Assembly (NCBI GenBank): GCA_900549415.1
Contig: URNX01000004.1
Span: 19,967-83,966 of the forward strand
Direction of reading: 5' to 3'
Length of the DNA stretch: 64,000 bases
DNA from: an uncultured bacterium
Lineage (GTDB): Bacteria; Verrucomicrobiota; Lentisphaeria; Victivallales; UBA1829
Made by a program: the position numbers and the translations under genes. Numbering within the stretch: the stretch's first letter is position 1; every line of letters starts with the position of its first letter. Positions 1-64,000 of this stretch are shown here, in pieces. The notes under the pieces were generated by a model. It ran no database searches and was not told where the DNA came from. It was given only the letters and a program-made list of their open reading frames with translations.

Positions 1-285
1 GTTTTTGCTCTCCTGCGCGAATTCAAAGACCGGGTTGCGTTTCTGCACTTCCGTGACGTTACGGGAACGAAGACCTGTTTCCGCGAGACGTTTCATGACA
101 ATGGTCCGACGGATATGGCGGCACTGCTCCGTACAGCTTCAGAGACAACTCCGGATTGCCTGATCCGTCCCGATCACACCCCCGCAATGGCTGGTGAAAC
201 GGAGAACACGGGGTACACCATGCTCGGGAATCTGTTTGCAGTCGGTTACATCCGCGGCATCATGGATACTTTGAGTTCCAGATAA
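1..285 (+). CDS. uxuA: D-mannonate dehydratase, C-terminal fragment (5' end outside window)
   Basis: Frame 1 is open from base 1 to TAA at 283-285. The translation VAFLHFRDV...FHDNGPTDM...IRPDHTPAM...NTGYTMLGNLFAVGYIRGI matches the conserved C-terminal UxuA blocks (HxRNV, DGDxDM, RPDHG, PGY..GRL.GLAE.RG) from memory. Confidence 0.7.
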   Translation, partial: VFALLREFKDRVAFLHFRDVTGTKTCFRETFHDNGPTDMAALLRTASETTPDCLIRPDHTPAMAGETENTGYTMLGNLFAVGYIRGIMDTLSSR

Positions 286-310
286 TCCCCCGTTCTGCCC
301 AGTGGTTTTC

Positions 311-349
311 TCTTTCTGCACAATTTTACTTGTAAATTGTGCAGAAAGA
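311..349 (+). terminator. Perfect 16-bp inverted repeat (stem 311-326 / 334-349, 7-nt loop) downstream of uxuA; possible terminator or operator
   Basis: tctttctgcacaattt-tacttgt-aaattgtgcagaaaga read directly. It is followed only by an AT-rich stretch (atatatagtat), not a clean U-tract. Confidence 0.4.
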
Positions 350-386
350 ATATATAGTATGGGCAGAAAGACGAGAGGGGAGAATC

Positions 387-1436
387 ATGAGACTTTTTGA
401 CTATACGACTGTACCAGGGAAGCTGCTGACGCCGGAAATCTGCAATTTGCTGTCTGCAATTCATGAGTTCCGGGGGCGGCAGGAACTCTTTATTTCCGCG
501 AAGAAAGATGTGCTTGACTCTCTGCTGCAGGTGGCGGTTATCCAGAGCACGGAAGCCTCTAACCGTATGGAAGGAATTTTTACTTCGGACCGCCGTTTGA
601 AAGAGCTTGTTGTGCAGAAGGCGGAACCTGCGACCCGGAGCGAAAAAGAGATTGCAGGGTATCGGGATGTCCTGGCGACCATTCATGAAAATTATGAATT
701 CATTCCGGTTACACCGAATACAATCCTGCAGCTCCACCGGGATCTTTATTCTTTCCAGCCTTCCGGCATCGGCGGCCATTGGAAAGACAGTGACAACTGC
801 ATTGCGGAAAAGGATGATGAGGGTAAAAACCATGTCCGTTTTTCTCCGGTGCCCGCCTTTGAAACGCCGGAGGCAATGGCGCGGCTTTGCGAGGCGTACA
901 ACAGTGCGGTGCAACGGGAAGTTTACGATCCTCTGCTGCTTTCCGTTCTTTTTATTTTTGATTTTCTCTGCATTCACCCTTTCAATGACGGAAACGGGCG
1001 GATGAGCCGGCTTCTTACTCTGCTCCTGCTCTATCGGCATCGTTATATTGCCGGCAAGTACATCAGTCTTGAAATGCTGATCGAAAAGTCGAAGGAAACG
1101 TACTATGAGTCATTGCGTGAAAGTTCCGGCGGCTGGAATGAATCGGAGAATGATTATATTCCGTTTTTGCGCTACATGCTTGGAATCATTATACGTGCAT
1201 ATCGTGAATTCGAGAGTCGCGCCGCCCATGTCCGTTCCGGAAAGTCTCCGACGAAAGCGGAGCGTATCCGGAGTGTTTTTGAACAGCGCCTCGGCAAAAT
1301 TTCCAAGTCGGACATTGCTCTCCAGTGTCCGGATATCAGCATCTCCACGATTGAACAGACTCTCCGGGAGCTGCAGGCTGACGGTTTGATTGAAAAGGTC
1401 GGTTCCGGCAGAAATACCGGCTATATTCTGCGCTGA
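387..1436 (+). CDS. Fic family protein (class II-like, N-terminal inhibitory helix, C-terminal winged-helix)
   Basis: Fic motif HPFNDGNGRMSR. Upstream [ST]xxxE[GN] inhibitory motif SNRMEG. The ATG at 387 is preceded by GAGGGGAG, which I prefer over the GTG at 339 that lies inside the hairpin. Confidence 0.85.
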   Translation: MRLFDYTTVPGKLLTPEICNLLSAIHEFRGRQELFISAKKDVLDSLLQVAVIQSTEASNRMEGIFTSDRRLKELVVQKAEPATRSEKEIAGYRDVLATIHENYEFIPVTPNTILQLHRDLYSFQPSGIGGHWKDSDNCIAEKDDEGKNHVRFSPVPAFETPEAMARLCEAYNSAVQREVYDPLLLSVLFIFDFLCIHPFNDGNGRMSRLLTLLLLYRHRYIAGKYISLEMLIEKSKETYYESLRESSGGWNESENDYIPFLRYMLGIIIRAYREFESRAAHVRSGKSPTKAERIRSVFEQRLGKISKSDIALQCPDISISTIEQTLRELQADGLIEKVGSGRNTGYILR

Positions 1437-1441
1437 TTGAG

Positions 1442-1477
1442 CCGCCGGAGAAACGGGCAACCTAGTCTCTCCGGCGG
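1442..1477. terminator. Stem-loop between convergent fic and serine-hydrolase genes
   Basis: ccgccggaga (1442-1451) pairs with tctccggcgg (1468-1477). It is followed by ttggattatcttttta on the + strand. Confidence 0.5.
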
Positions 1478-1495
1478 TTGGATTATCTTTTTATG

Positions 1496-2908
1496 TTACA
1501 GTTCCGCCGTCAGTTCGGGGAGGAACGGGGTGCGGAAACAGCAGAAACGTGAGGTCGAAGTGAGCGGTTTTTCCGCGGAGGCGAAGTCAATGCGGAAAAC
1601 TTCGCGGAACGAACCTTCGTAACAGCAGAGTGCAATTTCAAGAACGGAATCCGAAACCCAGGCGGCGCTTGCGGCGGTGCGGCGGAGATAGGGATCGTTC
1701 AGCTGAAGAAGATTGTCGCAGTTGAATCCGAATCCGGCGTGCAGCTTCTCTTCTCCGTTTTTCGAATGGAAAATGAGCGTGCAGTCTTTGTCGCCGAAGG
1801 AGATGGCTGCGTCGGTGACTCCGGCGGCGTTCGGACGGAATTTCCAGGCGGCGGGGGCGTGACGGGGCGTCAGGTCTCCGGCGGCAAGCGGGATGGAAAG
1901 GGCGTCAAGCTGCTCCAGAAGCTCCTTGTGTGCAACGGGATCCTCGGGGAGAGTGTCGCCGGTGACGTCCGGAAGAAGAATGTCCCAGATGAGCGTGAGA
2001 ACCTGCTGCATGTTGGCCACACCGGCGGTCGTGGCGATCGCAATGTCCTTTTCCGGAATGGCGATCGCATACTGCCCGTGCGCTCCGTCGGCGCGGACGC
2101 CGTGCTGACACATCCAGAACTGATAGCCGTATCCGAGTTTCCAGTCGGGGGCTTCGTTCATGGAATTGTCAATCTGTTTCGTGGTCGCTTCAAGGAAATA
2201 TTCAGCGGGGATGAGCTGGCGTCCGTCCGCAACGCCGCCGTCAAGAAGAAGCTGGGCGAACTTTGCGATGTCTTCGGTCTTGAGATACAATCCCCATCCG
2301 CCTTTGTTGGTTCCCTTCGGACAGCATTCCCACATGCCGGGAACGATGTCGAGGGGATCGAAGATGCGGGGCATGAGGTATTCGCGCACGTTTTCGCCGG
2401 AGACTTTGCGGACGGCCGCCGCGAGCATGTAAGTTGCGGCGGAGTTGTAGGCGAAACGGGTTCCGGGTTCAAAGTCGAGTTTGGAAGAGAGGAAGCCCCG
2501 GACCCAGTCGCCGTCCGGATCGGCGAACATCGCGGGGGTGGCGCAGGAGGCGTGTCCGCTTGCCATGGTCAGCAGATTGCGGAGAGTGACTTTGCGCATC
2601 CGCGGGTCGGTGATGACGGAATCGTATTCCGGGAAAAAGGAAATCATTGTGTCGCTGAGGCGAAGCAGCCCTTCGCTTTGGGCAATGCCGACGGCGCAGG
2701 AGGTGAAGCTTTTGCTGAGCGAGAAGAGGGAATGGGGGATATCGGGTGAATAGGGTTTCCACCAGCCTTCCGCGCAGACGTGTCCGTGACGCATGACCAT
2801 GATGCTGTTGAGCGAGTCGAGCTTTTTCAGTTCAGCAAGAAGTTTGCAGAGTGTGTGCGAGGAGATCCCGACTGATTCGGGCGTGGAACGTAAGAGATGT
2901 TTTGCCAT
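1496..2908 (-). CDS. Serine hydrolase, beta-lactamase/transpeptidase-like family
   Basis: 470-aa ORF with the SxxK motif (SLSKSF) near the N-terminus and overall class C beta-lactamase/esterase-like composition. Confidence 0.8.
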   Translation of the reverse strand: MAKHLLRSTPESVGISSHTLCKLLAELKKLDSLNSIMVMRHGHVCAEGWWKPYSPDIPHSLFSLSKSFTSCAVGIAQSEGLLRLSDTMISFFPEYDSVITDPRMRKVTLRNLLTMASGHASCATPAMFADPDGDWVRGFLSSKLDFEPGTRFAYNSAATYMLAAAVRKVSGENVREYLMPRIFDPLDIVPGMWECCPKGTNKGGWGLYLKTEDIAKFAQLLLDGGVADGRQLIPAEYFLEATTKQIDNSMNEAPDWKLGYGYQFWMCQHGVRADGAHGQYAIAIPEKDIAIATTAGVANMQQVLTLIWDILLPDVTGDTLPEDPVAHKELLEQLDALSIPLAAGDLTPRHAPAAWKFRPNAAGVTDAAISFGDKDCTLIFHSKNGEEKLHAGFGFNCDNLLQLNDPYLRRTAASAAWVSDSVLEIALCCYEGSFREVFRIDFASAEKPLTSTSRFCCFRTPFLPELTAEL

Positions 2909-3048
2909 GAGAAACTCCGTTTTTGGTGATAAGATACCCGTGTTCGCGGAAATAGCAAATGAAAAAGGAAAATTTCAGGGAAAAAGGGCTGCTGCAGTTG
3001 AAAAAATGCGTTGACGGATTAAGATACGTACAAAAAACAGAGGTTTTC

Positions 3049-3663
3049 ATGGCAAATTTCAAAGCTCATACGATCTGGGGCGGACTCTGGGGCGTGGTCT
3101 GCAGCATCGGTGCTTTTTTCCTTGGATTCGCATCGCCCGTGAATCTTGCGGTCACAATGTTCCTTTCCGTTCTCGGCTCCGCGGTTCCGGATCTGGATTT
3201 TGACGACGGGCATCCCCGGCGGCTGGTTCTTTCGTTCCTGAGCATCCTGATTCCGCTGCTGGTGGTTCAGCGTTTTCAGCAGGATTTGACGGCGGAGCAG
3301 TTTCTTGCGCTCGGGCTGGCCGCATTTGTCGCGATCCGTTATCTCCTCGCTGTGATTTTGAATGTGACAACGGTTCACCGGGGGGCGTTTCATTCGATTC
3401 CCGCCGGGCTGATTACGGGGGAGCTTGCATGGCTGCTTTTTGCCGATTCTCCGCTGATGAACCGCGCGCTCTACACGGCAGCCGTGTTCGGCGCGGTGGT
3501 TTCACATCTGATTCTGGATGAAATCTGCGCAATCAGGCCGATGCACCTCTCGGTCAAGAAGTCGTTCGGAAACGCGCTGAAATGGTCGGTGGAATCAAAA
3601 ATTCACACCGTTCTGCTCTATCTGCTGGTTCTGGCGCTCGGGTACTTCTGCTGTATTGTCTGA
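3049..3663 (+). CDS. Membrane-bound metal-dependent hydrolase (YdjM/DUF457-like)
   Basis: Multi-TM protein starting MANFKAHTIWG, with PDLDFDDGH, HRGAFHS and HLILDE motifs typical of this family. I prefer the ATG at 3049 over 2959. Confidence 0.65.
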   Translation: MANFKAHTIWGGLWGVVCSIGAFFLGFASPVNLAVTMFLSVLGSAVPDLDFDDGHPRRLVLSFLSILIPLLVVQRFQQDLTAEQFLALGLAAFVAIRYLLAVILNVTTVHRGAFHSIPAGLITGELAWLLFADSPLMNRALYTAAVFGAVVSHLILDEICAIRPMHLSVKKSFGNALKWSVESKIHTVLLYLLVLALGYFCCIV

Positions 3664-5094
3664 TCAGCGGATGACGTTTTCATCGAGAACGGAGTAGTCG
3701 TTGTCGAGTTCCGCGCGGCGGAGCAGGGCGGCAAAGACGCATTCCGTATCGGTGTAGGGGCAGTCGCCGGAGGGGCGGCTCTCTCCGCAGACGCCGTTAT
3801 TCAGAAGTTTCGGGCAGTTGCCTGTGCAGACATACATGGTTTGCGGAAGATGGCAGCTGTCACAGTTGCGGTGGCATGCGGCGAGCAGACGCTTGGTCAG
3901 GCGCTTGTCCTCCGCCGGCATCCGGTCGGCGTGCGGAAGCAGGAAGCGCGCAAGACGGTAGCGGAAACGTTCGGCGAATGAGCATTCCGGAAGCGGTTCG
4001 CTGTTGACTTTTGCCGTGTCGCAGGTCACTCCCTCCGCGAGCATGTTTTCAAACAGATAGTAGCGGTACGGGTAGGGCGCCATTTCGACTTTGGAATAAT
4101 AATCGTTGTGGGCGGCGCGCCAGTCGTCGTAATTGGAGAATTCGGACATCGCCTCCTGAATGCGCAGATAGATCCGGTTTGCCGTTTCGGGGTCGTCCGC
4201 TCCGGCGATCTGGATGCCGCTGTAGCCGAGGAATTTCGCTCCGGCGGCGTGAATCTGAAGACGGCGCCACTGTGCCGCTTCGAACTGGGCAAGGGAATAC
4301 ATCATCTCTTTGCGGATTGCGCGTTTAAGGTCGTCGGAAATCCAGAGTCCCGGACACTTCCCCGAGCAGATGTCCTCCGCTTTTTCGGGCGAGAGATAGA
4401 GAATCCGCGCGAGGGTCGGGATGTTTTGCGAACGGCGGAACATGCACCAGCGCATTTCCAGCAGTTTGCGCATGTCCCAGCCGCTCTGGGCGACGACGAA
4501 CTGTGCGCCCGCCGCAATTTTCTTGTTGAGTTTGCTGTATTGCAGAATGCTGTCCGTGCGCGTGTATTTGAACGGGTTCGCGACGCATCCGGCGAAAAGC
4601 GGCTCTTTGGAGCAGGCGTTGCGCTGAAGAATGTTGGAGCTGTCGTAATAACGGTGTTTCACGGCGTCTTCGAGTGTGGAGCCGGCGGCGCCGGAAACGG
4701 CGACGATGTTCTTGAAGCCCTCGAAACGGTAGATTCCGAGATTGTAATCAATATCTTCCTGTGTGCGGTCGCGTCCGTTGAGATAGATGAGATGACGGTC
4801 GCGTCCGGTTTTGCAGAGCGCGGCGGCGAATTCGCCGGGATCGAGCGACGGGAAATCCGGCGAATCATCGAGGAACGCGAGCCCTCCGGGAAAATTGCGG
4901 GGGGACATTGCGACGGATTCGAGCTCGGAATACTTGGAAACGACGGATTCGAGTTTGGAATCGCGCCCGGGAATATGCAGCTCAAGCAGCACGCTGAATT
5001 CCGCATTCGCAAGGTGTTCGCGGAAAAGGTTGCCTTTGGAACGTCCGCTGAAATTCATTTCGAGCTGACGGGAGAGCTGTTCCTCTTTTTTCAT
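3664..5094 (-). CDS. Methylenetetrahydrofolate reductase-like protein with a C-terminal MetV/MTHFR_C-type Cys-rich domain
   Basis: MetF-fold blocks are present (FSVLLELHIPG, HLIYLNGRD, KIAAGAQFVVAQSGWD). The C-terminal cluster is CHRNCDSCHL...CTGNCPKLLNNGVCGES...GDCPYTDTEC, which is like CPK.L.NGPCGG. The start at 5094 gives an ATGA overlap with the upstream gene's stop. Confidence 0.6.
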   Translation of the reverse strand: MKKEEQLSRQLEMNFSGRSKGNLFREHLANAEFSVLLELHIPGRDSKLESVVSKYSELESVAMSPRNFPGGLAFLDDSPDFPSLDPGEFAAALCKTGRDRHLIYLNGRDRTQEDIDYNLGIYRFEGFKNIVAVSGAAGSTLEDAVKHRYYDSSNILQRNACSKEPLFAGCVANPFKYTRTDSILQYSKLNKKIAAGAQFVVAQSGWDMRKLLEMRWCMFRRSQNIPTLARILYLSPEKAEDICSGKCPGLWISDDLKRAIRKEMMYSLAQFEAAQWRRLQIHAAGAKFLGYSGIQIAGADDPETANRIYLRIQEAMSEFSNYDDWRAAHNDYYSKVEMAPYPYRYYLFENMLAEGVTCDTAKVNSEPLPECSFAERFRYRLARFLLPHADRMPAEDKRLTKRLLAACHRNCDSCHLPQTMYVCTGNCPKLLNNGVCGESRPSGDCPYTDTECVFAALLRRAELDNDYSVLDENVIR

Positions 5095-5960
5095 TTGTCC
5101 GGAGCCTCCAGAAAGCCGGAGATGATCGCGGCGAGTTCTTCGGGGGCGTCTTCGGTGAGATAGCGTCCGCCGAAGGGAATGCGGTGGACTTTGGCGTCCG
5201 GACAGTAGTTCATCCAGCGGTGGAGATAGCGTTCCGGATAGAGCCAGTCGCGCACGCCCCAGACGATGCACATTTTGTGTTCGCGGAGAATCCAGAGTCC
5301 GTGCTCCACTTCAATGACGCTTTCGAAGGAGGGATCGTCGGGTTTGCAAGGAATGTCGTCGATGAACCGGTAGAGCGCAATGCGGGTTTTGTGCTTGCGG
5401 TATGGATACATGTATCCGTTGCGGACGCTGTCCGGATGCGCGCCTAGCCCCCAGAAGATCATGTTTGTGTTCATCATCAGCGGTTTGCCGATGACGGGGA
5501 ACCATTTGCAGAGCTGGAAGCGGAAGGGAAGACGGTAGCCGGAAAAGGCGATCGAATTCATCACGACGATGCGGTCGACCCGTTCCGAGTGGCGGACCGT
5601 GAAGCCTGTTCCGATTGTGGCGCCCCAGCCGTGCATGACAAGCGAGAATTTCTCCAGATTGAGATGCTCGACGAGACGCTCCAGATTGTCGATCTGCGTT
5701 TCCAGCCGGTAGTCGTAGCCGTCGGGCTTGTCGGAGAGGCCGTAGCCGATGGCGTCGGGCGCGATCACCCGGAATTTCTGCGAGAACTCCTTGATGAGGT
5801 TGCGGAAGAAGAACGACCACATCGGGCATGCATGGAGCATGATGATGACGGGTCCCGTTCCCTCGTCCACGTAATGCATCCGGTATTTTCCGGCGTACAT
5901 GTAGTGGGGAGTGAAGGGGTACTCCTCCTTCATCTTTCTCAAATCCGCAGTTTTCTTCAT
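5091..5960 (-). CDS. Alpha/beta-hydrolase fold protein, haloalkane-dehalogenase-like but lacking catalytic residues
   Basis: It aligns by eye to DhlA-type HLDs: LHACPMWSFFFRNLI vs LHGEPTWSYLYRKMI, VIAPDAIGYGLSDKP, and VMHGWGATIG vs VVQDWGGFLG. Confidence 0.8.
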   Translation of the reverse strand: MKKTADLRKMKEEYPFTPHYMYAGKYRMHYVDEGTGPVIIMLHACPMWSFFFRNLIKEFSQKFRVIAPDAIGYGLSDKPDGYDYRLETQIDNLERLVEHLNLEKFSLVMHGWGATIGTGFTVRHSERVDRIVVMNSIAFSGYRLPFRFQLCKWFPVIGKPLMMNTNMIFWGLGAHPDSVRNGYMYPYRKHKTRIALYRFIDDIPCKPDDPSFESVIEVEHGLWILREHKMCIVWGVRDWLYPERYLHRWMNYCPDAKVHRIPFGGRYLTEDAPEELAAIISGFLEAPDK

Positions 5961-5978
5961 CCGGCGGCTCCCTTCGTC

Positions 5979-7772
5979 TTACATTGCCGACGGGACCTGA
6001 ATGGTCAGCGTGTTGAGACCGTCCGTGAGCAGGTCGCGGACCGCATAGCAGAGCGCGAGGCGCGCGGTGCGGAGCGGTTCGTTTTCCGCTGTGAGGACGG
6101 GGCATTCGCGGTAGAACCGGTTGAAGCCCTTCGCGACTTCGAGCAGATGATTGACGAGCACGGAGCAATCCATCTTTTCCGCGGCGGAGCGGAGAACGTC
6201 GGGATATGCGGCGCAGAGCAGAGCCAGGCGGCGTTCCTCATCCTTCGCGAGCAGTTCCCACTGCGGATTGGCGGCGCTGATGTTCTGTTCCGCGGATTTG
6301 CGCTCGATGGAGTTGATTCGCGCACACGCGTACTGAACATACGGCCCGGTGTCGCCTTCGAATTTGAGCGACGCCTGCGGGTCGAACATGATCGTGGTTT
6401 TCGGATTGAATTTGAGAAGCATGAACTTGAGAGCGCCCATGCCGATGGTTTCGGCGCGCTGTTCCAGATCCTCCGGAGCGGGAGCTCCGTTGAGACGCTC
6501 CAGTGTGGCGGTGCGGGCGAGTCCGTGCATTTCATCGAAGAGATCATCCGCATCCACGACGGTTCCTTCGCGGCTCTTCATCTTGCCGGAGGGCAGGTTG
6601 ACCATGCCGTAGGCGAGGTGGTAGAGGTGCGACGCCCATTCAAAACCGAGCTTGGAGAGAATGGTGAACAGCATCTTGAAGTGCAGAATCTGTTCATCGC
6701 CGACAACCCAGATCTGAGTGTCCGGCTTGTTTTCTTTGTACTTGAGCAGAGTTGTTCCGATATCCTGTGTGATGTAGACGCTGGTTCCGTCGGAGCGGAG
6801 AACAACTTTGGTCCCGAGTTTGCCGAGGTCGGCGATGACTGCGCCGTCTTCGCGCTTCTTGAACACGCCGTCGGCGAGTCCCTTTGCGATGAGGTCCTTG
6901 CCGAGCAGATAGGTCTGGCTTTCGAGATATGTTTTGTTGAAATGAACACCCATGCGGTCATACGTCTGCTTGAATCCGGCGAAGACCCATGAGTTCATGA
7001 GGTTCCAGAGTTTGCGGACTTCCGGATCGCCTGCTTCCCAGTCCTGAAGCATCTTCTGCGCCGCGGCGCCGATTTCCGTGCGGAGGAAGAGGTCGTCGTT
7101 CGACTGATCCGCCGTGGAAGGATCGCTTTCGCGGAGCGCCTTGATTTCATCGGAGAGAACGGAGTTGTACTTCACATAGAAGTTTCCGACAAAGTGGTCG
7201 CCCTTGATTCCGGTGGATTCGGGCGTTTCCCCGTTGCCGTAGCGCTGGTATGCGAGCATGGATTTGCAGATATGAATTCCGCGGTCGTTTACGAGGTTGA
7301 TCGGAATGACCGTGTTGCCGACGCGAGCGAGCAGCGAGCAGAGGGACATGCCGATGGTGTTGTTGCGGACGTGTCCGAGGTGCTGCGGTTTGTTGGTGTT
7401 CGGCGCGGAGTACTCAATGAGGATCCGGCGGCGTTCGGCTTCCGGCAGCTTGCCCTCTTCGAAGAGCGCGGGCATATCGGCAACCGTATCGCGGCAGAGC
7501 GCGGCGGGCTTGAGCGTAATGTTGACAAACGCCTTGACCGCATCGGCGGAGGCGACGTCTTCATGATTGCGGAAGAATTCGACGGCTTCGGCGGCAAGCT
7601 GATCGGGTTTCTTCCCGAACATTCCGGCGAAGCGGAAGCAGTTGACCGTGATGTCGCCGGTCATGCCCTGAGGACAGAGCTCGGGGGCGATGCTCCAGCC
7701 GGGCTTGGTTTTGTTTTCGGGATTCTTCCGGAGAAGTTCTGCGGAAAAATCGGCAATGCAGCGCAGTTTCAT
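5979..7772 (-). CDS. argS: Arginine--tRNA ligase
   Basis: 597 aa with the class I HIGH motif in context (SAPNTNKPQHLGHVRNNTIG) and a C-terminal anticodon-binding-domain-like tail ending in M. Confidence 0.9.
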   Translation of the reverse strand: MKLRCIADFSAELLRKNPENKTKPGWSIAPELCPQGMTGDITVNCFRFAGMFGKKPDQLAAEAVEFFRNHEDVASADAVKAFVNITLKPAALCRDTVADMPALFEEGKLPEAERRRILIEYSAPNTNKPQHLGHVRNNTIGMSLCSLLARVGNTVIPINLVNDRGIHICKSMLAYQRYGNGETPESTGIKGDHFVGNFYVKYNSVLSDEIKALRESDPSTADQSNDDLFLRTEIGAAAQKMLQDWEAGDPEVRKLWNLMNSWVFAGFKQTYDRMGVHFNKTYLESQTYLLGKDLIAKGLADGVFKKREDGAVIADLGKLGTKVVLRSDGTSVYITQDIGTTLLKYKENKPDTQIWVVGDEQILHFKMLFTILSKLGFEWASHLYHLAYGMVNLPSGKMKSREGTVVDADDLFDEMHGLARTATLERLNGAPAPEDLEQRAETIGMGALKFMLLKFNPKTTIMFDPQASLKFEGDTGPYVQYACARINSIERKSAEQNISAANPQWELLAKDEERRLALLCAAYPDVLRSAAEKMDCSVLVNHLLEVAKGFNRFYRECPVLTAENEPLRTARLALCYAVRDLLTDGLNTLTIQVPSAM

Positions 7773-7784
7773 GAATCAGCCCTC

Positions 7785-8783
7785 TCAGAGTGTGGTCTTG
7801 ACGACGGTTGTGTGTTTGCCCGCAGGAACGAAGATGTGGTAGAGTCCGAATGCGGCGGGAATCAGGCAGGAGGAACCGGCCTTGACTTCCACTGTGCGGT
7901 CGTCGCGGCCGACGGTGACCGGCTCATTGATCGCGGTGATGATGTGGAAGCTGTTCGTGCTGTTCGTGTTGTCGCGCCAGTTCTCGACGAGCCGCAGGTC
8001 TTCGACTTTGAAGAACGGGCAGGTGTTGACGACGGGATATTTGCGGTTGCGGTCGGTGGAATCGCACGGACCGGAGATGCGGGGCACGGTGCGGTCGGTG
8101 AAATCGATGCAGTCGCGGGCGGCGTCCACATGGAGCTCGCGGGACTTTCCGTTGGCGTCGACGCGTCCCCAGTCGCTGATGCGGAAGGTCGTGTTGCTGT
8201 TCTGCTGGATTTCAAGAAGCAGGTTTCCCGCGCCGATGGCGTGGACTTTGCCGGCCTTGATGAAATAGGCGTCGCCGGGAACGGAGTCGAAAATCTGGAG
8301 CGTGCGTTCGACTTCGGGGCTGGCAACGTTCTGGAGGAACTGCACTTTGGTGGTGTTGTTGCGGAGGCCGGCGATGATTTTCGCGCCCTTGTCCGCCTGG
8401 ATGATGTACCACATTTCGGTTTTCGGTTCGATTCCAGGGGTGCGCGCACAGGCGGCTTCATCGGGGTGAACCTGCAGGGAGAGACGCTTCCCCGCGTCGA
8501 TGATTTTGACGAGGAGGGGGAACTTGCCGCCGTTGAAGTGGGCGCCGATGAGCTCCTTGCCGTAGAATTCGACGAGCTTGCGGAGAGTTTCGCCTTTGAG
8601 CGGACCGTTTTCGACGATGCTGACGGCGTCGTCGCGGTCGACGATTTCCCATGCTTCGCCGATGGGCGAGCAGTGCGGCGGAACGTCGCGTTTCAGGATG
8701 GTTTCAAGTTTGTTTCCGCCCCACATGACTTCCTTGTAGACGGGTTTGAATACCAGCGGGTAAAGAGCATCTGTGTCAATCAT
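7785..8783 (-). CDS. manA: Mannose-6-phosphate isomerase, type I
   Basis: YPLVFKPVYKEVMWGG N-terminus and the LSLQVHPDE metal-binding motif. It lies 12 bp upstream of argS on the same strand. Confidence 0.8.
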   Translation of the reverse strand: MIDTDALYPLVFKPVYKEVMWGGNKLETILKRDVPPHCSPIGEAWEIVDRDDAVSIVENGPLKGETLRKLVEFYGKELIGAHFNGGKFPLLVKIIDAGKRLSLQVHPDEAACARTPGIEPKTEMWYIIQADKGAKIIAGLRNNTTKVQFLQNVASPEVERTLQIFDSVPGDAYFIKAGKVHAIGAGNLLLEIQQNSNTTFRISDWGRVDANGKSRELHVDAARDCIDFTDRTVPRISGPCDSTDRNRKYPVVNTCPFFKVEDLRLVENWRDNTNSTNSFHIITAINEPVTVGRDDRTVEVKAGSSCLIPAAFGLYHIFVPAGKHTTVVKTTL

Positions 8784-8861
8784 TCCGTAACTCCTCGGGA
8801 ATAGTTTTTTGATTCACTGCCAATATACCATATATTCACTGTTTTTTCAACGTATAGTTTC

Positions 8862-8899
8862 GGAAAAAAATGAAAATGCCCGGCGTCGGTGCCGGGCAT
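8862..8899 (-). terminator. Rho-independent terminator after pseudopilin gene A
   Basis: Stem atgcccggc (8876-8884) pairs with gccgggcat (8891-8899). On the minus strand it is followed by UUUCAUUUUUUUCC. Confidence 0.65.
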
Positions 8900-8906
8900 C
8901 GGGAAT

Positions 8907-9641
8907 TCAGCGCAGTTCGGAGGTGTAATACCATTGCGCTTTCACCGTGTCGCTTCCGTGAACTCCGGTGTTGGAGAGGGCGGCCGTGTGACCGTCGTAA
9001 TAGAGCATGTTCAGCCGCTGCTGATGACGGTACGTGGCGCTGTTGTAGTGTCCGGATGCGCCGGTTTCGCCGTACTGCAGCCAGCGGGCGTAGTCGCTGT
9101 TGTCGTAATTCAGCAGAGCCGCCATGCCGTCCATGAACTGAAAGTGTTTGGAAGCGTTCCGCATTTTTGCCAGACGGAAGGTGAGAAGCGAACCATTTGT
9201 GTTGAGATCGGCGGCATTCGCTCCGGAGTTGATTCCGTAGCTGTGGTTGATCTGCAGTGAGGTTCCTTTCTTGGTCGGACAGCAGAGCGCGGCCCAGTTG
9301 AACACGGTCGGAGTTTTCTTCTTGACGTTCAGGTATGGCGGCATGGAATTCTGCCAGACACATTCGTCTCCGACTTTTGCTGCGGAAGAGAGGTTGATGA
9401 CATATCCGTCGTAGTCGTTTGAGTATGCCGCCGACGCCGTGCCGAACTGTTTGAGGTTGCTGAGACAGGAGATGGCGCGTCCTTTTTCTCTTGCCGAGTT
9501 CAGCGCGGGCAGGAGCATCCCGGCGAGGATCGCGATGATCGCGATCGTTACCAGGAGCTCTATGAGCGTAAATCTGCGGGATCCCCGCTTGAAATGAAAT
9601 ATGAAACGGGAAATGTTTCTTCTGTTCTGATGAGATTTCAT
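8907..9641 (-). CDS. Prepilin-type N-terminal domain / H-X9-DG family protein (pseudopilin-like), copy A
   Basis: The N-terminus is ...[39 protein letters not shown]. The C-terminal H-X9-DG motif is [12 protein letters not shown]. Confidence 0.85.
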
Positions 9642-9727
9642 AGTGTTGTTTTCCTTTCAATTCCTGTTTTTGTCTGATGTCTGTTCTGCCGTTCCGTTTG
9701 ATCTTTCTGAAATAAGGAATGTTATTT

Positions 9728-9762
9728 CATATTCCATATTCCATATTTCATATTTTCTATTT
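9728..9762. repeat. Tandem heptamer CATATT[C/T] x4 plus one degenerate copy
   Basis: catattc catattc catattt catattt tctattt read directly. The repeat abuts the GH38 stop codon (9764-9766). Confidence 0.8.
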
Positions 9763-9763
9763 C

Positions 9764-12271
9764 TCAATGCGTTCTCCTCCGTATGATTGTTTTTATTTCA
9801 AATGGTTTGAAAACGAGCGGGTTCTGCGCGGGGACGGGATTGCGTTCCATGAGATCTGTTTCGAGCCATTCGCCTTCGGGAAGCGCAAGCCGTTCCGGAA
9901 TGCCGCTGGTCTCGAACAGCCGGATTGCAATGTCATCCGACTCTTCCGCCGGCTTGACGGCGCAGCCGATGATTCCGGTTCCCGTGGTATCGGGAAGAGC
10001 GGAAACGGCAGGTTTGGTTTCTCCGGCGGCACAGCGTCCGATTCCGACCGGATAGAGCGGGGCGTTGAGTTCGAATCCGCATTGCGGAACGAGTCCGGGG
10101 CGAATCCGGTAGCGGCAGGTGTACTCTCCGTCGGGCGGACGCTGAAGCGCTTTCTGCGAGCCGTCGGGGAGAATTTCCACGCCGCCGCTGCAGTAGCCGA
10201 TTCCGCGGACCATGCAGGCGCGGACGGCATCTTTTTTGAATTCCCAGAGCCGGTGGTCGCATCCGATGGTGGTGAACTTTCCTTCCCGTCCGAAGGCGAT
10301 CCATTGTGCGGCGAGACGGAGATGTTCGATTTCGTGATCCGGCTGGTTCCCGCGCTCCGGAGTGACAATGTCGCTGAAGTTGAGTCCGGCTTTGTAAACC
10401 GTGTCGGGATAGCGGACTTTGCCGAAGGGAACACCGTATTCGATTTCATGCGGTTCCGCATCGGGATAGGGAAAACTCTGGACAAGGCGGACGTAATTTC
10501 CGCATTCCCAGTGAACCGTGTTTTCAATTTCGAGTTCGGGGAGCCCTGCGGGAAGGGTTATTTTCTGTTCAAACGGCAATCCGTACACGGATCCGCGGAT
10601 GACGAAGCGGCAGACGACGGGTGTGTGTTCCGCGATTTCAATGCTGTTCGCAACTGCGGGGACGACGCGTCCGGTGCGCGGCATGTTGCAGATGTAGTCG
10701 CCCCGTATCTCTTCGATTCCGGAAATTTCGGCGTCGCGGAAGAGACAGCGTTCCTCCTGCTTGCTGAAGAGGGAGAGCCGCCCGGTTGCGCGGTCGATTT
10801 CCAGACGCAGGAATTCGTTTTCCGCAGAGAGCTTTCCGAGCGGCTGATTCGCCCAGTTCCGTTCCGTGTCCTTGCTGTCGGCAATGACAAACGGGTCGGG
10901 CTGCCGCGCCGGCTTTGCCAGTTCAAGATAATAGGCGCGCGGGGCGAACGCGGGAACTTCCGCTTTGAATTCGACTTCAAAGGAGTCGGCGGAGCCGTGG
11001 AGCCAGCGCACGAGACGGAACGGAATTTCGTTTCCGGCGTCGTCGACGACCCGGTAATTCTGCGCATGGAGTTCCGGATGGCGGATGATGCCGGGACCGT
11101 AGACCGAAGTTCTTGCGCGAACCAGTTCGGAACGTTTCCAGGAGAGGCGGTTGAAGATGACCATCGGGAAGCAGTTTTTGCGCGGTGCTGTTGTTCGGGC
11201 GGCGATCCGCATCGCCAGTTCCCTTGCCGTGCGTTCCGCGGTGAGCCGGGCGAAACGTTTGAGATCGAGTTTTTCCCGGTCGGCGGGCTCTCCTCCGGTT
11301 CCGTTCTGGTTGTGATCCATGGCGTCAAGCAGAGCGTCCCATGCTGTTTTCATCCGTTCGCGCGGGAAGAACTGCGGATTGAGCGCGCCGAAGAATTCCG
11401 CCTGCAGCATGGCGTTTTCGGCGGGAAGGTCGAGCGGCCAGAGATCCGGCCAGCTGCTTTCGACGTTGGGCCAGAGCGACGGGATTTCACCGCTGACCTG
11501 CCGTGCGTTTGCGGGGAACTCCCGCGAAAAATACTTTGCCGGCGTCAGAAAATGGAACGGGCGGTGTCCCTCCTCATTCCAGCGGCGGAAGTTTTCGACG
11601 GCGTTTTCATTGAGAAGATAGAGATCGGTTCCGAACTGGCAGAGCTGGGGATAATCGACACCGCCGAAAATTTCTTCGATTTCTTTTTCGTTTTCGCACA
11701 TCTGCGCATAGTCTGCCGCGTCATGGAAGAGACGGCGGCAGCGTCCGTAGTGAATCGGCGCATAGGCCTTGATGCCGGTTCCGTCCGGAGCGATGTAAAG
11801 AATGCGGTCGGTGTGCGGCGGGAGCCCGTGGGAGAGGAACAGTCCGGAGAATCCGGATTTTGCGGCGATCTGCGGCATCTGCGGCGTGATTCCGGGAATG
11901 TCGGAAAGCGTGGCGGTTTTGCCGGAAGCCCCGAAAAATTTTTCGCAGAACTTGCGTCCGCTGAGAAAGTTGCGGACGATGGTTTCGCCGGAGGGCAGCT
12001 GTGTGTAGAGAATGGCGCGCATGGGAATGACTTCGAGACGTCCTTCTGATTCGAACTTCCGGAGCTTTTCACACTCTTCCGGACAGGCGTCGGCGAAATA
12101 TTCGAGGAAGTTCACGGCTTCGATCATGAAATGGAAGCTGCTGTGTTTTTCCAGAAGCCTCAGTGCGTTCTGGATGATTTCCGCACCTCGCGAAAGACAC
12201 TCTTCGCGGGAGCCTGCCCAGAAGAGGTCGAGATGCGCAAACGGTATGATGAAAACTGCTTTTTTCTGCAT
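9764..12271 (-). CDS. Glycoside hydrolase family 38 (alpha-mannosidase-like)
   Basis: 835 aa. The N-terminus FIIPFAHLDLFWAG matches the GH38 HxDxxW metal-site block. No signal peptide. Confidence 0.75.
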   Translation of the reverse strand: MQKKAVFIIPFAHLDLFWAGSREECLSRGAEIIQNALRLLEKHSSFHFMIEAVNFLEYFADACPEECEKLRKFESEGRLEVIPMRAILYTQLPSGETIVRNFLSGRKFCEKFFGASGKTATLSDIPGITPQMPQIAAKSGFSGLFLSHGLPPHTDRILYIAPDGTGIKAYAPIHYGRCRRLFHDAADYAQMCENEKEIEEIFGGVDYPQLCQFGTDLYLLNENAVENFRRWNEEGHRPFHFLTPAKYFSREFPANARQVSGEIPSLWPNVESSWPDLWPLDLPAENAMLQAEFFGALNPQFFPRERMKTAWDALLDAMDHNQNGTGGEPADREKLDLKRFARLTAERTARELAMRIAARTTAPRKNCFPMVIFNRLSWKRSELVRARTSVYGPGIIRHPELHAQNYRVVDDAGNEIPFRLVRWLHGSADSFEVEFKAEVPAFAPRAYYLELAKPARQPDPFVIADSKDTERNWANQPLGKLSAENEFLRLEIDRATGRLSLFSKQEERCLFRDAEISGIEEIRGDYICNMPRTGRVVPAVANSIEIAEHTPVVCRFVIRGSVYGLPFEQKITLPAGLPELEIENTVHWECGNYVRLVQSFPYPDAEPHEIEYGVPFGKVRYPDTVYKAGLNFSDIVTPERGNQPDHEIEHLRLAAQWIAFGREGKFTTIGCDHRLWEFKKDAVRACMVRGIGYCSGGVEILPDGSQKALQRPPDGEYTCRYRIRPGLVPQCGFELNAPLYPVGIGRCAAGETKPAVSALPDTTGTGIIGCAVKPAEESDDIAIRLFETSGIPERLALPEGEWLETDLMERNPVPAQNPLVFKPFEIKTIIRRRTH

Positions 12272-12382
12272 ATCTGTTCCTTTGCATTTTTGTTTCCGGA
12301 AATAAGATATGCAGAGAAAAAAGAATTTGCAAGTTTTCGCGTTTTGCTTCTCTCTTTATGGTGCAGAACGCTTTTATGCCGC

Positions 12383-13114
12383 TCAGTAGTGTCTGGAAAT
12401 CTGTGCGGCGAGCGCACAGAGCAGCCGGGAGATTTCGGGCGTGCAGGAGGCGTGCGGCATGAAGGAGCCGAGACAGCCGATGGTTTCGCCTTCGAAGGAA
12501 ACGGGACAGCAGATGACCGTCTTGTCAATTTTCCGGTTTTCCAGGACGGTGCATTCTTCCTGAGCGATCTGCTTCATCTTTTCGAGGAACTCTGTTTCGC
12601 TGATTTCTCCCCAGAATGAGGGGAGGGGATATTTGCGGCAGAACTTCAGCTGTTTTGCGCGGCTTGCTCGGGCGACGAGACAGATGCCGGAAAGGGAGTC
12701 GAACGGGTTCTCTTCGGTCGGGAAGTGCCAGCGCAGCCCCGGATCCGCCTCTTTTGCCCGGATGCGGCAGACGATGTGCTTGTAGTATCCGCGGAGGACG
12801 GAGAAGCTGATGTATTCGCCGACGGTTTCCGCGTATTTTTTCAGATACGGCTGGACGAGCGGCCGGAGATCGTCGAATTCCCGGTAGCCGCCGGAGAGCT
12901 GAAGAAATTTTTCTCCGAGAACATAGCCGCTTTTTCTGCCGACGTTTTCGAGATAGCCGAGCACGGTCATTGTGCGGACAATTTTGGAAAGAGTCTGTAT
13001 TTTGAGTCCGGTCTCTTTCGCCAGTTCCCCGACGGTGTGGGGGCGGCTGGTGTCCAGTGCGATTCCTTCAAGGATTTTGAATGCGCGTTCAATCACCTGT
13101 ATTCTGTCGTTCAT
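12383..13114 (-). CDS. IclR family transcriptional regulator
   Basis: N-terminal wHTH (VIERAFKILEGIA...HTVGELAKETGLKIQTLSKIVRTMTVLGYL) and an IclR-type effector domain. Confidence 0.85.
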   Translation of the reverse strand: MNDRIQVIERAFKILEGIALDTSRPHTVGELAKETGLKIQTLSKIVRTMTVLGYLENVGRKSGYVLGEKFLQLSGGYREFDDLRPLVQPYLKKYAETVGEYISFSVLRGYYKHIVCRIRAKEADPGLRWHFPTEENPFDSLSGICLVARASRAKQLKFCRKYPLPSFWGEISETEFLEKMKQIAQEECTVLENRKIDKTVICCPVSFEGETIGCLGSFMPHASCTPEISRLLCALAAQISRHY

Positions 13115-13224
13115 GATGTCCCTCCTTTTGCCGTTACAATAAATGCCGTCTGCGGAATTTCAATCGAAAGAGAAAAGATTCTCCACAATAAGCGGAAAAC
13201 GGAGCGCACGGCGGGAAAGAGTTC

Positions 13225-13253
13225 TTGACAACTTCCGGATTTCATGCAAGATT
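13225..13253 (+). promoter_or_regulatory. Candidate sigma70-like promoter for the heparinase-like gene
   Basis: TTGACA (13225-13230), N17, then AAGATT (13248-13253), about 37 nt upstream of the ATG at 13290. The -10 is weak. Confidence 0.3.
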
Positions 13254-13289
13254 ATTCCCGGCAACGTCAACCCAAAGAAGGAACTGACC

Positions 13290-15302
13290 ATGAGACATTC
13301 CGTTCACCGATCCGCAGCATTTCTGCTGCTGCTGACTCTCCTGACTTCCGGTCTGTGCGCCGGAGAAAAACTCCTGCTCGGAATCTATCCCGACATGCGG
13401 ACTTTCAAGCTGGAGCGCCCCGTCGGCTTCCAGCCTCTGAAGATGAGCGACCTGAAGGTCAATCCCGACCGCATCCGCGCCCTCGGCGAATTGCGCGCCG
13501 TCCCGTATACCACGGAGCAGCTGGTTCAGGCGGCGAACTTTTTCCGTGATGTTCCAGCCGGACGCGACACGTGGCGGCGCCAGAATACCGCGCATGTCCT
13601 GAAATATGTCAATTCCTGGAGTCTTCCGCCTGCGAATCTCCCCGCGTACCAGCTCCGCTGGCTGGGGCTGGAGCGCATCGCGGAGACCTGGCTCTTCACG
13701 GGGAACCCGCAGATCGGGAAATTCGTGCACGATTACGCCGTTCACGGCATGACGCTCGACCGCTGGTTCTGGATGGGACAGACCTATCGGAACTGGCTGA
13801 AAGACGACGTCAAGAAGCGTTATGCCGACCTCAACACGCTTCCGTTCGCCCGGATTCTGAACCTCCTGCTCATCCGCTGCCGCGACCTCTTCTCCGCGGA
13901 GGAAATCGCGCGGATGGAGGCGAAGTACCGCGAGTTCGTTCTGGAATCCGCATACGAGGATCTTCAGCGGCGCCGGAAGTGGCAGGCGAACAACTGGACC
14001 GCCATTCTGAGCGGAGCTCTGCTGCTTTCCGCAAAGTATTTCAACGATACGGAAAAAGCCGCTTTCGCCGTGGAGACTCTGACTAACTACTTCCAGTCCA
14101 GTTTTGAGCCTGACGGAAGCTACGGCGAGGGGGTCGGATACGCCGGATACGCGATGAGCGTTCTTCCGGACGTCCTGCCGTACCTGACCGCGGCGGAGCG
14201 CGAAACGCTTTTCCGGACCTCTCCGCTGCATCTCGTGACGCGCTGGATGGTGCATCATGATTTCTGCAATCCGGAAAAATATGCGCGGATCGCCTTCTGT
14301 GACGACAACAGTTTTGCTCTGCCCCCGGTCGCTGTGATGTACGCGCTTGCGCTGGAATCCGGCGATTCCGCGGCGGCGTATCTCGGTTCGCGCACCAAAT
14401 GGCGCACGCCGTGGTGGAACTGGAATGCGGCAAGCTATCTGCTCGGCAATGGAAAAAATCCGGAAGTGAAGAGTCCGGAAGCTCTGAATCTGTCGCTGAC
14501 CGCGCAGTTCGCTTCCGGAGAACTGATTGCGCGTTCCGGCTGGAAGGCGGGCGACACCGTGTTCGGCTGTTACTTCAACGTCCCGACCAAAGTGAGTGCG
14601 CACAAACGCCGCGAGAGCGGCAATTTCGTGCTCGGATACAACGGCTTCCCGATAGTGGTTCATTCCGGCAACACCAACCTGTACCGCCGCCCGATTCATC
14701 AGCTCTCCATCCGGACCTCCGCCGCGAACACCGTGACCGTCGACGGCGCTGATCAGCTCCCGGTGAAACAGCAGAACTGCGCGACGCTGGAATTCCGCGA
14801 TGAACCGGAGCTGCTTCTGCTCCGCAAGGATATGCGCTCCGCTTATTCCCAGCCGATGAAAACGATGATCCGCACATTCGCCTGGCTCAAAAAACAGAAC
14901 CGGCTGGTTGTGATGGACCAGATGAGCGCCGAAAAGGGAACGTTTGAGTTCCGCGCTCATCTTCACCTCAACAACATGCGTCATGATGCTTCACTGAAAA
15001 AACTGACGGAGAAGAGTTTTCATTACGTCCACCCGAAAGCGGAACTCCGGATTCAGACGAATGCTCCGTGCACGGTTTCCAGCGGTTATACGGTTTCGGA
15101 CATCGGAAGCATCTGGAATGAGAAGCTCCAGCAGGCGGAAGCCGACAAGGGCAATGCCTTCGTCCTTTCGTACGGTCCCGCGGGAAAATGCGCTTCCGCC
15201 GCATTTTTTGCTGTGCTCGGCAAAAATGCCGCATCCGTCAAGGAGTCGCCGGAAGGAGTGACGGTCGACGGCGTGCTGATTCCATGGTATTCCGGAAAGT
15301 GA
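13290..15302 (+). CDS. Heparinase II/III-like polysaccharide lyase family protein, secreted
   Basis: Signal peptide MRHSVHRSAAFLLLLTLLTSGLCAG. The C-terminal block HKRRESGNFVLGYNGFPIVVHSG...SAANTVTVDG is typical of the Hepar_II_III domain. Confidence 0.7.
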   Translation: MRHSVHRSAAFLLLLTLLTSGLCAGEKLLLGIYPDMRTFKLERPVGFQPLKMSDLKVNPDRIRALGELRAVPYTTEQLVQAANFFRDVPAGRDTWRRQNTAHVLKYVNSWSLPPANLPAYQLRWLGLERIAETWLFTGNPQIGKFVHDYAVHGMTLDRWFWMGQTYRNWLKDDVKKRYADLNTLPFARILNLLLIRCRDLFSAEEIARMEAKYREFVLESAYEDLQRRRKWQANNWTAILSGALLLSAKYFNDTEKAAFAVETLTNYFQSSFEPDGSYGEGVGYAGYAMSVLPDVLPYLTAAERETLFRTSPLHLVTRWMVHHDFCNPEKYARIAFCDDNSFALPPVAVMYALALESGDSAAAYLGSRTKWRTPWWNWNAASYLLGNGKNPEVKSPEALNLSLTAQFASGELIARSGWKAGDTVFGCYFNVPTKVSAHKRRESGNFVLGYNGFPIVVHSGNTNLYRRPIHQLSIRTSAANTVTVDGADQLPVKQQNCATLEFRDEPELLLLRKDMRSAYSQPMKTMIRTFAWLKKQNRLVVMDQMSAEKGTFEFRAHLHLNNMRHDASLKKLTEKSFHYVHPKAELRIQTNAPCTVSSGYTVSDIGSIWNEKLQQAEADKGNAFVLSYGPAGKCASAAFFAVLGKNAASVKESPEGVTVDGVLIPWYSGK

Positions 15303-15309
15303 GGGAATT

Positions 15310-15984
15310 ATGACGTCTGCCATTCTGATTGCCGGAGATTCCATCGCCGCAACGTACCCCGCGGAACATGTTCCCATGACCGGATGGGGACAGGTCCTCG
15401 GGGAGTTGACGCGTCCGGAAATCCGCGTCGTCAACTTCGCTTCGCCCGGACGGAGTACGAAGAGCTTCCGCACGCAGGGACGCTGGGATGCTCTGCTTGG
15501 AGCTCTGCGGAAGGATGATTTTGTTCTGATTCAGTTTGGACACAATGATCAGAAATCGGATATTCCGTATGATTACGCTGATGAAAACGCCTATTGCGCG
15601 AATCTGAAACGTTTCATTTCCGAAGTCCGTGCGAAGGAGGCGTTCCCCGTCCTGCTGACATCGGTTGCGCGCCGCAAGTTCGATGAACACGGCGCTCTGC
15701 TTCAGACCCTCGGAGTATATCCGGAGCTGATGCGCGGAACCGCAGAGGAGACGGACGTCCCGCTGATTGATCTGAACTCCATGACGACGGACTGGCTGAC
15801 GCGGATCGGCGCGGAGGCTTCAGGCGAGTATTTCATGCATGTCCCTCCGGGAGTCTATCCCGACTGGATGGAGGGGGCGGCGGACGACACGCATTTCCGT
15901 GAAAAAGGTGCGCGCCTTATTGCCGGGATGATTGCGGAAGATGCGAAGCGTCGGCAGCTTCCGCTTGCTGAGTGTTTCCGCTGA
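15310..15984 (+). CDS. SGNH/GDSL hydrolase, rhamnogalacturonan acetylesterase-like
   Basis: Block I IAGDSIAA, block III FGHNDQ and block V DDTHF. Confidence 0.75.
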   Translation: MTSAILIAGDSIAATYPAEHVPMTGWGQVLGELTRPEIRVVNFASPGRSTKSFRTQGRWDALLGALRKDDFVLIQFGHNDQKSDIPYDYADENAYCANLKRFISEVRAKEAFPVLLTSVARRKFDEHGALLQTLGVYPELMRGTAEETDVPLIDLNSMTTDWLTRIGAEASGEYFMHVPPGVYPDWMEGAADDTHFREKGARLIAGMIAEDAKRRQLPLAECFR

Positions 15985-16180
15985 GCTCTGCCGATGTGCA
16001 GAAACTGAATTCGATTCCCTTGCGCTTCCGGACTTGCGCGGATGCGGATTCCCGGTCAGAATCATCTCCGGTGTGCTTGACGCCCGCGGGTTCTGCACGG
16101 GAAAAACGGAAGAACTTCTCCGCAGACGCTGGAAAAAATAACCGGACGTGGTATGTTTCGTTAAAAACGGAGAATTCAGA

Positions 16181-17128
16181 ATGAAAACAATATTCGTCAT
16201 GGGTGCGAATCCCGCGTGGCAGAAGACGCTTGTCTTTCAGAATTTGAAAACGGGCGCAGTGAACCGCGCGGTCTCGATGGAGGTTTATCCCGCGGGGAAG
16301 GGCGTGAATGTCTGTCGCGCCGCCGCATGTTTCGGAACGGCGGAAACGCGTCTGTTTCAATTCGCCGGAGGTGCAACCGGACAACGGCTTTGCGCGGCTC
16401 TCGATGAACTCGGAATCCGGCATGAAACAGTTGAAACCCGGCATGAGACCCGCACTTGCGTGACGTGTCTGGATTGTGCGGAAGGGAGTATGACCGAACT
16501 GATCGAACCCTCAGGCGCTGTTTCGGAGACGGAGGCGGAAAAATTTTTGCAGATATTGAAAGCGCACATTTGCGAAGCGTCGGTTTTTGTGATTTCGGGA
16601 AGTCTGCCGGATGGAACAGATCCCTCACTTTACAGACGCGTCGCGGAAATCGCGGTTGCCGCAGGAGTTCCCGTGATCGCGGATGCGGTGAAGGGGATCG
16701 AAGCTGTATTGGAACTTCCCGGACGCATCATCTTGAAAGTCAACCGCGAAGAGTTTTTCAAAATTACCGGCTGCTCTGAGATCAAGTCGGCGCACCGGAC
16801 GGCGGCGGAACGCTGGAAAAATGTTTCTTTCGCCGTTACGAATGGTCCGGACGCGGCGACTTTTTCCGGCGGCGGGCGGCTTTTCCGTTATGCGATTCCG
16901 CGTCTGGAGCATGTGATCAGCCCGCTTGGCGCGGGGGATACGGCGACAGCTGTTTTCGCATCATGTCTGCTTGACGGAATGGCGGAGGCGGAAGCGTTCC
17001 GCGTCGCGCTTTCGGCGGCGTCCGCAAACTGTCTTTCCGCCCGGGCGGGAGAGTTCGACCCGGTGGAACAGCGGAAAATTCTGGAGAATTTGCGCTGTTC
17101 GGACACCGGGTCTCTCTCTGTTATCTGA
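16181..17128 (+). CDS. PfkB-family sugar kinase (1-phosphofructokinase/tagatose-6-phosphate kinase type)
   Basis: NPAWQKTL...YPAGKGVNV N-terminal block and the GAGDT motif. I prefer the ATG at 16181 (MKTIFV). Confidence 0.8.
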   Translation: MKTIFVMGANPAWQKTLVFQNLKTGAVNRAVSMEVYPAGKGVNVCRAAACFGTAETRLFQFAGGATGQRLCAALDELGIRHETVETRHETRTCVTCLDCAEGSMTELIEPSGAVSETEAEKFLQILKAHICEASVFVISGSLPDGTDPSLYRRVAEIAVAAGVPVIADAVKGIEAVLELPGRIILKVNREEFFKITGCSEIKSAHRTAAERWKNVSFAVTNGPDAATFSGGGRLFRYAIPRLEHVISPLGAGDTATAVFASCLLDGMAEAEAFRVALSAASANCLSARAGEFDPVEQRKILENLRCSDTGSLSVI

Positions 17129-19274
17129 TTGTGTGGACTCCGCTTCCGAATTCGGTTTCTTTCCCGTTGAGACGGAAGACGGCGTTTGTGTTTTCCGGAA
17201 CGGAGAGCGTGTACGTGCCGTTGCGGAAAACGAGTCCGATTTCGCCGTGCGGAGTCGGAACAGCCGTTTTGAACCAGGTCAGATCGACCGGATCCGGGGC
17301 GACTGTGAACCGTTTGAATCCCGGCTCCAGCGGACGGATTCCCGCGATCCATGCCGGCAGGAGCGAACACGGACCGGCGGTCCAGCCGTGGCAGAAGCTG
17401 ATGTGGGCAAGTCTGTTGTTCTCGTGACGTTCCGCGAGTTGCGGCATGGAGTCGGAATACATTCCCTCGAACAGCGTATCGGCTCCGCAGGAGAGCAGAG
17501 TGCCCCAGCGCTGGCGGATCAGTGCGAGAGCCGCGGCGGAATCGCCTTCCTTGAACAGAGATTCGATCACTTCATAAATTCCGGTTGAATGCGAGTAGAG
17601 CGATTTCCGATCCTTCAGCGGGCTTTTTGCGAGCAGTGCGCGAACGGCGGGTTCCGTTTTCGCAATCAGCGCATCGTAACGCGCTGCGCCTTCCGCATCT
17701 CCGGCGAGTCCGCAGGCTTCGCATGAGGTTTTCAGGGCGCGGAGATAGAGACTGTTGAGGAACGGATCGATTCCGACGGAACTGTCGAGAACCACCATCC
17801 AGAGTTTCAGCGGATTCGGGGGAACGTCGATCAGACCCTCCGCATTGGCGCGCGCGGTGAGCCAGTCGGTTGCGCGGCAGAGATTCTGTTTGAGTTCGAG
17901 CAGGAATGCGGCGTCTCCGGTATACATGTAGTAATCGTGCAGGGCGATGACCCACCAGGCGTCGTAATCCCAGAGCAGGGAGGCTCCGGTTCCCCATGCG
18001 GAGCCGATCGCTCCGTTTTCATACTGACACTTTGCAAGCTCGCGCATGCTGAATTTGAAAAGTTCCGTATCGCCGAACAGATAATAGTTGTAAAGTGCTT
18101 CGGCGCGCGTGTCGCCGACCCACAGCAGACGGTCGCGCTTGATGGCGTCGAGATAATACTCCTGCATGCAGAGATGCAGTGTTTTGCGTCCGGCCTTCCA
18201 GATTCCATTCAGCGATTCGTCGGAACAGAAGAACGCGCCGCGGTAGGCAACCGGATAGACGGTGTTGCGGACATGGAATTCATCCACTTCCACTTCCGCC
18301 GGACAATGGAAGAATTCGATTCGGGCGAAGCGGAATCCGACGCGCATGCGGCTCTCCCATTCCTGCACGCCCGGCTGGAGCGAGATTGTTTCGATGAGCA
18401 TCCGGTGCAGCGGAATTTCCGGCTCCGGTTCGGCAAAGCATTCATCCAGACATTCCCCGTAATAGATGCGGAAGCGGACAACTTTTCCGGATTTGACGCG
18501 CATCCGGAAATATCCGCAGCATTCCTCGCCGAAGTCTATCGTGAATTCCGGTCCCTCGTAGCGCGCGGTCGCGGAAGCGGTGACTTTGAAGCCGTCCGCC
18601 TTGATTGCTCCGTTTTTCGCATTGAGTTCCATCAGATTGTCCGCATGGACGAATGCGGGCGGATACGCTTTTGCGCTTTCTGCGTATTCGGGTCCGATCA
18701 GTTCACTCAGCTCTGCGGAGGGCGTGAAGGATTCGGGCCGTTTCGTGTAGAACGGGGAATCGACGAATTTCGGGACTTCGGAACAGAAAAACGGCGTGTT
18801 CGGAATCGGGGAGATGACGCGTTCCGGATCATTTCCGGGGAGCGACGACCACTGCGGCATTCCGAAAATCTCCATCGGCATGACGACCGGTGCGCTCCAT
18901 GCGGAGTCGTCGTATCCGGGCAGCATCCAGCCCCAGAGTTCGGAGTCGGCGACTTTCCAGCTTTCATCGGAGCTGACGGAGTCGGTTCCGTTCAGCAGAA
19001 GTTCGAAAGCGAAGCCGCGGTGTCCGGCGGTGTTGATCGCATGAACAGCGATGACATTGCGTCCGGGGTTCAGGTACATGCGGACATTGTAGTCGCGCAT
19101 GTTGTTCCACTCATCAACGTATGCGACGAAGCGTCCGTTGAGGAACAGTTCGTATCCGGTATCGACGAAGATCCGGAGAACAGCGCTTTCCGGTTTTTCT
19201 TTGAGTTCAAAATCTTTCCGGAAGAAGGCCTCTTTTGCGCATCTTCCCCATAACTGACCGGGAGTCTTTCTCAT
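17121..19274 (-). CDS. Alpha-L-rhamnosidase-like six-hairpin glycosidase (GH78-like)
   Basis: N-terminal beta-sandwich FRKDFELKEKPESAVLRIFVDTGYELFLNG and the six-hairpin block DRLLWVGDTRAEALYNYYLFGD. Confidence 0.7.
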   Translation of the reverse strand: MRKTPGQLWGRCAKEAFFRKDFELKEKPESAVLRIFVDTGYELFLNGRFVAYVDEWNNMRDYNVRMYLNPGRNVIAVHAINTAGHRGFAFELLLNGTDSVSSDESWKVADSELWGWMLPGYDDSAWSAPVVMPMEIFGMPQWSSLPGNDPERVISPIPNTPFFCSEVPKFVDSPFYTKRPESFTPSAELSELIGPEYAESAKAYPPAFVHADNLMELNAKNGAIKADGFKVTASATARYEGPEFTIDFGEECCGYFRMRVKSGKVVRFRIYYGECLDECFAEPEPEIPLHRMLIETISLQPGVQEWESRMRVGFRFARIEFFHCPAEVEVDEFHVRNTVYPVAYRGAFFCSDESLNGIWKAGRKTLHLCMQEYYLDAIKRDRLLWVGDTRAEALYNYYLFGDTELFKFSMRELAKCQYENGAIGSAWGTGASLLWDYDAWWVIALHDYYMYTGDAAFLLELKQNLCRATDWLTARANAEGLIDVPPNPLKLWMVVLDSSVGIDPFLNSLYLRALKTSCEACGLAGDAEGAARYDALIAKTEPAVRALLAKSPLKDRKSLYSHSTGIYEVIESLFKEGDSAAALALIRQRWGTLLSCGADTLFEGMYSDSMPQLAERHENNRLAHISFCHGWTAGPCSLLPAWIAGIRPLEPGFKRFTVAPDPVDLTWFKTAVPTPHGEIGLVFRNGTYTLSVPENTNAVFRLNGKETEFGSGVHTIR

Positions 19275-19354
19275 GATTATATCCTTGTTTAGTTAAAAGT
19301 GTCCTACTCTCTTTAATGTAGTCTCTGTTCGGAAAAATGCAAGGGAAGATGGAA

Positions 19355-19390
19355 AAAAGTTGCAAAAGAGCCTGTCGCGGGGACAGGCTC
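19355..19390 (-). terminator. Rho-independent terminator after the secretin pair
   Basis: Stem gagcctgtc (19368-19376) pairs with gacaggctc (19382-19390). On the minus strand it is followed by UUUUGCAACUUUUUUCC. Confidence 0.65.
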
Positions 19391-19401
19391 CCGGCGGTGT
19401 G

Positions 19402-21054
19402 TCACTGTTTGACCGGTTTGCTTTTGGCGGGGCGTCCGGGGGCGTCGGCTGGGGCGTCCCAGTCGCATTGTGCGACAAGCACGAGTTCTGAGAATTTAGT
19501 GGAACTGGATACGCTTGAGAACAGATAGCCGAGGTACGGAATGTCCATGAGGAACGGAACGCCTGTGGCGGATTTGACAACTTCCTGTTTTTTGAGTCCG
19601 CCGATCACAAAACTGTTCTTTCCGTGCGGAAGGCTGACCTCCTGCGTCACGACGCTGTTCGCCGAGATTCTCGGTGTGCCGTTTGATTCAAAACCGAGCA
19701 GACTTGAGTTGTTCAAAGTGATTTTGAACCGTGTTTCATCCAGGTTCACGGAGGCGTTTTCGACGTTCATGGAGAAGCCGAATCCGGTGAATTTTGTGAC
19801 TTCCTGGCGGTTGCCGCGTCCGACGGGAATCTTGTCAGCGTCCTGCTCAAGTTTTCCGATCAGCATGGAGAGCAGTTCATACGGGCCGAGGTCTTTGAGC
19901 GAGTGAGAGGCTGCTGGAACGGAGGTGTCCACATAGAAAATCTGTGTTTTGCGTTCGAGGGTTGCGGGGGTATTGTTGCGGATGAGCAGTTCGCCCGTGT
20001 ACGCGACTTTTGCTTTGCCGATGCTGACGAGAAAATCAATGTAGCGTGAGTTCCATTTCGGGTTGAAATTATAGAAACTTGTCCGTTCGGAACCGGTCTG
20101 TCCGAGAGTTCCGCCGTATGCGGCCGCCCAGTTGTCGCGGTAACGTCCCCCGACGGAGAAGAGGTCAACTCCCTGATTGTTTTTCCACGCCTGGAAGTCG
20201 ATGCCCATTTTATCATCGTTTTCTCTGGTGATTTCGTAGACGGAAATTTTAAGGCGCACTTGCGGGATGGGAACATCGTAGAGCTTCAGCATTTTATCGA
20301 TGTTGGGCATGGTGTAGTTTGTGACGTCGAAGACGAGCCAGTTGAGGTCCGGATCGGCGGCGACGACATCCTGTCCCTGCCAGATTTCAGTGACGTCTGT
20401 GATGTTCATTCCGACGTTTTGGATGAGCTGCATGAGATTCCGTGCGGGTACGAATTTCGGCATATAGATGAAAGTCTGCGTTCCGCTGTTTGCACCCATT
20501 TGCGGTTTGTCGAGCAGCTTCACGAGTGTATCGAATCCCATGCCGTTTTCATGGTCTTTGAACCGGTACTCTTCGGCGCTGATGATGAGAAGCCCGGTTC
20601 CGTCGGCATATTTCAGACACTCGACGGCGGTGTTGCTTCCAAGCTGTGCGGGCGGGGCGTAGGTCGGCTGCGAGCTGACCGGTTCGGCGGAAGGTGCGCC
20701 GACGGTTGCCTGATACGGCATTGCCGCCGTGTTCATCGGGAAAATCTGCTGCATGCTGGTGTTGCCGACCCGTTTCGCCTGCACCATCTGGCGGATGTAG
20801 TCGCGGAGTTCATAGGGGGCTGCGTGTTTGAGCAGATAGCATTTTGTGACGACGCGCGGATCGTTGTTGTCCCGGATGAAATGGACAGTGTCTGTTTCAT
20901 CTTTGACATGAACGTTGAGGATAGCCTCGATCCGGGAGCTGTCGTATCCTCCGCTGTTGTTGAAGTTGGAATCGCGCGGTGTGACGGGCGGCAGATCTGC
21001 CGCATGCACGGTAATAACGGAAAGAAGAAGCGGAATGAGCAGATGTTTTTTCAT
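19402..21054 (-). CDS. Secretin-family outer-membrane channel protein, paralog 1
   Basis: Signal peptide MKKHLLIPLLLSVITVHA. The C-terminal secretin signature is IGGLKKQEVVKSATGVPFLMDIPYLGYLFSS. Confidence 0.8.
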   Translation of the reverse strand: MKKHLLIPLLLSVITVHAADLPPVTPRDSNFNNSGGYDSSRIEAILNVHVKDETDTVHFIRDNNDPRVVTKCYLLKHAAPYELRDYIRQMVQAKRVGNTSMQQIFPMNTAAMPYQATVGAPSAEPVSSQPTYAPPAQLGSNTAVECLKYADGTGLLIISAEEYRFKDHENGMGFDTLVKLLDKPQMGANSGTQTFIYMPKFVPARNLMQLIQNVGMNITDVTEIWQGQDVVAADPDLNWLVFDVTNYTMPNIDKMLKLYDVPIPQVRLKISVYEITRENDDKMGIDFQAWKNNQGVDLFSVGGRYRDNWAAAYGGTLGQTGSERTSFYNFNPKWNSRYIDFLVSIGKAKVAYTGELLIRNNTPATLERKTQIFYVDTSVPAASHSLKDLGPYELLSMLIGKLEQDADKIPVGRGNRQEVTKFTGFGFSMNVENASVNLDETRFKITLNNSSLLGFESNGTPRISANSVVTQEVSLPHGKNSFVIGGLKKQEVVKSATGVPFLMDIPYLGYLFSSVSSSTKFSELVLVAQCDWDAPADAPGRPAKSKPVKQ

Positions 21055-21066
21055 GGTTCTGACTCC

Positions 21067-22485
21067 TTATTTCAGCTTTATGAGTTTTCCGGCTTGCGGA
21101 CTCTGACGGGCGGTATCGGCCATTTCTGCTGTGACCGTCATGCAGACACGGGTTTTCTCCCGGGTTGTCGTGGTAGTGCTGAACAGGTATTTGAGAATCG
21201 GGATTTCAGACAGGAACGGAACGCCGATGGTCTGTTCAACCTCTTCGGATTTATCCCATGCCGCGAGAATTTTTTCGGTGTTCAGTTCGATGGTTGTGTT
21301 TCCGGTGAATTGGCTGGTTTCGATGAGTTCGGTTCCGTAATTGTTCCGTTCAACGGCTCCGGCGACCTGGATGTCGTATCCGAAAAAGAGAGTTCCGGGC
21401 ATCCCCGCATACTGCCCCGGCGCATAGTCCGGGATTGTGAAATCGACTTCCGTCCCTGCGTGCAGGCAGACTGTCGGGGCGAGGATTTTTAGATAGAGCT
21501 GGTTGGTGCCTTCCGGCAGTCCGGAAATGGCGCTCGGGACGACGGCGGTGTAGTCGTTGTTGGTTTTTGTGATGTTCTGGAACTGCGGGTTGAAGAGCAT
21601 GGAGTAGTTTTTCGTATCGGAATTCAGAACGGTCATATCGGCGGAATTGCGGATTTCCGCTTTGCCGTTCTGCTGAAGCAGGCGGATGAAGCTGGCGTCG
21701 AACTGCGGAGCGAAAAAGAATCCGCCGACGGGACCGGACGCTGCTTGAAGAGCCGCGGTTCCGCCCGATGTAATGCTGAAAGAATCCCATGCCGTCTGGA
21801 AGATGTTGAGTCCGGGACCGTTCTTCCATGCGAGATATTCAATGCCCATGTCGCGGAGAGTGCTTTCGCGCACTTCATAAACCTTGAAATGAAGATTGAT
21901 CTGCGGAGCCGGGCGGTCGAGCCAGGCAAGAAACTGGTACATGAATCCGGAATTGGAGGCGTTGTCCTTCCAGTAGATCTGATTGGAATTTTTGTCGTAT
22001 CCGTAGAGGGAACCGTAAGGCCCTTCGTTGATGACAGCGTTGACGGTTACGTTGATGAGATCCTGTCCGGAGCGGTACTTCGGACGATAGACGGCACGAG
22101 TGATTCCGGTTCCGCGGATAATGTCGCCGGGAACTTTGCCGTCGATTTCGACGTTGCGGTCAGCCTTTGCGATGAAGTCGTCGACGTAAGGCATCATGTG
22201 GACGGGACATGTGACCGTCAGAATCTGCTGATTGCTGTTTCCGTAGTCAATGCAGTTGACGGCGGAGTTCATGTTGTACCGTTTGACGATGCTCATGACC
22301 CACGGCATGAGGTCGTTTGCCTGTGTGTACTTGAGGATGTAGATTTTCGAGACCATGTAGTCCTGCGCGTCATCCTGGACGAACCGCAGAGTTCTGGTTC
22401 CGGACGGATTGTCTTCCGCCGCGTCGGCCGGAAATTCCCCGGCGAGCAACGGCAGAACGGAGCATAGAAGCCATGTTTTGTTCAT
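21067..22485 (-). CDS. Secretin-family outer-membrane channel protein, paralog 2
   Basis: C-terminal signature GVPFLSEIPILKYLFSTTTTT. N-terminal blocks are shared with paralog 1 (FVQDDAQDYMVSKIYILKY vs FIRDNNDPRVVTKCYLLKH). It lies 12 bp upstream of paralog 1. Confidence 0.8.
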   Translation of the reverse strand: MNKTWLLCSVLPLLAGEFPADAAEDNPSGTRTLRFVQDDAQDYMVSKIYILKYTQANDLMPWVMSIVKRYNMNSAVNCIDYGNSNQQILTVTCPVHMMPYVDDFIAKADRNVEIDGKVPGDIIRGTGITRAVYRPKYRSGQDLINVTVNAVINEGPYGSLYGYDKNSNQIYWKDNASNSGFMYQFLAWLDRPAPQINLHFKVYEVRESTLRDMGIEYLAWKNGPGLNIFQTAWDSFSITSGGTAALQAASGPVGGFFFAPQFDASFIRLLQQNGKAEIRNSADMTVLNSDTKNYSMLFNPQFQNITKTNNDYTAVVPSAISGLPEGTNQLYLKILAPTVCLHAGTEVDFTIPDYAPGQYAGMPGTLFFGYDIQVAGAVERNNYGTELIETSQFTGNTTIELNTEKILAAWDKSEEVEQTIGVPFLSEIPILKYLFSTTTTTREKTRVCMTVTAEMADTARQSPQAGKLIKLK

Positions 22486-22589
22486 AATAGAATCCCCCCT
22501 TTGATGGAGGGAAGATAATGCCGTTCCGGAGGAAAATCAAACAGGGAACGGCATGGGCGGAAACGTTTGTTTCATGGTTCCATGCGCCG

Positions 22590-22628
22590 GAAAAAGGGCA
22601 AAAAAAATCCCGGAGCAAGTCCGGGATT
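22590..22628 (-). terminator. Rho-independent terminator after the TRL lipoprotein gene
   Basis: Stem aatcccgga (22606-22614) pairs with tccgggatt (22620-22628). On the minus strand it is followed by UUUUUUUGCCCUUUUU. Confidence 0.7.
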
Positions 22629-22648
22629 CATGAAAGTGTCCTTGCGGC

Positions 22649-22966
22649 TTATTCGCCGTAGACAACGGTCTTGTAGCTGCCGTAGATGCCGAGGATGTTC
22701 AGGACTTCCTGGTTGACCCAGCCGACCTTTGTGATCTTGGCATCGCTGCAGGCCGCGTTGATGGAGGCGTCGCCGCTGGCGAAGCATCCGAACATGGTCT
22801 GGCATTTTGCCTCGCCCTTCTTGGAGTAGCGCATTTCGCCGTTGCCGACGGTAACGGGCAGTTTGACGCTGGTGTAGACGAGTCCGAGCGGGAATGAGGT
22901 TGCGCATCCCGTCAGGACAGCGAGGGACGCCAGAGAGACTGCAGTGACAATCGCTTTGATTTTCAT
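22649..22966 (-). CDS. TRL-like small lipoprotein
   Basis: Lipobox LAVLTGC. The 105-aa sequence GLVYTSVKLPV...GWVNQEVLNILGIYGSYKTVVYGE resembles the TRL family from memory. AAGGAG RBS upstream. Confidence 0.65.
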   Translation of the reverse strand: MKIKAIVTAVSLASLAVLTGCATSFPLGLVYTSVKLPVTVGNGEMRYSKKGEAKCQTMFGCFASGDASINAACSDAKITKVGWVNQEVLNILGIYGSYKTVVYGE

Positions 22967-23077
22967 GGAAAAGCTCCTTAGTTTGTTGGTTTTCTTCTAT
23001 ACACTGACAATATACAATGAATTGCCACGGAAAACAAATGGAATTCGTAAAAATCCATGAAAAAAAACTCGTGCGCA

Positions 23078-23105
23078 TTGAAAAAATGCAAATCGGCTGT
23101 AATGT
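23078..23105 (+). promoter_or_regulatory. Candidate sigma70-like promoter for the Bro-N::Fic gene
   Basis: TTGAAA (23078-23083), N16, then TAATGT (23100-23105), about 60 nt upstream of the ATG at 23165. Confidence 0.35.
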
Positions 23106-23164
23106 ATGAACGTTCAACCGCTTGCCGTTCAGGACGGCGGCTTTTCCCAGCAGGACTGATAAAG

Positions 23165-24058
23165 ATGAATCATAAAATTTCAATACGTTTCTTCAATGAT
23201 CGCGAAGTCCGCGCCGCTTGGGACGATGTGTCTGGGCAATGGATGTTTTCCGTTGTCGATATCATCGCTGTTCTGACGGAAAGCGCGAATCCGCGTAAAT
23301 ACTGGAGTGTGCTGAAGTCGCGTTTGAAAAAATCAGATTCACCGCTTGCGGAAAGCTGCATACAGCTGAAAATGACTGCGGCGGATGGGAAAAAATACTT
23401 GACAGACTGTCTGGGGCAGAAGGATATTCTTTCATTGATTGAATCGATTCCCAGCCGTTTTTCTATTCCGTTTATCCAGTGGTTGACTTACAGCGGAACC
23501 TCCATTGACGGGCAAAGCCGAACAAAAGCCTATGCGCTCTTCGAAAGCGGTCTGCTGGAAAATTTGGAACCGGGAACTGTGAAGAGTTTGCAGCAGATTC
23601 ACTCCTACCTGTTTGGCGGACTTTATGATTTTGCCGGAAAAATCCGGAATAAAAATATCAGCAAGACTGGTTTTCAATTCGCCATGGCGCAATTTCTTCC
23701 CGAAACTCTTGCTGCGATTGAGGCGATGCCTGAATCGACCTATGATGAAATTATTGATAAATACGTGGAAATGAATGTCGCTCATCCTTTCATGGAGGGA
23801 AACGGAAGGAGCACACGCATCTGGCTGGACGGTATGCTGAAACGCGGTTTGAAAAAATGTGTGGACTGGAGTCGTGTCAATAAAAATGATTATCTTGAAG
23901 CTATGCGCAGGAGTGTCGCGGACAGTTCGGAGATTAAGGCGCTGCTTCAGCCGGCTTTGACAGAGAAGATTAATGACAGGGAAATGTTTATGAAAGGAAT
24001 AGATTATTCTTATTATTACGAATCCGATGATCCGGATATGGAACCGGATGATAAATGA
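23165..24058 (+). CDS. Bro-N-like DNA-binding domain fused to a class III (NmFic-like) Fic adenylyltransferase
   Basis: The N-terminus FFNDREVRAAWDDVSGQWMFSVVDIIAVL is Bro-N-like. The Fic core is IHSYLFGGLYDFAGKIR...HPFMEGNGRSTRIWL. A C-terminal SYYYES element sits at the position of the inhibitory helix. Confidence 0.85.
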   Translation: MNHKISIRFFNDREVRAAWDDVSGQWMFSVVDIIAVLTESANPRKYWSVLKSRLKKSDSPLAESCIQLKMTAADGKKYLTDCLGQKDILSLIESIPSRFSIPFIQWLTYSGTSIDGQSRTKAYALFESGLLENLEPGTVKSLQQIHSYLFGGLYDFAGKIRNKNISKTGFQFAMAQFLPETLAAIEAMPESTYDEIIDKYVEMNVAHPFMEGNGRSTRIWLDGMLKRGLKKCVDWSRVNKNDYLEAMRRSVADSSEIKALLQPALTEKINDREMFMKGIDYSYYYESDDPDMEPDDK

Positions 24059-24078
24059 AAACGGGTGCTTTTGATATG

Positions 24079-24111
24079 ATTCAGTTGACTACAATCTGTA
24101 GTCAACTGAAT
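24079..24111. terminator. Perfect 15-bp inverted repeat between convergent fic and Cys-rich protein genes
   Basis: attcagttgactaca-atc-tgtagtcaactgaat, followed by tttt on the + strand. Confidence 0.6.
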
Positions 24112-24125
24112 TTTCTGCGGATGTT

Positions 24126-24473
24126 TTACGCGAGAAGCGCGGCATTTTCGAGGATGCGGAGTCCGGCGGCGCAGGCGGGACAGTCACACCATTTCGCGCC
24201 TTTGCTTTTGATTTCGCGGGCGTGGGCGGCAACGTTTTTCGCCGTTTCCTCTCCGAAAAGCTTGACGGCGTCCGCGGTCTCGAAAAATCCGATGACGTCG
24301 TCCACTGTACAGATGTCTTCCTTAATCTCTTTTGCAAGAGCGTCCGCGGCGGCTTTGGCGCTTGCTGTTCCGGCTGCATCGAGCCACTTCTGACCGGCGT
24401 TCTTCAGCTCCTGGCAGCAGGAGGGGGCGGCGATCATTTCTTTGACGGTTTGAGCGAGTTCCTGTTTATTCAT
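24126..24473 (-). CDS. Small Cys-rich conserved hypothetical protein (CC...C...CxCxxC)
   Basis: 115 aa from MNKQELAQ with the Cys pattern PSCCQEL, DICTV and KWCDCPAC. It overlaps the marR stop by 8 bp. Confidence 0.6.
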   Translation of the reverse strand: MNKQELAQTVKEMIAAPSCCQELKNAGQKWLDAAGTASAKAAADALAKEIKEDICTVDDVIGFFETADAVKLFGEETAKNVAAHAREIKSKGAKWCDCPACAAGLRILENAALLA

Positions 24474-24930
24474 TTTGAAACCTCCGTTCGGGTTGGTTGT
24501 TTTCATAATTCTGAACATTCCGGAGTACGCGTTCCATGTAGGATTCCAGCTGTTCTATTTCTTCTTCTGAAAAGCCTTGGCAGGTGATGCCGGTCATGGC
24601 GGCTGTTACCGCATCATACTTTTCCCGCAGTCCGAACGCCTGTTCCGTCAGAAGAATCCGGATTTTTCTCCGGTCCCCGGGATCGGCGGTCCGGCGGAGC
24701 AAATTTTTCCGTTCCATCCGGTCCAGCATCGAAGTTAATGTCGCATTGGCCAGTCCGGTCCGCTGTGCAAGCTCCTGAATGGAAATGGAATTGCTGTTCC
24801 ACAAAACATAAAGGATTCGTCCCTGCGGACCATTGAATTCATCAATGCCGTATTTGACCAGAAGACGGGTCAGGATGCGTTCCTGATACTGCTTCGTCAA
24901 TGTAATCAGCAATCCGATTTTCCGGAGCAT
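24466..24930 (-). CDS. MarR family transcriptional regulator
   Basis: wHTH block ISIQELAQRTGLANATLTSMLDRMERKNLLRRTADPGDRRKIRILLTEQ. Confidence 0.85.
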   Translation of the reverse strand: MLRKIGLLITLTKQYQERILTRLLVKYGIDEFNGPQGRILYVLWNSNSISIQELAQRTGLANATLTSMLDRMERKNLLRRTADPGDRRKIRILLTEQAFGLREKYDAVTAAMTGITCQGFSEEEIEQLESYMERVLRNVQNYENNQPERRFQNE

Positions 24931-24956
24931 TTCCGAAATTCCTTTTTTTGTTTGAT

Positions 24957-24986
24957 ATAATATATTACGATATAGTAATATTTCAA
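24957..24986 (-). promoter_or_regulatory. Candidate marR promoter with an embedded AT-rich inverted repeat (operator)
   Basis: On the minus strand there is TTGAAA (24986-24981), then TATATT or TATTAT at 16-18 nt. The inverted repeat atattac-N6-gtaatat (24962-24981) lies between the -35 and -10. Confidence 0.4.
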
Positions 24987-25057
24987 GAGCTTTCTGAAAA
25001 AATGTCTGAAAAGTTTCTTCCCTGGGGAATGGCGTGGAGAAAAGGCAAGCGGTTCGG

Positions 25058-25564
25058 TCAGACTTTCCGAGTGTCGTAGGCCCAGTGCAGGAGAGCCTGG
25101 CGCTGACGGCGCCGGCAATTCCAGTCGCCGGGGAGAGGACAGTTCCGGAGTTGTGCGAAGTGACGCACCATCATTTTCCAGCGGCGGATCTGGCGTTCGT
25201 CGTCGGGAATTCTGCGTCCGGTCCAGTATCGGCAGTACCACTGGAACCAGCCGCGCGGGTCTTCAAAATAAATCCAGCCTTTGCGCCGCCATTCGGAAAG
25301 CGGGAGCGAGGCGTTGACGCCGAAAAAATTCAAAGCCGGATTATGCCGTTCCGGGCAGAGCTTTGCGTGTTCAAACCAGTCTTCCGGGAATTCCCCGGTA
25401 CAATCGGTCATGTATTTTCCTCCGAATACGCCGAGTTGAAGCATTTGTTTCGGTGTGAGTTGCGGGCGGAACTCCGGATGAAAATTTTTGCCGGGCGGTT
25501 CTGTGCGGAAATAGAAATATTGCGACTGCATCCGGTCGGAAACAATCACTTCCCGTACTTTCAT
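25058..25564 (-). CDS. Conserved hypothetical protein (Trp/Arg-rich, no recognised domain)
   Basis: 168-aa ORF with coding-like composition. Its start forms an ATGA overlap with the lipocalin stop. Confidence 0.6.
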   Translation of the reverse strand: MKVREVIVSDRMQSQYFYFRTEPPGKNFHPEFRPQLTPKQMLQLGVFGGKYMTDCTGEFPEDWFEHAKLCPERHNPALNFFGVNASLPLSEWRRKGWIYFEDPRGWFQWYCRYWTGRRIPDDERQIRRWKMMVRHFAQLRNCPLPGDWNCRRRQRQALLHWAYDTRKV

Positions 25565-26088
25565 TTTCCTACTCCCTGTTTTGGAAATTCGAGACGCTGA
25601 GTATCGAATCCGAGCTTCCGGATTCCGGCAAGCAGTTTTTCCCGTGCATTTTCCGGGAGTGTCGGTGTCCGGGAGAGAATCCAGAGAGAATCATCGGTTG
25701 AGCCTGTCACGACAGCATAACTGTAATCGGGAGCGAGACGGATGATTTTGTAGTCGCTGTAAAACGGGCGGAAGAAAGAGACACGGAGTTCTCCGACGAC
25801 TGGAGAATTTTTGAATTTTGCAATTCCAGAGATTTCGCGCTTTTCTCCATTCCGAATTCCCCGGTTGATGACTTGGACCGTTCCGTCGGTGTTGAGAGAA
25901 TATTCTGCAGTGACATAATCCATTCCGTATTCGAAACGATTTGGCAGGCGTGCAATTTCGTACCAGTTTCCAAGATAACGCGGAAGGTCAAAACAGGAAA
26001 CTGCCGAAATTCCTTGCGTGCTTCGCGTTGATGAGCAGCCTCCGGAAAATAGCAGAAAAAACGGCAGAATGAATCCGTAAACTTTCAT
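25561..26088 (-). CDS. blc: Bacterial lipocalin (outer-membrane lipoprotein Blc-like)
   Basis: Lipobox LFSGGC and the lipocalin signature YLGNWYEIARLPNRFE. Confidence 0.85.
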   Translation of the reverse strand: MKVYGFILPFFLLFSGGCSSTRSTQGISAVSCFDLPRYLGNWYEIARLPNRFEYGMDYVTAEYSLNTDGTVQVINRGIRNGEKREISGIAKFKNSPVVGELRVSFFRPFYSDYKIIRLAPDYSYAVVTGSTDDSLWILSRTPTLPENAREKLLAGIRKLGFDTQRLEFPKQGVGK

Positions 26089-26165
26089 TTTCTTCCCCCC
26101 CTTTTGAAAATTAAAGCCGCTGTTGATTCAGACAACGGCTCCGGGAGAAATGTTCGCGGAGAAAA

Positions 26166-27638
26166 TCAGTTGCTGAAGAACGCGTAGGGCAGCCACTGGG
26201 AGTCGGCGCAGTCGGCGACGCCCATGACCCAGAGAATGGTTTCCGACGGTTTGGCCGGTACGGGGGCCACTCCGGCAAGCAGTTCATGCACTCCGCTTTC
26301 CAGTGTGATGTCGCAGTACTGATTGTGCGGGACGGTGTCGAATGACGGCGTCACCCAGCCGCCGTCTCGCCCGAAACGGTAGACTCCGTCGACCCAGACG
26401 CGGGAGGTTGCGTTGCAGTTGAAGATGACACGCACTTTTTTCGTTTCGTCGATCGTGAACTGGAAACGCATCATGTAAAGCGAGTTCGGGGGAACTTCGA
26501 ATGCGTTCAGATAGTTGAAGGTGCCGGGAATGGTGTACTCCTTGTCGAGGTGGAGATACTCCGGAATGGGAAGGATCTCGTGCCAGCGGTTCCAGTTGCG
26601 GTGAATGCCGAACTGAACGGGGATGAGGAACGGTGTGAAGTCCGGCTGGTCGCAGGCGCGCGGCGTATGCGCTTCGATTCTGGGCGCGAGCTCAAGAATC
26701 TGTTCGATGAAGGCGTCGAGCGTTTGCGGATAATCCATAACGAGTTCCGGATCGCTGAGCTGGATCTTTTCCGAGACGGGCGCGAGCCAGCGTTCGGAAA
26801 TGGAATCGGGCTTGAGCAGGCCGACGAGTTCACCCGCCATTCCTGCGTTGACCGGAGTGTTGCGTGCGCAGTTTGCGGCAATGAGGACTGTTTTTTCAAA
26901 ATCGCCGTTTCCGAGCAGATACGCGAGAAGGATGAAGCCGGTGTTCATGATGCCGTCTTCATAATTTTCATTGTCAAATTTGGCGAGGAATTGGCGGCGG
27001 GCTTCCTTCCAGTCGTTTTCCCTGGCGCAGAGTTCGCGGGTGAAGCGGACCGCTTCCGCAAGTCTGGATTCGCCGGGAATGGCCGCGAGCGCCGCGTTGA
27101 GAAGTGCTTCGGGGTTGCTTTCAATAAACGCATTGCTGAGCAGAACGGCAAAGAATTCCGCTGCGAAAACGCCGTCTTTATCATGGTCGACGCAGGCGTC
27201 TTCGTAGGTGATTTTCAATGCGGTGTCGGGTTTTGCCGGATTGAGGAACGCCCAGAGATCGGCGCGGCGGGCGGCTCCGAAGTTGTCGCTGAAATAGTCG
27301 TCGAAATTTCCGGACCAGGGCGGCATGATGCTGTTCCTGAGGTTGCGGAGGGCGATTCCGTATTCCGCGTCATAGTAACGGATATGATCAAGCCAGCATT
27401 GTGCAAAGAAATTGCGTTCGGGGACGGGATGCGGCATTTTGGACAGCTCGTCAAGCCAGAGAATCTGAAAATCGAGAAAACAGCTGGAGGAATCCGGATC
27501 GGGGAGCGGATCGTAAAAGGTCAGCTCCAGTGGTTCGTGTGCTCCCAGATAAGGACGGCCGAGGTTTTCTCCGATGGTTTTACCGAGGAGAGCTCCCTTG
27601 ATTTTGTGACTCCAATATTCTTTATCCATAAAAAGCAC
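26166..27638 (-). CDS. ADP-ribosylglycohydrolase-family protein with a C-terminal beta-sandwich-like extension
   Basis: The N-terminal block IKGALLGKTIGENLGRPY is a variant of the ARH G..GDALG motif. About 190 aa of non-ARH sequence follow at the C-terminus. Confidence 0.65.
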   Translation of the reverse strand: MLFMDKEYWSHKIKGALLGKTIGENLGRPYLGAHEPLELTFYDPLPDPDSSSCFLDFQILWLDELSKMPHPVPERNFFAQCWLDHIRYYDAEYGIALRNLRNSIMPPWSGNFDDYFSDNFGAARRADLWAFLNPAKPDTALKITYEDACVDHDKDGVFAAEFFAVLLSNAFIESNPEALLNAALAAIPGESRLAEAVRFTRELCARENDWKEARRQFLAKFDNENYEDGIMNTGFILLAYLLGNGDFEKTVLIAANCARNTPVNAGMAGELVGLLKPDSISERWLAPVSEKIQLSDPELVMDYPQTLDAFIEQILELAPRIEAHTPRACDQPDFTPFLIPVQFGIHRNWNRWHEILPIPEYLHLDKEYTIPGTFNYLNAFEVPPNSLYMMRFQFTIDETKKVRVIFNCNATSRVWVDGVYRFGRDGGWVTPSFDTVPHNQYCDITLESGVHELLAGVAPVPAKPSETILWVMGVADCADSQWLPYAFFSN

Positions 27639-27724
27639 CTCTCACATAATTGCTGATTATACAGGCTGAAAAAACACTATCACGGAAAACTTTAAATGTC
27701 AAATGCTTTTTCTCTTTTTATTTG

Positions 27725-27766
27725 ATTTTTTTTCATAAAAAACGTCCGGTTCGGCGGAACCGGACG
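27725..27766 (-). terminator. Rho-independent terminator after the portal-like gene
   Basis: Stem cgtccggttc (27743-27752) pairs with gaaccggacg (27757-27766). On the minus strand it is followed by UUUUUUAUGAAAAAAAAUC. Confidence 0.7.
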
Positions 27767-27775
27767 GGGAGAGAA

Positions 27776-29164
27776 TCAGGCGTTTGTTTTTTCGCGGGTG
27801 ATCCGTTCATTTTCTTCATCGTAAGAGGCGTCGGTGAAATCATTGCGGCGGAGCCATTCGTGGATGCTGCGTGCGGAGAGGGGGAGTCCGGCGTTCTTGG
27901 CATTCCAGAGGTCGAGCACGTCGGATGCGGCAACTCCGCCTTCGTTGAAATCGCGGTTGACGCGGAAGATCACTTCTTCCGGGTTGGCTCCGCACCATCC
28001 GGCGGCAATGCGGAGAATCTGCAGCATTGTCTTTTCCGCAGTTCCGGCAACGGCGCGCATGAGAGCTGTTTTGACTGCAAGACGAGTCTTCAGCGCTTCG
28101 CCGGATTCGTTGCTGCGGCTGTCGAGTGTGATTCCCATGTTCTGGGCAATGGCGTGCAGATCGTTCTGGGCGGCGCGCATCTCCTGAAGTCCGGAGCCGG
28201 AAATTTCCAGGTAGCTTCCGGAAGCGTCGGGGGACTCTGTGTGAATGTAGTTGCCCGCGCCCATCATCGGCGGTCCGTCAAGCTGGAATCCTTTGAGAAA
28301 CAGAGTCGACTGCGCCTGCATGAAAAGCGCATGGCGGTAATCGGCTTCACCGCGGTAGATGGCAAGACACGCATTGGCAAGCGGCAGGAGCGGAGGCGTC
28401 GGGACGGCCGCGCCGGAGTCGTTTACGTTCGCAAAGACAAACGGAATGCGGTTGAGGCGGCGTCCGCGGATTTCCGGGAAACACTCGTCGGGAAGAAGAC
28501 ACGGGTTCGTGCGGAAGGCGCGAAATTCATCCGGCGTCATGCGGACCGAACAGTATTCGCCGTCGGGAGAGAGTGTGCAGAGACGGACTTTGCGGCGGAA
28601 TTCCCAGCCTTCCGGACCGCGTTCCCAGCCGGATTCATCAAGCAGAAGCGAGGTGAGAGCGGAGGAATCGCCGTTTTCGCAAGTCCAGTCGAGAATCTGC
28701 GGTGCGGCGCAGAGAGTCATGACGGGAACGGCGTCGGGGGAGACTGTCGCAGGCGGAACGTCGAGGAGGAGTCCGCAGCGCCCGTAGAGAAGCTGGAAGA
28801 GGTTCAGTCTGCGGAGAGTGTCGTCAAGCGGGAGACCGTCGCTGGAGGCGGTTGTGCGGATGGCGCGGATGCGTTCGGGCAGTTCGACGGCCTCCGGCGG
28901 TTCGCGGTGCATGATGCCGAGCATGGTGGCGATTGTGGTCGCGAGATAATTGAAATAATTCGCGCGGGCTTTGTAGGCGTCGTACCGGCGCATTCCGAAC
29001 TGGGCGTCGGCCATCTGCCCTTCGGTCCGGGGGAGATAGCGTTCGCCGGCGTGTTTGACTTCGCGCTCTCCGGCAAAGCAGTCGGAACAGACCCGCCAGT
29101 CTTCAGCGGCGCAGAGGTATTGCGGATTCAGCAGATCGCGCAGATTCAAATTGTGATTCAGCAT
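27776..29164 (-). CDS. Phage portal-like protein (DUF4055-type), orphan
   Basis: 463 aa from MLNHNLNL. The block GEREVKHAGERYLPRTEGQ...YDAYKARANYFNYLATTIATMLGIM resembles the DUF4055 portal N-terminal signature from memory. AAGGAG RBS before the ATG at 29164. Confidence 0.5.
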   Translation of the reverse strand: MLNHNLNLRDLLNPQYLCAAEDWRVCSDCFAGEREVKHAGERYLPRTEGQMADAQFGMRRYDAYKARANYFNYLATTIATMLGIMHREPPEAVELPERIRAIRTTASSDGLPLDDTLRRLNLFQLLYGRCGLLLDVPPATVSPDAVPVMTLCAAPQILDWTCENGDSSALTSLLLDESGWERGPEGWEFRRKVRLCTLSPDGEYCSVRMTPDEFRAFRTNPCLLPDECFPEIRGRRLNRIPFVFANVNDSGAAVPTPPLLPLANACLAIYRGEADYRHALFMQAQSTLFLKGFQLDGPPMMGAGNYIHTESPDASGSYLEISGSGLQEMRAAQNDLHAIAQNMGITLDSRSNESGEALKTRLAVKTALMRAVAGTAEKTMLQILRIAAGWCGANPEEVIFRVNRDFNEGGVAASDVLDLWNAKNAGLPLSARSIHEWLRRNDFTDASYDEENERITREKTNA

Positions 29165-29267
29165 AAAAGGCTCCTTTCTGATGCTGGTTTTCCGGAATAT
29201 GTCAACCGAACGTCTTCTGTTCTTGACAATTTGGAAAAACAGCGTTAAATTATCGAAAACAGAGAAA

Positions 29268-31559
29268 ATGAGGGAGCAAATGGAGAGCGGAAACGGCAGG
29301 GATTCGGCAGAAAAGACAATTCTGATTGACCGGACGGTTGTATCGGGAAAAACGGCTCCGGCGTCATCCGGTAAAAACGCGGTGAAGACCGGATTCGGCA
29401 CCGGTTTCTTCCGGAAGAAACGGAAAGACGTGGATTCGCGGATCGAAGAGCTGCGCGAGCATCACAATCCCGGGAACGTCAATTTTTCGGGAGATGAACT
29501 CAAACTTGATTCTCTCGATGATGAATATGAAGTCCGGGAGAAGATCGCCGAGGGCGGACAGGGACTGCTCTTCCGCGGATTCGACCGTCGGCTGCACCGT
29601 CTGGTCGCCATCAAATCCCTGCGCAAAGAGGCGGCGGAGAACGGGGAACAGCGGCGTTTTTTCCTTTCTGAAGCGCGCGTGACCGCCCAGCTTGATCATC
29701 CCGCGATCGTGCCGATCTATTCTCTGAAATCCGACGGAGAAAACGGGCTTCATCTCGCCATGAAGATGATCAACGGCATTACCCTTAAAGACTATCTGAA
29801 ACAGGTCGCTACACACTACCGTCTCGACGGAGTCCGCGCGTTCGACGAGGAGAAGAGTCTGCGGAACCGTCTGGAAATTTTTCTCAAGGCGTGCGATGCG
29901 CTCGAATACGCGCACAGCCGTAACATCATGCACCGCGATTTGAAACCGGAAAACATCATGACCGGAGAGTATCATGAAACCTATATCATGGACTGGGGAA
30001 TTGCGCGTCCGATTCTGCCGCAGCCGGAAGGCGCCTCCGTTCTGGCGGGCACGCCGCAGTATCTTGCGCCGGAGGCGATCCGCGGGGAACCATGCGACCA
30101 GCGCGCCGATATTTTCGCGATGGGGGCAATCCTGTTTGAACTTGTTACGCTTCATCCCGCATTTTCCGGCGAGACGCCGGAGGAGGTCATGTGCGCGATT
30201 CGCGACGGGCAGAAGAATCCGCCGGAACATGAGTTCGGAGCGAAAATTGACGGTGATCTGAAAGCGGTCATTTGCAAGGCGCTTGCGAACGATCCAGCGG
30301 AACGCTATCAGCAGGCGGGGGAACTTTCCGCCGACCTGAGACGCTGGATGATGGATCTTGAAGTGTCCGCAAAGCCCGACAATCTTCTGCGGAAATGTTT
30401 CCGCTGGAGCCGGAGCCACAGCCGTCTGCTGCTGCTGCTCTTCCTGACAGCGCTGCTGGCGGGCGTTTCGGCTCTCTCCTATTCGCTCTTCCAGAGTTTC
30501 CGTTTTTCAGAGGAGATGCGGCTGCGCGACAATGCACTGAGCACTGCGTTTTCAATCTGTTCACGTGCGGCATACCGGCTCGATGAACAGTTCCTCAAAC
30601 TGGAACAGGCAACGTCGCTTCTTGCGGCGGATACCGCGTTTCTGCTGAATTATGATCTGCATGAACACTCCGCCGGAACCGCCGCCGTGTCCCTGGCGGA
30701 ATTTCCGGAACGGAAATCGGACACCATGCTGCGTTCCCGTTTTCACCACGGGACCATTGATCCCGCCGTGCTGGTCTACACTGCAACTCCCGATACCGCG
30801 CTTCCGCTGAAGACGCGTCTGGAACCGCTTTCCCGTTTTATTCCGCGTCTGCGGCAGATTATTCTGGAGAGCGGAAATGTCGCATGGACCACGGAGGCGC
30901 AGGAAAAGGCGTTTCTGGAGGGAACGCCGGTGATCCGCGTGCTGTTCGGTTTTCCCGACGGACTTTATGCCGCATACCCGGCGTCGGGCAAATTCCCGCG
31001 CGGCTATGATCCGCGCCTGCGCCGCTGGTATCGTATTGCGGAACATGCGAAGCAGGGGACGGTTTGGACGGAGCCTTATATCGACAGTATTCCGGAGTTC
31101 GGGCTGGTTATCTCCTGCAGTGCTCCGATCCGCCTTGCCGGAGGAACCGCGAGCGGCGTCTGCGGACTCGACATCTCCATTGCCAAGCTCGTGGAGGAAC
31201 TTCGTCTGGGCGGCAACAGCGAGGCGGTTGCGGAGGAGAAGGCGATTGTGACGAACACGGGGGACATCATCGTTTCAACCGGACGCGACTTTGCCGCCGG
31301 AAATCTGCGCGGATACCGTCGGGCGGATGAAAAAGTCGTTTTCGCCAATCTCGGCGATCCCGTCCTTCTGGACAGAATGAACCGCAAGCAGTACGGAGTC
31401 AGCATTCAGCGCGATGTGCAGGGACGCGAGTTCGTCTACGCGTTCTGCCGGATCCGTTCGGTCGACTGGTTCTATGTGGAGAAAATGGAACTGAAGCGTC
31501 TGGTTGCTTCCTCAGAACAGCGCGGAGTAGAGCCCGGTCAGCAGAATCAGCAGCATTAA
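29268..31559 (+). CDS. Hanks-type Ser/Thr protein kinase with one TM helix and a periplasmic dCache_1-like sensor domain
   Basis: Kinase motifs VAIK, HRDLKPENIM, DWGIA and GTPQYLAPE. TM helix LLLLLFLTALLAGVSALSYSLF. Cache block YDPRLRRWYRIAEHAKQGTVWTEPYID...GVCGLDISIAKL. The start is ambiguous between 29268 and 29280. Confidence 0.85.
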   Translation: MREQMESGNGRDSAEKTILIDRTVVSGKTAPASSGKNAVKTGFGTGFFRKKRKDVDSRIEELREHHNPGNVNFSGDELKLDSLDDEYEVREKIAEGGQGLLFRGFDRRLHRLVAIKSLRKEAAENGEQRRFFLSEARVTAQLDHPAIVPIYSLKSDGENGLHLAMKMINGITLKDYLKQVATHYRLDGVRAFDEEKSLRNRLEIFLKACDALEYAHSRNIMHRDLKPENIMTGEYHETYIMDWGIARPILPQPEGASVLAGTPQYLAPEAIRGEPCDQRADIFAMGAILFELVTLHPAFSGETPEEVMCAIRDGQKNPPEHEFGAKIDGDLKAVICKALANDPAERYQQAGELSADLRRWMMDLEVSAKPDNLLRKCFRWSRSHSRLLLLLFLTALLAGVSALSYSLFQSFRFSEEMRLRDNALSTAFSICSRAAYRLDEQFLKLEQATSLLAADTAFLLNYDLHEHSAGTAAVSLAEFPERKSDTMLRSRFHHGTIDPAVLVYTATPDTALPLKTRLEPLSRFIPRLRQIILESGNVAWTTEAQEKAFLEGTPVIRVLFGFPDGLYAAYPASGKFPRGYDPRLRRWYRIAEHAKQGTVWTEPYIDSIPEFGLVISCSAPIRLAGGTASGVCGLDISIAKLVEELRLGGNSEAVAEEKAIVTNTGDIIVSTGRDFAAGNLRGYRRADEKVVFANLGDPVLLDRMNRKQYGVSIQRDVQGREFVYAFCRIRSVDWFYVEKMELKRLVASSEQRGVEPGQQNQQH

Positions 31560-31721
31560 GGCGATGAGCACTCTGCGGCGGCGTCTGACAGACCGGCCGA
31601 CGCTGTTTTCTTCCGCGAGCCCGTGGAGAGAACCGATGCTCAGAAGCTGGGTAAGCTGAGCCCGGTTTCCGGATTTTCGCCAGTAATCAATGCGTGCGAT
31701 GTTCGGATCGTCGGGAGTCAT
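31512..31721 (-). CDS. Small tail-anchored membrane protein (hypothetical)
   Basis: 69 aa from MTPDDPN with an RRRRR motif followed by the C-terminal TM helix VLIALMLLILLTGLYSALF. It starts 1 nt after the upstream gene's stop. Its 3' end overlaps the kinase 3' end by 48 bp. Confidence 0.4.
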   Translation of the reverse strand: MTPDDPNIARIDYWRKSGNRAQLTQLLSIGSLHGLAEENSVGRSVRRRRRVLIALMLLILLTGLYSALF

Positions 31722-31722
31722 T

Positions 31723-32367
31723 TTACAGCGCAACTTTCCATGCAATGATGAACGAGAGGGCAAGGACAAATGCCGAGAAGAGAATGGTCAGAATCAGCGG
31801 CAGGAAGAATGCGAATCCTTTTTTGAAAAGCGTTCCGGCCGGAATATCCGCGAGATCCATTTTCGCCGCCGTCTGAACGGCTGTCCCCGCTGCATGTTCG
31901 GAGGGAAGAGCCGTTGCCCGGATAAGCTCGATGCGCCCGTTTTCAAATGTGCGGAGCGCTTCGTTGAGGGCCGGATGAAAATCGGAATCCGAAAGTTCGG
32001 GAATGCGGCAGGATTCGAGCCGGGCGAGGATTGCGCGGAGTTCGGCGAGCGTCTGAGCGCAATCGGCGGCGGAGCGTTCCAAACGCATCTGCTCCGCGGA
32101 GCTTTTCGCTTCGGCTTCGTTGAGCTGTCCGATCAGATCGCGTTTTGTGCGGAGCAGTTCTTCATAGCGCGGTTTGAGCAGAGCGTTGCGCGCGGCGTTG
32201 TCGACTTCCGGAGCCCGTGGCTTCGGCTGTGGCTGCTGTTCCTGCGGGTCGTTTCCGGATTCGGGCGAGTCCTGTTCCTGATTGTGCTGATGCATCCGGG
32301 CCGAAGCCTCTGAGATCTGACCGCTGATGCGGTGGAGCGAGCCGGAGACAAACATTGATTTAGCCAT
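31723..32367 (-). CDS. Coiled-coil tail-anchored membrane protein (hypothetical)
   Basis: 214 aa from MAKSMF with a Q/P-rich N-terminus, heptad-like central region and the C-terminal TM helix FAFFLPLILTILFSAFVLALSFIIAW. Confidence 0.55.
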   Translation of the reverse strand: MAKSMFVSGSLHRISGQISEASARMHQHNQEQDSPESGNDPQEQQPQPKPRAPEVDNAARNALLKPRYEELLRTKRDLIGQLNEAEAKSSAEQMRLERSAADCAQTLAELRAILARLESCRIPELSDSDFHPALNEALRTFENGRIELIRATALPSEHAAGTAVQTAAKMDLADIPAGTLFKKGFAFFLPLILTILFSAFVLALSFIIAWKVAL

Positions 32368-32439
32368 GGATGCATTTCCTTTCCCAGTATAATTCTCCTT
32401 TAATATTCCACTCTTTTTGAAAAAAATCAAGCGGAAAAC

Positions 32440-32468
32440 TTGAATCATTCAAAAAAAAATGATATATT
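32440..32468 (+). promoter_or_regulatory. Candidate sigma70-like promoter for the aminotransferase gene
   Basis: TTGAAT (32440-32445), N17, then TATATT (32463-32468), about 65 nt upstream of the ATG at 32533. Confidence 0.45.
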
Positions 32469-32532
32469 ATAGGTTGTAGTAAAAAAGAGCGGATGAAATC
32501 TCCGCTGAAACATTAACCGGGAATACAAACAG

Positions 32533-33810
32533 ATGAATGCGGTGAATTACCAGGCACTTACAAAGGAACAGCTGCTGTCCTGTCGCGAAGAACTGCAAAA
32601 GAAGTACGAGAACTACGTCAACCAGAACCTGAAACTGGATATGTCCCGCGGGAAACCCGCCGGAACCCAGCTTGACCTTGTGAACGGCATTCTCGACACA
32701 CTCGACAGCTACATCACCGCCGACGGAACCGACGCCCGCAACTACGGTCTGCTCGACGGCATCCCGGAAGCCAAGAAACTCTTCTCCGACCTTCTCGGAA
32801 TTCCGGTGGAAAAAATCATCATCGGCGGCAACTCCAGCCTCAATATGATGTATGATACGATTGTCCGCCACTACATTTTCGGCACACAGGGCAACACTCC
32901 GTGGAAAGACCTCCCGAAGGTCAAATTCCTCTGTCCCGCTCCCGGATACGACCGTCACTTCGCCATCTGCGAGGATCTCGGTTTTGAGATGATCACGGTT
33001 CCCATGCTTGCGGACGGACCGGATATGGACATGGTCGAGAAGCTCGCCGCGGAAGACGATGCAATCAAGGGCATCTGGTGCGTTCCGCTCTACTCCAACC
33101 CGCAGGGAGTCTGCTACAGCGACCGCACCGTGGAGCGTCTCGCCTCCATGAAGACCGCCGCGCCCGATTTCCGCATCTTCTGGGACAACGCTTACGGCGT
33201 TCACCACATTTATTCAGAAGAGAAACTTGCAGATATTTTTGCTCTCTGCGAAAAGGCAGGCAACCCGGATCGTCCGATTTACTTCTTCTCCACCTCGAAG
33301 ATCACCTTCCCGGGCGCCGGAATCGCTCTGGAGGCCTCGAGCCTCGCAAACGTCCGCGAATACAAAAAACACATGGGCGTCCAGACAATCGGTCCGGACA
33401 AGCTCAATCAGCTCCGCACGGTTCGCTACCTCAAGGATGCGGAAGGCGTCCGCAAACACATGCGCGAACTCGCCAAAGAGCTGAAGCCGAAGTTCGACAT
33501 CGTTCTGACCACGCTGAACCGCGAACTCGGCGGAACGGGTCTTGCGACCTGGACCGAGCCGAAGGGCGGATACTTCGTTGCCATCGACACGCTCGACAAC
33601 TGCGCGAAAGAAACGGTTGCTCTTGCGAAGAACGCGGGAGTCAAGCTCACCGACGCCGGTGCGACATTCCCGTACAAGAAAGATCCGCGCGACCGCAACA
33701 TCCGTATTGCGCCGACCTATCCGACGATCAATGAACTGCGTCAGGCGATTGAACTTTTCTGCGTCTGCGTCAAGCTCGCCGGAGTGAACAAGCTGCTTGA
33801 ATCCAAGTAA
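32533..33810 (+). CDS. PLP-dependent aminotransferase, class I/II fold
   Basis: 425 aa with LDMSRGKP near the N-terminus and the candidate PLP-lysine block FSTSKITFPGAG. Confidence 0.8.
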   Translation: MNAVNYQALTKEQLLSCREELQKKYENYVNQNLKLDMSRGKPAGTQLDLVNGILDTLDSYITADGTDARNYGLLDGIPEAKKLFSDLLGIPVEKIIIGGNSSLNMMYDTIVRHYIFGTQGNTPWKDLPKVKFLCPAPGYDRHFAICEDLGFEMITVPMLADGPDMDMVEKLAAEDDAIKGIWCVPLYSNPQGVCYSDRTVERLASMKTAAPDFRIFWDNAYGVHHIYSEEKLADIFALCEKAGNPDRPIYFFSTSKITFPGAGIALEASSLANVREYKKHMGVQTIGPDKLNQLRTVRYLKDAEGVRKHMRELAKELKPKFDIVLTTLNRELGGTGLATWTEPKGGYFVAIDTLDNCAKETVALAKNAGVKLTDAGATFPYKKDPRDRNIRIAPTYPTINELRQAIELFCVCVKLAGVNKLLESK

Positions 33811-33831
33811 GCGTTCCGCAGAATATTTGAA

Positions 33832-33859
33832 GGAGCACGGGGAATATCCCCGTGTCTCC
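33832..33859 (+). terminator. Imperfect stem-loop after the aminotransferase gene
   Basis: ggagcacgggg-aatat-ccccgtgtctcc with one bulge, followed by attttaaaat. Confidence 0.4.
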
Positions 33860-33881
33860 ATTTTAAAATAAGGAATTTTTC

Positions 33882-34553
33882 ATGAAACGATCCTGCACCC
33901 CGGTTCCGCGCTTTGAAGTTGACTCCTACGACTGGAATGAGCGTCATCAATTCTGTCAGGAACGCGCGCTTCGCGAGCATGCCGATGTGATTTTCATCGG
34001 TGATTCCATCACTCATTTCTGGGAAAATAAACACGGCGGTTCCGTGTGGGAAAAATATTTCAAAGGCAAAAGCGTGATGAACATCGGTTACGGTTGGGAC
34101 CGCACACCGAATGTCCTGTGGCGTCTGGACCACGGCGAATTTGCAAATCAGAGCCCGAAACTGCTGGTTTTGAACATCGGCACGAACAATTTTGCAAAGA
34201 CGGCAGCCTATCCGGGCGATGAACCGGAGGACGTTGCGGACGGCATTTGCGCGGTGATTGCGAAGATTCATGAGCTTTCTCCCGCCACGCACATTCTCGA
34301 CATGGCTGTTTTCCCGCGCATCGAGCCGAGCCACTGCGACAAGGTTCCTGTGCTGAACCGCATTCTGAAGGAGCGGCTCGCCGGGTTTGACTACGTGACG
34401 TTCCTTGACATTACCGCATCGTTCATGAATCCGGACGGCACACGCAACAACGCATATTTCCGCGACGGCGCGCACCTCACGAACGAGGGCTATGAAGTCT
34501 GGGCGGATGCCCTGCGCCCGTATCTGAAACGGTTTGCGGATATGGATATCTGA
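33882..34553 (+). CDS. SGNH/GDSL hydrolase (PAF-acetylhydrolase-like esterase)
   Basis: Block I FIGDSITHFW, block III GTNN and block V DGAHLT. Confidence 0.8.
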   Translation: MKRSCTPVPRFEVDSYDWNERHQFCQERALREHADVIFIGDSITHFWENKHGGSVWEKYFKGKSVMNIGYGWDRTPNVLWRLDHGEFANQSPKLLVLNIGTNNFAKTAAYPGDEPEDVADGICAVIAKIHELSPATHILDMAVFPRIEPSHCDKVPVLNRILKERLAGFDYVTFLDITASFMNPDGTRNNAYFRDGAHLTNEGYEVWADALRPYLKRFADMDI

Positions 34554-34574
34554 TTTTGAAAATCTCCTTTTAAG

Positions 34575-34615
34575 CAAGGGCGGACGGAACGCAAAGCGCG
34601 CTTCGTCCGCCCTTG
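34575..34615. terminator. 12-bp stem-loop between convergent SGNH and GH127 genes
   Basis: caagggcggacg (34575-34586) pairs with cgtccgcccttg (34604-34615). T-rich sequence flanks it on both sides. Confidence 0.55.
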
Positions 34616-34624
34616 TTTCAAACG

Positions 34625-36262
34625 TCAGCTTTTGTAAAGTTCGTCGTTTTCGAGACCGCTTTCCGAAAGGACGGGGAAATAAGTCCGCGTGCGGTGTTCG
34701 TTTGAGAAGCGTGTGAACAGCAGATCCTTCCGCGGATATGTCTGATTCTGAATGACGCATGCCACCCGGATTCCGCCCGGCTGAACGTCAAGCGGCTGCG
34801 TGTTGTCGATTGCAAGCAGATCCGTTTCAAGCGAGGAGAGGCCGTTGCGTTTCATTTCGAACGCGTAAACGAGGGGACCGCGCATCAGTGCGGCGCGTCC
34901 GGTCTGCGCCATGGTTCCGCGAATCAGGCGGACAGGCATGGGGAAGAGCAGTTCGATTTCAGTTTTTCCCGCATTGACCGGAAGGGTGAACCAGCCGGAA
35001 GCGGGATAAAACACATCCGTTCCGGCGGAGACTTTTGCATTGCGGCACCATCCCGGGATGCGGAGAGTCAGAGAGAACGCCTCGTCTGCGGAAATTTCCA
35101 GATGAACGGTTTCCGCCTCCGGATAAGGCGGTTGTCTGCCGAATTTTCAGCCCGGGAAGCGAGAGTTCGGATTCCGTATAAAGGTTGAGCGCGATTCCGT
35201 CCGGCGTCTTGAAATAGACGGCGTCGGGAAGTTCAAACATCATGCGGCGCAGATTGTTGGGACAGCAGTAGGTTTCGTGTTCGTACCATTCGCCCGGCTC
35301 GTTGAACGGAATGAAATAACGCTGGCGCATTCCGTCTTCCGACTGCGCGCCGAAGAAGGCGTTGAAGAGAATGCGTTCGTAAAGATCGCCGAATTTCGGG
35401 TCCGCATCAAATTCGAACATCTTGGCGGTGCAGCGGAGCAGATAGGCGGAAACGCAGGTTTCGCCCCACCTGCCGAGTCCGGTCTGTGTGTTGTCCCAGA
35501 CTTCTCCCCAGAAGAAGCCGCCGGAACAGGAGCCGGAGATGGAGGAGTAATTGCTGAAGACGCGGCGGTACAGTTCCTCTGCTCCCTCCAGCAGAACCGG
35601 CGCGTTGCTGCCGGTGATCTGCGCGTACTGAAGCTGTGCGAGAACGCGGGCGATCCATGTGTAGACGTGCGCGACGCCGTTGACGGGGACAATATGGTCG
35701 TAGGCGTCGATGGATTCGGTGATTTTGAATTCATCGCGGCAATAGTCGATGAATTCGTTCCGTCCGGATTCCCTGCCGAGCATGAGGAATGCGGTTTCGA
35801 TTCCGAGTGTGAGCGGCGCTTTGCTGCGGATGAGAAATTCACCGAGTTTGAGCGCGGCTTCGAGCGATTCCGTTTTGCCGAAGAAACGGTGATCAAGCAC
35901 AAGCGCCTGAATCATGTATGACTGGTCATGGGGATCCCAGAAGCCCGGTTTGCCTTCGTAAAACGTGATTGCGCCGTCCGCGGACTGCGTGGAGATCAGG
36001 TCGTCGATATGTTCGTCCTTGAACGTCCGGAGTTCCTCTCCGCCGATATTGTGGGCGGCGGCTTTGACGATGGCGTCGAGGAGCATTCCGTATCCGGCGA
36101 ATCCGCCGGGAACATCGGGTTCGGTTTTGCGTGATGAAACGGCGCGGCGAAGAGATGTTCCACATCGGTTTGATGCAGAATTTTTCCGGCGGTCAGCTCC
36201 ATGCGGGCGCGGATTTCTCCGCCGGCGCGGACAGCGGAAGAGGAGATCGGCTGGAATTTCAT
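34625..36262 (-). pseudogene. GH127/DUF1680-like beta-L-arabinofuranosidase gene disrupted by two frameshifts
   Basis: Three consecutive ORFs (35996-36262, 34959-36086, 34625-35014) in different frames read through as one protein. The frame switches from ...APFHH to (K)TEPDVPGGFAGYGMLLDAIVK near 36125-36128. It switches again from ...LKIRQTT to YPEAETVHLEISADEAFSLTLRIPGW near 35123-35128. Confidence 0.75.
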
Positions 36263-37242
36263 TTTGCGTTCCCCGGGAAAAGAAGTTTGCGCATCATGCG
36301 GCTGGCGGCGATTGCATCCTTGCGCTTGAGAATGGCGGTGATTTCCGGCATGTCCGCGCGGTCGATCACCGATTCGAGCGCATCAAGCCATTCGGCGCTT
36401 TCGGAAACGGCGTCGCGTCCGTCTTCGCGGTAGGGATACTGGTCGATCGTCATCCAGCCGGTGTAGCCGGTGCGGCGGAGCCAGTAGAAGAATTCGAGAT
36501 ATTCGAGCGTGTGGACGGAGCCGGCGATCATGTCGTCGTCTCACAGGCGGTAGTTGTCGTTGATGTGGACATGGAAGAGGCGGTTTCCGTATTTGTGAAG
36601 GATGGCGACCGCTTCGGCGGGGCTTTCGTAGCCGAGGAGAACATGTCCGTAGTCGAGCGCCGCGCCGCAGTTCGGTTCGCCGATTTCGTCGAGAATGAGG
36701 ACCGCCGCCGCGGTGTTGTTGAGATAGCATCGGTTGCGGGGCTCCTTCGCCTTGTATTCGAGGGCGATGCGCATCTGCGGATTGTGTTTGCAGGCTTCGC
36801 GGATGCCGTCGGCGAACCAGGTGCGTTCCTGTTCGTAATCCGCCTGGAAGATGTAGTCGTATCCGTCCTGTCCGGGCCAGATCGTGACGAGATCGCAGCC
36901 GATGTCTGCGGCAAGGTCCATCGCCCGTTTGGTGTCGTCGACGGCGCTCCGGCGTACGGCGGCGTCGGGAGCGGAGAAGGAGCCCTGTTTCCATTTCGCC
37001 TGGGCGAAGTGGTCGACGGCGAGGGAGACGGGCTTGAGGCCGGTTTCTTTGAGCATTTCGCGGACCGTGTCGAATTCCGCGATCAGGTCCGGGGTGAGAA
37101 CGAGGTCGACTCCGGTCAGGTGCGGGACGGTTGCGGCGCGCTGAAAGAGTTCGCGGACCGTGTACGGTTTTCCGTAAGCGGCGCAGTAGCGGTCGGAGCA
37201 GGAACCGACGTTTCCGAGAAAGACGGAATATTTTCTTGTCAT
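36259..37242 (-). pseudogene. Xylose-isomerase-like TIM-barrel sugar isomerase/epimerase interrupted by an in-frame TGA
   Basis: ORFs 36541-37242 and 36259-36531 are in the same frame: ...HVHINDNYRL-TGA-DDDMIAGSVHTLEYLEFFYWL. The stop is at 36541-36543. The gene's 3' end forms an ATGA overlap with the GH127 start. Confidence 0.75.
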
Positions 37243-37326
37243 GGCAAAATCTCCTTGTAAAATTGTTTTTCCGTACTATATTCTCCTGCAGGGGAAAAGT
37301 CAACATCTTCCTGTATGTAATATTCG

Positions 37327-38187
37327 ATGAAAAATATGGAGAAAACGATGATTGAGGCGAAAGTGTCCTATTATGACAGCAGTCCGTGGACCCGTGGAGA
37401 GCATCAGTTTCTGATCCGGGGTTTTGCTTTGGACGAGACGATGCTTCCGGTGATGATTCATCACGGCGAGAAACGCGCGTACCCGTGGCCGTGGCTGTTC
37501 ATCTGGTTTGCAACCCCGGTGACCGTGCGGAAGGAGTCGGGGGAGCTGGTTTCCTGTGAGAATTCTCTGATGGTATGGCGTCCCGGAAAGACGCATTGCT
37601 ACGGGAACGAGAATGGCGCGTGGATGCATTCGTGGCTGATAGCGGACAGTCCCGATCTGGAACGGATGCTGGATAAGTGGCCGATCCCGACCGGAGTTCC
37701 GGTTCATGTGGACGCCGGACCGGTGTTTGAGACCTATCTTCCGCTTTTACGGCAGGAGCTGGCGGATGAGGGCGATGAATTCTGTCTGAAGAATCTGCTT
37801 CAGCTGTTCATCTACAATCTGCACCGCTGCTGCAAGCGGAATCTTGCGCCTGTTCCGGCGCGGGTGCGCGAGATGGAACTTTATCTGCAGAAGAACTTGC
37901 AGAAGGATTTGACCGTGGAAGGGGTTGCGGCGCATTTCGGGCTTTCCGCGCCGCATTTCGCCGCATTGTTCCGGGAATATTATCACAAGGGGCCGATGAG
38001 CTATCTGAATTCTCTGCGTATGAACCGCGCCGCGCGTCTGCTCTCCCTGTACCCGTATTCGTGCAAGGAGATTGCGCAGCAGACGGGGTTCCGGGATTCT
38101 CTTTATTTTTCACGCCGTTTTCACCACTACTGGGGAGTTTCCCCGCGGGATTACCGGAGAAAAGAGGAAGAGAAGATCCCGGATTGA
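37327..38187 (+). CDS. AraC family transcriptional regulator
   Basis: C-terminal double HTH (VAAHFGLSAPHFAALFREYY...IAQQTGFRDSLYFSRRFHHYWGVSPRDYR). Confidence 0.85.
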   Translation: MKNMEKTMIEAKVSYYDSSPWTRGEHQFLIRGFALDETMLPVMIHHGEKRAYPWPWLFIWFATPVTVRKESGELVSCENSLMVWRPGKTHCYGNENGAWMHSWLIADSPDLERMLDKWPIPTGVPVHVDAGPVFETYLPLLRQELADEGDEFCLKNLLQLFIYNLHRCCKRNLAPVPARVREMELYLQKNLQKDLTVEGVAAHFGLSAPHFAALFREYYHKGPMSYLNSLRMNRAARLLSLYPYSCKEIAQQTGFRDSLYFSRRFHHYWGVSPRDYRRKEEEKIPD

Positions 38188-38192
38188 GTTTT

Positions 38193-39635
38193 TCAATAGA
38201 GGTGTTTCCACTTCGCACGGTATTCGATATCGTCCTTGCTTGGTTTCGGGAATCCTTCGGCAGTGCCCCAGGCGGGACGTCCGCCGAAATTGCAGTTCTC
38301 GATCCGCAGTCCGGAACAGCGTTCCACGGTCAGCGGCGTTGAGAAACTCGGATAGGGATCGGCCCAGTCGATGCGGATGTCGCGCAGAAGCAGGTTTTTC
38401 GTATCGCGCAGAATGACCGGAGCGGACGGTTTCGGCAAGTCGCGGTAGGGACAGAGCGAGCGGTCGATCTGACGGAGACGCAGATCCACGTTCTCAATTG
38501 TGATGTTCTGCGTGGGATAGTTCGGGAAGATGTTGATTGCCTGGACGCAGCTGCCTTTGAAGTTGCGGAAGGTGATATCGCGGATGAGAACATCGGCTTC
38601 CGGACGTTTCAGCCGGTTGTCGCTTTTCGCAATCCGGATGGCGGTTTCCGAATTGACCGTGAAGTTGGAAAATGTGATGTTCTCAATCGCCTTGACGAGA
38701 CCCCAGTTCACTCCGATATCGGCGGCGACACGGGTGCGGGCGATGATGTTGTCGACCCGGACATTGCGCATGACGCCGTTGCCGACTCCGACGCGCACGC
38801 CGTAGCAGACGGATTCGAGAACGCAGTTGGAGATCACAATGTTTTCGCACGCCTGTTTCCGCTTCAGTCTGCGGTGGTCGGCTTTGATGACGATGCAGTC
38901 ATCTGCGCTGCGGATCATGCAGTTGGTCATGACAACGTTGCGGCAGCCGTCAAGCGTGAAGCCGTCGCCGTTGCGGGTCCACGGATCCATGTCGACGCGC
39001 AGGTTCGTCACCTTGATGTCGTTGCAGCCCTGCAGAAGGCAGGTCCAGAAGGGAGCGTCAAGAAACGTTACGTTTTCGATGGTGATGCGGTCGCTTTCGC
39101 AGATCCAGATCATTTCGCCGGGGCGCCACGGCATGGGGACGGTGAGGCGTTTCCAGGGATCCTTGACGGCGATCGGACCGAAGGCGTCGCGGTTGCCGGA
39201 GATGGTTCCGCCGCCTCGGATGACAATGTCATGCTGTCCGACTGCCACGATGAAGTGCGCGCCGGAAACCCAGTCCATCGGACGCGTCATTTTCTTTTCC
39301 CACGCGTTCCAGTTCTTTTCGGGCGAGTCGCCGCGGTTCTGCGGACAGAAATTGCTGGCATTGTAGTCCGCTTTGTCCGGGCTGGCGAGCAGAACTGCGC
39401 CGGGAGCGAGGTCGAGTCCGCCGTTGGATTTCAGATAGAGCGTACCGGAAAGATAGGTTCCGGCGGGAAAGTGGACGATTCCGCCGTCGTCGATGGCGCG
39501 CTGGATCGCGGCGGTGTCAAGCGTCTTGCCGTCACCGGCTGCGCCGTAATCGCGGACATTGCGCATGGCGGGAGTGGATTCCGCTGCAAAAAGTCCGGCG
39601 GTCAGAAGTGAGAGAAAGAGAAGAAGTTTTTTCAT
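38193..39635 (-). CDS. Glycoside hydrolase family 28 (polygalacturonase-like), secreted
   Basis: Signal peptide MKKLLLFLSLLTAGLFA. Pectate-lyase-fold N-terminus RNVRDYGAAGDGKTLDTAAIQRAID. GH28-like blocks NGDGFTLDG and SADDCIVIK. Confidence 0.8.
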   Translation of the reverse strand: MKKLLLFLSLLTAGLFAAESTPAMRNVRDYGAAGDGKTLDTAAIQRAIDDGGIVHFPAGTYLSGTLYLKSNGGLDLAPGAVLLASPDKADYNASNFCPQNRGDSPEKNWNAWEKKMTRPMDWVSGAHFIVAVGQHDIVIRGGGTISGNRDAFGPIAVKDPWKRLTVPMPWRPGEMIWICESDRITIENVTFLDAPFWTCLLQGCNDIKVTNLRVDMDPWTRNGDGFTLDGCRNVVMTNCMIRSADDCIVIKADHRRLKRKQACENIVISNCVLESVCYGVRVGVGNGVMRNVRVDNIIARTRVAADIGVNWGLVKAIENITFSNFTVNSETAIRIAKSDNRLKRPEADVLIRDITFRNFKGSCVQAINIFPNYPTQNITIENVDLRLRQIDRSLCPYRDLPKPSAPVILRDTKNLLLRDIRIDWADPYPSFSTPLTVERCSGLRIENCNFGGRPAWGTAEGFPKPSKDDIEYRAKWKHLY

Positions 39636-39650
39636 TATTGAGCCCTTGCG

Positions 39651-40436
39651 TTATTTTTCTTCAGCATACCAGAAGGCAACGGTCGGCGCGACTTTTTCGC
39701 GGATGGAGGCGTTGCTTTCCGCTCCGGCGTGGAGGTCGGGGAAGAGAACGTTGGTCCGCATATTGTGACACGCCCAGTAGCGGTCGGTTCCGGTTGAGCC
39801 GAAGAGAGTGTTGACGCCGCCGAGTCCCCTCACTAATGCACTTGAATAGGGACTGCTTCCATTGCCGCGCGAGCAGGCGAGCATGACGAAATCCGACGGC
39901 GCGCGGGAGGCGCGCAGGATTTTCGTGTTGTTGCTCATGAAACCCCGGTCGACGCCTTTGTAGTGCCAGCGTCCGAGTTTGTTGCTGGCGGCGATCCACT
40001 TGCTGGCGTAGTTCTGATTGTGCCAGATGCCGTCGCCGTTCATGGCGTAGGTATATTCAAAGAGACGGGAGTTGGCGTTGTGCGGAATTCTCTGTTCGGA
40101 GCATTGCAGGAATTTTGCCGTTTTGCTGATATATCCGGCGGAGAGCAGCATCTGTCCCCATGGCGCCCAGTCGTAGTAGGGGGTGGCCGAGGAGTGGGTC
40201 GGCTGGAATTTCCAGCCTTCCGCTTTATCGACGCGCATCATGAACCAGTCGTCGCCGTCGGAATTGTACATACCGATGCAGAGCCCGACCTGTTTCTGAT
40301 TTGCGAGACAGTTGATCGCTCTTGCCTTGCTGCGAGCCGCGTTCAGGGCGGGCAGAAGGATGCCTGCCAGGATTGCGATGATCGCAATCGTTACAAGCAA
40401 CTCTATAAGGGTGAAAAAACTGTTTCTTTTGATCAT
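39651..40436 (-). CDS. Prepilin-type N-terminal domain / H-X9-DG family protein (pseudopilin-like), copy B
   Basis: N-terminus [43 protein letters not shown]. The C-terminal [12 protein letters not shown] is a DL variant of H-X9-DG. Confidence 0.85.
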
Positions 40437-40454
40437 GGGGAGTTCCTCCTTTGG

Positions 40455-41639
40455 TTATTTCAGATCAAGAATGTAGATCCCGCGTTTTCCGTCGTGAGTC
40501 GAATCTACGGTGACGTAACGGCCGTCCGGACTCCAGCGCGGGTGAAGGTCGCAGCGGGTTTCCCAGCCGGGAACCGGTTCGTGGTGGAAGGTCCCGAGGA
40601 GTTCGCATGCGCCCGTCGCGACGTCGAGAAGCGTGAGAATCTGATTCTGATTCGCGTCCGGATAGCTGTCTGCGAGAATCTTTGTGCCGTCGGGAGAAAA
40701 GATCATGTGCGCCATTCCGCCGTGGCTTTTCGAGAGTTCCTGCGCAATGAACGGGCGGCGGCTTTCATCGAAGACGACTGCGCTGTGTCCGTTTCCGGTC
40801 CAGTCCGCGTCGACCAGAATTTCGTTCGGCGTGCGTCCCCAGATCTGATGCGAGATGAACTGCTGCCACTGGCATTCGGAAAGAACGCACTCGGCGTCGT
40901 CGCCTTCCTTTGAGCTTGTGTAAAGGAAGGTTTTCCATTTGATGTGTTCGCGCTTGCACGACTCCGCGCACTGACGGAAGAGCCAGAGGACGCGGGTTGA
41001 GTCGCAATTGATGATTGCATGGTTCATCCAGATGTGCTGTCCCGGAAGACTGTATGCGTAGGGGTGGCGTTCCATCATGGTGCGGTAGCTGACGATGAGC
41101 TTGATTTCGCCGGTCTCCAGATCAATGCGCCAGAGACCGTCGGCGTCCGGATCGGCGGGGTGAATGTCTTCGCTCAGCACTGCGTCGGCATAACTGTAGC
41201 CGCGGCGCGGAATGCGGGAAAAGTTCAGGCTGACCGCCCATTTGCTGTCCGGTGAGATGGCGTAAACGGGCAGTTCATAGCGTCCGACGACTCCTTTGCC
41301 GAGCTGGTAAATCCGTGCGACGAGCCGGTCTTCGCTCTCCTCATAGTCGTTGAAAATGAAGCAGTCCGGACGGTGTTTGAGGAAGAGTTCCATGCAGCCC
41401 TGCTGATGACACCATGCGCGTGTGGTGACCAGCGGTTCGTAATGCCCTTCGAGGTCGATCAAGCCGATTTCCGCCCGTTCGCCGCGCGCGGGCAGACGCT
41501 GAATCTGTGGAGCTTTCATGACGAGATGCTTTGTGACGTCGCCGTTCCACGGGTTGCGGTCGTAATACCCGAAGAAATAGTGACCGTCGTCAGGCGTCAG
41601 TTTTCTCCAGTTGTACTTGCTGCTGATTTGCGGTTTCAT
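40455..41639 (-). CDS. Beta-propeller protein, oligogalacturonate lyase (PL22)-like
   Basis: 394 aa with no signal peptide. The C-terminal block CDLHPRWSPDGRYVTVDSTHDGKRGIYILD resembles the Ogl/TolB-type propeller blade (HPHPSFTPDD..ILFTSD). The pectin context (GH28, LacI) is consistent. Confidence 0.5.
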   Translation of the reverse strand: MKPQISSKYNWRKLTPDDGHYFFGYYDRNPWNGDVTKHLVMKAPQIQRLPARGERAEIGLIDLEGHYEPLVTTRAWCHQQGCMELFLKHRPDCFIFNDYEESEDRLVARIYQLGKGVVGRYELPVYAISPDSKWAVSLNFSRIPRRGYSYADAVLSEDIHPADPDADGLWRIDLETGEIKLIVSYRTMMERHPYAYSLPGQHIWMNHAIINCDSTRVLWLFRQCAESCKREHIKWKTFLYTSSKEGDDAECVLSECQWQQFISHQIWGRTPNEILVDADWTGNGHSAVVFDESRRPFIAQELSKSHGGMAHMIFSPDGTKILADSYPDANQNQILTLLDVATGACELLGTFHHEPVPGWETRCDLHPRWSPDGRYVTVDSTHDGKRGIYILDLK

Positions 41640-41687
41640 TTGCGTTTCTCCTTGTTTATTCGTATAAATGAGTTGTTGTAAAAAAAG

Positions 41688-42665
41688 TCATGCGGATTCC
41701 CTGATGATGACGGAGCAGGGGACGGAAACGAAGTCTGCGTGCGCGGGATCGGCGAGAGTGGCAAGCAGTTCGGCGATAAGAGCCTGCGCAATGCGGGAGC
41801 AGGGCTGTTCGACCGTGGTCAGCGACGGTGTGAGATAGGCTCCGGACTGGATGTTGTCGAATCCGGTGAGCGCAATATCGCGCGGAATGGAGCGTCCGGA
41901 GTCGATGATTGCCCGTTTTGCGGCAATCGCGAGTTCGTCGTTGTAGGCGAACACGGCGTCCGTATCCGGATTTGAACTCAGATATTGACGCATGGTTTCA
42001 TACGCTTCTTCCATCGGAAGGTTGTTTTTCGTATGGGGAAGCGGCAGATATTCGGGGGTGAGTCCGGCTTCGCGCATGGCGTCGGTATAGGCGCGGACGC
42101 GCAGTTCGGGCGAGAGGCGCAGACCGAAGAAGACGGGACGGCGGCGTCCCGAAGCGATCAGACGGCGCATGAGTTCGAGCGAGGCGGAGTAGCGGTCGGG
42201 GAGAACCTGGCTGATTCCCGCATCGAAGCGGCGGTCGCCTCCGTAAAGGACGACTGCGATTCCGGATTTTTTGAGTTCCGTCAGCGGTTCAAGATTCTCC
42301 GGAGCAAAGGCGATGACGCCGGCGACGCACATTCTGCGGAGGTTTCCGATGACCTCATGAAGCTCTTCCGGTTTTCGTGCGGGAGCAAGGTAAAGCATGA
42401 ATCCGTGCGGCTGGAGCGCCTGCTGAATCTCCTGAAAGAGTTCTGCATAGAAGAGACTTGTGAGACGCGGAAAGATGGCTCCGATGACATTGGCGCGTTT
42501 TCTCCGCAGCATCTGACTGGCGAGATTCGGCTGATAGCCCGCTTCCGCCGCGAGTTTGCAGACCGCTTCACGCACGGCAGGCGAAATCCGTTCGGAGCCT
42601 TTCAGCGCCAGGGAGACGGTCGCCTGCGTAATGTTCAGTGTTCTGGCTATTTCCTTCTGGGTCAT
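41688..42665 (-). CDS. LacI family transcriptional regulator
   Basis: N-terminal HTH MTQKEIARTLNITQATVSLALKGS and a periplasmic-binding-protein-like core. Confidence 0.9.
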   Translation of the reverse strand: MTQKEIARTLNITQATVSLALKGSERISPAVREAVCKLAAEAGYQPNLASQMLRRKRANVIGAIFPRLTSLFYAELFQEIQQALQPHGFMLYLAPARKPEELHEVIGNLRRMCVAGVIAFAPENLEPLTELKKSGIAVVLYGGDRRFDAGISQVLPDRYSASLELMRRLIASGRRRPVFFGLRLSPELRVRAYTDAMREAGLTPEYLPLPHTKNNLPMEEAYETMRQYLSSNPDTDAVFAYNDELAIAAKRAIIDSGRSIPRDIALTGFDNIQSGAYLTPSLTTVEQPCSRIAQALIAELLATLADPAHADFVSVPCSVIIRESA

Positions 42666-42747
42666 GGCAAATCCCTTTGCTTATACGTATATATTATATA
42701 CGACAAGCGCGAATTTGTCAACCCCCGGAAAGAAATTTTTTTGAAAA

Positions 42748-43509
42748 TTACAGCTGATTGCCGTATGCGTCGTGGAGGAAGCCGGGCTTGCTGACACCGT
42801 CTTTGATGCGGATTTGCAGCTGAGAGAGCCCTTCCGTGCCGACATGACCGTCTGCAAAGCCCAGGTTTGCGCGTGACTGGTGCATCAGCGCCATGCCGTA
42901 TTCCGGGGAGTTGGGGTTGACGTAATAGAAGTTCTGCCCTTTAGGAATGCTTGCCGTTCCAGCGCTGTTGCTGTCGCATATGTAAAAATATTCGCTTGGC
43001 TTTTTTACCTTGTTGTTTTGGAAAACCCACAATGCGGAGTCATAAAGATAAGGCGCTTTTGTCGTTCCCGCGTATTTTTGTTCATAGGGAGTGCTGAAGG
43101 GCAGTTTCACTCCGTAAGTGTTGTAATGGTTCGGGCGTCCGGTCGCGGCATCAAATGCGGGGCGGATATTGGATGGACAGTAGGTATACGTTTTGGCTTT
43201 CCATTGATTCTTCTGCATGTATTCCAGTCCATAAATGGTTTGCGACCAGGTGATGCTGCCGGTCGGTCCATAGACTGGCCACATATCCTGATTGTCGCCT
43301 GCGTACATCTGGAAGTCGAGAAGAACCTGCTTGATGTTGCTTGTGCAGCTGATGGCGCGTCCCTTTTCGCGGGCCGAATTGAGTGCGGGGAGAAGCATGC
43401 CGGCTAGGATGGCGATGATGGCAATTACCACGAGGAGCTCTATAAGGGTAAATCTCGCGGACTTCCTTTTGGGAAGTGGAACGGGGTGTTTGTCAGAATG
43501 AAGGTTCAT
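42748..43509 (-). CDS. Prepilin-type N-terminal domain / H-X9-DG family protein (pseudopilin-like), copy C
   Basis: N-terminus ...[40 protein letters not shown] and C-terminal [13 protein letters not shown] prefer the ATG at 43509 over the long upstream extension. Confidence 0.85.
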
Positions 43510-43574
43510 AGCGTTGTCTGCCTTTTTTTGTTTGAACACAGCGGGGGAACGTTTCCGCATTCCCCCGGGTCGTT

Positions 43575-44258
43575 TCACTGTTTTGGATTCAGAACGAGGC
43601 TGAATTCGAGTGAGGATTCCGTAATCATGCCGGAATACGGGGTGAACATCAGACGCAGCTGGAGAACATCGGCTTTCCATTTGCGCAGATCCTGAAGAAT
43701 GACGGCGAAGTTTCCGGTGATGATCCACGAGGCGTTCGGGGCGTCGACGACAACTGTTGCTGTTCCGTCGGCCGGAGCGGGAATCACTTTCTGGTACGGT
43801 TTCTTCGGGTCGAACGGTTTGCTGTAATTGAACGTTTCGCCGTTGACCGTGACCTTGATTCCGACACCGGGTTCATAGCGGATGCTCTGTTCGTACATCA
43901 GTCTTCCGCAGGAGAACGGCTGAGCGGATTCCACGGAGAGTTTCGCCTGAAGTTCGGTCGGGGATTTTTTCGTGCACAGGATTTTCACTGGAATGCGTTC
44001 GCCGTCCGCCGTGGTGAGGCGTCCCTCCTGTTCGCTTCCGTCGAAGACGAAATCCTTCATGGGCTTGTATTTGCCGTTGTACTGCTGGAGTTTGAAACCT
44101 GCGCCCCATGCCGGATTCGGGAATGCGTTGTGGACGACAACGGATCCGCGGTCCTTGTAGTAGTCGAGCTGCGGTTGCCGTTCAGCGGCTCCAGCGGAGC
44201 AGAGGGCGAGCAGCCCGGCTCCGATTAACAGTTTGCGTGTCAGTGAAACGAAGTTCAT
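43575..44258 (-). CDS. Secreted hypothetical protein
   Basis: Signal peptide [25 protein letters not shown] and a beta-rich sequence with no motif I recognise. Confidence 0.6.
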
Positions 44259-44360
44259 GGTAAAACCTCCTTTTGCGGTTAATATATTCTTCACGCCATT
44301 GAATGTCAATGGTAATTTTCTCTTTTTGATGGGAGAATCGTAACATTCTCCCGTGTTTGT

Positions 44361-46487
44361 TCAAACTTTTGCTGAGTCTGCCTTCAGATGATAAATCCGG
44401 CTGTCGAAATCTCCTTCGAGCGGGACGTGGATTCCGATTTCGGCGAGTCCGCGTCCGGTCATGCGTTCCGGGGCTTCGAGGGTGGTGTTCTGATGATAGA
44501 AATCCCTTACTGCCTTTTTGCCGTGGCATTCAATCGTGTAGGAGGTCTGCGGATCAAGTCCCTGAAGACGAATGTTCGGCAGTTGCTGCCCGTATTGCAG
44601 CGCGTGCGAGAAGACGAAGAGGAGAGCTTCGGAGCGATCCGGAAGAACGAATTCGAATGCTGCATGGCGGTCGTGATGCCAGGAGGCGATGCGGTAGAGT
44701 TCGCCGCCTGCGATGATGTGACGGATTTCACGGTTCAGCGCGAGGTAGGCTTTGCACTCTTCGATCTCCTCCGGCGTGCTCTTGTTGAGGTCGATTCCGA
44801 GCGATGGCCAGCCCATGAGCGCGGCGTGTGCCATGAAGGAGAGCGGAATGACGCGGTGGTTGATGACGTAGGTGTAGTTCCTGCTGATCTGGCAGCCGCC
44901 GCCCGCCATGCGCGGATGATGAAGGTAGGAATAGCCCTCCTCGATGTCGAGAACATCGAGCGTGTCCTGGTTGTCGCTGCGGTTGGTGCGGCAGAAATAG
45001 CGGTCCATTTCGAGATCGCAGCGTCCGCTTCCGCTTGCGCAGTTTTCGAAAATGACCTGCGGGAACTCCTCGTTGAGACGGCGCATCAGGCGGTAGAAGT
45101 TGAGCATGTACTTTGTTTTGATTTCGCGCCGGTGTTCATGGAACGCGGGGACGAAAAGGTAATGGTTCATATCCATTTTGAAGTATGCGATGTCGTTTTC
45201 GCGGATGAGCGTGCGGATGGTGTCGCAGATGTATTCGAACGCGTCTTCCCGGGCGAGATTGAGCTGCGCCGCGCCGTCGCCGAGAACCCATTCCGGACGT
45301 TCGGTCCAGAGACGGCTCTGCGGAACGACGACTTCGAATTCCATCCAGAGACCGAACTTCATGCCGTGGGCTTTGACGCTTTCGGCGATCTTCTTGAGTC
45401 CGTTGGGAAAGTTTTTCGGATGAACCGTCCAGTTCCCGACATCGGTCTGCCAGCCGTCGTCGATGATGAAGAGTTCGCATCCGACTTCGGCGGCTTTGGG
45501 GATGAGGTCGAGAACTCCCTGTTCGGTGAGTTCTGTGCGGCGGATGCAGGAGAATGTGTTGAAGACGACGGGGCGGGGACGCTGCGTCCAGTATTTTGAG
45601 CTGAGGTGCTTTGCGCTGAAACGGTGAACGGTGCGGGTCATCTCACCGAATCCGCCGCGGGTGAATCCGGCGAGGAAACGGGGCGTTTCGAAATGTTCGC
45701 CGGGTTGGAGCGTGAGCTCGAAGTCATAGTTGTTCAGTCCGCCGGAAACACGAGTTTCTCCGTAGACGTCGCGCTCGACGATGAACTTCCAGTCGCCGCT
45801 CCAGAGGAGTGTGCCGAAGTGGACGTCGCCGGAATTTTCATCCGCGTTGCCCGGATCGAACGCGAAGAAGGGGACCGTTGCATGACTGCTGATTCCGATG
45901 CGGCTTTCGAGCACGCGCTGTCCGGGCGCGACTTCGGCGCGGCGGACGCGGTACTCCTGTCCCCATTCGCCCTGAAGGGTTGTGAGGCGCGGCGCGTTTC
46001 CGCGCGGGAGGCTCCATGCGGCGGAGAAGAGCGTTTCAAAACGGAGAGGCGCGGAGCCTTCGTTGACGACTTCGGAGTGGCGTTGGATGAGGTCGAGTTC
46101 GGGGAACAGTTCGTAGTGCAGGAGAACCGCGAGCGAGGAGGCTTCGTCGAAAAGAGAGACGATGAGATGATTTTCGTTTTCGAGCGTGTGACCGCGGTAC
46201 TTCAGATTCAGCGTCTGATCCGGTTCGAGAAGTTTGAGGTGGGGTTCGTAGCAGTAGAGACGGTTTGCTGCGGAATACTCGTATCTTCCGAGTTTTGCGC
46301 GGAGGTTGTAGACCTTGATGCGGAACCAGGCGACGGTGTCGGTTGAGGGAAGATCGCTGATTTCTTCAATCTTTCCGCCCCAGTGCAGATTGACGGGGAT
46401 TCCGTCTTCCGTGAGGCCGAACGCATAGGACATTTTATCTGTGCTGCACAGGAAAATTTTCTTTTCCCGATCGAACTGAACAGGCAT
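44361..46487 (-). CDS. Alpha-galactosidase, glycoside hydrolase family 36
   Basis: GH36 blocks KFGLWMEFE, YFKMDMN and FENCASGSGRCD. I prefer the start at MPVQFDREKK (46487). Confidence 0.85.
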   Translation of the reverse strand: MPVQFDREKKIFLCSTDKMSYAFGLTEDGIPVNLHWGGKIEEISDLPSTDTVAWFRIKVYNLRAKLGRYEYSAANRLYCYEPHLKLLEPDQTLNLKYRGHTLENENHLIVSLFDEASSLAVLLHYELFPELDLIQRHSEVVNEGSAPLRFETLFSAAWSLPRGNAPRLTTLQGEWGQEYRVRRAEVAPGQRVLESRIGISSHATVPFFAFDPGNADENSGDVHFGTLLWSGDWKFIVERDVYGETRVSGGLNNYDFELTLQPGEHFETPRFLAGFTRGGFGEMTRTVHRFSAKHLSSKYWTQRPRPVVFNTFSCIRRTELTEQGVLDLIPKAAEVGCELFIIDDGWQTDVGNWTVHPKNFPNGLKKIAESVKAHGMKFGLWMEFEVVVPQSRLWTERPEWVLGDGAAQLNLAREDAFEYICDTIRTLIRENDIAYFKMDMNHYLFVPAFHEHRREIKTKYMLNFYRLMRRLNEEFPQVIFENCASGSGRCDLEMDRYFCRTNRSDNQDTLDVLDIEEGYSYLHHPRMAGGGCQISRNYTYVINHRVIPLSFMAHAALMGWPSLGIDLNKSTPEEIEECKAYLALNREIRHIIAGGELYRIASWHHDRHAAFEFVLPDRSEALLFVFSHALQYGQQLPNIRLQGLDPQTSYTIECHGKKAVRDFYHQNTTLEAPERMTGRGLAEIGIHVPLEGDFDSRIYHLKADSAKV

Positions 46488-46646
46488 GAGTTTGCTCCTT
46501 TTTTGTGATTTTCCGTTTGCGTGAATAATATATCCCGGTGTTTTCCGCGCCGCAATAATAAGAAAGTACGATACATGGGAAAATAGTATTTCCTCCACTT
46601 TTTTTTCTTTTCCGTGGTGCTATAGTACGGTAAACAGGGAGGTCTC

Positions 46647-47582
46647 ATGCAGCAAATCTATTTTGACGACTGTGACGGACAGAATATCTGGATTGATTTC
46701 CGGCGGGAAAACAAATGCGGCGATGTGAATCCTGCGACGATATCGACTGCGGGCGACCGGCGGATTCAGGCGGGAGAGCGGTACTACAAGACACCGGATC
46801 TGCTTCTGCGGATCATCGGCGGGGGGCCGTTCCATATTCTCCAGTACACCCAGCGCGGAAAGGTCCGCTTCATCAACAAACAGCCAGACGGGAGAAAACA
46901 GGAATATGAGGTGGGACCGGAACAGTGTTTTTTCATTACGCCGGATGAGAAGTATGAATTCTACAATCCGGACCAGTGCTTTTACAGCTTCATCTACATC
47001 GGTTTCCGCGGACCGCTTGCGGAGCATGTGTTCAAGCGGATTCTGGAGATCGGGCCTGTGCATCAGCTTTCGCGGAATTCGGAAATTGTGGAGGAATTTC
47101 ATACGCTTTTCCGCCGCGCTCTGCACAACGAACTGAATTTCTGCGAACTCCGCAAAATCGCAACCGTGATGCTGCTGGATCTGGAACGCGACATTTGCGA
47201 CAAGGCGTTGGCAGGTTCGGACGAGTTTTTGCGCGAACTCTCCAACTGGGCAAGCGAAAACATTGCGGAAATGAGCGTGGAAAAACTTGCGGAGCATTGC
47301 CGGATGAGCACAAAATATTTTCAGGCGTACTTCCGGAAACGCTGCGGCATCACTCCGGGAAAATTCCTCAATGACCTGCGTATGAATTACGTGGTCCGCC
47401 TTTTGGAATGCACGGGAATGAAACTCAGCTCGATCGCGGATGCGGCGGGATTTTACGACGCCAGCTATCTGTGCCGCGTCTTCCGTCAGCAGACCGGCAT
47501 CACGCCTGAAGCGTTCCGGAGCGGAGAGCCCGTCAGGAAGGGCGATTTTGTTTTTCAGGGGAAAAATACTATTCTCCCATAG
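46647..47582 (+). CDS. AraC family transcriptional regulator
   Basis: Cupin-like N-terminus and C-terminal HTH (LAEHCRMSTKYFQAYFRKRCGITPGKF...IADAAGFYDASYLCRVFRQQTGITPEAFR). Confidence 0.85.
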   Translation: MQQIYFDDCDGQNIWIDFRRENKCGDVNPATISTAGDRRIQAGERYYKTPDLLLRIIGGGPFHILQYTQRGKVRFINKQPDGRKQEYEVGPEQCFFITPDEKYEFYNPDQCFYSFIYIGFRGPLAEHVFKRILEIGPVHQLSRNSEIVEEFHTLFRRALHNELNFCELRKIATVMLLDLERDICDKALAGSDEFLRELSNWASENIAEMSVEKLAEHCRMSTKYFQAYFRKRCGITPGKFLNDLRMNYVVRLLECTGMKLSSIADAAGFYDASYLCRVFRQQTGITPEAFRSGEPVRKGDFVFQGKNTILP

Positions 47583-47665
47583 TTCATACTATTCTGTTAT
47601 TGTGCGGAGAAAACGGAAGTGTTATATTAAAACCCGGGTTCCACAATAACAAAAAAGGAAAAATC

Positions 47666-50600
47666 ATGAAAAAAATTGCACTGATGGCGCTGATGTTTGT
47701 TTCAGCGTGTCTCGCCGGAGCCGGGGAGCTCCGGAATCTGCTTGCGAATCCGGATTTTTCATCCGGAATGGCGCACTGGGAAGTGGAGGGGAAAATCGGA
47801 ACGGTCACTCCGAAGAACGGCGGCGTCGAACTGAATGTGCAGAAGAGCCGCAATTCCGGTCTGCTGAAACTCCAGCAGGCTCTGCGGAATCTGAAAGTCG
47901 GTGAAACGTACCGTCTTTACTTCACGGTCAACTGCGAAAAGCCGCAGACCCGTCCGGTTGTGATCTCCTACCGGATGCGCAGAAAACCGAAAAACCTCGG
48001 TTTCATCAAATGGGTTCCGCTGCGTCAGGGGGAACAGAAACTTTTCGTTGAAATCGTTCCCGGGCTGGAGAGCGACAATCCGGAAGATCCGCCTGTGCTC
48101 TCGTTCTACATCGGTGAGCTGGACGGCAAGGTCACGCTCTCCGAAATGGTGCTGTTCAATCTGAACGACATCAAGCCGGTTCAGCCTCCGTTTTCGGAAA
48201 AGTGGACGCTGTTCGGGCTTGTCGATCCCGCGGTCAAGGCGTTTGACGCAATTCCCGCCGAACTGCCCGGAATCAAGGAGAAAACGGTGAAGCCTGTTGC
48301 GGTGAACGCGCCCTCCTCACTCAAGGAGAGCAAAATCAATCTCCGTCTGGAAGCCGGAGCCACGCGCAAGCGTCACTCGGATCCCGCGATGCTCTACAAC
48401 GAGTTTGAATCTCCCGTCGATGCACAGATTCCCGTCGGATTCGGGGCGGACTGGTATATGGAGATCCACCTCAACGGCAAACTGGTTTATTCGACGATGG
48501 CGGAAGGCAATCAGAAGTCTCCTGTTTCCGCATCCAATCATCTCGTCTTCCTTCCGGTGAAGAAGGGGAAGAACCTGCTGGCGGTCAAGGTCCTTGCCGG
48601 TTCCGAAGGCTGGAAACTCTTCTGGGGTCCGGTCCAGCCGCCTCCGGCTCCGCAGCGTTTTACGGCAAAAGAGGGATATTATCCGATCGATACCGCAAAG
48701 CTCGCGGTGAAGAAGGGAAGCGCGCTCGACCTTTCCTCCATCATTGATGCTCCCGCAGGCAAATACGGACGCGCCGTTCTGACTCCGGAGGGGCATATTG
48801 CCTTCGAGAAGAATTCTGCGCCGCAGCGTTTCTTCGGATTCTCCAGCGATGTGGATGAGAAAGTCTGGAAGACTTCAAGCGACCGCGATTTCCCGTTCCT
48901 CGCCGCCGAGTACGCCCGCGCCGTCCGCGCGCAAGGTTACAATCTGTTCCGCATGCACGGATTCGACGAGTGGGTCATGACGGATTCCCGCGAGGATCAG
49001 AAACCGCTTCCGCGCTATCTGGACCGCTGGGACCGTCTGATTTATGAGATGAAGCAGCAGGGAATTTATCTTCAGTTCAATATTTTCGCTTTTGCTCTTT
49101 ACGTCCCCTCGCAGAACCGTTTTCTGACGACGGAAAAGCGGAATGCGAACAAGATTCTTTTTCTGCTTGGAGAGCCGGAAATCCGCGCCCGCTTCGCGGA
49201 AGTCAGCCGGAAGATTCTCAATCATGTGAACCCTTACACCAAGCTCGCGTGGAAGGACGATCCCGTCTTCATTGCAATGGAATATTACAACGAGCTCGGG
49301 CTTGCGGTTGAGCTGACCCGCAAAATGGAGAACGCGTATCCGGCGGAATACCGTTTCCTCAAGGAAAAATGGCGCGGCTTCCTCCGGGAAAAATACGCCG
49401 CGCTTCCGAAAGAGAAGAATCCGCACTCCGCCGCGACGATGGCGAATCCGCGGCTCCCGGTCTTCTGGGACCGCTCGCAGCTGCGCGTGGATTACGATGA
49501 ATTCTGGTACGAATGCATGAAGGACGCCTACCGTTTCTGCGATCAGGTCATGAGGGATTGCGGTTACAAGGGCTTGACGCTTCAATGTCCGATGCCCGCG
49601 CTCCGTTGTGCGGCTGTGTCGTGGGAGAGCGTGCAGATCGTCGACGGTCACGGCTACCACTGTCATCCGGACGGCGGGGAACAGCCGGGCGCGAGCGTGA
49701 GCCAGGTGAGTTCGATCGCGGAGGCGGCAAACGTCTTCCGCCGTCGTTTCGGACAGCATATCTACGGGCGTCCGTTCTTCTTCAACGAGCACAACTACTG
49801 TTTCCGGAATCCGTTCCAGTATGAAAAACCGGTTGCGCTTGACGCTTATGCCGCGCTGAACGACTGGGATTCTCTGGCGATTCATTCAGGCGCCGTTGCG
49901 TTGACGAACGATAAGCGCGCAAGTTCGTTCGAGGTCGCGAACAACCCGGTTCTGCGTGCCGGAGAGTTTCTCTCCTCGCTGTTCTTCCTGCGCCGCGACG
50001 TCGCGCCGGCAAAACACAATGTCGCAGTCGCGCTGAGCAAAAACTACGTGTTCCGTCCGGGCAACAGCGCGAATGCGCTTGCGCCGACGCAAAGCCGTAT
50101 CACTCTTCTGACGAAAGCCGCATCGCTCTTCACCGATCTTCCGCGTTACGACCGCGTCCCGCAGCCGGGCGGACCGGATATGACGATCGCTCCTGCCGGA
50201 AGCGGAGAAATCGTCTGGCACGGCTGGTACGCCGCCGCGAAGGAGACCGCCGCGGCCGATTCCTCGCTCGAAGCTCTGGTCAAAACCATGCGTTCGCGCG
50301 GAATTCTTCCCAAAGACAACATCACCGATCTTGCGAAGCAGATTTATCAGAGCGAAACGGGCGAGATCACCATGTTCGCCAAAGAGAAGAAAATGACAGT
50401 CGTCACGCCGAAGAGCGAAGCCGTCGCGCTGACTGCCGGAAAAACGGAGAAGCTCAATACGATCGACGTCAAAAGAAACAGCGTCAATTCTCTGATCGGC
50501 CTGGCGTCCGTCGACGACAAGGCGCTGACGGAATCGGGACGCATGGTTCTGGTTCTTTCCACGCGAGTGGCGAACACGAATATGCAGCACGACCCGAGCG

Positions 50601-50830
50601 GAGTTCATCTGCGCGTCATCGGCACGCTCCCGATTCTCTATCAGTGCGGCGAGTATGAGATTGAGATCAGACGCGCGGAAAAACTGCGCTGTTATGCGCT
50701 GAGCCTGACCGGAGAGCGCAAGGAGGAAATCCCGCTCGTCCGCTCCGCCGATGGCTGGAAGTTCGCGCTTGACATGGCGAAACTGAAGCACGGTCCGACT
50801 CCGTTCTTTGAAGTTGTCGCTGAAAAGTAA
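47666..50830 (+). CDS. Large secreted multidomain putative glycoside hydrolase (CBM-like N-terminus plus clan GH-A-like TIM barrel)
   Basis: Signal peptide MKKIALMALMFVSACLAGAG. CBM4/22-like LLANPDFSSGMAHWEVEG. TIM-barrel-like GYNLFRMHGFDEW with a candidate acid/base motif FFFNEHNY. Confidence 0.55.
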   Translation: MKKIALMALMFVSACLAGAGELRNLLANPDFSSGMAHWEVEGKIGTVTPKNGGVELNVQKSRNSGLLKLQQALRNLKVGETYRLYFTVNCEKPQTRPVVISYRMRRKPKNLGFIKWVPLRQGEQKLFVEIVPGLESDNPEDPPVLSFYIGELDGKVTLSEMVLFNLNDIKPVQPPFSEKWTLFGLVDPAVKAFDAIPAELPGIKEKTVKPVAVNAPSSLKESKINLRLEAGATRKRHSDPAMLYNEFESPVDAQIPVGFGADWYMEIHLNGKLVYSTMAEGNQKSPVSASNHLVFLPVKKGKNLLAVKVLAGSEGWKLFWGPVQPPPAPQRFTAKEGYYPIDTAKLAVKKGSALDLSSIIDAPAGKYGRAVLTPEGHIAFEKNSAPQRFFGFSSDVDEKVWKTSSDRDFPFLAAEYARAVRAQGYNLFRMHGFDEWVMTDSREDQKPLPRYLDRWDRLIYEMKQQGIYLQFNIFAFALYVPSQNRFLTTEKRNANKILFLLGEPEIRARFAEVSRKILNHVNPYTKLAWKDDPVFIAMEYYNELGLAVELTRKMENAYPAEYRFLKEKWRGFLREKYAALPKEKNPHSAATMANPRLPVFWDRSQLRVDYDEFWYECMKDAYRFCDQVMRDCGYKGLTLQCPMPALRCAAVSWESVQIVDGHGYHCHPDGGEQPGASVSQVSSIAEAANVFRRRFGQHIYGRPFFFNEHNYCFRNPFQYEKPVALDAYAALNDWDSLAIHSGAVALTNDKRASSFEVANNPVLRAGEFLSSLFFLRRDVAPAKHNVAVALSKNYVFRPGNSANALAPTQSRITLLTKAASLFTDLPRYDRVPQPGGPDMTIAPAGSGEIVWHGWYAAAKETAAADSSLEALVKTMRSRGILPKDNITDLAKQIYQSETGEITMFAKEKKMTVVTPKSEAVALTAGKTEKLNTIDVKRNSVNSLIGLASVDDKALTESGRMVLVLSTRVANTNMQHDPSGVHLRVIGTLPILYQCGEYEIEIRRAEKLRCYALSLTGERKEEIPLVRSADGWKFALDMAKLKHGPTPFFEVVAEK

Positions 50831-50838
50831 AGCGTGTT

Positions 50839-51690
50839 TTATTTCCCCCGCAGTTTCGCGGGGGAGCTTCCGGTGATGCGGCGGATGGTGCGGGCGAAAT
50901 ATTCCGGCGAGGAAAAGCCGCTCGCCCGTGCGGTCTCTTCGATGCTCCTGCGCGGATCTTTGAGCAGATGCAGCGCATGATTCACCCGGCAGGCGATGAG
51001 ATGTTCAATGACCGAATGCCCGTAACACGCGGAAAACGCGCGTGAAAGGGTGACGCGGTGGAGACCGAGAAGCTCCGCGATGCGGTCAACGTTGAGTTCC
51101 GGATTTGTGAAGTTCCGCTCAATCACCGCTTTGACCCGCTCCGCCGTCGAACCTTCCGGTTTGGGGGCGGGGGAGGCGATGCGCGTCAGGATTTCAAACG
51201 CCGCCGCAAGGACTCGCATCCGCGCGGCGTTGTCGGCGGATTCGATTTCCAGTTCGATCCGTGCGAAAAGCTCCTCGGGGCATACCCCCGCCGCATTGAG
51301 ACCGGGGAGAATGTGGAGCCCGTCGAAAAGTGTCTTTGTTCCCGGTCCTTCCAGCGAGAGCCAGCGGTAATGGAAGAGGGGATCGCCGGGGATGTAATCG
51401 TGCCGTGCGCCGGGCGGATAGTACCAGACCTGCCCCGGAAGAAGCGAGTGGCGTCTGCCGTTCAGCGAGAAGAGCCCCTTGCCCTCCAGACACCAGAAGA
51501 TTTCTCCGAAATCCGCAGTTTTTATTCCCTCGCGGTTGCCCGGAAGAACGCGGAAGTGCCCGACCGAGCGGACGAAAAACGCGGTCTTTCCGCGAATGAC
51601 CGCGAATTTGTAATCCTTGAATTCCCGCATAGTTTCAAAAACGCCTTTCCGATGTTGCAAAAGTGCAGATTCTTTCTGTTGAATATTCAT
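50839..51690 (-). CDS. AraC family transcriptional regulator
   Basis: Cupin N-terminus and C-terminal HTH (IAELLGLHRVTLSRAFSACYG...TARASGFSSPEYFARTIRRITGSSP). Confidence 0.85.
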   Translation of the reverse strand: MNIQQKESALLQHRKGVFETMREFKDYKFAVIRGKTAFFVRSVGHFRVLPGNREGIKTADFGEIFWCLEGKGLFSLNGRRHSLLPGQVWYYPPGARHDYIPGDPLFHYRWLSLEGPGTKTLFDGLHILPGLNAAGVCPEELFARIELEIESADNAARMRVLAAAFEILTRIASPAPKPEGSTAERVKAVIERNFTNPELNVDRIAELLGLHRVTLSRAFSACYGHSVIEHLIACRVNHALHLLKDPRRSIEETARASGFSSPEYFARTIRRITGSSPAKLRGK

Positions 51691-51723
51691 TAAATATACG
51701 TTATAGTTTTACAAAAAGCAAAT

Positions 51724-53388
51724 ATGGAGGATTTTTTTATGAGAACAGAGCAATCTTTGAACGGAATCTGGGACTTTGAATTTTCAGTGAAGGCTCCGGA
51801 ACAAATCAATCTTGCGGAGCTTGCGTTTCCGGAACGCATCTCGGTTCCCGGGTGTTTCGATGCATTGGCAAAATATGCCGGGAAGCGCGGGACGGGCGTC
51901 TACCGCCGTTTCGTCGAATGCGGAGGAACGGTCCGCCTGAATCTGGAAGCGGTTGGTCTGCGTGCGGATGTTTACTGGGACCGGAAGAGAATCGGGCGTA
52001 CGGAACTGCCGTATTCGCCGTACACTCCCGTTTTTGATGCGGGAGCGCGGGGGCGGCACGAGCTGGTGATTGTGACGGACAACCGTCAGGACTCGGGAAC
52101 GGCTTCGCTTTTCCATGCATATTATGATTTTTACGCGTACGGTGGAATTTACCGCAATGTTTCGCTGACCGAACTTCCCGCATACCGGATTGACCGTGCG
52201 GAGTTTATCCCGGAGGATCTGGAAGAGGGAACGGTTCGGATTCGTCTTGCGCTCGGCGGAGAGATTCCGGAGCAGGTGACTGCGGAAGTCCGGTTCGATA
52301 CTTCTGCGGAGGCGGAAAAGATTACGCTTCATTCGGGTGTGGCGGAAGCGGTCTGCCGCGTCCCCTGTTTCAAACTCTGGTCGCCTGAGTCGCCGGAACT
52401 GCACACCGCACGTGTCGTCATTCCCGGAGATACCGTTTCTGTTGAGTTCGGAATGCGCAAAATCGAATGTAAAAACGGAACATTTCTGCTGAATGGAAAG
52501 CCGCTGAAGCTGATTGGCTGGAACCGTCATGAAAGTCATCCGGAATTCGGCGCGGCGGTTCCGGAGTTCCTGACTTGTTCCGATCTGCGCATGATAAAAG
52601 AGCAGGGCTGCAACTTCATTCGCGGCTGTCACTACAAACAGAGCGAAGCGATGCTGCGTCTGTGCGACCGCATGGGTCTGCTCGTCTGGGAGGAGTCTCT
52701 GGGCTGGGGCAACCGCCGGGAACAGCTTGCCGACCCCGAATTCCGCCGACTCCAGCGGGAGCAGACGGTTGCGATGGTGCGGAGCAGCATCAATCATCCG
52801 AGCGTGATTCTGTGGGGCTTCCTGAACGAGTGCGCGAGCGAAACGCCGGAGGCGCGTGGTTGCATTGCGGAACTGGCGTCGGCAATTCGCGCGGAAGATT
52901 CTTCGCGTCCGGTGACGTTTGCTTCGAACCGCGGAGTCAAGGATGTCTGCCTGGATTTGGTCGACGTAATCGCGTTCAACACCTATCCCGGCTGGTACGA
53001 TCACACCGAGATTGAAAGTTACGGAATTGACCGCGTGATTCCTGCCCTGGAAGAGCTCGCGGAGTTCGCAAGCCGTCCGGAGTATCGCGATAAACCTTTG
53101 ATTGTCAGCGAGATCGGCGCGGCCGCAATCATCGGAGACCATTCGGGGCTTCCGTGGTCGGAAGAGTATCAGGCGGAGCTTCTCGGCGCGGCGCTCAGTT
53201 TCGCCCTGACGAATCCGCGGTGCGGCGGCATTGCGATGTGGCAGTTCTGCAATGCCCGCACGTACACCGCGAATTCGTGCGTGCTGACGCGTCCGCGCGG
53301 CTTCAACAACAAAGGCGCGGTGGATGAATACCGCCGTCCGAAGCTCGCGTGGCACCGGATCCGGCAGATGCTTACGGATGCGCGCTGA
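51724..53388 (+). CDS. Glycoside hydrolase family 2, beta-glucuronidase-like
   Basis: SLNGIWDFEF N-terminus, GWNRHESHPEFG, FIRGCHYKQSE and NHPSVILWGFLNE. The start is either 51724 or 51739. Confidence 0.8.
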   Translation: MEDFFMRTEQSLNGIWDFEFSVKAPEQINLAELAFPERISVPGCFDALAKYAGKRGTGVYRRFVECGGTVRLNLEAVGLRADVYWDRKRIGRTELPYSPYTPVFDAGARGRHELVIVTDNRQDSGTASLFHAYYDFYAYGGIYRNVSLTELPAYRIDRAEFIPEDLEEGTVRIRLALGGEIPEQVTAEVRFDTSAEAEKITLHSGVAEAVCRVPCFKLWSPESPELHTARVVIPGDTVSVEFGMRKIECKNGTFLLNGKPLKLIGWNRHESHPEFGAAVPEFLTCSDLRMIKEQGCNFIRGCHYKQSEAMLRLCDRMGLLVWEESLGWGNRREQLADPEFRRLQREQTVAMVRSSINHPSVILWGFLNECASETPEARGCIAELASAIRAEDSSRPVTFASNRGVKDVCLDLVDVIAFNTYPGWYDHTEIESYGIDRVIPALEELAEFASRPEYRDKPLIVSEIGAAAIIGDHSGLPWSEEYQAELLGAALSFALTNPRCGGIAMWQFCNARTYTANSCVLTRPRGFNNKGAVDEYRRPKLAWHRIRQMLTDAR

Positions 53389-53971
53389 ACGTTTCGCCGA
53401 GATATTCGGCGACGCCCTCCGCGGACGGTTTCATTCCCTTTTCGCCCTTGTGCCAGTTCGCGGGGCAGACTTCGCCGTGTTCCTCGAAGAACTGGAGCGC
53501 GTCCAGAATCCGCAACGCCTCATCGACGCTGCGTCCGAGCGGAAGATCGTTGACGAGTTCGTGACGCACGACACCCTGCCGGTCGATGAGGAAGAGTCCG
53601 CGCAGGGCGACGGCGTCATTGAGGAGAACTCCGTAGTCGCGCGAGATGCTTTTTGTGGTGTCCGCGACCATCGGGAAGCGGACGCAGCCGATGCCGCCCT
53701 TGTTCGGCGGAACGGATTTCCAGGCGAAATGCGTGTACTCCGTGTCGGTTGAGACGCTGACGAGTTCGCATCCGCGCCGCTTGAATTCTTCATATTTTTC
53801 ATTGAATGCGAGAATTTCCGACGGACAGACGAACGAGAAGTCCATCGGGTAGAAGAAGAGAACGACGTATCTGCCTTTCAGACTGGAAAGTTTGAATTTG
53901 CGGAACGAGTTGTCTCCCATGACGGCGTTTGCGGTGAAATCCGGCGCATTTTCTGTGACGAGTGCAGACAT
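53372..53971 (-). CDS. Typical 2-Cys peroxiredoxin (AhpC/Tsa family)
   Basis: FFYPMDFSFVCPSEI peroxidatic-Cys block and the resolving-Cys block EVCPANW. Confidence 0.9.
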   Translation of the reverse strand: MSALVTENAPDFTANAVMGDNSFRKFKLSSLKGRYVVLFFYPMDFSFVCPSEILAFNEKYEEFKRRGCELVSVSTDTEYTHFAWKSVPPNKGGIGCVRFPMVADTTKSISRDYGVLLNDAVALRGLFLIDRQGVVRHELVNDLPLGRSVDEALRILDALQFFEEHGEVCPANWHKGEKGMKPSAEGVAEYLGETFSAHP

Positions 53972-54063
53972 GATGAAATCCCCCTTGTTTGATTCGGAAA
54001 CGGCATGTTTCCTTATTCAAGCATAACACCGGAAAACGGGAAATTCAAGCGAGGAAAATACGC

Positions 54064-54108
54064 CCGTCTGCTTTTTGTCCGACTGTTTGAACGGAGAAAA
54101 GCAGACGG
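54064..54108 (-). terminator. 12-bp stem-loop after the acyltransferase-like gene
   Basis: ccgtctgctttt (54064-54075) pairs with aaaagcagacgg (54097-54108). An A-run sits on one side and a weaker U-rich tail on the other. Confidence 0.4.
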
Positions 54109-54115
54109 ATTTTTT

Positions 54116-55372
54116 TCAGGGTTTTCCCTGTTGTTTGCGGTAATGCTGTGTGCCGAAAAACTTGAGATCGGCTGCGGGGAGCACCATGCCTCCGCGTTTG
54201 AGGATTCCGCCTTCGCGGAGGACATCCAGCATGGCGCGGCGCATGGAGTTGTCGGCCGGATAGGAGAGCGGATCTCCATCCATGCGGCCGAAAAGGAAGA
54301 AGAGTCCATCTCTGCCGTCTCCGATTTCATGCGGATAGAGGTATCCTTCGCGGAGGAATGCCGCAATGTTGGATTCGGGAAGGCGTTTTTCCCACTCCGG
54401 GTTGAGAATCCAGGAGTTGCAGGTAAACAGCCGGATTTCCTTATGGAAAAAGGACCGGAAAAAGGCGAGGGCCTGGTTGAGAGAGTCGCGCAGGCGTTCG
54501 GGAGTCATGCCGCCACCGCCGGGGATGTGGATTTCGAGAATCGTCTCCCACGGGGAGATGAGCGGTTTCCATTCCGAATCGCTGAGAGTCACGGTTTTTC
54601 CGGGGAGGGCGACTCCGAGCGGGGATATCGGAATGCCCGTGACAGAACCGTCGATATGATCGAGGGTCGTTTTGAATGCCGCATCAGGGGAATCCATGCG
54701 GACGCGCAGACCGTCTTTGTTGAGGAACCAGCCGTCGCCGCAGAGGAGCAGAGAGCGTCCCTCCGCATTGCGGTAGATCGCCGGAACATGGCTGGGAACT
54801 GTCGTCATTTTGAATTCGAGGCGTCCGATGCGGAAGAGCGTTCCGTCGATGGAGCAGCGGAGCCAGCGGATCTGGTTCAGGAGGAATCCGGGCAGATTTC
54901 CATGGCTTTGATTGAAAAGCAGGGAGCTGCCGCCGATCCAGCTTGCGGAATCCGCCGCGTAATGCTCCGGAATGCCGTATCTGCGATGAGTCGCTTCGAT
55001 CATCGGTATCGCCGCGGTCGCCACCATAAGAAATAAGACGCCGGCATCGTCGCCGAAAACCTTTTCGGGGAGGGGGAGGGCGTCCGGGGTGTTGTTGTCG
55101 CGTGTATGGAGATAGATCCGGCTGAGATAGCGCGCAAGCGTCCGCACCTCCGGGTTCTGTTCCGCAATGGCGGAAATTCGCCGGATGGCAGGCATGGCGT
55201 CGATCCTGCAGCGGGTCTGCGGATAGTATTTTTCCTGAAATGCGATTGTGAGGAATTCGGGCGTTTCGGAAGAACGTTCATCCGCTTCGTTCCAGCCGCA
55301 GTTCCGGAGCATGGTTTCGGTTTCGGCGGAATAGCCGAAGAATCTGCAGATGCGGGCGAGTTCCATAATCAT
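54116..55372 (-). CDS. Hypothetical protein, possibly an N-acyltransferase-like two-domain protein
   Basis: About 418 aa. I have only a weak recollection of similarity to NAT_N plus GNAT-like-C 'acyltransferase domain-containing' proteins. The start at 55372 gives an ATGA overlap with the amidohydrolase stop. Confidence 0.4.
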   Translation of the reverse strand: MIMELARICRFFGYSAETETMLRNCGWNEADERSSETPEFLTIAFQEKYYPQTRCRIDAMPAIRRISAIAEQNPEVRTLARYLSRIYLHTRDNNTPDALPLPEKVFGDDAGVLFLMVATAAIPMIEATHRRYGIPEHYAADSASWIGGSSLLFNQSHGNLPGFLLNQIRWLRCSIDGTLFRIGRLEFKMTTVPSHVPAIYRNAEGRSLLLCGDGWFLNKDGLRVRMDSPDAAFKTTLDHIDGSVTGIPISPLGVALPGKTVTLSDSEWKPLISPWETILEIHIPGGGGMTPERLRDSLNQALAFFRSFFHKEIRLFTCNSWILNPEWEKRLPESNIAAFLREGYLYPHEIGDGRDGLFFLFGRMDGDPLSYPADNSMRRAMLDVLREGGILKRGGMVLPAADLKFFGTQHYRKQQGKP

Positions 55373-56190
55373 AAACCTTTGAGACCGAGCCATTCGGCGA
55401 CGGTTTTTCCCATGACGGCATCGTGGAGTTCGCGGTCTGCACCGATTTTGCGGAGAATCTGTTCATAATGAAGTTTTCCCTGCGTTTGAGTGTTGGGTGC
55501 ATTGATGTAGCAGTCGGTTCCTAAAACGAGCTTGCGGAAGTACTGCGCATTGTCCTTGCAGAGGAAAATCGCGGGTTTTAGCAGTTTAGTGAGCTCTTCG
55601 GCGGAGAGAGCCTGCCAGGAGCCGCAGCCGGCAAGGTCTGCGTAGACGTTGGGGTGCAGCTTGATCATTTCCGCAGCCTGAAGACGCCAGAATCCCGTGC
55701 CGAGGTGTGCAATGACGATTTTAAGTTTCTGGAATGAGCGAGCCGGGCGGTCGAGATTGACGGGATCCATGTTCTTGAGCGTAGGGCGGCGCTGGATCAT
55801 GTGGTGTGGCGCCGGGCGGTAGTTGCCGGTGTGGAAGAGCATGGGAATGCCGAGTTTTTCACATTCTTCGTAAAGCGGCATGTAGAGGTCATGGTCGTAA
55901 GGATGCCAGGGGTCTATGCACTTTACGCCTTTCGCGCCGAGATCGACAAGCCTGTGCAGTTCCCCGAGATCGGGTTCCTTGTCGGTGAGCTCGATGTTGG
56001 CAAGGGGAATGAGCCACTCCGGATATTCGCGGCATGCGCGGAGTACTGCGTCGTTGCCGGGCCATGCTCCCTCGATGTGCGGACAGTGGCAGAGAGCGGT
56101 GATGCATTCGTTCCTTTCGCAGTTTTTTACAAACTCCCGGACAAGCGCGGGATCTTCCGAATTGAAATGGGCATGAAAATCAAGATTCAC
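55369..56190 (-). CDS. Amidohydrolase-2 family metal-dependent TIM-barrel hydrolase
   Basis: N-terminal MNLDFHAHF (HxH metal motif), then internal LFHTG and VIAHLG blocks. Confidence 0.7.
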   Translation of the reverse strand: MNLDFHAHFNSEDPALVREFVKNCERNECITALCHCPHIEGAWPGNDAVLRACREYPEWLIPLANIELTDKEPDLGELHRLVDLGAKGVKCIDPWHPYDHDLYMPLYEECEKLGIPMLFHTGNYRPAPHHMIQRRPTLKNMDPVNLDRPARSFQKLKIVIAHLGTGFWRLQAAEMIKLHPNVYADLAGCGSWQALSAEELTKLLKPAIFLCKDNAQYFRKLVLGTDCYINAPNTQTQGKLHYEQILRKIGADRELHDAVMGKTVAEWLGLKGL

Positions 56191-56328
56191 GGGATTCTCC
56201 TTTCCTTGAATTGTTCAATGATAATATAGGCGTGAATTTTGCAAAAGCAACGACGATATTGATTGAAGAATGGCATTTTTGATGAAATGGAAAATTTTTC
56301 GCTTTTTCCCCGCGTTCAGTGAGTTGCA

Positions 56329-57192
56329 TTATTCTTTGCTGAACGTTTTCCGGTACTCAAGGGGCGTTTTGTCAAACTTTTCCTTGAACTGGCGGTGAAA
56401 GTTCGGGAGCGTGGCGAATCCGCATTCCCGGGCGAGCTGGGCGACAGGAAGGCCGGTCGTGCGCAACAGCGCGGAGGCGTAGTTCAGGCGCGCTTCGATC
56501 TGAAGTTCCTTGAACGAACATCCCGTTTCTTCGCGGACCACATGCGCGGTGCGGTCCGGACTCAGATTCAGACGCCGGGCGAGGGCGGCGAGTCCGCCTC
56601 CGCGCGTTCCGATATTCTGATGAATGAGGCGGCGGATGAGATCGGCGCGGGAAAGGTCGCTTTCCGTGTATGCGGAGTCGCGCATTTCCGCATGCCATTC
56701 GCGCAGCCGCGCGGCGAGCTGGGCGAGAGCTTCCATGACCAGACGGATTTCCGCTTCATCCGTCGGAGCGAGCCCGCGCACGAGTTCGGGATTGTTGAGC
56801 TGGGGAGCGCGGTAGACCGGAAGGTCGGCGGGCAGCGCGGCGGGCGCGCGGCGGAGCCCCGCGTTAAGAATGCAGAGCAGACGGTTTCCGTTCATGACCG
56901 GCTGAATCCATTCGAGAATTCCCGCACGGCAGATTTTGAGAGCGCCTGAGCGGTACTTCCAGCGTTCCGGAATGAAATCGAGACAATCGAAATTGTAGCA
57001 TTTCTCGACCGTGTCCCGTTTGGCGAGACAGCAGTTCGGTTTTGTGTGCACCTTGCGTCGGACCGCGAGGTTCAGCAGCGGATCCTGAATGTACGCGACG
57101 ACGTCGGTTTTCGTGAAATGTTCAAATGCGGCGATCGCGCGGTCCGGTATTTTCAACATGCTTCGCAACTCCTGTTTTACGGTAAAATACAT
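56329..57192 (-). CDS. AraC family transcriptional regulator
   Basis: C-terminal HTH (LARRLNLSPDRTAHVVREETGCSFKEL...LARECGFATLPNFHRQFKEKFDKTPLEYR). Confidence 0.8.
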   Translation of the reverse strand: MYFTVKQELRSMLKIPDRAIAAFEHFTKTDVVAYIQDPLLNLAVRRKVHTKPNCCLAKRDTVEKCYNFDCLDFIPERWKYRSGALKICRAGILEWIQPVMNGNRLLCILNAGLRRAPAALPADLPVYRAPQLNNPELVRGLAPTDEAEIRLVMEALAQLAARLREWHAEMRDSAYTESDLSRADLIRRLIHQNIGTRGGGLAALARRLNLSPDRTAHVVREETGCSFKELQIEARLNYASALLRTTGLPVAQLARECGFATLPNFHRQFKEKFDKTPLEYRKTFSKE

Positions 57193-57291
57193 GAAACAGC
57201 GGAAAAAGCAACTTTTTCAGCCGGAGAAAATATGGATTTTCCCGGAAAAACGCAGTATAATGTTTAAAAAGCTCAAAAAGGAGGCTTTGCG

Positions 57292-58620
57292 ATGAAGACA
57301 ATTGATTATCAGATTCATGAAGGAATCCCGGTCGTCGCGGAATGCGACGTTCTGGTCGTCGGCGGCGGTCCCGGCGGAACGGGTGCGGCGGTAATGGCGG
57401 CGGAATGCGGCGCGAAAGTCGTTCTCGCGGAACAGCATGGCTGCATGGGCGGAACCGCAGCCTTTGCGGAAATCACTCCGATGATGCGCAATCACTTCGC
57501 GGAAGACGGCGATATCACCCATGCGGAGACGATGGACCGTCCGGTTTATCCGCGCATGATGAAGCAGATGCAGAGTTATCTGTCTGATTTTGATTTTTCG
57601 GAACCCGGGGCGAACTGGAGCAACCGGAAGCTGGTTGTATCCAAGTCTCTGATCTCTCTCGCGATGGAAGACCTCTGCCTGGAAGCGGGCGTGAAACTCT
57701 TCTATCATTTCACACTCGTTGATGTGGTCCGCAAGGGGCGTCGCATTGAGTACGCCGTTTTCCGCACGCGTTCGGGCTATGCCGCGATTCAGGCGAAAAC
57801 ATTCGTCGATGCGAGCGGCAATGCCGATCTTGCCGCTTTTGCCGGCTGCGGATTCGAGTATGGCGACCGTGAACACGGACTCTGCCAGCCCATGACGCTC
57901 TGTTTCAAACTGTCCGGCGTTGACGTCAAGAGCATCAACTGGGATGAGGTGCAGAAACTTTATAAAGAGGCGCGCGAGCGCGGCGAAATCGACTGCAAGC
58001 GCAACGACATTCTGCATATGAGATACGATTTCGAGCCGGGCGTGGTGCACTTCAACACAACCCGCGTCCTCGGCAGATCCGCAGTCGACGGACTTGAATT
58101 TTCGGAAGCGGAAATCGAAGGACGCCGTCAGCTTCGCCAGTTCATCAAGTGGATCCGCAAGGATGTTCCTGCGTTCAAACATTCGCACCTGATGTCGATG
58201 GGCGCGGAGATCGGAGTCCGCGAAAGCCGCCGCGTGAAAGGCCGCGCGTATCTGACGGAGGAGGATTTCAACAACCGCAGCAAGTTTCCGGATGCGATTG
58301 CCCGCTGCAACTACCCGATCGACATTCACAGTGTCAACGGCGGAAGCACGCGCATGGTCTGGATGGGCTGCAACGAGTACTACGAGATCCCGTACGGTTG
58401 TATTGTTCCGGAGGATTGCGACAATCTTCTGGTTGGAGGCCGTCCGATTTCCGTTTCGCACGAGCTCCATTCGAGTTCCCGCGTGATGCCTCCTGCGTGC
58501 AGTGTCGGTCAGGCGGCCGGAGCGGGCTGTGCGCTTGCGGTGAAACGCGGCTGCGATCCCTCCGCGCTCGATGGTCGGGACGTCCGTTCTCTCCTGGTTG
58601 AGCACGGCGCCTGGCTCTGA
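57292..58620 (+). CDS. FAD-dependent oxidoreductase (FAD_oxidored/GIDA-like fold)
   Basis: Rossmann dinucleotide motif CDVLVVGGGPGGTGAAVMAAECGAKVVLAEQ. Confidence 0.8.
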   Translation: MKTIDYQIHEGIPVVAECDVLVVGGGPGGTGAAVMAAECGAKVVLAEQHGCMGGTAAFAEITPMMRNHFAEDGDITHAETMDRPVYPRMMKQMQSYLSDFDFSEPGANWSNRKLVVSKSLISLAMEDLCLEAGVKLFYHFTLVDVVRKGRRIEYAVFRTRSGYAAIQAKTFVDASGNADLAAFAGCGFEYGDREHGLCQPMTLCFKLSGVDVKSINWDEVQKLYKEARERGEIDCKRNDILHMRYDFEPGVVHFNTTRVLGRSAVDGLEFSEAEIEGRRQLRQFIKWIRKDVPAFKHSHLMSMGAEIGVRESRRVKGRAYLTEEDFNNRSKFPDAIARCNYPIDIHSVNGGSTRMVWMGCNEYYEIPYGCIVPEDCDNLLVGGRPISVSHELHSSSRVMPPACSVGQAAGAGCALAVKRGCDPSALDGRDVRSLLVEHGAWL

Positions 58621-58637
58621 TTCTTCTCAGGCAGAAC

Positions 58638-58678
58638 AAAAAAACACCGCATCTTCTTTCATGCAGGAAGATGCGGTG
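58638..58678 (-). terminator. Rho-independent terminator after the 1174-aa gene (between convergent genes)
   Basis: Stem caccgcatcttc (58645-58656) pairs with gaagatgcggtg (58667-58678). On the minus strand it is followed by UUUUUUUGUUCUGCC. Confidence 0.6.
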
Positions 58679-58704
58679 GAGGGTTTTCAACCGGGAGGTT
58701 TTGT

Positions 58705-61700
58705 TTACGGCATCAGCACGAGGTCCATGAAGAGACCGGGACGTTTCGGGGCTTCGCCGATTCCGGGAGTGAGCTGGAGGAAACCGGCGCGTCCGTTTTG
58801 CGTTCCGATGTTGACAAGAACGTTCATGCGCATGGAGGCTCCGGCTTCCAGACGGAACGGACTTACGCTTTGGCGCGGGAACGCAAACTCGTAAACCGTG
58901 CGGTCCGGATAGCGGCGGATGGCGACAGGAACATCCTGGAGGAGACCGATCTCTTTTTCCAAACTGTCATAGGTCGCCGCGGAGGCTTTCGTGCGGAAAA
59001 TCACCGGTTTTCCGCTGACCAGAGCGGAGGCGTACTCGAAGTCGTCGTCCTGGTAATCCTTGACCTCTTTCAGGGCGTTGCGGACCGGATCGAAGGCAAA
59101 CTGAATGCCGTCGCCGAGCCAGAGTCCGGAGACTCCGACGGGGGATTCCACATTGTCCCGCTTGAAGACCGTTACGCCGAGATAGAGATGAGCGTCGTCC
59201 CACATGAGCTGCGCGTTCGCACGGATCGCGTCTTCGGCGGAGGTCCAGGGCTTGAGTCTGGTGCGCAGAGACAGCGGAATCTCCTTTGCCTGAGCGTTCC
59301 AGTCGGAGAGATCATCGTCGATCACCGGAGCTTTTTCCGCTTTTGCGGCGAGGATCGCGCGCAGGTTCCAGCTGAATTTCTTTTCCGCGCCGCTGCCGGT
59401 CCGGACCGTCGCCTGGACGGTGTTGTTCTTCAGAGAGACGGGGGAGGGGAGACGGAATGACACTTCTCCGAATTCTTCGGGAGCAATTGCGGGGAATGAC
59501 TGTTTCCTGCCGAGCGTTTCAACGGTTCCGGCGAGCGGTTTGGTTCCGAGATTGAAAATCCGGACTTTGATTTCCCTCTCCGCAACGACGATGGCGTTTG
59601 CGTCAAAGAGGTCGGTTCCCGCGTTCAAATCGGTCTTCCGGATGGCGGCTGCAAGTTCGGCGGCGGAAAGTTCCGTTTCCAGATAGACCGGGAATTCGTT
59701 CAGCTCGATTTCGCCGCTCTTGATTTCCGTCCCCATGACGTCGTAGACTGCGGCGTTTTTGAGTTCGGCGGGGAGTGGCGTTCGGGTCGGTTTCCCGTTC
59801 CACTTCCAGAGCGCGGCAACGCGTTTGTCACCGCGGTCGAAAATGTAACAGCGGTAATTGAATCCGAGCTTGACGCGTCCCGCGGGTGCGGCGTTTTCCA
59901 GACGGTCTGCGGCGTTTTTGCAGGCGAACATGATCGGCGCAGGTATCGGCTGACGTCCGTTGTCGGGGTTGCCCTGAAGCAGGAAGCCCCAGCCGCAGCC
60001 TTCAAAATCCATGGTGAAAGTGAAGTGATAATACTGCCGGAGACCGTTTCCGAATCCGATCAGCATCATGCGGGTGTTGTAGGCGACGCGCTGACGTTCG
60101 AAATCGGGGATCCGGTTGTTGTCGGGGAAGAGGGCGAACGAGCGTTCGCCGGCTTCGGTCGCGGTGACCGGGAAGTTCGGTTTGTACTTGCCGGCGACTT
60201 TCTGAAGCGTCTGAAGTTCCGGTTCGTAATCGGGGAGTTCGGGGAGCTGACGGTACGGATGTTCCGTGATGACGTCGAGCCCCTTTGCTCCGCCTTTCGC
60301 GAGCATGGAGGAGGTCCACGCAATATCCGTGTGGCAGCTTGCGGGGCCGGCAACTTTCGCATCCGGATCGCCCGCTTTGACCGCTTCGGCGAGTTCGCGG
60401 ATGATGAGTGCATTGACTTCCGGAGTCATCTCGTAATATTTGGAGGGATCGGGATTCTTCATCCGTCCGCCCCAGATGTTGGTTTCATTCAGCATTTCAT
60501 AAATCTGAACTTTGCCGCGGTACTGCGTCGCGAGTCCGTTAAGAGCTTTTTTCCACGCGGTGAAGTCTTTCGGAATCATCGGCCAGGTGGCAAAGCCTTC
60601 CGAGCCGCAGCACATCATGAGGAAGAATCCGTTTTTGTGGAATTCCTCCACATCGCGGAATCCGGTGTTCGGCGTTCTGCGGTAGGTCGACCAGAGACGC
60701 AGCGCGCCGATCCGGAAATCCTTCAGAAGCGGAATGGATTTGTGAATGTTGCTGCTGCCCGGCATGTAGTTGACGCCGATTCGGTGACTCAGCTTTCCGG
60801 GTTTTTCCGCGATTCCGAAGTAAACTCCCGCCTGTTTTCCGCCGACGTTGAACAGCAGGTTCGCCGCGCCGCGCAAATTCTCCGGAGGAGTGACGGAGAC
60901 CGTCCGCTTTGCCGTTCCCTTTGCTTCGACTTTGATTTTTCCCGCGTTTCCTGTCATGACGGTTTTGCCGAAGAAGTCTTTCATCTCCCAGCGGATTTCC
61001 GCGTTTTCCGCTTTGCCCGCGGTATTGCGGAGGGTCAGTTCCGTTTGAACGGGAGTGCCGGGACGATAGTATCCTTTTGGTTCGTCGATTTTTGCGGAGA
61101 GCAGAATTCCGGTTTCCGGAGTGAATTTGCTGTGTCCGCCGATGCTGTACGCGGCGTCGTCAATCCAGATTGTGCCGCCGAGGGAGCTTAGGTGTGGGGA
61201 AACGAAATTCGTTACGCTCGCGTATCCGGTCGCCGGATTGCCGAACATGTATATGCCTTCGGGTTTCTTTCCCCATTCGGGAATGAAGAGTTCGCATCGG
61301 GTCCATTCCGTTCCGACTCTGAACTGCTTTGAGTAAGCCTGTCCGTTGCCGAGGAAGAGTCCGATATCGATCTGCTGGTTCGGTCTTTCACCCTTGACCC
61401 AGCAGGAGAACGAGGCGCTTTTGCCGACGACGAACGGGACCGGATTCAGATTGAAGCGTCCGTAGCTCTTCGGTTCGCGGGTGAGGCGGAAGGAATAGTT
61501 TCCGCTGCGCTTCACCTTGTCGTCGAGCGCGACTTTGAGCTCCTTGTCCCAGAAATGGTTGCGTCCGTCGGAGATGAGATTGTTGTCCGCCATCTTGAGA
61601 AATTCAAAACCGTTGATTCCGGTCGCATACCATCCGCGTTCGGCTCCGCCGTTGAGAATGTGATTGACCGAGGAGTCGAGTTTTTCCTCCTGTTTGACGG

Positions 61701-62229
61701 AGATTTTTGCGGATTTGATTCTGTAGACCGCCGATTTGTGCAGATCCGCGCGGATGCAGATGTTGTTCATATCCTCCGGAGCCGGATGCGTGACGGTGAA
61801 GGTTTCGCTTTCACTGGAGACCGGGAAGGTTTTTGCAAAATAAAAATGTTTGTTTTCCTTTCCGCGGTTGCCTTCGAGATAGATGTTGATTTCTCCGGCA
61901 TCCTGGGCTTCCGCCTGAACAGAGGCGTTCAGCATCTTGCCGCGGAACTCATCCATTTTGTATCTTCGGTAGAAACGGGTGACGATTTTTCGTGCGTTCG
62001 GCTGTTTGAAGAATTCGCGCGCATCAAGAACGAATGCTCCGTTTTCACCGGAGACCTTGAGTGTGCGGATCAGCTCTTTGGGTTCGGTCCCGATGCCGAT
62101 GCTGATGTTCTCTGCGGTTCTGCACCAGATGCTGAGTCCGTTGTTGCCTGTTTCGGTCTTTGTGACGTCCAGCGCATAAACGGACGCTGCAAAGAAAGCG
62201 AACGCAAGTAAAAAAAGTTTTTTCTTCAT
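58705..62229 (-). CDS. Large secreted multidomain glycoside hydrolase-like protein (clan GH-A-like TIM barrel, C-terminal CBM9/DOMON-like domain)
   Basis: Signal peptide MKKKLFLLAFAFFAASVYA. Candidate acid/base motif IYEMLNETNIWGG and nucleophile VTATEAGERSF. The C-terminus DDDLSDWNAQAKEIPL...AQLMWDDAHLYLGVTV is CBM9-like. Confidence 0.65.
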   Translation of the reverse strand: MKKKLFLLAFAFFAASVYALDVTKTETGNNGLSIWCRTAENISIGIGTEPKELIRTLKVSGENGAFVLDAREFFKQPNARKIVTRFYRRYKMDEFRGKMLNASVQAEAQDAGEINIYLEGNRGKENKHFYFAKTFPVSSESETFTVTHPAPEDMNNICIRADLHKSAVYRIKSAKISVKQEEKLDSSVNHILNGGAERGWYATGINGFEFLKMADNNLISDGRNHFWDKELKVALDDKVKRSGNYSFRLTREPKSYGRFNLNPVPFVVGKSASFSCWVKGERPNQQIDIGLFLGNGQAYSKQFRVGTEWTRCELFIPEWGKKPEGIYMFGNPATGYASVTNFVSPHLSSLGGTIWIDDAAYSIGGHSKFTPETGILLSAKIDEPKGYYRPGTPVQTELTLRNTAGKAENAEIRWEMKDFFGKTVMTGNAGKIKVEAKGTAKRTVSVTPPENLRGAANLLFNVGGKQAGVYFGIAEKPGKLSHRIGVNYMPGSSNIHKSIPLLKDFRIGALRLWSTYRRTPNTGFRDVEEFHKNGFFLMMCCGSEGFATWPMIPKDFTAWKKALNGLATQYRGKVQIYEMLNETNIWGGRMKNPDPSKYYEMTPEVNALIIRELAEAVKAGDPDAKVAGPASCHTDIAWTSSMLAKGGAKGLDVITEHPYRQLPELPDYEPELQTLQKVAGKYKPNFPVTATEAGERSFALFPDNNRIPDFERQRVAYNTRMMLIGFGNGLRQYYHFTFTMDFEGCGWGFLLQGNPDNGRQPIPAPIMFACKNAADRLENAAPAGRVKLGFNYRCYIFDRGDKRVAALWKWNGKPTRTPLPAELKNAAVYDVMGTEIKSGEIELNEFPVYLETELSAAELAAAIRKTDLNAGTDLFDANAIVVAEREIKVRIFNLGTKPLAGTVETLGRKQSFPAIAPEEFGEVSFRLPSPVSLKNNTVQATVRTGSGAEKKFSWNLRAILAAKAEKAPVIDDDLSDWNAQAKEIPLSLRTRLKPWTSAEDAIRANAQLMWDDAHLYLGVTVFKRDNVESPVGVSGLWLGDGIQFAFDPVRNALKEVKDYQDDDFEYASALVSGKPVIFRTKASAATYDSLEKEIGLLQDVPVAIRRYPDRTVYEFAFPRQSVSPFRLEAGASMRMNVLVNIGTQNGRAGFLQLTPGIGEAPKRPGLFMDLVLMP

Positions 62230-62240
62230 CTGAAATCCTG

Positions 62241-62786
62241 TTATTTCTGATTGGCGGAAATCGCGGCGTTGAATATGCGGTAAACGGCGGGCTTGTTGAG
62301 ATCAAGACGGAGCGCAATGCCGTTGACGTCTTCCGGAAGCTGTTTGGTATGAACGATTTCCGAACGTCCGGAAACGGCAAACGGCTGAGCGGTGAAATAG
62401 TGTTTTTTCTCTGTTCCGCGGTTGCCTTCGAGATAGAGATTGACGGCGCCGCTTCCCTCTTCCGCCTGAATCTGAACTTTTGCGGAAGTCTCTTTGCCCT
62501 TGAGAGCGGCGATATTGTTCTTGATGTAGAAGCGTGTGACAATTTTTCGTGCGTCCGGCCGCTTGAAGAATTCGCGGGTATCGATCACCAGCGCACCGTC
62601 TGCGGAGGAGACTTTCAATGTGTTGTAAAGAACTTTCGGTTCCGTTCCGATGGAGATGCCGTACCCTTCGGCGGCTCTTCCGGACCAGAATTTGCCGTTG
62701 TCATTGGCTTTGAGATTGTTGACATCGAGAGCCTGTGCGGAGAGTGCTCCGGCGAGCGCGGCGAGAAGGATGAGGGATTTTTTCAT
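62241..62786 (-). CDS. Secreted single-domain protein paralogous to the N-terminal domain of the downstream 1174-aa protein
   Basis: Signal peptide MKKSLILLAALAGALSAQA. Blocks shared with 58705-62229 are SIGTEPK, TLKVS, REFFK.P.ARKIVTRFY, LYLEGNRG.E.KH and AVYRI. Confidence 0.7.
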   Translation of the reverse strand: MKKSLILLAALAGALSAQALDVNNLKANDNGKFWSGRAAEGYGISIGTEPKVLYNTLKVSSADGALVIDTREFFKRPDARKIVTRFYIKNNIAALKGKETSAKVQIQAEEGSGAVNLYLEGNRGTEKKHYFTAQPFAVSGRSEIVHTKQLPEDVNGIALRLDLNKPAVYRIFNAAISANQK

Positions 62787-62813
62787 GATGACTGCCTTTC
62801 GTTTGGGTGTTTG

Positions 62814-63599
62814 TTAAAAGTCAAGAGCTCCGGTATTGCCCCAGTTGCGGCTTCCGGTCTGTTCCGCCATAAGCCGGTCGCTGTACATTCTGGAATCCGG
62901 GTTCTCGAGCCCTTTCCACGAGCGTTTGCTGACGACATGCCCGTCGAGATAAGCGATGTTCGCATAGAGTGAATGCGGTCTGCCGACCCACAGATGCTGC
63001 GAAGTAAAAACTTCAGCAGAGCCCCCGGCGCTGCCCACACTACTCCCCGAGTATCTATTTGAGGCGGAGGTGTTTAGAAAATCGGAATCAAAGAACATAT
63101 ATGCACGCGACGCCGCTTTGACCATCGTTACTTTTAAGGAGTCCGAACCCCAGGTTTCTGCGGCGACATAACTGAGGCGGGTTGAGGACGTTGAACGGTC
63201 TTCCGGACAGCGGAACGTGTTCCAGGAACCATTGCCGACAGGGGTTCCCGTTGAAGAAGTTTTCGCATTCATATATCTTGTTCCGAATGCGTATGGCCAA
63301 TGGTATTTGATTGAATAGCGATGCCCCGGCACTTCCCAGGAAGAGACCGACAGAATCGGCGGCATGGCATAATCGTTGAAATCGTTTCTGTATGTAGCGG
63401 AAGCTGTGCCGATCTGTTTCAGGTTTGAAGCGCAGGAGATTTTGTGAGCCGTTCTTCTGGCCGAATTCAGCGCGGGCAAGAGCATGACCGCCAGGATTGC
63501 GATGATGGCTATTACCACAAGGAGCTCTATAAGGGTGAATTTACGGATTATCCCTCTGAAACGGAAGGTGTGCGGATGTTGCGGATATTTAATTTTCAT
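62814..63599 (-). CDS. Prepilin-type N-terminal domain / H-X9-DG family protein (pseudopilin-like), copy D
   Basis: N-terminus ...[40 protein letters not shown] and C-terminal [13 protein letters not shown] prefer the ATG at 63599. Confidence 0.85.
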
Positions 63600-63788
63600 C
63601 GTTTGTCGAGCCTTTCTGTCTTTTGTTCGTTTCCCTGTTCGAAAAAGCTTACGTCTATAATTATACGACATTTTAGGGAAAAAGCAACAGGGGAAATGGA
63701 GAAATATATTAGGAATCCTGACAAAAATATACGATATAATGCCAAATGCATTTTCCCTCTGTATTTTCCGGGGCGCGGGGGGAAGTCT

Positions 63789-64000
63789 TTAATCTTCGAC
63801 CAGGGGACGGAGGTGGATCGTTTTTTGTTCCTTATGGTTTTTTTGCCGTTCCTGAAGACAAATCCGCTGGTATTCTCTTGGGGTATAACCGGTGATTTTG
63901 GAGAAAATCCGGTAAAATTGGGCGTAGCTTCCGAATCCTGACTGGTAGACGGCTTCGGAAAGATTGAAGCGTTTTCCAGTATTGTAAACGGTCAGGAAAC
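63789..64000 (-). CDS. AraC family transcriptional regulator, C-terminal fragment (5' end outside window)
   Basis: My own reverse-strand translation gives ...FNLSEAVYQSGFGSYAQFYRIFSKITGYTPREYQRICLQERQ..., ending at the TAA complement at 63789-63791. This ORF is not in the supplied track because it lacks a start inside the window. Confidence 0.7.
   Translation of the reverse strand, partial: FLTVYNTGKRFNLSEAVYQSGFGSYAQFYRIFSKITGYTPREYQRICLQERQKNHKEQKTIHLRPLVED

Follow-up and report, generated by a model that had tools for sequence, protein, structure and literature searches.

Pilin-like DUF1559 genes as recurrent components of regulator and CAZyme operons in Lentisphaerota

Bacteria of the PVC superphylum do without SusC/D, which raises the question of how they obtain polysaccharides (PMC5394234, PMC12673574). 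For these bacteria, a role of envelope fibres in bringing large glycans into the periplasm has been proposed (PMC5394234, PMC12673574), as has fibre-associated polysaccharide uptake for Planctomycetes, with reference to their crateriform fibres (PMC5394234), and periplasmic mucin import has been reported for Akkermansia in work cited in PMC13524802. In the archaeal bindosome of Sulfolobus (BasEF/BasABC), sugar-binding proteins carrying a class III signal depend on a type-IV-pilus-like assembly to work at the cell envelope (PMC3047682). The DUF1559 family, finally, shows a large expansion and has no assigned function, and planctomycete proteins combining N_methyl with SBP_bac_10 display the same architecture as the proteins described here, number from tens to about 100 in a genome and are mostly found in detergent-soluble fractions (PMC8567305, PMC10632474, PMC4807772, PMC2754498). 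In the literature on DUF1559, H-X9-DG, TIGR04294 and Lentisphaerota pilins, we have found no paper that ties the family to CAZyme operons.

The stretch of DNA analysed here, a window of 64 kb, originates from a human-gut Lentisphaerota bacterium that contains four pilin-like copies inside its sugar-degradation operons. A first-pass annotation had likened these operons to the polysaccharide utilization loci (PULs) of Bacteroidota with another component in the slot of SusC/D. This analogy is fair, as the operons contain neither a transporter nor SusC/D: the Pfam families of the TonB-dependent transporter SusC and of SusD are absent among the window genes, and no polytopic transporter is encoded in the 64 kb, where YdjM is the sole polytopic membrane protein. 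We regard the likeness as one of architecture only and not of membership.

Sequence and predicted structure of the pilin-like proteins

A six-frame motif scan of the window identified exactly four ORFs that combine FTLIELLV with H-X9-D[GL]H:

8907..9641, minus strand: pilin A, pilin-like protein (N_methyl + DUF1559) of 244 aa, motif H-X9-DGH, residue -1 is R
39651..40436, minus strand: pilin B, pilin-like protein of 261 aa, motif H-X9-DLH, residue -1 is F
42748..43509, minus strand: pilin C, pilin-like protein of 253 aa, motif H-X9-DGH, residue -1 is R
62814..63599, minus strand: pilin D, pilin-like protein of 261 aa, motif H-X9-DGH, residue -1 is K

The four paralogous genes with an FTLIELLV start and a C-terminal H-X9-D(G/L) motif described in the first-pass annotation were thus recovered at the same positions, all on the minus strand. 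The proteins are 29-40% identical in pairwise comparisons, with conservation confined to about the first 65 residues, two cysteines and the H, N and D of the C-terminal motif, which hardly vary in an alignment of the family. This motif, DGH in A, C and D and DLH in B, is located near the C-terminus downstream of the TIGR02532 domain, which was detected in all four pilins with 20.6-21.9 bits (cutoff 16.3). For Pfam N_methyl (PF07963, GA 21.2), C passes at 25.5 while A (21.0), B (20.6) and D (19.3) are below, and for PF07596 (DUF1559/SBP_bac_10, gathering threshold 23.3 bits), A (25.1) and C (28.8) are above and D (23.1) and B (16.9) below, in alignments that cover only the first 30-45 of 268 profile positions; many homologs of the pilins bear a precomputed PF07596 match. 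Formal membership in TIGR04294 did not hold, with A and C scoring 12.5 and 15.0 bits against a cutoff of 19 and no match for B and D at E<=10. Models of GspG (23-32 bits, cutoff 88.85) and GspH (20-27 bits, cutoff 80) align to the N-terminal ~55 residues with scores below their cutoffs. Judged by profile and motif, the four genes are members of the PVC-wide N_methyl+DUF1559 ('H-X9-DG') pilin-like family, which counts 41,673 representatives at E<=1e-30 and 234,919 at E<=1e-10 among 1.84 billion representatives of clusters at 50% identity. With one such gene per 16-35 kb locally, extrapolation suggests that its paralogs probably number hundreds per genome.

The canonical prepilin peptidase site contains a glycine at position -1, rarely an alanine or serine. 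In the four pilins this glycine is missing, and G or A is found at -1 in 3/47 Lentisphaerota members compared to 66/67 members from other PVC phyla; among 119 pilin B homologs, 7 carry Gly. Such loss would predict a prepilin peptidase with altered specificity. F+1 and E+5 are invariant in 56 paralogs and orthologs, which share an almost identical α-1N sequence while leader and head vary freely, a combination from which we infer that the proteins would engage a shared machine.

The AF2 model of the full-length protein contains a 51-residue N-terminal helix (residues 10-60), and its Foldseek matches are confined to this helix, with full-length type IV pilins (3sok, prob 0.93) among them and alignments to FimA, PilE and Myxococcus PilA. 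The head alone was predicted with confidence (pLDDT 87.7, pTM 0.87), and its comparison to the PDB by Foldseek, which may overlook very divergent pilin heads, resulted in a best E of 4.9 and TM below 0.15, with no pilin, pseudopilin, lectin or solute-binding protein among the matches. Since the head-only model matches nothing in the PDB, we have abandoned both the lectin-like fold that had been suggested for the C-terminal domain and a solute-binding fold.

These features bear on the possibility that the proteins are not filament subunits, and that they are instead uncleaved bitopic inner-membrane proteins whose periplasmic DUF1559 domain acts as anchored binding protein, chaperone or scaffold, in a bindosome- or SBP-like manner without a pilus. 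The scarcity of Gly and Ala at -1 would be in line with this scenario, as would the Pfam name SBP_bac_10, the description of a putative new solute-binding family (PMC2754498) and the recovery of two-domain proteins from Tuwongella mostly in Triton- and SDS-soluble fractions (PMC8567305). However, conservation starts exactly at the canonical cleavage site, with residue -1 and the leader being free, which would be expected if the mature protein starts with F and E+5 functions in assembly but not for a simple anchor, whose needs are far exceeded by the conservation of α-1N. The head also lacks the fold of a solute-binding protein and there is no ABC or other transporter to take its ligand. We thus consider a role outside of a filament distinctly unlikely.

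Gene neighbourhoods in the window

The surroundings of pilins A and B (modules A and B) contain the following features:

12383..13114, minus strand: IclR-type regulator, first gene of module A, kept in orthologous loci
9764..12271, minus strand: GH38 alpha-mannosidase of 835 aa, no signal peptide, catalytic domain from residue 6
8875..8900, minus strand: intrinsic-terminator-like hairpin directly after pilin A, 10-bp stem (7 GC) and T-run
13290..15302, plus strand: exported Hepar_II_III_C (polysaccharide-lyase-like) protein, divergent from IclR
42693..42721, minus strand: perfect 12/12 sigma-70 consensus TTGACA-17-TATAAT, upstream of LacI
41688..42665, minus strand: LacI-family regulator, first gene of module B
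40455..41639, minus strand: 394-aa protein, no signal peptide, weak PD40 beta-propeller repeat match only
38193..39635, minus strand: GH28 (polygalacturonase-type) of 480 aa, Sec signal peptide

Pfam searches agree with the initial assignment of IclR, GH38, LacI, GH28, GH36 and AraC neighbours, and all intergenic gaps were reproduced exactly on re-measurement. In module A, GH38 and pilin A are separated by 122 bp, and the hairpin at 8900-8875 bears out the predicted terminator. This hairpin closes the unit ahead of the PMI gene, which has a promoter-like site of its own at 8850-8822. The divergent Hepar_II_III_C arrangement is retained together with the IclR-GH38-pilin unit in loci L099 and L100. 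The sigma-70 consensus site likely constitutes the promoter of module B, where 18 bp separate the 394-aa protein from pilin B and 15 bp separate the latter from GH28, which adjoins a pilin B ortholog (60% identical) also in locus L009. The PL22-like identity initially given to the 394-aa propeller was dropped, with neither a PL22 match in Pfam nor a match in PDB sequence searches.

The neighbourhoods of pilins C and D (modules C and D) are organized as follows:

44361..46487, minus strand: GH36 alpha-galactosidase of 708 aa, no signal peptide
44281..44309, minus strand: 11/12 sigma-70-like site between GH36 and the 227-aa gene, upstream of the latter
43575..44258, minus strand: exported 227-aa protein, Sec signal peptide, no Pfam match
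46647..47582, plus strand: AraC-family regulator, divergent from GH36 and on the same strand as the gene that follows
47666..50830, plus strand: exported CBM4_9 / GH5-like protein of 1054 aa (call range 1054-1076 aa)
63789..64000, minus strand: AraC-family regulator upstream of pilin D, 3' end only, HTH_18-type C-terminus
62241..62786, minus strand: exported 181-aa protein between pilin D and the 1174-aa enzyme
58705..62229, minus strand: exported enzyme of 1174 aa with a GH44-like TIM-barrel region (561-641) and a CBM9-like region (986-1069)

In module C, gene calls and gaps (102 bp between GH36 and the 227-aa gene, 65 bp between the latter and pilin C) stand as initially described, while it may not form a single unit. 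Because the near-consensus promoter precedes the 227-aa gene, this gene and pilin C may be transcribed separately from GH36. The AraC regulator is divergent as proposed, but on its own strand it is followed by the GH5-like gene. In module D, the AraC regulator cut off by the window border terminates in a typical HTH, and pilin D, the 181-aa protein and the 1174-aa enzyme follow each other with gaps of 27 and 11 bp. The 181-aa protein is a stand-alone paralog of the N-terminal domain of the enzyme (51% identity, E=2e-48). In the latter, initially labelled 'GH-A/CBM9', the GH44-like region scores 25.5 bits (cutoff 25.1), while the CBM9 match is sub-threshold.

Elsewhere in the window we find genes of a potential secretion channel:

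19402..22485, minus strand: two tandem, divergent secretin genes of 550 and 472 aa, with GH78 next on the same strand

Scores of all NCBIfam models for the secretin subtype are far below cutoffs; the pair is a possible candidate for the outer-membrane conduit envisaged in the first-pass annotation. Within the window there is no gene for a type-4-filament ATPase, platform protein or prepilin peptidase, gsp genes do not adjoin pilins A-D, and Rfam and tRNA scans returned no matches.

Association with regulators and CAZymes across Lentisphaerota

Of the 52 window genes, 18 are CAZymes (10) or regulators (8), and the adjacency of pilins to such genes is in permutations within the window not beyond chance (p=0.44 at +-1 gene, p=0.12 at +-2 genes). 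Since the window alone is therefore unable to carry the proposed co-localisation, we have turned to a comparison set of 29-33 independent Lentisphaerota loci, none derived from the window, and here the association is found. Enrichment was measured from protein size classes, counts of named families and subsets of large proteins, on crude ORF calls with some remaining miscalls. In 33 Lentisphaerota loci, 24/65 operon partners compared to 12/162 controls contain at least 700 aa (OR 7.3, p=2e-7), a ratio that amounts to 20/57 against 11/144 after removal of ortholog loci and to 10/20 against 1/30 with edge-safe controls. Sugar regulators are enriched as well, with Peripla_BP_3 found in 9/65 partners compared to 2/136 controls (p=8e-4) and GntR in 6/65 partners. 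Among immediate downstream neighbours, 19 of 27 have at least 600 aa. Among the large partners with annotation, almost every one is a glycoside hydrolase or a CBM protein, and 23 of the best 25 Pfam families listed for them are GH, PL or CBM, as opposed to a control list of mostly housekeeping families; some CAZymes are found among control genes near pilins as well. The usual order consists of a one-component sugar regulator (~340-370 aa), the pilin-like gene and a large exported GH/CBM protein, often accompanied by cytoplasmic exo-glycosidases and lacking a transporter. Pilin-like genes are thus systematic, non-random parts of regulator and CAZyme operons in Lentisphaerota. Since partners in the sampled loci of Verrucomicrobiota and Planctomycetota are heterogeneous and often include a small downstream protein of 124-190 aa, this organization may be limited to Lentisphaerota.

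The proposal that the pilins are substrate-dedicated is strengthened by orthologs of A, B and D, which remain next to the same partner while the rest of the gene context is unrelated, with flanking genes differing between species. Orthologs of pilin A (52-61% identity) reside in IclR-GH38-pilin units with GH38 upstream of the pilin. Those of pilin B (42-60% identity) directly precede the gene of a 904-aa GH5-like protein, start and stop codons overlapping or abutting; this partner is homologous to the GH5-like protein at 47666..50830 (E=2e-46), with no homology detected to the 1174-aa enzyme. Orthologs of pilin D (39-64% identity) precede full-length homologs of the 1174-aa enzyme at gaps of 25-29 bp. 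In general, homologous partners are shared by 9/39 pairs of pilins with similar heads compared to 7/722. These comparisons support a behaviour of the pilins as substrate- or partner-dedicated subfamilies. The pilin A-type gene in orthologous loci has its own perfect promoter and, as this gene and the pair of the 227-aa protein and pilin C carry promoters of their own, strict co-transcription with the upstream enzyme is not guaranteed.

In light of these data, we also considered the absence of any functional link, where adjacency would reflect chance or the hitch-hiking of a duplicating cassette, in genomes that are rich in CAZymes and regulators and contain about one family gene in 16-35 kb. 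The in-window permutations, the share of CAZymes and regulators among the window genes and the CAZymes among controls would all fit such a view. It is opposed by the contrasts between partners and controls over 29-33 independent loci, by the stereotyped gene order and size classes and by three pairs of subfamily and partner kept at 39-64% identity with replaced flanks, and we consider it disfavoured and highly improbable.

A more serious alternative is offered by dedicated adaptors for secretion or tethering, where the pilin would recruit the large exported enzyme to a T2SS or anchor it on a pseudopilus or the surface, without being directly involved in the binding or uptake of glycans. Large enzymes with Sec signals, located immediately downstream, are indeed the partners conserved best, the tight spacing in pilin B and D orthologs suggests stoichiometric co-production, particular pilin subfamilies are co-inherited with particular enzyme families, the lone copy of the enzyme N-terminal domain next to pilin D would fit a docking module, and two secretin genes are nearby. 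Conversely, the pilin A subfamily is kept beside GH38 under IclR, in a same-strand unit that lacks an exported protein, the exported heparinase-like gene close to module A being divergent, and module B encodes a cytoplasmic protein too. The initial idea that the pilins secrete co-encoded enzymes does not hold in general, with GH38 (the conserved partner of pilin A), GH36 and the 394-aa protein all lacking a signal peptide, and a pure role as secretion adaptor fails because GH38 is cytoplasmic. We consider adaptors of this kind rather unlikely.

Proposed role and comparison with known systems

As a tentative explanation, which we favour while holding it to be somewhat short of probable, the pilin-like proteins would be regulon-specific subunits of a shared type-4-filament machine, used for glycan capture or enzyme docking at the level of the envelope. 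In this mechanism, the near-invariant N-terminal helix with its F+1, E+5 and hydrophobic α-1 would plug into one shared machine of the T2SS/T4P kind, while the variable head of about 200 residues would recognise the cognate glycan, the co-encoded exported enzyme or both. Once induced, the subunits would lend substrate specificity to a periplasm-spanning or surface pseudopilus, which would capture the glycan and pass it either to docked enzymes or on into the periplasm. The pilin-like subunit would then occupy the slot that is taken by SusC/D in Bacteroidota PULs and by sugar-binding proteins with class III signals in the Sulfolobus bindosome. We prefer a logic at the level of the substrate over one of enzyme secretion because signal peptides are missing from GH38, GH36 and the 394-aa protein and there is no polytopic transporter. 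Glycan binding by the head would be purely conjectural, since it shows no structural match to lectins, solute-binding proteins, pilins or pseudopilins.

A bolder version, which we regard as speculative and on balance improbable, envisages a modular pseudopilus in place of SusC/D in Lentisphaerota. It would consist of hundreds of interchangeable DUF1559 subunits, each switched by its regulator and processed by a Gly(-1)-independent peptidase, which feed one secretin-bearing filament machine and whose heads dock the cognate enzyme and reel glycan into the periplasm. If true, it would provide the first general function for a family of >40,000 cluster representatives at 50% identity.

Few paralogous families of PVC bacteria are as large as the N_methyl/DUF1559 proteins, and their systematic link in Lentisphaerota, kept across orthologous loci, with large exported glycoside hydrolases and sugar regulators joins the role of the family with the question of polysaccharide acquisition. 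The pairing across ~40 loci points to a pilus-type apparatus that aids the capture or processing of complex sugars, and each operon leads to predictions on the substrate, the regulator that senses the inducer, the partnering enzyme and the pilin subunit. The pilin-like genes could also be used as locus markers for new CAZyme families, such as the unannotated families of GH5-like proteins of 904-1076 aa and the GH44/CBM9-like protein of 1174 aa, with human-gut, rumen and marine Lentisphaerota as candidate sources.

The proteins resemble type IV pilins and T2SS pseudopilins (GspG/H, PilA, ComGC) in their class-III-type N-terminus with FTLIELLV and E+5, their α-1 of about 50 residues and their match to TIGR02532. 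They differ by the absence of Gly at -1, by a DUF1559 head with two Cys and H-X9-D, about 200 residues long, that has no structural match among solved ones and by their genes, which are scattered singly in catabolic operons instead of being assembled in gsp or pil clusters. With Bacteroidota PULs, they share the organization in substrate-specific clusters containing a sugar regulator, exported endo-acting CAZymes with CBMs and downstream exo-glycosidases, and the presence of one conserved non-catalytic marker gene per locus. In Lentisphaerota, this marker is a pilin-like protein, and TonB-dependent transporter and SusD are both absent. Regulation relies on cytoplasmic one-component proteins (LacI, GntR-PBP, AraC, IclR), in contrast to the hybrid two-component or ECF/anti-sigma systems of Bacteroidota PULs.

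Within the superphylum, the mucin-import system of Akkermansia is said, in work by Davey et al. from 2023, to need pilus-like genes. The studies of fibres and mucin uptake in PVC bacteria did not implicate DUF1559 proteins or regulon-specific pilin subunits, and planctomycete and verrucomicrobial family members, which keep G/A at -1, are found with heterogeneous partners and not with a regulator and a large CAZyme. The nearest precedent for a pilin-type N-terminus combined with a head specific to a sugar regulon is the Sulfolobus bindosome. The latter is archaeal and its heads are true ABC solute-binding proteins encoded with ABC transporters, whereas in the window we find neither an SBP fold nor a transporter nearby. 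Pilins A-D are thus no members of the bindosome and only the principle of the signal peptide is common to both, yet a modular pseudopilus, if it exists, would be its bacterial counterpart.

Pilin-like genes and their modules

In a six-frame scan of the window, the FTLIELLV segment and the C-terminal H-X9-D[GL]H motif are found together in exactly four ORFs, which are all encoded on the minus strand and are referred to as pilins A to D:

8907-9641, minus strand: pilin A
39651-40436, minus strand: pilin B
42748-43509, minus strand: pilin C
62814-63599, minus strand: pilin D

The four proteins share 29-40% pairwise identity. Beyond the N-terminal ~65 residues, conservation is restricted to two cysteines and three positions of the C-terminal motif (H, N and D), and the other ~180 residues diverge strongly. 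All exceed the cutoff of TIGR02532; with respect to PF07596 (DUF1559/SBP_bac_10), A and C pass, D is located slightly below the threshold and B scores weakly. GspG/GspH-type models align with the N-terminus only, at about one third of their cutoffs, and scores for TIGR04294, to which the first-pass annotation had ascribed the proteins, fall below the cutoff of this model. The pilins are members of the very large DUF1559 family, for which a profile search retrieved 41,673 cluster representatives at E≤1e-30, a number that rises to 234,919 at E≤1e-10, and in which each pilin defines a sharply delimited orthologous group. Previous studies describe this family as a large expansion with unassigned function, whose genes in one planctomycete are evenly spread around the genome and often located beside genes with signal peptides, with the proteins recovered mainly from detergent-soluble fractions (PMC8567305, PMC10632474, PMC4807772, PMC2754498). 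In the literature on the family, we found no link to CAZyme operons. The window (GC content 55.6%) originates from a human-gut metagenome, with identical genes present on gut-metagenome scaffolds from ENA and Logan, the longest reaching 336 kb, and homologs carrying the names Lentisphaeria or Victivallaceae.

Each pilin is part of a group of genes (modules A to D) containing a regulator and CAZymes, whose previously noted gap lengths all proved exact on re-measurement:

Module A: IclR, GH38, 122 bp, pilin A, strong terminator (8900-8875), promoter-like site, PMI
Module B: perfect TTGACA-17-TATAAT site (42721-42693), LacI, 394-aa protein, 18 bp, pilin B, 15 bp, GH28
Module C: GH36, 11/12 promoter-like site, 227-aa exported protein, 65 bp, pilin C
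Module D: AraC (3' end only), pilin D, 27 bp, 181-aa exported protein (62241-62786), 11 bp, 1174-aa exported enzyme (58705-62229)

The assignment of the 394-aa protein of module B as PL22-like could not be confirmed. In module C, the divergent AraC shares its direction with a 1054-1076-aa exported CBM4_9/GH5-like gene. The 1174-aa enzyme of module D combines a GH44-like (25.5 bits vs a cutoff of 25.1) with a CBM9-like region. Its N-terminal ~180 residues recur as a separate, stand-alone paralog in the 181-aa protein (51% identity, E=2e-48), a candidate docking or binding module. A small gene of this type is found in the related locus L097 and missing from L095.

The modules mix exported and cytoplasmic components. 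Sec signals are predicted for GH28, the 227-aa, 181-aa, 1174-aa and 1054-aa proteins and the heparinase-like protein, whereas GH38, PMI, GH36, the 394-aa protein, GH78 and GH2 carry no signal peptide. The ~52 genes of the 64-kb window revealed no ABC, MFS, PTS, TonB-dependent or other polytopic transporters, with YdjM being the sole polytopic membrane protein. This absence contrasts with the presence of 10 CAZymes and 8 sugar-type regulators.

Outside the modules, two short, divergent and tandemly arranged secretin genes encode proteins of 550 and 472 aa (19402-22485), and a GH78 rhamnosidase gene follows in the same direction (17121-19274). No T2SS/T4P genes adjoin this pair, and scores against secretin subtype models are all far below the cutoffs. 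The GH127 and AP_endonuc_2 genes (34625-36086 and 36383-37242) are each split into two ORFs, likewise in L001 and L004, whereas L002, L003, L005 and L006 carry them undivided (545 and 327 aa); the splits represent strain-level frameshifts, pseudogenes or assembly errors. An island at 22572-29401 encoding Fic, MarR, lipocalin, ADP-ribosylglycohydrolase and the phage-portal-like DUF4055 possibly represents a prophage remnant or a defence/toxin island unrelated to the pilin modules; a second Fic gene is located at 387-1436.

Linkage to regulators and CAZymes across loci

Within the window, the adjacency of pilins and CAZymes does not exceed chance in a permutation test over the 52 genes, of which 10 encode CAZymes and 8 regulators (p=0.44 for ±1 gene, p=0.12 for ±2 genes). 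Since this test was not significant, we fetched 80 further family loci from reference genomes and compared operon partners, defined as genes on the same strand within two genes, with a gap <150 bp and a length of at least 120 aa, to control genes of the same loci, with ORFs assigned by a crude caller. In 33 Lentisphaerota loci containing 46 family genes, proteins of at least 700 aa account for 24/65 partners and 12/162 controls (OR 7.3, p=2e-7). The enrichment is retained upon exclusion of the four loci with pilin B orthologs (20/57 vs 11/144, p=5e-6) and with controls at least 3.6 kb from locus ends (10/20 vs 1/30). Peripla_BP_3 regulators constitute 9/65 partners and 2/136 controls (p=8e-4), and GntR regulators 6/65 partners. 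For the 33 partners of 450 aa or more, GH, PL or CBM domains make up 23 of the 25 Pfam families listed in tallies truncated to that number, including DUF4838 (four times), GH39 (three times), GH28, GH78, GH5, GH63-like, GH71, GH123, GH2 and HepII, whereas the families listed for large controls (n=39) are mostly of housekeeping proteins with CAZymes in the minority. The gene order is stereotyped, with same-strand upstream neighbours clustering at 338-370 aa and 19/27 downstream neighbours comprising at least 600 aa. Thus, the placement of pilin-like genes in operons with sugar regulators and CAZymes, which in the window alone would have been compatible with chance adjacency, is borne out by these contrasts, and chance is disfavoured as explanation. 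In Lentisphaerota, the family marks PUL-like loci as their conserved, non-catalytic component.

In 51 loci of other PVC phyla, large partners are only weakly enriched (9/45 vs 21/246, p=0.03) and partners are heterogeneous, with a protein of 124-190 aa often encoded immediately downstream of the pilin-like gene. Partners in Verrucomicrobiota and Planctomycetota loci (L016-L094) include sulfatase, LTD, beta-helix, PQQ dehydrogenase and GH30.

Co-inherited partners and their regulation

Subfamilies of pilins are inherited together with particular partners. Orthologs of pilin B (42-60% identity), found in four different gene contexts, precede an exported protein of ~904 aa, with overlapping or abutting start and stop codons in three of the four loci; in L009, a GH28 gene separates the pilin from the 907-aa gene. 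The partner shows a weak GH5 signal and is homologous to the 1076-aa gene of the window (E=2e-46). Orthologs of pilin D (64, 43 and 39% identity), and L024, precede full-length homologs of the 1174-aa enzyme (61, 32, 36 and 35% identity), with the small gene (182 aa) also retained in one of them. In orthologs of pilin A (61 and 52% identity), the IclR-GH38-pilin unit and a divergent heparinase-like gene are kept, and the downstream genes differ between loci. When all pilins of different loci are compared pairwise, similar heads coincide with homologous partners in 9/39 pairs compared to 7/722, a result dominated by the B group, and the three orthogroups thus provide the stronger evidence. These pairings bear on the proposal that the pilins would secrete the co-encoded enzymes: a role as pure secretion adaptor is plausible for B and D and contradicted in the A subfamily by the cytoplasmic location of GH38, its conserved partner.

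The ~904-aa proteins are part of a recurrent, unannotated family of exported proteins of 900-1076 aa, which is often encoded by the first gene after a pilin-like gene and shows at most a faint GH5/clan GH-A signal (PDB 3pz9, E=3e-4), probably constituting an undescribed glycoside hydrolase family:

Window: 47666-50830
L009: 9365-12088
L011: 7783-10497
L012: 7797-10508
L013: 7771-10485
L097: 539-3550

Pilin modules of this type cluster. Additional family members are located within 2-7 kb of the queried ones (L099 9126-13097 and 14410-14699; L100 7731-12635; L012 13502-14257), in the arrangements AraC divergent to pilin and 1064-aa exported protein, 1000-aa exported protein-pilin-GH28, and pilin-GH5 cellulase.

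The gap between GH38 and the pilin A-type gene contains a perfect TTGACA-N17-TATAAT promoter in both L099 (6923-7000) and L100 (6916-7000), and this gene may be separately transcribed. The equivalent gap of the window (9642-9763) holds no consensus promoter and four ATATGRA-type direct repeats, which might act as operator. In light of such promoter signals before pilin A orthologs and before the 227-aa-pilin C pair, co-regulation is a safer claim than co-transcription.

Processing site, head structure and possible role

Directly before F+1 of the canonical prepilin peptidase site, pilins A, B, C and D carry R, F, R and K, respectively (codons at 9569-9572, 40412-40415, 43449-43452 and 63536-63539). 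At this -1 position, G or A is found in 3/47 Lentisphaerota compared to 66/67 other family members (loci L015-L094), and Gly in 7/119 homologs of pilin B. Lentisphaerota members show nearly any residue here, a lineage split from Verrucomicrobiota and Planctomycetota that predicts either a prepilin peptidase of altered specificity or no cleavage. The latter would turn the pilins into uncleaved membrane anchors, a live alternative favoured by the residue at -1. Conversely, F+1 and E+5 are invariant in the family alignment and, next to a variable -1, place the onset of conservation exactly at the canonical site, which we read as continued processing and assembly with altered peptidase specificity.

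AF2 models of the full-length pilin (pLDDT 86, pTM 0.82) and of its head (pLDDT 88, pTM 0.87) are both confident. The N-terminal helix, 51 residues in length, finds matches among full-length type IV pilins, whereas the head finds none in the PDB (best E=4.9) and is thus not recognisably a pilin head, a solute-binding protein or the lectin that had been envisaged.

As the N-terminal part of the helix (α1N) is nearly identical across paralogs, we infer a single type 4 filament machine common to all of them. Each variable head, induced along with a single regulon, would lend this machine substrate specificity by binding glycans, docking the co-encoded exported enzyme, or both, and heads and machine together could form an envelope-level device for glycan capture and hand-over. 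The likeness to SusC/D PULs is one of architecture only. The closest functional precedents include the bindosome of Sulfolobus (PMC3047682), fibre-associated dextran uptake in Planctomycetes (PMC5394234) and periplasmic mucin import in Akkermansia (cited in PMC13524802).

What the first reader, a model, noticed from the sequence alone, without database searches (positions are those of the whole stretch)
19402..22485. Orphan tandem secretin paralogs with no secretion or pilus machinery nearby
Two secretin-family genes (472 aa then 550 aa) lie 12 bp apart on the minus strand and end with their own terminator. Both carry the C-terminal secretin signature (GVPFLSEIPILKYLFS and GVPFLMDIPYLGYLFSS). 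They share N-terminal blocks but are clearly diverged.

Secretins normally form homo-oligomeric rings and sit inside gsp/pil/tad/T3SS operons. Within this 64 kb there is no ATPase, platform protein, PilMNOP/GspC or prepilin peptidase. A co-transcribed paralog pair suggests either a hetero-oligomeric channel or two stacked or alternative channels. In the context of the pseudopilin-CAZyme modules it is the obvious candidate outer-membrane conduit.
Basis: partly seen in the sequence, partly recalled or inferred. Interest (0 to 1): 0.7.

Follow-up and report, generated by a model that had tools for sequence, protein, structure and literature searches.

The report
Conserved two-secretin operon in Victivallales
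Two old, diverged copies of a secretin (the protein that forms the large outer-membrane pore of secretion and pilus machines) sit side by side as a stand-alone operon in every related gut bacterium examined, which suggests a two-protein pore, something not yet described for bacteria.

Summary
secA (21067-22485, minus strand, 472 aa) and secB (19402-21054, minus strand, 550 aa) are 12 nt apart. A GGAG ribosome-binding site lies in the spacer and a strong terminator hairpin follows secB. Both pass the Pfam Secretin threshold. They are homologous end to end but only about 20% identical, and both are under purifying selection (dN/dS about 0.1). No type II secretion or type IV pilus core gene lies in the 64 kb window.

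The pair is not a local oddity. In 79 of 79 testable species-level Victivallales genomes, secA is followed directly by secB, while the flanking genes differ. About two thirds of these loci also carry a small lipoprotein gene next to the pair; the window does not. A sister secretin family, found in Sumerlaeota/BRC1 among others, is also always tandem and has its own lipoprotein gene.

In Victivallis lenta the GspE-GspE-GspF genes lie about 0.94 Mb from the pair and have no secretin beside them. In one species they are the pair's direct neighbours.

My best reading is an obligate two-secretin outer-membrane unit, probably one mixed ring, serving dispersed T2SS-like machinery. The mixed ring and the substrates are inferred, not shown. 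It is a new variant of a known kind, and I found no publication describing it.

The parts
21067..22485 (-). secA: upstream secretin paralog, 472 aa. Sec signal peptide without a lipobox, two N-domains of the Secretin_N type, and a C-terminal secretin domain.
   Evidence: ORF. Pfam PF00263 at 32.9 bits against a 27.5-bit cutoff. The AF2 model (pLDDT 60) matched only secretins among its top 40 Foldseek hits, best GspD at E 1e-20. Orthologs are 58-97% identical in 80 GTDB genomes. dN/dS 0.08-0.15.
21055..21066 (-). 12-nt secA-secB spacer carrying a GGAG Shine-Dalgarno sequence directly after the secA stop codon.
   Evidence: Sequence TAA GGAGTCAGAACC ATG. In 71 related loci the same junction is mostly -4 to +34 nt.
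19402..21054 (-). secB: downstream secretin paralog, 550 aa. Sec signal peptide without a lipobox, an N-domain with a low-complexity insert of about 55 aa, and a C-terminal secretin domain.
   Evidence: ORF. Pfam PF00263 at 65.3 bits. Homologous to secA over its whole length (hhalign E 9e-40). Orthologs 63-96% identical. dN/dS 0.08-0.15.
19364..19390 (-). Intrinsic terminator-like hairpin plus T run that ends the two-gene operon.
   Evidence: Sequence. RNA fold dG -19.9 kcal/mol, z -4.0, and 0 of 200 shuffles fold as well.
22486..22604 (-). Leader and promoter region of the operon. It runs from the terminator of the upstream TRL gene to the secA start and has a purine-rich RBS (AAAGGGGGGA).
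   Evidence: Sequence. The terminator of the upstream gene lies at 22629-22605. No sigma-70 consensus match, no Rfam match and no conserved element across species apart from the RBS.
22649..22966 (-). Neighbouring TRL-family (PF13146) lipoprotein gene, 105 aa. Probably not part of the unit; listed because it sits where a pilotin gene might be expected.
   Evidence: Pfam TRL E 1.5e-20. It has its own strong terminator before secA. It is adjacent to the pair only in the window's own species.

Best explanation
secA and secB form a two-gene operon with tightly coupled translation. They encode two anciently diverged, full-length secretin paralogs that act together as one outer-membrane unit.

Most likely both proteins are exported by Sec, reach the outer membrane and co-assemble into a single gated channel made of both kinds of subunit. 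Alternating protomers would predict an even subunit number.

This channel would be the outer-membrane end of a T2SS-like (type IV filament) machine whose genes are scattered around the chromosome in this lineage. In Victivallis lenta the inner-membrane motor and platform (two GspE/PilB-type ATPases and one GspF/PilC) are encoded about 0.94 Mb away.

In about two thirds of related species a lipoprotein of about 145 aa is encoded next to the pair. It is the likely pilotin or assembly partner. In the window's species that gene is not adjacent.

Shown here:
- Both proteins belong to the secretin family, and the secA model has a secretin fold.
- The two are homologous over their full length.
- Both are under purifying selection.
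- secA-secB adjacency is invariant and the operon stands alone.
- The gsp genes are dispersed.

Inferred:
- Physical co-assembly of the two proteins.
- The link to the GspE-GspE-GspF genes.
- A pilotin role for the lipoprotein.
- The nature of the exported substrates (glycan-degrading enzymes or the abundant prepilin-like proteins).
For: Family and fold:
- Both proteins exceed the Pfam Secretin cutoff.
- The top 40 Foldseek hits of the secA model are all secretins.
- The two are homologous end to end.

Both genes are maintained:
- dN/dS is 0.08-0.15 for each.
- Ortholog alignments show 59% and 67% mean column identity.

Coupling:
- The spacer is 12 nt and holds an SD sequence.
- In 71 complete loci the junction is mostly -4 to +34 nt, with thirteen 4-bp overlaps.

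Co-retention:
- secA is followed by secB in 71 complete and 7 contig-truncated loci, plus one locus with a frameshifted secA. That is 79 of 79 testable GTDB species genomes.
- Flanking genes are not conserved. Compare the window with Victivallis.
- One genome has a second diverged secA'-secB' pair, so the pair duplicated as a unit (L060).

Same design elsewhere:
- A sister secretin family is tandem in 75 of 80 metagenome loci; the other 5 are cut by contig ends.
- The upstream and downstream gene trees of that family mirror each other.
- At least one member comes from Sumerlaeota/BRC1.

Lipoprotein partner:
- It is adjacent in 46 of 71 loci.
- An unrelated lipoprotein of about 280 aa precedes the sister-family pairs in 29 loci.

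Link to machinery:
- T2SSF-T2SSE-T2SSE is the direct divergent neighbour of lipoprotein-secA-secB in L069.
- In V. lenta the same three genes lie between housekeeping genes with no secretin beside them, on the same 5.13-Mb contig as the pair.
- The first ATPase passes the NCBIfam GspE cutoff.
Against: - Every secretin studied so far forms a ring of one protein, and nothing here shows physical contact between secA and secB.
- Classical T2SS secretin rings have 15 subunits, an odd number that does not suit strict alternation.
- The link to GspE-GspE-GspF rests on one adjacency in 80 genomes. I estimate a direct-neighbour adjacency would arise by chance in about 0.04 of such samples, and any adjacency within 10 kb in about 0.4.
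- I could not inventory a whole genome, so another T2SS or type IV pilus locus with its own secretin may exist.
- The candidate pilotin gene is missing from the window and from Victivallis loci.
- The AF2 monomer models are poor (pLDDT 42 for secB and 60 for secA).
- The neighbour-joining tree groups (A,B) against (Cup,Cdown). Pairing therefore arose twice or was homogenised, and the distances are saturated.
Confidence: 0.5

Rival explanations
1. There are two separate single-protein pores. secA and secB each build their own ring, and the rings serve different inner-membrane machines or different cargo. One example would be one ring per GspE paralog; another would be secretion versus a pilus or DNA uptake. 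The genes are co-transcribed only so that they are regulated together.
For: - All solved secretins are rings of one protein (PDB hits).
- The lineage also has two tandem GspE-type ATPases, which would allow one-to-one matching.
- The two proteins share only about 20% identity, as expected for paralogs with separate functions.
Against: - secA without secB never occurs in 79 genomes.
- The pair duplicated as a unit in L060.
- Stop and start codons overlap, which implies matched amounts of the two proteins.
- A second family keeps the same pairing.
- Independent functions would be expected to separate or be lost differentially at least sometimes.
Confidence: 0.27
2. There is one pore and one helper. 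One paralog, probably secB with its stronger secretin signature, forms the membrane pore. The other has become a non-pore partner: a periplasmic ring, a cap, or an assembly or targeting scaffold. This would resemble the divergent GspDL that accompanies GspD in the mitochondrial T2SS-like system.
For: - secA matches only the last 73 positions of the Pfam Secretin model and scores just above the cutoff (32.9 bits against 27.5).
- secA-family profiles lie further from classical GspD than secB-family profiles do.
- Eukaryotic GspD plus GspDL is a precedent for a conserved divergent secretin paralog (PMC8134430).
Against: - The secA model keeps the full secretin architecture of long beta-hairpins and aligns with GspD over about 480 columns.
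- secA aligns with secB through the whole barrel region.
- secA is as constrained as secB.
Confidence: 0.18
3. The pair has no joint function. It is a recent redundant duplication with one decaying copy, or a secretin brought in by a filamentous phage or another mobile element.
For: - The best PDB sequence match for both family profiles is phage f1 pIV.
- A Fic gene and a gene with a portal-like DUF4055 domain lie a few kb upstream.
Against: - dN/dS is about 0.1 for both genes.
- The two proteins share only 19-22% identity, so the duplication is ancient.
- The pair is present in all 79 testable genomes.
- secA has no match in 50,697 phage records.
- secB has only remote YscC/AscC matches on plasmids.
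Confidence: 0.02

Closest known systems
T2SS secretin GspD (PulD, EpsD, XcpQ; NCBIfam TIGR02517)
   Same: It has a C-terminal secretin domain with the GxPxL..IPxLGxLF motif, Secretin_N-type ring-building N-domains and a Sec signal peptide. It is the best structural match to the secA model (Foldseek E 1e-20) and the best NCBIfam match of the sister family.
   Different: secA and secB score far below the family cutoff (28.7 and 60.5 bits against 351.35). No N0/STN domain and no S-domain was detected. They are shorter (472 and 550 aa, against about 650). They are not encoded in a gsp operon. There are always two paralogs rather than one gene.
Mitochondrial T2SS-derived system: GspD plus the divergent paralog GspDL (Horvathova et al. 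2021, PMC8134430)
   Same: Two co-occurring, diverged paralogs of the secretin C-domain are retained together across lineages. The system also has duplicated GspE-like proteins. The authors likewise suggest an elaborated pore.
   Different: That system is eukaryotic and mitochondrial. Its N-domains are split off as separate proteins and its genes are nuclear, not in an operon. The authors called the pairing eukaryote-specific. Here both paralogs are full-length bacterial proteins encoded in one operon.
Dispersed T2SS gene sets and stand-alone secretin genes: the five lsp clusters of Legionella (PMC6617341) and the orphan secretin XqhA of Pseudomonas aeruginosa (from my own knowledge)
   Same: In both cases the secretin gene lies away from most of the machinery genes. 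Flanking genes around lspDE vary between species, as they do around secA-secB.
   Different: Those systems have a single secretin per machine. In Legionella, lspD still sits beside lspE.
Filamentous phage secretin pIV (PDB 7ofh)
   Same: It is a short secretin with few N-domains and no S-domain. It is the best PDB sequence match for both family profiles (E 3e-16 for secA and 3e-7 for secB).
   Different: No phage genes surround the pair, and secA has no match in the phage collection. The pair is a conserved chromosomal locus across an entire order.
Secretin-pilotin pairs (PulD-PulS, GspD-AspS, PilQ-PilF/Tgl, RcpA-TadD)
   Same: A small outer-membrane lipoprotein gene lies next to non-lipoprotein secretin genes in 46 of 71 related loci.
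   Different: The lipoprotein matches no known pilotin family. It shows only a sub-threshold DUF3887 hit and no PDB match. It is absent from the window. Its role is inferred only from position and its lipobox.

Membership tests
Secretin superfamily (Pfam PF00263) | C-terminal secretin domain scoring above the Pfam gathering threshold | tested here: met
   secA 32.9 bits and secB 65.3 bits against a cutoff of 27.5.
Secretin superfamily (Pfam PF00263) | Secretin fold: N-domains followed by a double-walled beta-barrel protomer | tested here: met
   For secA, the top 40 Foldseek PDB hits are all secretins, E 1e-20 to 7e-12. The secB model is too poor to use (pLDDT 42), but secB aligns with secA end to end.
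Secretin superfamily (Pfam PF00263) | Assembly into a 12-16-subunit outer-membrane ring | not testable with these tools
   This needs biochemistry, cryo-EM or multimer prediction.
T2SS GspD (NCBIfam TIGR02517) | Whole-protein score above the equivalog cutoff (351.35 bits) | tested here: not met
   secA 28.7 bits, secB 60.5 bits.
T2SS GspD (NCBIfam TIGR02517) | N0 domain followed by N1-N3 | tested here: inconclusive
   Pfam found no STN or N0 hit. Secretin_N is sub-threshold in secB (12.4 bits). Some secA orthologs carry a precomputed PF03958 hit. The secA model shows two N-domains and weak Foldseek matches to GspD N0-N1 crystal structures (E 7.5e-4).
T2SS GspD (NCBIfam TIGR02517) | Encoded within or beside gspC-M genes | tested here: not met
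   No gsp core gene lies in the 64 kb window. Only 1 of 80 related loci has T2SSE or T2SSF within 10 kb.
Type IV pilus secretin PilQ (NCBIfam TIGR02515) | Score above the cutoff (284.35 bits), AMIN domains, and a pilMNOPQ operon | tested here: not met
   secA 37.7 bits, secB 60.4 bits. No AMIN hit. No pilMNOP genes in the window.
T3SS secretin SctC (NCBIfam TIGR02516) | Score above the cutoff (238.45 bits) and a T3SS gene cluster | tested here: not met
   secA 35.6 bits, secB 69.2 bits. No T3SS genes in the window.
Tad secretin RcpA | Close similarity to RcpA and neighbouring tad/rcp genes | tested here: not met
   Only weak similarity to PDB 8odn (E 0.004 for secB; 1.7e-5 with the family profile). 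No tad genes in the window.
Filamentous phage pIV | Encoded in an inovirus genome | tested here: not met
   secA has no match in the phage collection. The chromosomal context is conserved across an order.
Self-piloting lipoprotein secretins (HxcQ, BfpB, TcpC) | N-terminal lipobox cysteine | tested here: not met
   The signal peptides MNKTWLLCSVLPLLAGEFPADA|AED and MKKHLLIPLLLSVITVHA|AD have no lipobox (sequences). The single Cys in the secA signal peptide is not in a lipobox context.

The most novel reading that the evidence does not exclude
Bacteria of at least two phyla, Victivallales in the Lentisphaerota and Sumerlaeota/BRC1, build their type II secretion or type IV filament outer-membrane pore as an obligate ring of two secretin paralogs. 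In most species the pair comes with a dedicated lipoprotein from a previously unrecognised family. This would be the first hetero-oligomeric bacterial secretin. It would be matched by a duplicated GspE motor and would parallel the GspD/GspDL pairing in the mitochondrial T2SS-derived system.
Probability: 0.4. Interest if true: 0.8.

Novelty: new variant of a known kind. Interest (0 to 1): 0.62.

Why it matters
Secretins are the textbook example of a giant outer-membrane pore built from one protein. They are shared by type II and type III secretion, type IV pili and filamentous phage export. A lineage in which two diverged paralogs are always kept together would challenge that rule, whatever the geometry turns out to be.

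It would also raise new questions about gating, symmetry matching with the inner-membrane platform, and assembly.

It gives a bacterial counterpart to the unexplained GspD/GspDL pair of the mitochondrial T2SS-derived system.

In practical terms, it points to the probable exit route for the large sets of glycan-degrading enzymes and prepilin-like proteins in Victivallales, which are common but little-studied polysaccharide degraders of human and ruminant guts. It also yields two small lipoprotein families as candidate new pilotins.

Tried and rejected
- **AF2 monomer models.** The secB model (pLDDT 42) is unusable. The secA model (pLDDT 60) served only to assign the fold. No multimer prediction was available.
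- **TRL lipoprotein as pilotin.** Rejected. The gene has its own terminator. It is adjacent only in the window's own species. Homologs elsewhere lie on the opposite strand a few kb away in five loci.
- **ATPase-like genes upstream of the pair in L026 and L029.** These turned out to be FtsK, a RodZ-like HTH protein and a Wzy_C protein, not secretion genes.
- **Shared duplication test.** I asked whether secA and secB are orthologous to the upstream and downstream genes of the sister family, which would mean one ancient duplication. HMM cross-scores did not discriminate. The neighbour-joining tree gave (A,B)|(Cup,Cdown) with 100% bootstrap, but distances exceed 2 substitutions per site. The question stays open: one ancient duplication with homogenisation, or two independent duplications.
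- **Homology between the two lipoprotein families.** None beyond the signal peptide.
- **RNA elements and conserved leader.** No Rfam hit. No conserved upstream motif apart from the RBS.
- **Phage or plasmid origin.** No support.
- **Literature.** Searches for paired or heteromeric secretins, and for T2SS in Lentisphaerae, Victivallis or Planctomycetes, found nothing on this arrangement.
- **Whole-genome inventory of secretins and T2SS/T4P genes.** Not possible.
Full report
**1. The observation**

The window holds two adjacent minus-strand ORFs exactly as described. I call them secA (21067-22485, 472 aa) and secB (19402-21054, 550 aa). The 12-nt spacer reads TAA-GGAGTCAGAACC-ATG, so a Shine-Dalgarno sequence directly follows the secA stop codon. 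A hairpin with a T run follows secB at 19390-19364. It folds at -19.9 kcal/mol, with z -4.0 against shuffles.

The small gene upstream (22649-22966) ends with its own strong terminator at 22629-22605. secA-secB is therefore a self-contained two-gene transcription unit.

**2. Family assignment**

- Both proteins exceed the Pfam Secretin (PF00263) gathering score: 32.9 and 65.3 bits against 27.5.
- Neither comes near any NCBIfam equivalog cutoff for GspD, PilQ, SctC or MshL.
- Sequence matches to solved secretins are weak and spread over GspD, pIV, PilQ and RcpA.
- The AF2 model of secA has modest confidence (pLDDT 60). Even so, its top 40 Foldseek PDB hits are all secretins, led by T2SS GspD at E 1e-20.
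- The secB model is too poor to use (pLDDT 42).
- secA and secB are homologous over their whole length, N-terminal domain included (hhalign probability 100%, E 9e-40, 19% identity). secB carries a low-complexity insert of about 55 residues.
- Both have Sec-type signal peptides without a lipobox (sequences).

They are therefore two full-length, deeply diverged secretin paralogs from a branch outside the named subfamilies.

**3. Surroundings in the window**

Contigs nearly identical to the window occur in many human gut metagenomes. Their Pfam-annotated gene calls, together with direct scans, cover all 64 kb.

- The neighbours of the pair are a TRL lipoprotein, Fic, MarR, a lipocalin, a GH78 rhamnosidase and PfkB.
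- Further out lie many CAZyme genes, AraC and LacI regulators, and four prepilin-like genes.
- There is no T2SSE, T2SSF, PilMNOP, GspC or prepilin peptidase. My own HMMs agree.
- No Rfam family matches.

The organism is a member of the Victivallaceae. The closest GTDB genome is Lentisphaeria bacterium UBA4640, at 97% identity for secA.

**4. Conservation of the pair**

A scan of one genome per GTDB species found 523 stretches that encode secA relatives. The best 80 loci are all Victivallales or Lentisphaeria.

- With HMMs built from the ortholog alignments, secA is followed directly by secB in 71 loci with complete genes.
- It is also followed by secB in 7 loci where secB runs off the contig end, and in one locus where secA is frameshifted.
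- The one remaining locus ends inside secA. The count is therefore 79 of 79 testable loci.
- The junction is mostly -4 to +34 nt, and thirteen loci have a 4-bp overlap.
- Flanking genes are not conserved. In Victivallis lenta the pair sits between a LacI regulator and an amino-acid permease.
- One genome carries a second, diverged secA'-secB' pair, so the pair was duplicated as a unit (L060).
- Both genes are under purifying selection, with dN/dS 0.08-0.15 across comparisons of 70-97% identity.
- An exhaustive search of 1.84 billion cluster representatives with secA found only 453 hits at E <= 1e-3. This is a narrow family.

**5. A third gene**

In 46 of the 71 complete loci, a lipoprotein gene of about 145 aa lies directly downstream of secB (39 loci) or directly upstream of secA (7 loci).

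- The protein has a lipobox and a conserved C-terminal ...FGFL motif.
- It matches no Pfam or NCBIfam family above threshold, only a faint DUF3887 signal, and no PDB entry.
- It is absent from the window, from the window's species and from the Victivallis loci.

Its position and lipidation make it a candidate pilotin or assembly partner for two secretins that are not themselves lipoproteins. That role is inference.

**6. The same design in another lineage**

Secretins equally distant from secA and secB form a third family, which I call family C.

- A metagenome scan with family C returned 80 loci.
- 75 of them show two tandem family-C genes. The other five are cut by contig ends.
- A lipoprotein gene of about 280 aa precedes the pair in 29 loci. 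It is unrelated to the 145-aa lipoprotein.
- The flanks are pst-phoU genes or a pyruvate:ferredoxin oxidoreductase gene, not secretion genes.
- One downstream member is identical to a protein annotated in candidate division BRC1 / Sumerlaeota.
- A neighbour-joining tree recovers secA, secB, upstream-C and downstream-C each as a clade, and the two C subtrees mirror each other. The deep split is (A,B)|(Cup,Cdown), with saturated distances.

Whether the pairing arose once or twice is unresolved.

**7. Where the machinery is**

- In one species (L069) the genes T2SSF-T2SSE-T2SSE lie 164 bp from lipoprotein-secA-secB in divergent orientation. No other of the 80 loci has these genes within 10 kb.
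- I estimate that a direct-neighbour adjacency would be expected by chance in roughly 0.04 of such samples. The link is suggestive, not strong.
- In Victivallis lenta the orthologous GspE-GspE-GspF genes lie at 3.40-3.42 Mb, between thiI and manC/coaX. They have no secretin, pseudopilin or PilMNOP genes beside them.
- The secA-secB pair lies at 4.35-4.37 Mb on the same contig.
- The first ATPase passes the NCBIfam GspE cutoff and almost reaches the PilB cutoff. The second ATPase and GspF fall just below their cutoffs. The system cannot be assigned cleanly to T2SS or to type IV pili.
- Dispersed T2SS genes have a precedent in the five lsp clusters of Legionella (PMC6617341).

**8. Interpretation**

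Several facts argue that the two proteins depend on each other: the adjacency never breaks, translation is coupled, both genes are equally constrained, the pair duplicated as a unit, and an independent family repeats the design.

- The simplest mechanism is co-assembly into one mixed ring. I put that at about 0.5.
- Two separate pores that are merely co-regulated: 0.27.
- A pore plus a non-pore helper paralog: 0.18.
- Decay of a redundant copy, or a mobile-element origin, is excluded by the selection data and by the absence of phage or plasmid relatives.

**9. Comparison and novelty**

The pair works like a T2SS or type IV filament secretin but fails the membership tests for GspD, PilQ, SctC, RcpA, pIV and the lipoprotein secretins.

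The nearest conceptual precedent is the GspD/GspDL paralog pair of the mitochondrial T2SS-derived system. Its authors regarded that pairing as a eukaryote-specific elaboration (PMC8134430).

Seven literature searches found no description of paired bacterial secretins or of this operon. Public annotations call these proteins 'hypothetical' or 'GspD'.

I rate it a new variant of a known kind, with interest 0.62. The genomic pattern is robust and surprising for the field. The mechanism still needs multimer modelling or biochemistry.

**10. Caveats**

- Genes in fetched loci were called with my own ORF finder. Some start codons are over-extended, which explains the few large negative gaps.
- Only the 80 closest of 523 GTDB hits were examined.
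- No complete genome could be inventoried.
- The tree is distance-based on saturated data.

Noticed in passing
window 8907-9641(-), 39651-40436(-), 42748-43728(-), 62814-63671(-): Four prepilin-like proteins beside CAZyme genes share the N-terminus ...(R/K/F)FTLIELLV(V/T)IAIIAIL... (N_methyl/DUF1559 type). The residue just before the Phe is R, K or F, not the canonical Gly at position -1 of prepilin peptidase sites. This hints at atypical processing.
   Followed up: partly
L092:10001-14715 (Victivallis lenta GCA_903645335.1, 3.40-3.42 Mb); also L069:4509-9227: Two full-length GspE/PilB-type ATPases (each with MshEN and T2SSE domains) lie in tandem, followed by one GspF/PilC. They form an isolated three-gene unit among housekeeping genes. 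This duplicated motor parallels the duplicated secretin.
   Followed up: partly
L012:13118-13573 and 45 other loci (for example L017:3758-4207, L063:13161-13589): A conserved lipoprotein of about 145 aa (lipobox, C-terminal FGFL motif) is encoded directly next to the secretin pair in 46 of 71 Victivallales loci. It is absent from the window and has no family or structure match. It is a candidate new pilotin.
   Followed up: yes
L093-L172 (for example L099:5696-9867, L101:7374-11458): A sister secretin family, from Sumerlaeota/BRC1 among others, also always occurs as a tandem pair. In 29 loci it is preceded by an unrelated lipoprotein of about 280 aa with an arrestin-like LDKxxYxPGEPV motif. 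The pair often sits beside pstCAB-phoU.
   Followed up: partly
L060:209-3161: One rumen Lentisphaeria genome has a second, strongly diverged secA'-secB' pair about 7 kb upstream of the main pair.
   Followed up: partly
window 22649-22966(-): A TRL-family (PF13146) lipoprotein gene lies directly upstream of secA and has its own terminator. TRL homologs lie within a few kb of the pair on the opposite strand in L020, L021, L026 and L032. The association is weak and unexplained.
   Followed up: partly
window 23057-24058(+); compare L002:7764-7919: The Fic-domain gene next to the TRL gene varies between strains: it is reduced to a 51-aa ORF in one metagenome contig. An ADH/DeoR insertion between PfkB and the GDSL lipase is present in contigs L002 and L004-L006 but absent from the window.
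   Followed up: no
window 26166-29401(-): An ADP-ribosylglycohydrolase gene and a DUF4055 gene (a portal-like domain) lie beside a large Ser/Thr kinase gene (29181-31559, +). This may be a phage remnant or a defence-related island.
   Followed up: no
L019:2294-3721 and L023:10001-13202: In two MAGs, secA (and secB in L023) is split into two ORFs. These are either assembly frameshifts or rare pseudogenisation.
   Followed up: no

What the first reader, a model, noticed from the sequence alone, without database searches (positions are those of the whole stretch)
27776..29267. Monocistronic, orphan phage-portal homolog divergently paired with a Ser/Thr kinase
The 463-aa protein carries what I recognise as the DUF4055-type portal N-terminal signature (…GEREVKHAGERYLP…YDAYKARANYFNYLATTIATMLGIM…). 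No terminase, capsid, scaffold, tail, integrase or lysis gene lies within tens of kb. The gene has its own AAGGAG RBS and its own strong terminator. It shares a 103-bp divergent control region (29165-29267) with the Cache-domain eSTK.

An intact portal gene kept alone suggests domestication. It could be a molecular decoy or sensor for phage terminase or packaging proteins that feeds a kinase-based response. It could be a structural dodecameric ring reused for another purpose. It could also simply be the last surviving gene of a decayed prophage.
Basis: partly seen in the sequence, partly recalled or inferred. Interest (0 to 1): 0.65.

Follow-up and report, generated by a model that had tools for sequence, protein, structure and literature searches.

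The report
Scattered domesticated phage head genes
The lone phage portal gene is real and strongly conserved, but it is one piece of a phage head, neck and DNA-packaging gene set that gut Victivallales bacteria keep scattered around their chromosome under a shared 9-base upstream signal, most likely to build a gene-transfer-agent-like particle.

Summary
Window 27776-29164 (-) encodes an intact 462-aa portal protein (PHROG 145, E 7e-89; AF2 pLDDT 91; TM 0.7-0.8 to phage portals). It has its own RBS and terminator, and no other phage gene lies in the 64 kb.

It is not a decaying remnant. It belongs to a monophyletic clade of always-solitary portals in at least 10 Lentisphaeria/Victivallales species. 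That clade is sister to Lentisphaerae prophage portals. dN/dS is 0.05-0.10, and dS matches the neighbouring genes.

It is not kept alone. Genomes of the clade hold two more fragments of the same ancestral phage at distant loci: scaffold-capsid-orf130-Ad1 adaptor, and orf102-Neck1-tail terminator-TerL. All three were linked on one 4.56-Mb contig and in a second MAG, though not in the window's own genome.

Every fragment, and the portal in 16 of 17 loci, carries the 9-mer CGGTTGACA just upstream. It occurs once in the whole window, at 29200-29208.

The kinase/ARH pairing is confined to the closest relatives (93-97% portal identity) and looks incidental.

Best reading: the portal of a dispersed, co-regulated, domesticated siphovirus-like particle, GTA-like. 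Particle production and DNA transfer are inferred, not shown.

The parts
27776..29164 (-). Portal protein gene (462 aa), the orphan-clade member of a dispersed domesticated phage head/neck/packaging gene set
   Evidence: ORF and translation. PHROG 145 at E 6.6e-89 and PF13264 at E 3e-14. PDB profile hit to portal 8xb5 at E 6e-53. AF2 model pLDDT 91. Foldseek TM 0.68-0.80 to phage portals. dN/dS 0.05-0.10.
29171..29176 (-). Ribosome-binding site AAGGAG, 6 nt before the ATG
   Evidence: Read directly from the sequence. An (A)AGGAG sits at the same place in most orphan-clade orthologues; the P0002-P0004 subclade has AAAGGA instead.
29200..29208 (-). CGGTTGACA, a conserved 9-bp upstream element shared with the TerL operon, the capsid operon and orf382 in related genomes; presumed regulon signal
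   Evidence: It is the only copy in the 64-kb window (expected 0.44). The exact 9-mer lies 30-58 nt upstream of the portal ATG in 16 of 17 orphan loci, and the 17th has CGGTTGACG. The flanking sequence is not conserved between subclades.
27733..27766 (-). Intrinsic terminator directly after the portal stop codon
   Evidence: 10-bp stem with 7 GC pairs, 4-nt loop, then TTTTTTATGA.

Best explanation
**What it is**

The gene encodes a working portal protein: the 12-fold ring at one capsid vertex through which DNA is pumped. It belongs to a siphovirus-derived head, neck and packaging machine that an ancestor of a Victivallales (Lentisphaeria) lineage domesticated.

The ancestral colinear module was TerL - portal - scaffold - capsid - Ad1 - Neck1 - tail terminator. 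It has been broken into at least three chromosomal loci:
- the portal alone;
- orf102 - Neck1 - tail terminator - TerL;
- scaffold - capsid - orf130 - Ad1, with a divergent orf382.

Each fragment keeps the same 9-bp element, CGGTTGACA, just upstream. The nearest prophage also has it in front of its scaffold/capsid genes.

**Inferred mechanism**
1. One unknown factor reads the 9-mer and switches all fragments on together.
2. The portal ring nucleates procapsid assembly with scaffold and capsid protein.
3. TerL docks on the portal clip and packages DNA.
4. Ad1, Neck1 and the tail terminator close the head and join a tail.

This would give a gene-transfer-agent-like particle.

**Shown versus inferred**
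- Shown: portal identity and fold; solitary position; monophyly; purifying selection; co-occurrence of portal, TerL and capsid in the same genomes at distant sites; the shared motif.
- Inferred: co-regulation; particle assembly; what DNA is packaged; any transfer.
For: **Portal identity**
- Family, structure and fold matches.

**Orphan clade**
- Window plus P0001-P0016 form one clade with a long stem. It is sister to the prophage portals P0017-P0021, which sit between TerL and Mu-F/capsid genes.
- Ten species-level Lentisphaeria/Victivallales genomes carry it, once each. It is intact in 9 of 9 evaluable genomes.

**Locus context**
- 345 kb of orphan loci give no hit at E < 0.01 to 25 proteins of the sister prophages. 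All 19 phage-type loci have TerL, Mu-F or scaffold next to the portal.

**Selection**
- Portal dN/dS is 0.096 at dS 0.43, and 0.058-0.093 in other pairs.
- This is lower than the flanking kinase (0.09-0.14) and ARH (0.13), with matching dS.

**The other fragments**
- TerL locus in a cellular context, with intact Walker A/B and nuclease motifs.
- Capsid locus in a cellular context on contigs up to 1.09 Mb.
- PHROG names: Neck1, TerL, scaffold, major head protein, Ad1.
- Capsid dN/dS is 0.05-0.09.
- The capsid tree mirrors the portal tree: long stem, three subclades, sister to the same prophage.

**Same-genome links**
- One 4,556,201-bp Victivallales contig carries portal MEI3037762.1, TerL MEI3039271.1 and capsid MEI3040146.1.
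- MAG IJW05 carries portal MBQ7404084.1, TerL MBQ7404551.1 and capsid MBQ7402326.1.
- Further pairs are listed.

**Shared motif**
- CGGTTGACA lies upstream of the portal in 16 of 17 loci, the TerL operon, the capsid operon, orf382 and the L008 prophage scaffold gene.
- It occurs once in the 64-kb window.

**Clip**
- The portal clip (aa 284-325, the TerL/adaptor docking site) is 90% identical within the clade but only 28% identical to phage relatives.
Against: - No tail tube, tape measure, baseplate, lysis, small terminase, protease or Mu-F homologue was found. Whole genomes could not be searched, so completeness of a particle is unknown.
- There are no expression, particle or DNA-transfer data.
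- TerL and capsid genes were shown in the same genome as the portal for two other subclades (about 71% and about 59% portal identity to the window). For the window's own species this is inferred from clade membership and similar cluster sizes.
- The factor that reads CGGTTGACA is unknown. The motif contains TTGACA, but its spacing to the RBS (18-24 nt in most portal loci) does not fit a sigma-70 -35 box.
- One extra copy lies inside an AraC coding region in L051, so the 9-mer alone is not fully specific.
Confidence: 0.6

Rival explanations
1. Anti-phage interference. The host-encoded portal, alone or with the other retained structural proteins, poisons or hijacks the assembly of related incoming phages. 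It would act as a dominant-negative subunit, a decoy for their terminase, or a non-mobile satellite-like parasite of their capsids.
For: - The nearest relatives are portals of Lentisphaerae prophages, at 42-49% identity, so cross-assembly with such phages is conceivable.
- A PADLOC candidate defence gene (Fic, PDC-S04) lies 4 kb away.
Against: - The portal matches no PADLOC model.
- No defence-island context is conserved. Neighbours differ in every subclade.
- The clip that would meet foreign terminases is frozen (90% identity) rather than diversifying.
- A co-inherited TerL with intact catalytic motifs, plus scaffold, capsid, Ad1, Neck1 and tail terminator, points to a self-sufficient assembly line.
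Confidence: 0.12
2. One reading: the portal and the divergently transcribed Cache-domain Ser/Thr kinase (with or without the ARH enzyme) form a functional sensor/response cassette.
For: - The two genes share a 103-bp divergent intergenic region.
- The trio eSTK-portal-ARH is kept in L017, L020 and L021.
- The kinase domain hits PD-T4-6 defence-kinase models.
Against: - The trio is limited to genomes with 93-97% portal identity, where synteny is expected by descent.
- None of the 13 other orphan loci has a kinase within 10 kb.
- The 56-59% clade has AhpC downstream instead.
- The PD-T4-6 hits cover only the generic kinase domain (aa 82-365).
- The portal carries the CGGTTGACA signal. The kinase has a separate sigma-70-like promoter at 29223-29251.
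Confidence: 0.03
3. Inert remains: the portal and the other fragments are leftovers of an old prophage, broken up by rearrangements and not yet eroded.
For: - No replication, integration or lysis genes lie near any fragment.
- The genes are scattered.
Against: - dN/dS is 0.05-0.10 for portal and capsid across divergences where dS is 0.2 to above 1.
- The ORFs are full length in 9 of 9 evaluable species.
- TerL keeps its catalytic motifs.
- A 9-bp upstream element is kept while the flanking sequence has diverged completely.
Confidence: 0.02
4. A repurposed machine that is not a DNA-transfer particle, for example a capsid-like compartment or a DNA-handling organelle used inside the cell, with the portal as its gate.
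For: - Only head, neck and packaging genes were found, with no tail tube or lysis genes.
- The capsid protein also gives a weak match to the encapsulin SrpI-like family.
Against: - A tail-terminator homologue and a Neck1/tail-completion protein are retained under selection next to TerL. These make sense only if a tail is attached.
- The absence of tail and lysis genes is untested at the genome level.
Confidence: 0.08

Closest known systems
Portal proteins of DUF4055/PHROG-145 type from siphoviruses (solved example: Acinetobacter phage SH-Ab15497 portal, PDB 8xb5/8xb6) and the Lentisphaerae prophage portals P0017/P0019
   Same: Full-length sequence and fold match, with the same predicted helix/strand layout, read here as wing, stem, clip and crown. 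The prophage portals are the sister group at 42-49% identity.
   Different: - It is not flanked by terminase, Mu-F, scaffold or capsid genes, whereas all 19 phage-type loci are.
- It is chromosomal, vertically inherited and monocistronic.
- The clip sequence differs from the phage relatives and is frozen within the clade.
Gene transfer agents: RcGTA of Rhodobacter capsulatus (at least 24 genes in five loci, PMC5026251) and the Caulobacter crescentus GTA (21-gene main locus plus auxiliary loci, with GafY bound at their promoters, PMC9632790)
   Same: - Phage-derived head/neck/packaging genes without replication or integration genes.
- Vertically inherited and under purifying selection.
- Spread over several loci that appear tied together by a common promoter-proximal signal.
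   Different: - In RcGTA a prophage-like cluster underlies particle production (PMC5026251), and in the Caulobacter GTA terminase, portal and major capsid genes all lie in the major locus (PMC9632790). Here these three core genes are each at a different locus, about 900-1,500 genes apart on a 4.56-Mb contig.
- The host is in a different phylum (Lentisphaerota, PVC group). No paper in the library links GTAs to it.
- The regulator is unknown.
- No particles or transfer have been demonstrated, and tail and lysis genes have not been identified.
Capsid-forming phage satellites (cf-PICI-type islands)
   Same: Host-resident elements that encode their own capsid, portal and connector proteins (my own knowledge of the family).
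   Different: Satellites are compact, mobile islands with an integrase and attachment sites. Here the genes are dispersed, lie in different housekeeping neighbourhoods, and have no integrase nearby.

Membership tests
Phage portal protein (PF13264/DUF4055-type, PHROG 145) | Significant full-length match to portal sequence models | tested here: met
   phrog_145 at E 6.6e-89 over aa 13-461; PF13264 at 53.8 bits (cut-off 25); PDB portal 8xb5 at E 6e-53 with the family profile.
Phage portal protein (PF13264/DUF4055-type, PHROG 145) | Portal fold (wing, stem helices, clip, crown) | tested here: met
   AF2 pLDDT 91, pTM 0.85. Foldseek gives 8xb5 at TM 0.68-0.70 (E 1e-22) and BFVD portals at TM up to 0.80.
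Phage portal protein (PF13264/DUF4055-type, PHROG 145) | Encoded next to the large terminase and head genes of a phage or prophage | tested here: not met
   No phage gene lies in the 64-kb window or within 10 kb in 19 related orphan loci. All 19 phage-type loci have them.
Phage portal protein (PF13264/DUF4055-type, PHROG 145) | Forms a dodecameric ring at a capsid vertex | not testable with these tools
   Only a monomer model could be made.
Gene transfer agent | Phage-like structural and packaging genes in the host chromosome without replication, integration or lysogeny modules nearby | tested here: met
   The portal, TerL-neck and scaffold-capsid-adaptor loci all have cellular flanks. No other protein of the sister prophages is detectable there.
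Gene transfer agent | Vertical inheritance and purifying selection across a host lineage | tested here: met
   Monophyletic clades for portal and capsid with mirrored subclades. dN/dS is 0.05-0.10, and dS equals that of neighbouring host genes.
Gene transfer agent | A complete set for a head, a tail and release (tail tube, tape measure, baseplate or fibres, lysis) | tested here: inconclusive
   Found: TerL, portal, scaffold, capsid, Ad1, Neck1, tail terminator. Tail, lysis, TerS and Mu-F genes were not found, but only about 20 kb around each locus could be read.
Gene transfer agent | Coordinated expression of the scattered loci | tested here: inconclusive
   A shared CGGTTGACA element lies upstream of every fragment. 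No expression data were obtainable.
Gene transfer agent | Particles that package random host DNA and deliver it to other cells | not testable with these tools
   Needs cultures, particle purification and transfer assays.
Known anti-phage defence systems (PADLOC-DB v2) | Match of the portal or a conserved partner to a defence-system model, in a conserved arrangement | tested here: not met
   The portal has no meaningful hit (best E 0.007, HicA-like, no matched stretch). The kinase hits PD-T4-6 through the generic kinase domain only, and its adjacency is not conserved.
Decaying prophage remnant | Relaxed selection, truncations and patchy presence | tested here: not met
   dN/dS is 0.05-0.10 and the ORF is intact in 9 of 9 evaluable species.

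The most novel reading that the evidence does not exclude
Gut Victivallales (PVC group) possess a previously unrecognised gene-transfer-agent-like system. Its core genes for terminase, portal and capsid have been scattered down to single-gene fragments across the chromosome. They are held together as a regulon by a 9-bp signal, CGGTTGACA, inherited from the late promoter of the ancestral phage.
Probability: 0.45. Interest if true: 0.85.

Novelty: new variant of a known kind. Interest (0 to 1): 0.78.

Why it matters
**Detection.** Domesticated phage particles are known from a handful of lineages. Genome scans recognise them as prophage-like clusters. Here the head, neck and packaging genes survive under strong selection but are split into fragments as small as one gene. 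Cluster-based prophage or GTA finders would miss such a system entirely.

**Biology, if the particles are made.**
- Common human and animal gut bacteria of the PVC group would gain a route of gene exchange.
- It would be a clear case of how a host takes over viral genes, keeping a short viral promoter signal on each fragment.
- The 9-mer would give a direct handle for finding the remaining parts and the regulator.

**Method.** A 'lone' viral structural gene should prompt a genome-wide search for its partners before it is read as a new single-gene function.

Tried and rejected
- **Kinase/ARH partnership.** Tested by tblastn of the window's neighbours against 17 orphan loci. It is kept only in the 93-97% clade. 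An early run used a kinase start one base off (29269). The true start is 29268 and the identities were recomputed.
- **Defence role.** The PADLOC scan was negative for the portal.
- **Orphan terminase by identity ranking.** This failed because TerL is about 60% identical across thousands of phages. Context look-ups were needed instead.
- **First attempts to link portal, TerL and capsid to one genome.**
  - The MAG of capsid P0300 (DNXH01) was not among the ten genomes the portal scan returned.
  - The metagenome scan with the capsid alignment returned long contigs but none shared with the portal.
- **CGGTTGACA as a sigma-70 -35 box.** Rejected, because the distance to the RBS is too short.
- **Second motif copy in L051 (13378).** It lies inside an AraC coding region behind a good RBS and is treated as chance.
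- **Short 'portal' cluster members of 332 and 375 aa.** These are an unrelated neighbouring oxidoreductase and not truncated portals.
- **Split match in UBA4640.** It is a run of N, not a frameshift.
- **ThiF next to the capsid locus.** It is unrelated to the ThiF of the sister prophage.
Full report
**1. The observation**

Window 27776-29164 (- strand) is an uninterrupted ORF of 462 codons. It starts at an ATG preceded by AAGGAG at 29171-29176.

- It matches PHROG 145 'portal protein' over its whole length (E 6.6e-89) and Pfam DUF4055 at residues 258-390.
- A profile of the family finds solved portal proteins by sequence (8xb5, E 6e-53).
- An AlphaFold model built on 113 homologues is confident (pLDDT 91, pTM 0.85).
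- That model superposes on phage portals: 8xb5 at TM 0.68-0.70, and BFVD portals at TM up to 0.80.
- A 10-bp GC-rich hairpin plus a T-run follows the stop codon directly (27766-27743, -).
- The gene is separated by 103 bp from a divergent Ser/Thr kinase with TM and Cache domains. The kinase ATG is at 29268.
- Pfam scans of about 50 further ORFs across the window show only cellular functions among those with a match.
- tblastn with 25 proteins of the nearest prophages finds nothing in the window.

The description is correct apart from these small points.

**2. Relatives and their contexts**

A search of 5.8 billion proteins gave a graded series of hits: 93%, 71-74%, 61-64%, 56-59%, then 49% and below. 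In a neighbour-joining tree the window and P0001-P0016 form one clade on a long stem. It is sister to P0017-P0021.

The sister proteins lie in ordinary prophages of Lentisphaerae, in the order TerL - portal - Mu-F - scaffold - capsid - connector - tail terminator.

Every member of the window's clade that could be inspected is solitary and sits among cellular genes. The neighbourhoods differ:
- eSTK and ARH (window, L017, L020, L021);
- GH42 and GH95 (L011);
- a sugar-phosphate isomerase-like gene and an amino-acid kinase (L013);
- a T2SS ATPase, PrmC and S15 (L019);
- AhpC and LigA (L001, L005, L015, L025, L026, L028);
- a Gfo/Idh/MocA oxidoreductase (the P0004 lineage).

A scan of one genome per GTDB species found the orphan type in ten Lentisphaeria/Victivallales genomes, once each. 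The ORF is intact in all nine where it can be read. The tenth has a run of N.

Across 345 kb of these loci, no protein of the sister prophages gives a hit below E 0.01. All 19 phage-type loci from the same scan carry TerL, Mu-F or scaffold genes beside the portal.

**3. Selection**

- Nei-Gojobori estimates give dN/dS 0.096 for window versus P0001 (dS 0.43). Other unsaturated pairs within the clade give 0.093, 0.090 and 0.058.
- Against the same two genomes, the portal (0.093 and 0.049) is more constrained than the kinase (0.137 and 0.092). Against L020 it is also more constrained than ARH (0.131).
- It is also more constrained than orf241 (0.23-0.25).
- Its dS equals that of its neighbours.

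The gene therefore diverged with the chromosome and is under strong purifying selection. The 'last gene of a decayed prophage' option is excluded.

**4. The kinase pairing**

With the correct kinase start, the eSTK-portal-ARH trio is present only in L017, L020 and L021 (portal identity 93-97%). No kinase homologue lies within 10 kb in 13 other orphan loci.

The kinase's matches to PD-T4-6 defence models cover only the generic kinase domain. The pairing is best read as synteny among close relatives.

**5. The portal is not alone in the genome**

I searched with the large terminase of the sister prophage L008. A cluster annotated 'terminase [Victivallales bacterium / Lentisphaeria bacterium]' (P0126, 302 members) turned out to lie among AraC, IclR, melibiase and MFS genes. 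Three small ORFs precede it:
- the second is a Neck1/tail-completion protein (phrog_169, E 6e-26; 36% identical to L008 orf130);
- the third resembles the L008 tail terminator (E 5e-8).

This TerL keeps its Walker A, Walker B and nuclease motifs.

I then searched with the L008 major capsid protein. This revealed a tight clade of 304-307-aa capsid proteins (mean column identity 83%). They lie in a four-gene module:
- scaffold (phrog_206);
- capsid (PF20911 / phrog_212);
- orf130;
- head-tail adaptor Ad1 (phrog_477).

The module sits between TatD/ThiF and HisC/HisD in the best-sampled lineage (L053-L057, L063), on contigs of up to 1.09 Mb. Capsid dN/dS is 0.05-0.09, and the other three genes give 0.10-0.26.

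In true phages these genes are colinear with the portal within about 12 kb. In the Victivallales loci they are never within 10 kb of it. The capsid tree mirrors the portal tree: a long stem, three subclades, and a sister relationship to the same prophage.

**6. Same-genome proof**

NCBI accessions and contig lengths reported for cluster members tie the pieces together.

| Genome | Portal | TerL | Capsid |
|---|---|---|---|
| Single 4,556,201-bp Victivallales contig | MEI3037762.1 | MEI3039271.1 (V8T90_09430) | MEI3040146.1 |
| MAG with locus tag IJW05 | MBQ7404084.1 | MBQ7404551.1 | MBQ7402326.1 |
| MAG with capsid locus tag IJW23 | MBQ9772643.1 | - | MBQ9772797.1 |
| MAG with capsid locus tag E7040 | MBE6406463.1 | - | MBE6405548.1 |
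| MAG MCI579... | - | MCI5799702.1 | MCI5798309.1 |
| MAG MDY569... | - | MDY5695400.1 | MDY5696988.1 |

- On the 4.56-Mb contig the loci are about 1,500 and about 900 protein numbers apart.
- A 548,535-bp contig length is shared by TerL member P0500 and capsid member P0427.
- The portal call on the 4.56-Mb contig is N-terminally short (302 aa). Other members of that lineage are full length.
- For the window's own species, co-occurrence is inferred rather than shown.

**7. A shared upstream signal**

I aligned the regions upstream of the start codons. The 9-mer CGGTTGACA lies 30-58 nt before the portal ATG in 16 of 17 orphan loci. The 17th has CGGTTGACG. The surrounding sequence is unrelated between subclades.

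The same 9-mer precedes:
- the TerL operon (L051, 8854);
- the capsid operon (for example L053, 9324);
- orf382, the gene divergent from the capsid operon (L053, 9280, -);
- the scaffold gene in the sister prophage L008 (14141).

In the 64-kb window it occurs exactly once, at 29200-29208 (-), against an expectation of 0.44. Each orphan locus has only this one copy. One further copy, inside an AraC coding region in L051, is consistent with background.

The element contains TTGACA. However, it lies only 18-24 nt from the RBS in most portal loci, which does not fit a sigma-70 -35 box. The factor that reads it is unknown. The simplest reading is a regulon signal inherited from the phage's late promoter.

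**8. The clip**

By region, identity within the orphan clade is highest in the stem helix (93%) and the clip (90%). The clip is only 28% identical between orphan and phage portals, and 49% identical among phage portals.

The clip is where the terminase and then the head-completion adaptor dock (established knowledge of portal structure). A clip that changed once and then froze fits co-adaptation with fixed, host-encoded TerL and Ad1. It does not fit a decoy that chases diverse phage terminases.

**9. Interpretation**

The portal is the vertex and DNA-channel component of a domesticated, dispersed and probably co-regulated siphovirus-like head-neck-packaging machine.

The closest known kind is a gene transfer agent. 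In RcGTA (five loci) a prophage-like cluster underlies particle production, and in the Caulobacter GTA (a main locus plus auxiliaries, with GafY at the promoters) terminase, portal and capsid genes all lie in the major locus (PMC5026251, PMC9632790). Here those three genes are at three distant loci. No paper in the library links GTAs to Lentisphaerae or the PVC group.

My confidence splits as follows:
- membership of the dispersed, selected set: about 0.8;
- GTA-like particle production: about 0.45.

Still unknown: tail, lysis and small-terminase genes, expression, particles and DNA transfer.

**10. Verdict**

Domestication holds. 'Kept alone', the kinase cassette, the decoy idea and decay do not.
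- This is a new variant of a known kind, with high interest.

Noticed in passing
window 23057-24058 (+), within 22000-25000: A Fic-domain protein with an N-terminal extension matches the PADLOC candidate defence family PDC-S04 over its full length (E 1e-143). It sits in a patch of lower GC (0.47-0.50 against about 0.56), next to a MarR regulator.
   Followed up: partly
window 19402-21054 and 21067-22485 (-): Two tandem secretin-domain genes (PF00263), 550 and 472 aa.
   Followed up: no
window 31723-32448 (-); L019 4458-5069: orf241 has no Pfam family match, and its sequence looks like a coiled coil with a C-terminal hydrophobic tail (by eye). It lies beyond the kinase in the window. A 29%-identical homologue lies directly beside the portal in the distant orphan locus L019. 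This could be chance or a trace of old synteny.
   Followed up: partly
window 53372-53971 (-); L001, L005, L015, L025, L026, L028: An AhpC/1-Cys peroxiredoxin gene follows the portal at 110-170 bp in the whole 56-59% subclade. In the window the AhpC orthologue (about 60% identical) is 24 kb away.
   Followed up: partly
L053 9333-9388 (also L056, L058, L059, L063): The leader of the scaffold-capsid operon, between CGGTTGACA and the RBS, holds a conserved inverted repeat (GGATGCGTCA..TGACGGATCC) that varies slightly between species. It may be an operator or an RNA hairpin.
   Followed up: no
L053 8094-9242 (-), L056, L057, L063: orf382 is transcribed divergently from the capsid operon and carries the same CGGTTGACA element. 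It has no Pfam or PHROG match and dN/dS of about 0.12. It is a candidate further component of the system.
   Followed up: partly
L008 597-3381 and 9001-9906: The sister prophage in Lentisphaerae bacterium GWF2_44_16 carries a Prok_Ub / Prok-E2_D / ThiF module. It also has an Abi_alpha/DUF2806 gene inserted between its terminase and portal genes.
   Followed up: no
protein cluster of P0004 (P0472, P0475, P0477): The 90% cluster of this portal contains unrelated Gfo/Idh/MocA oxidoreductases. This is the neighbouring gene in that lineage, presumably joined through a fused gene call, so it is a database artefact and not truncated portals.
   Followed up: yes
L045 10001-11419: The scan returned only a phage-type portal from the Victivallis vadensis MAG (30% identity, with Mu-F, scaffold and adaptor genes beside it); no orphan-type hit was listed for that contig. 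The domesticated set may therefore be limited to part of the order.
   Followed up: no
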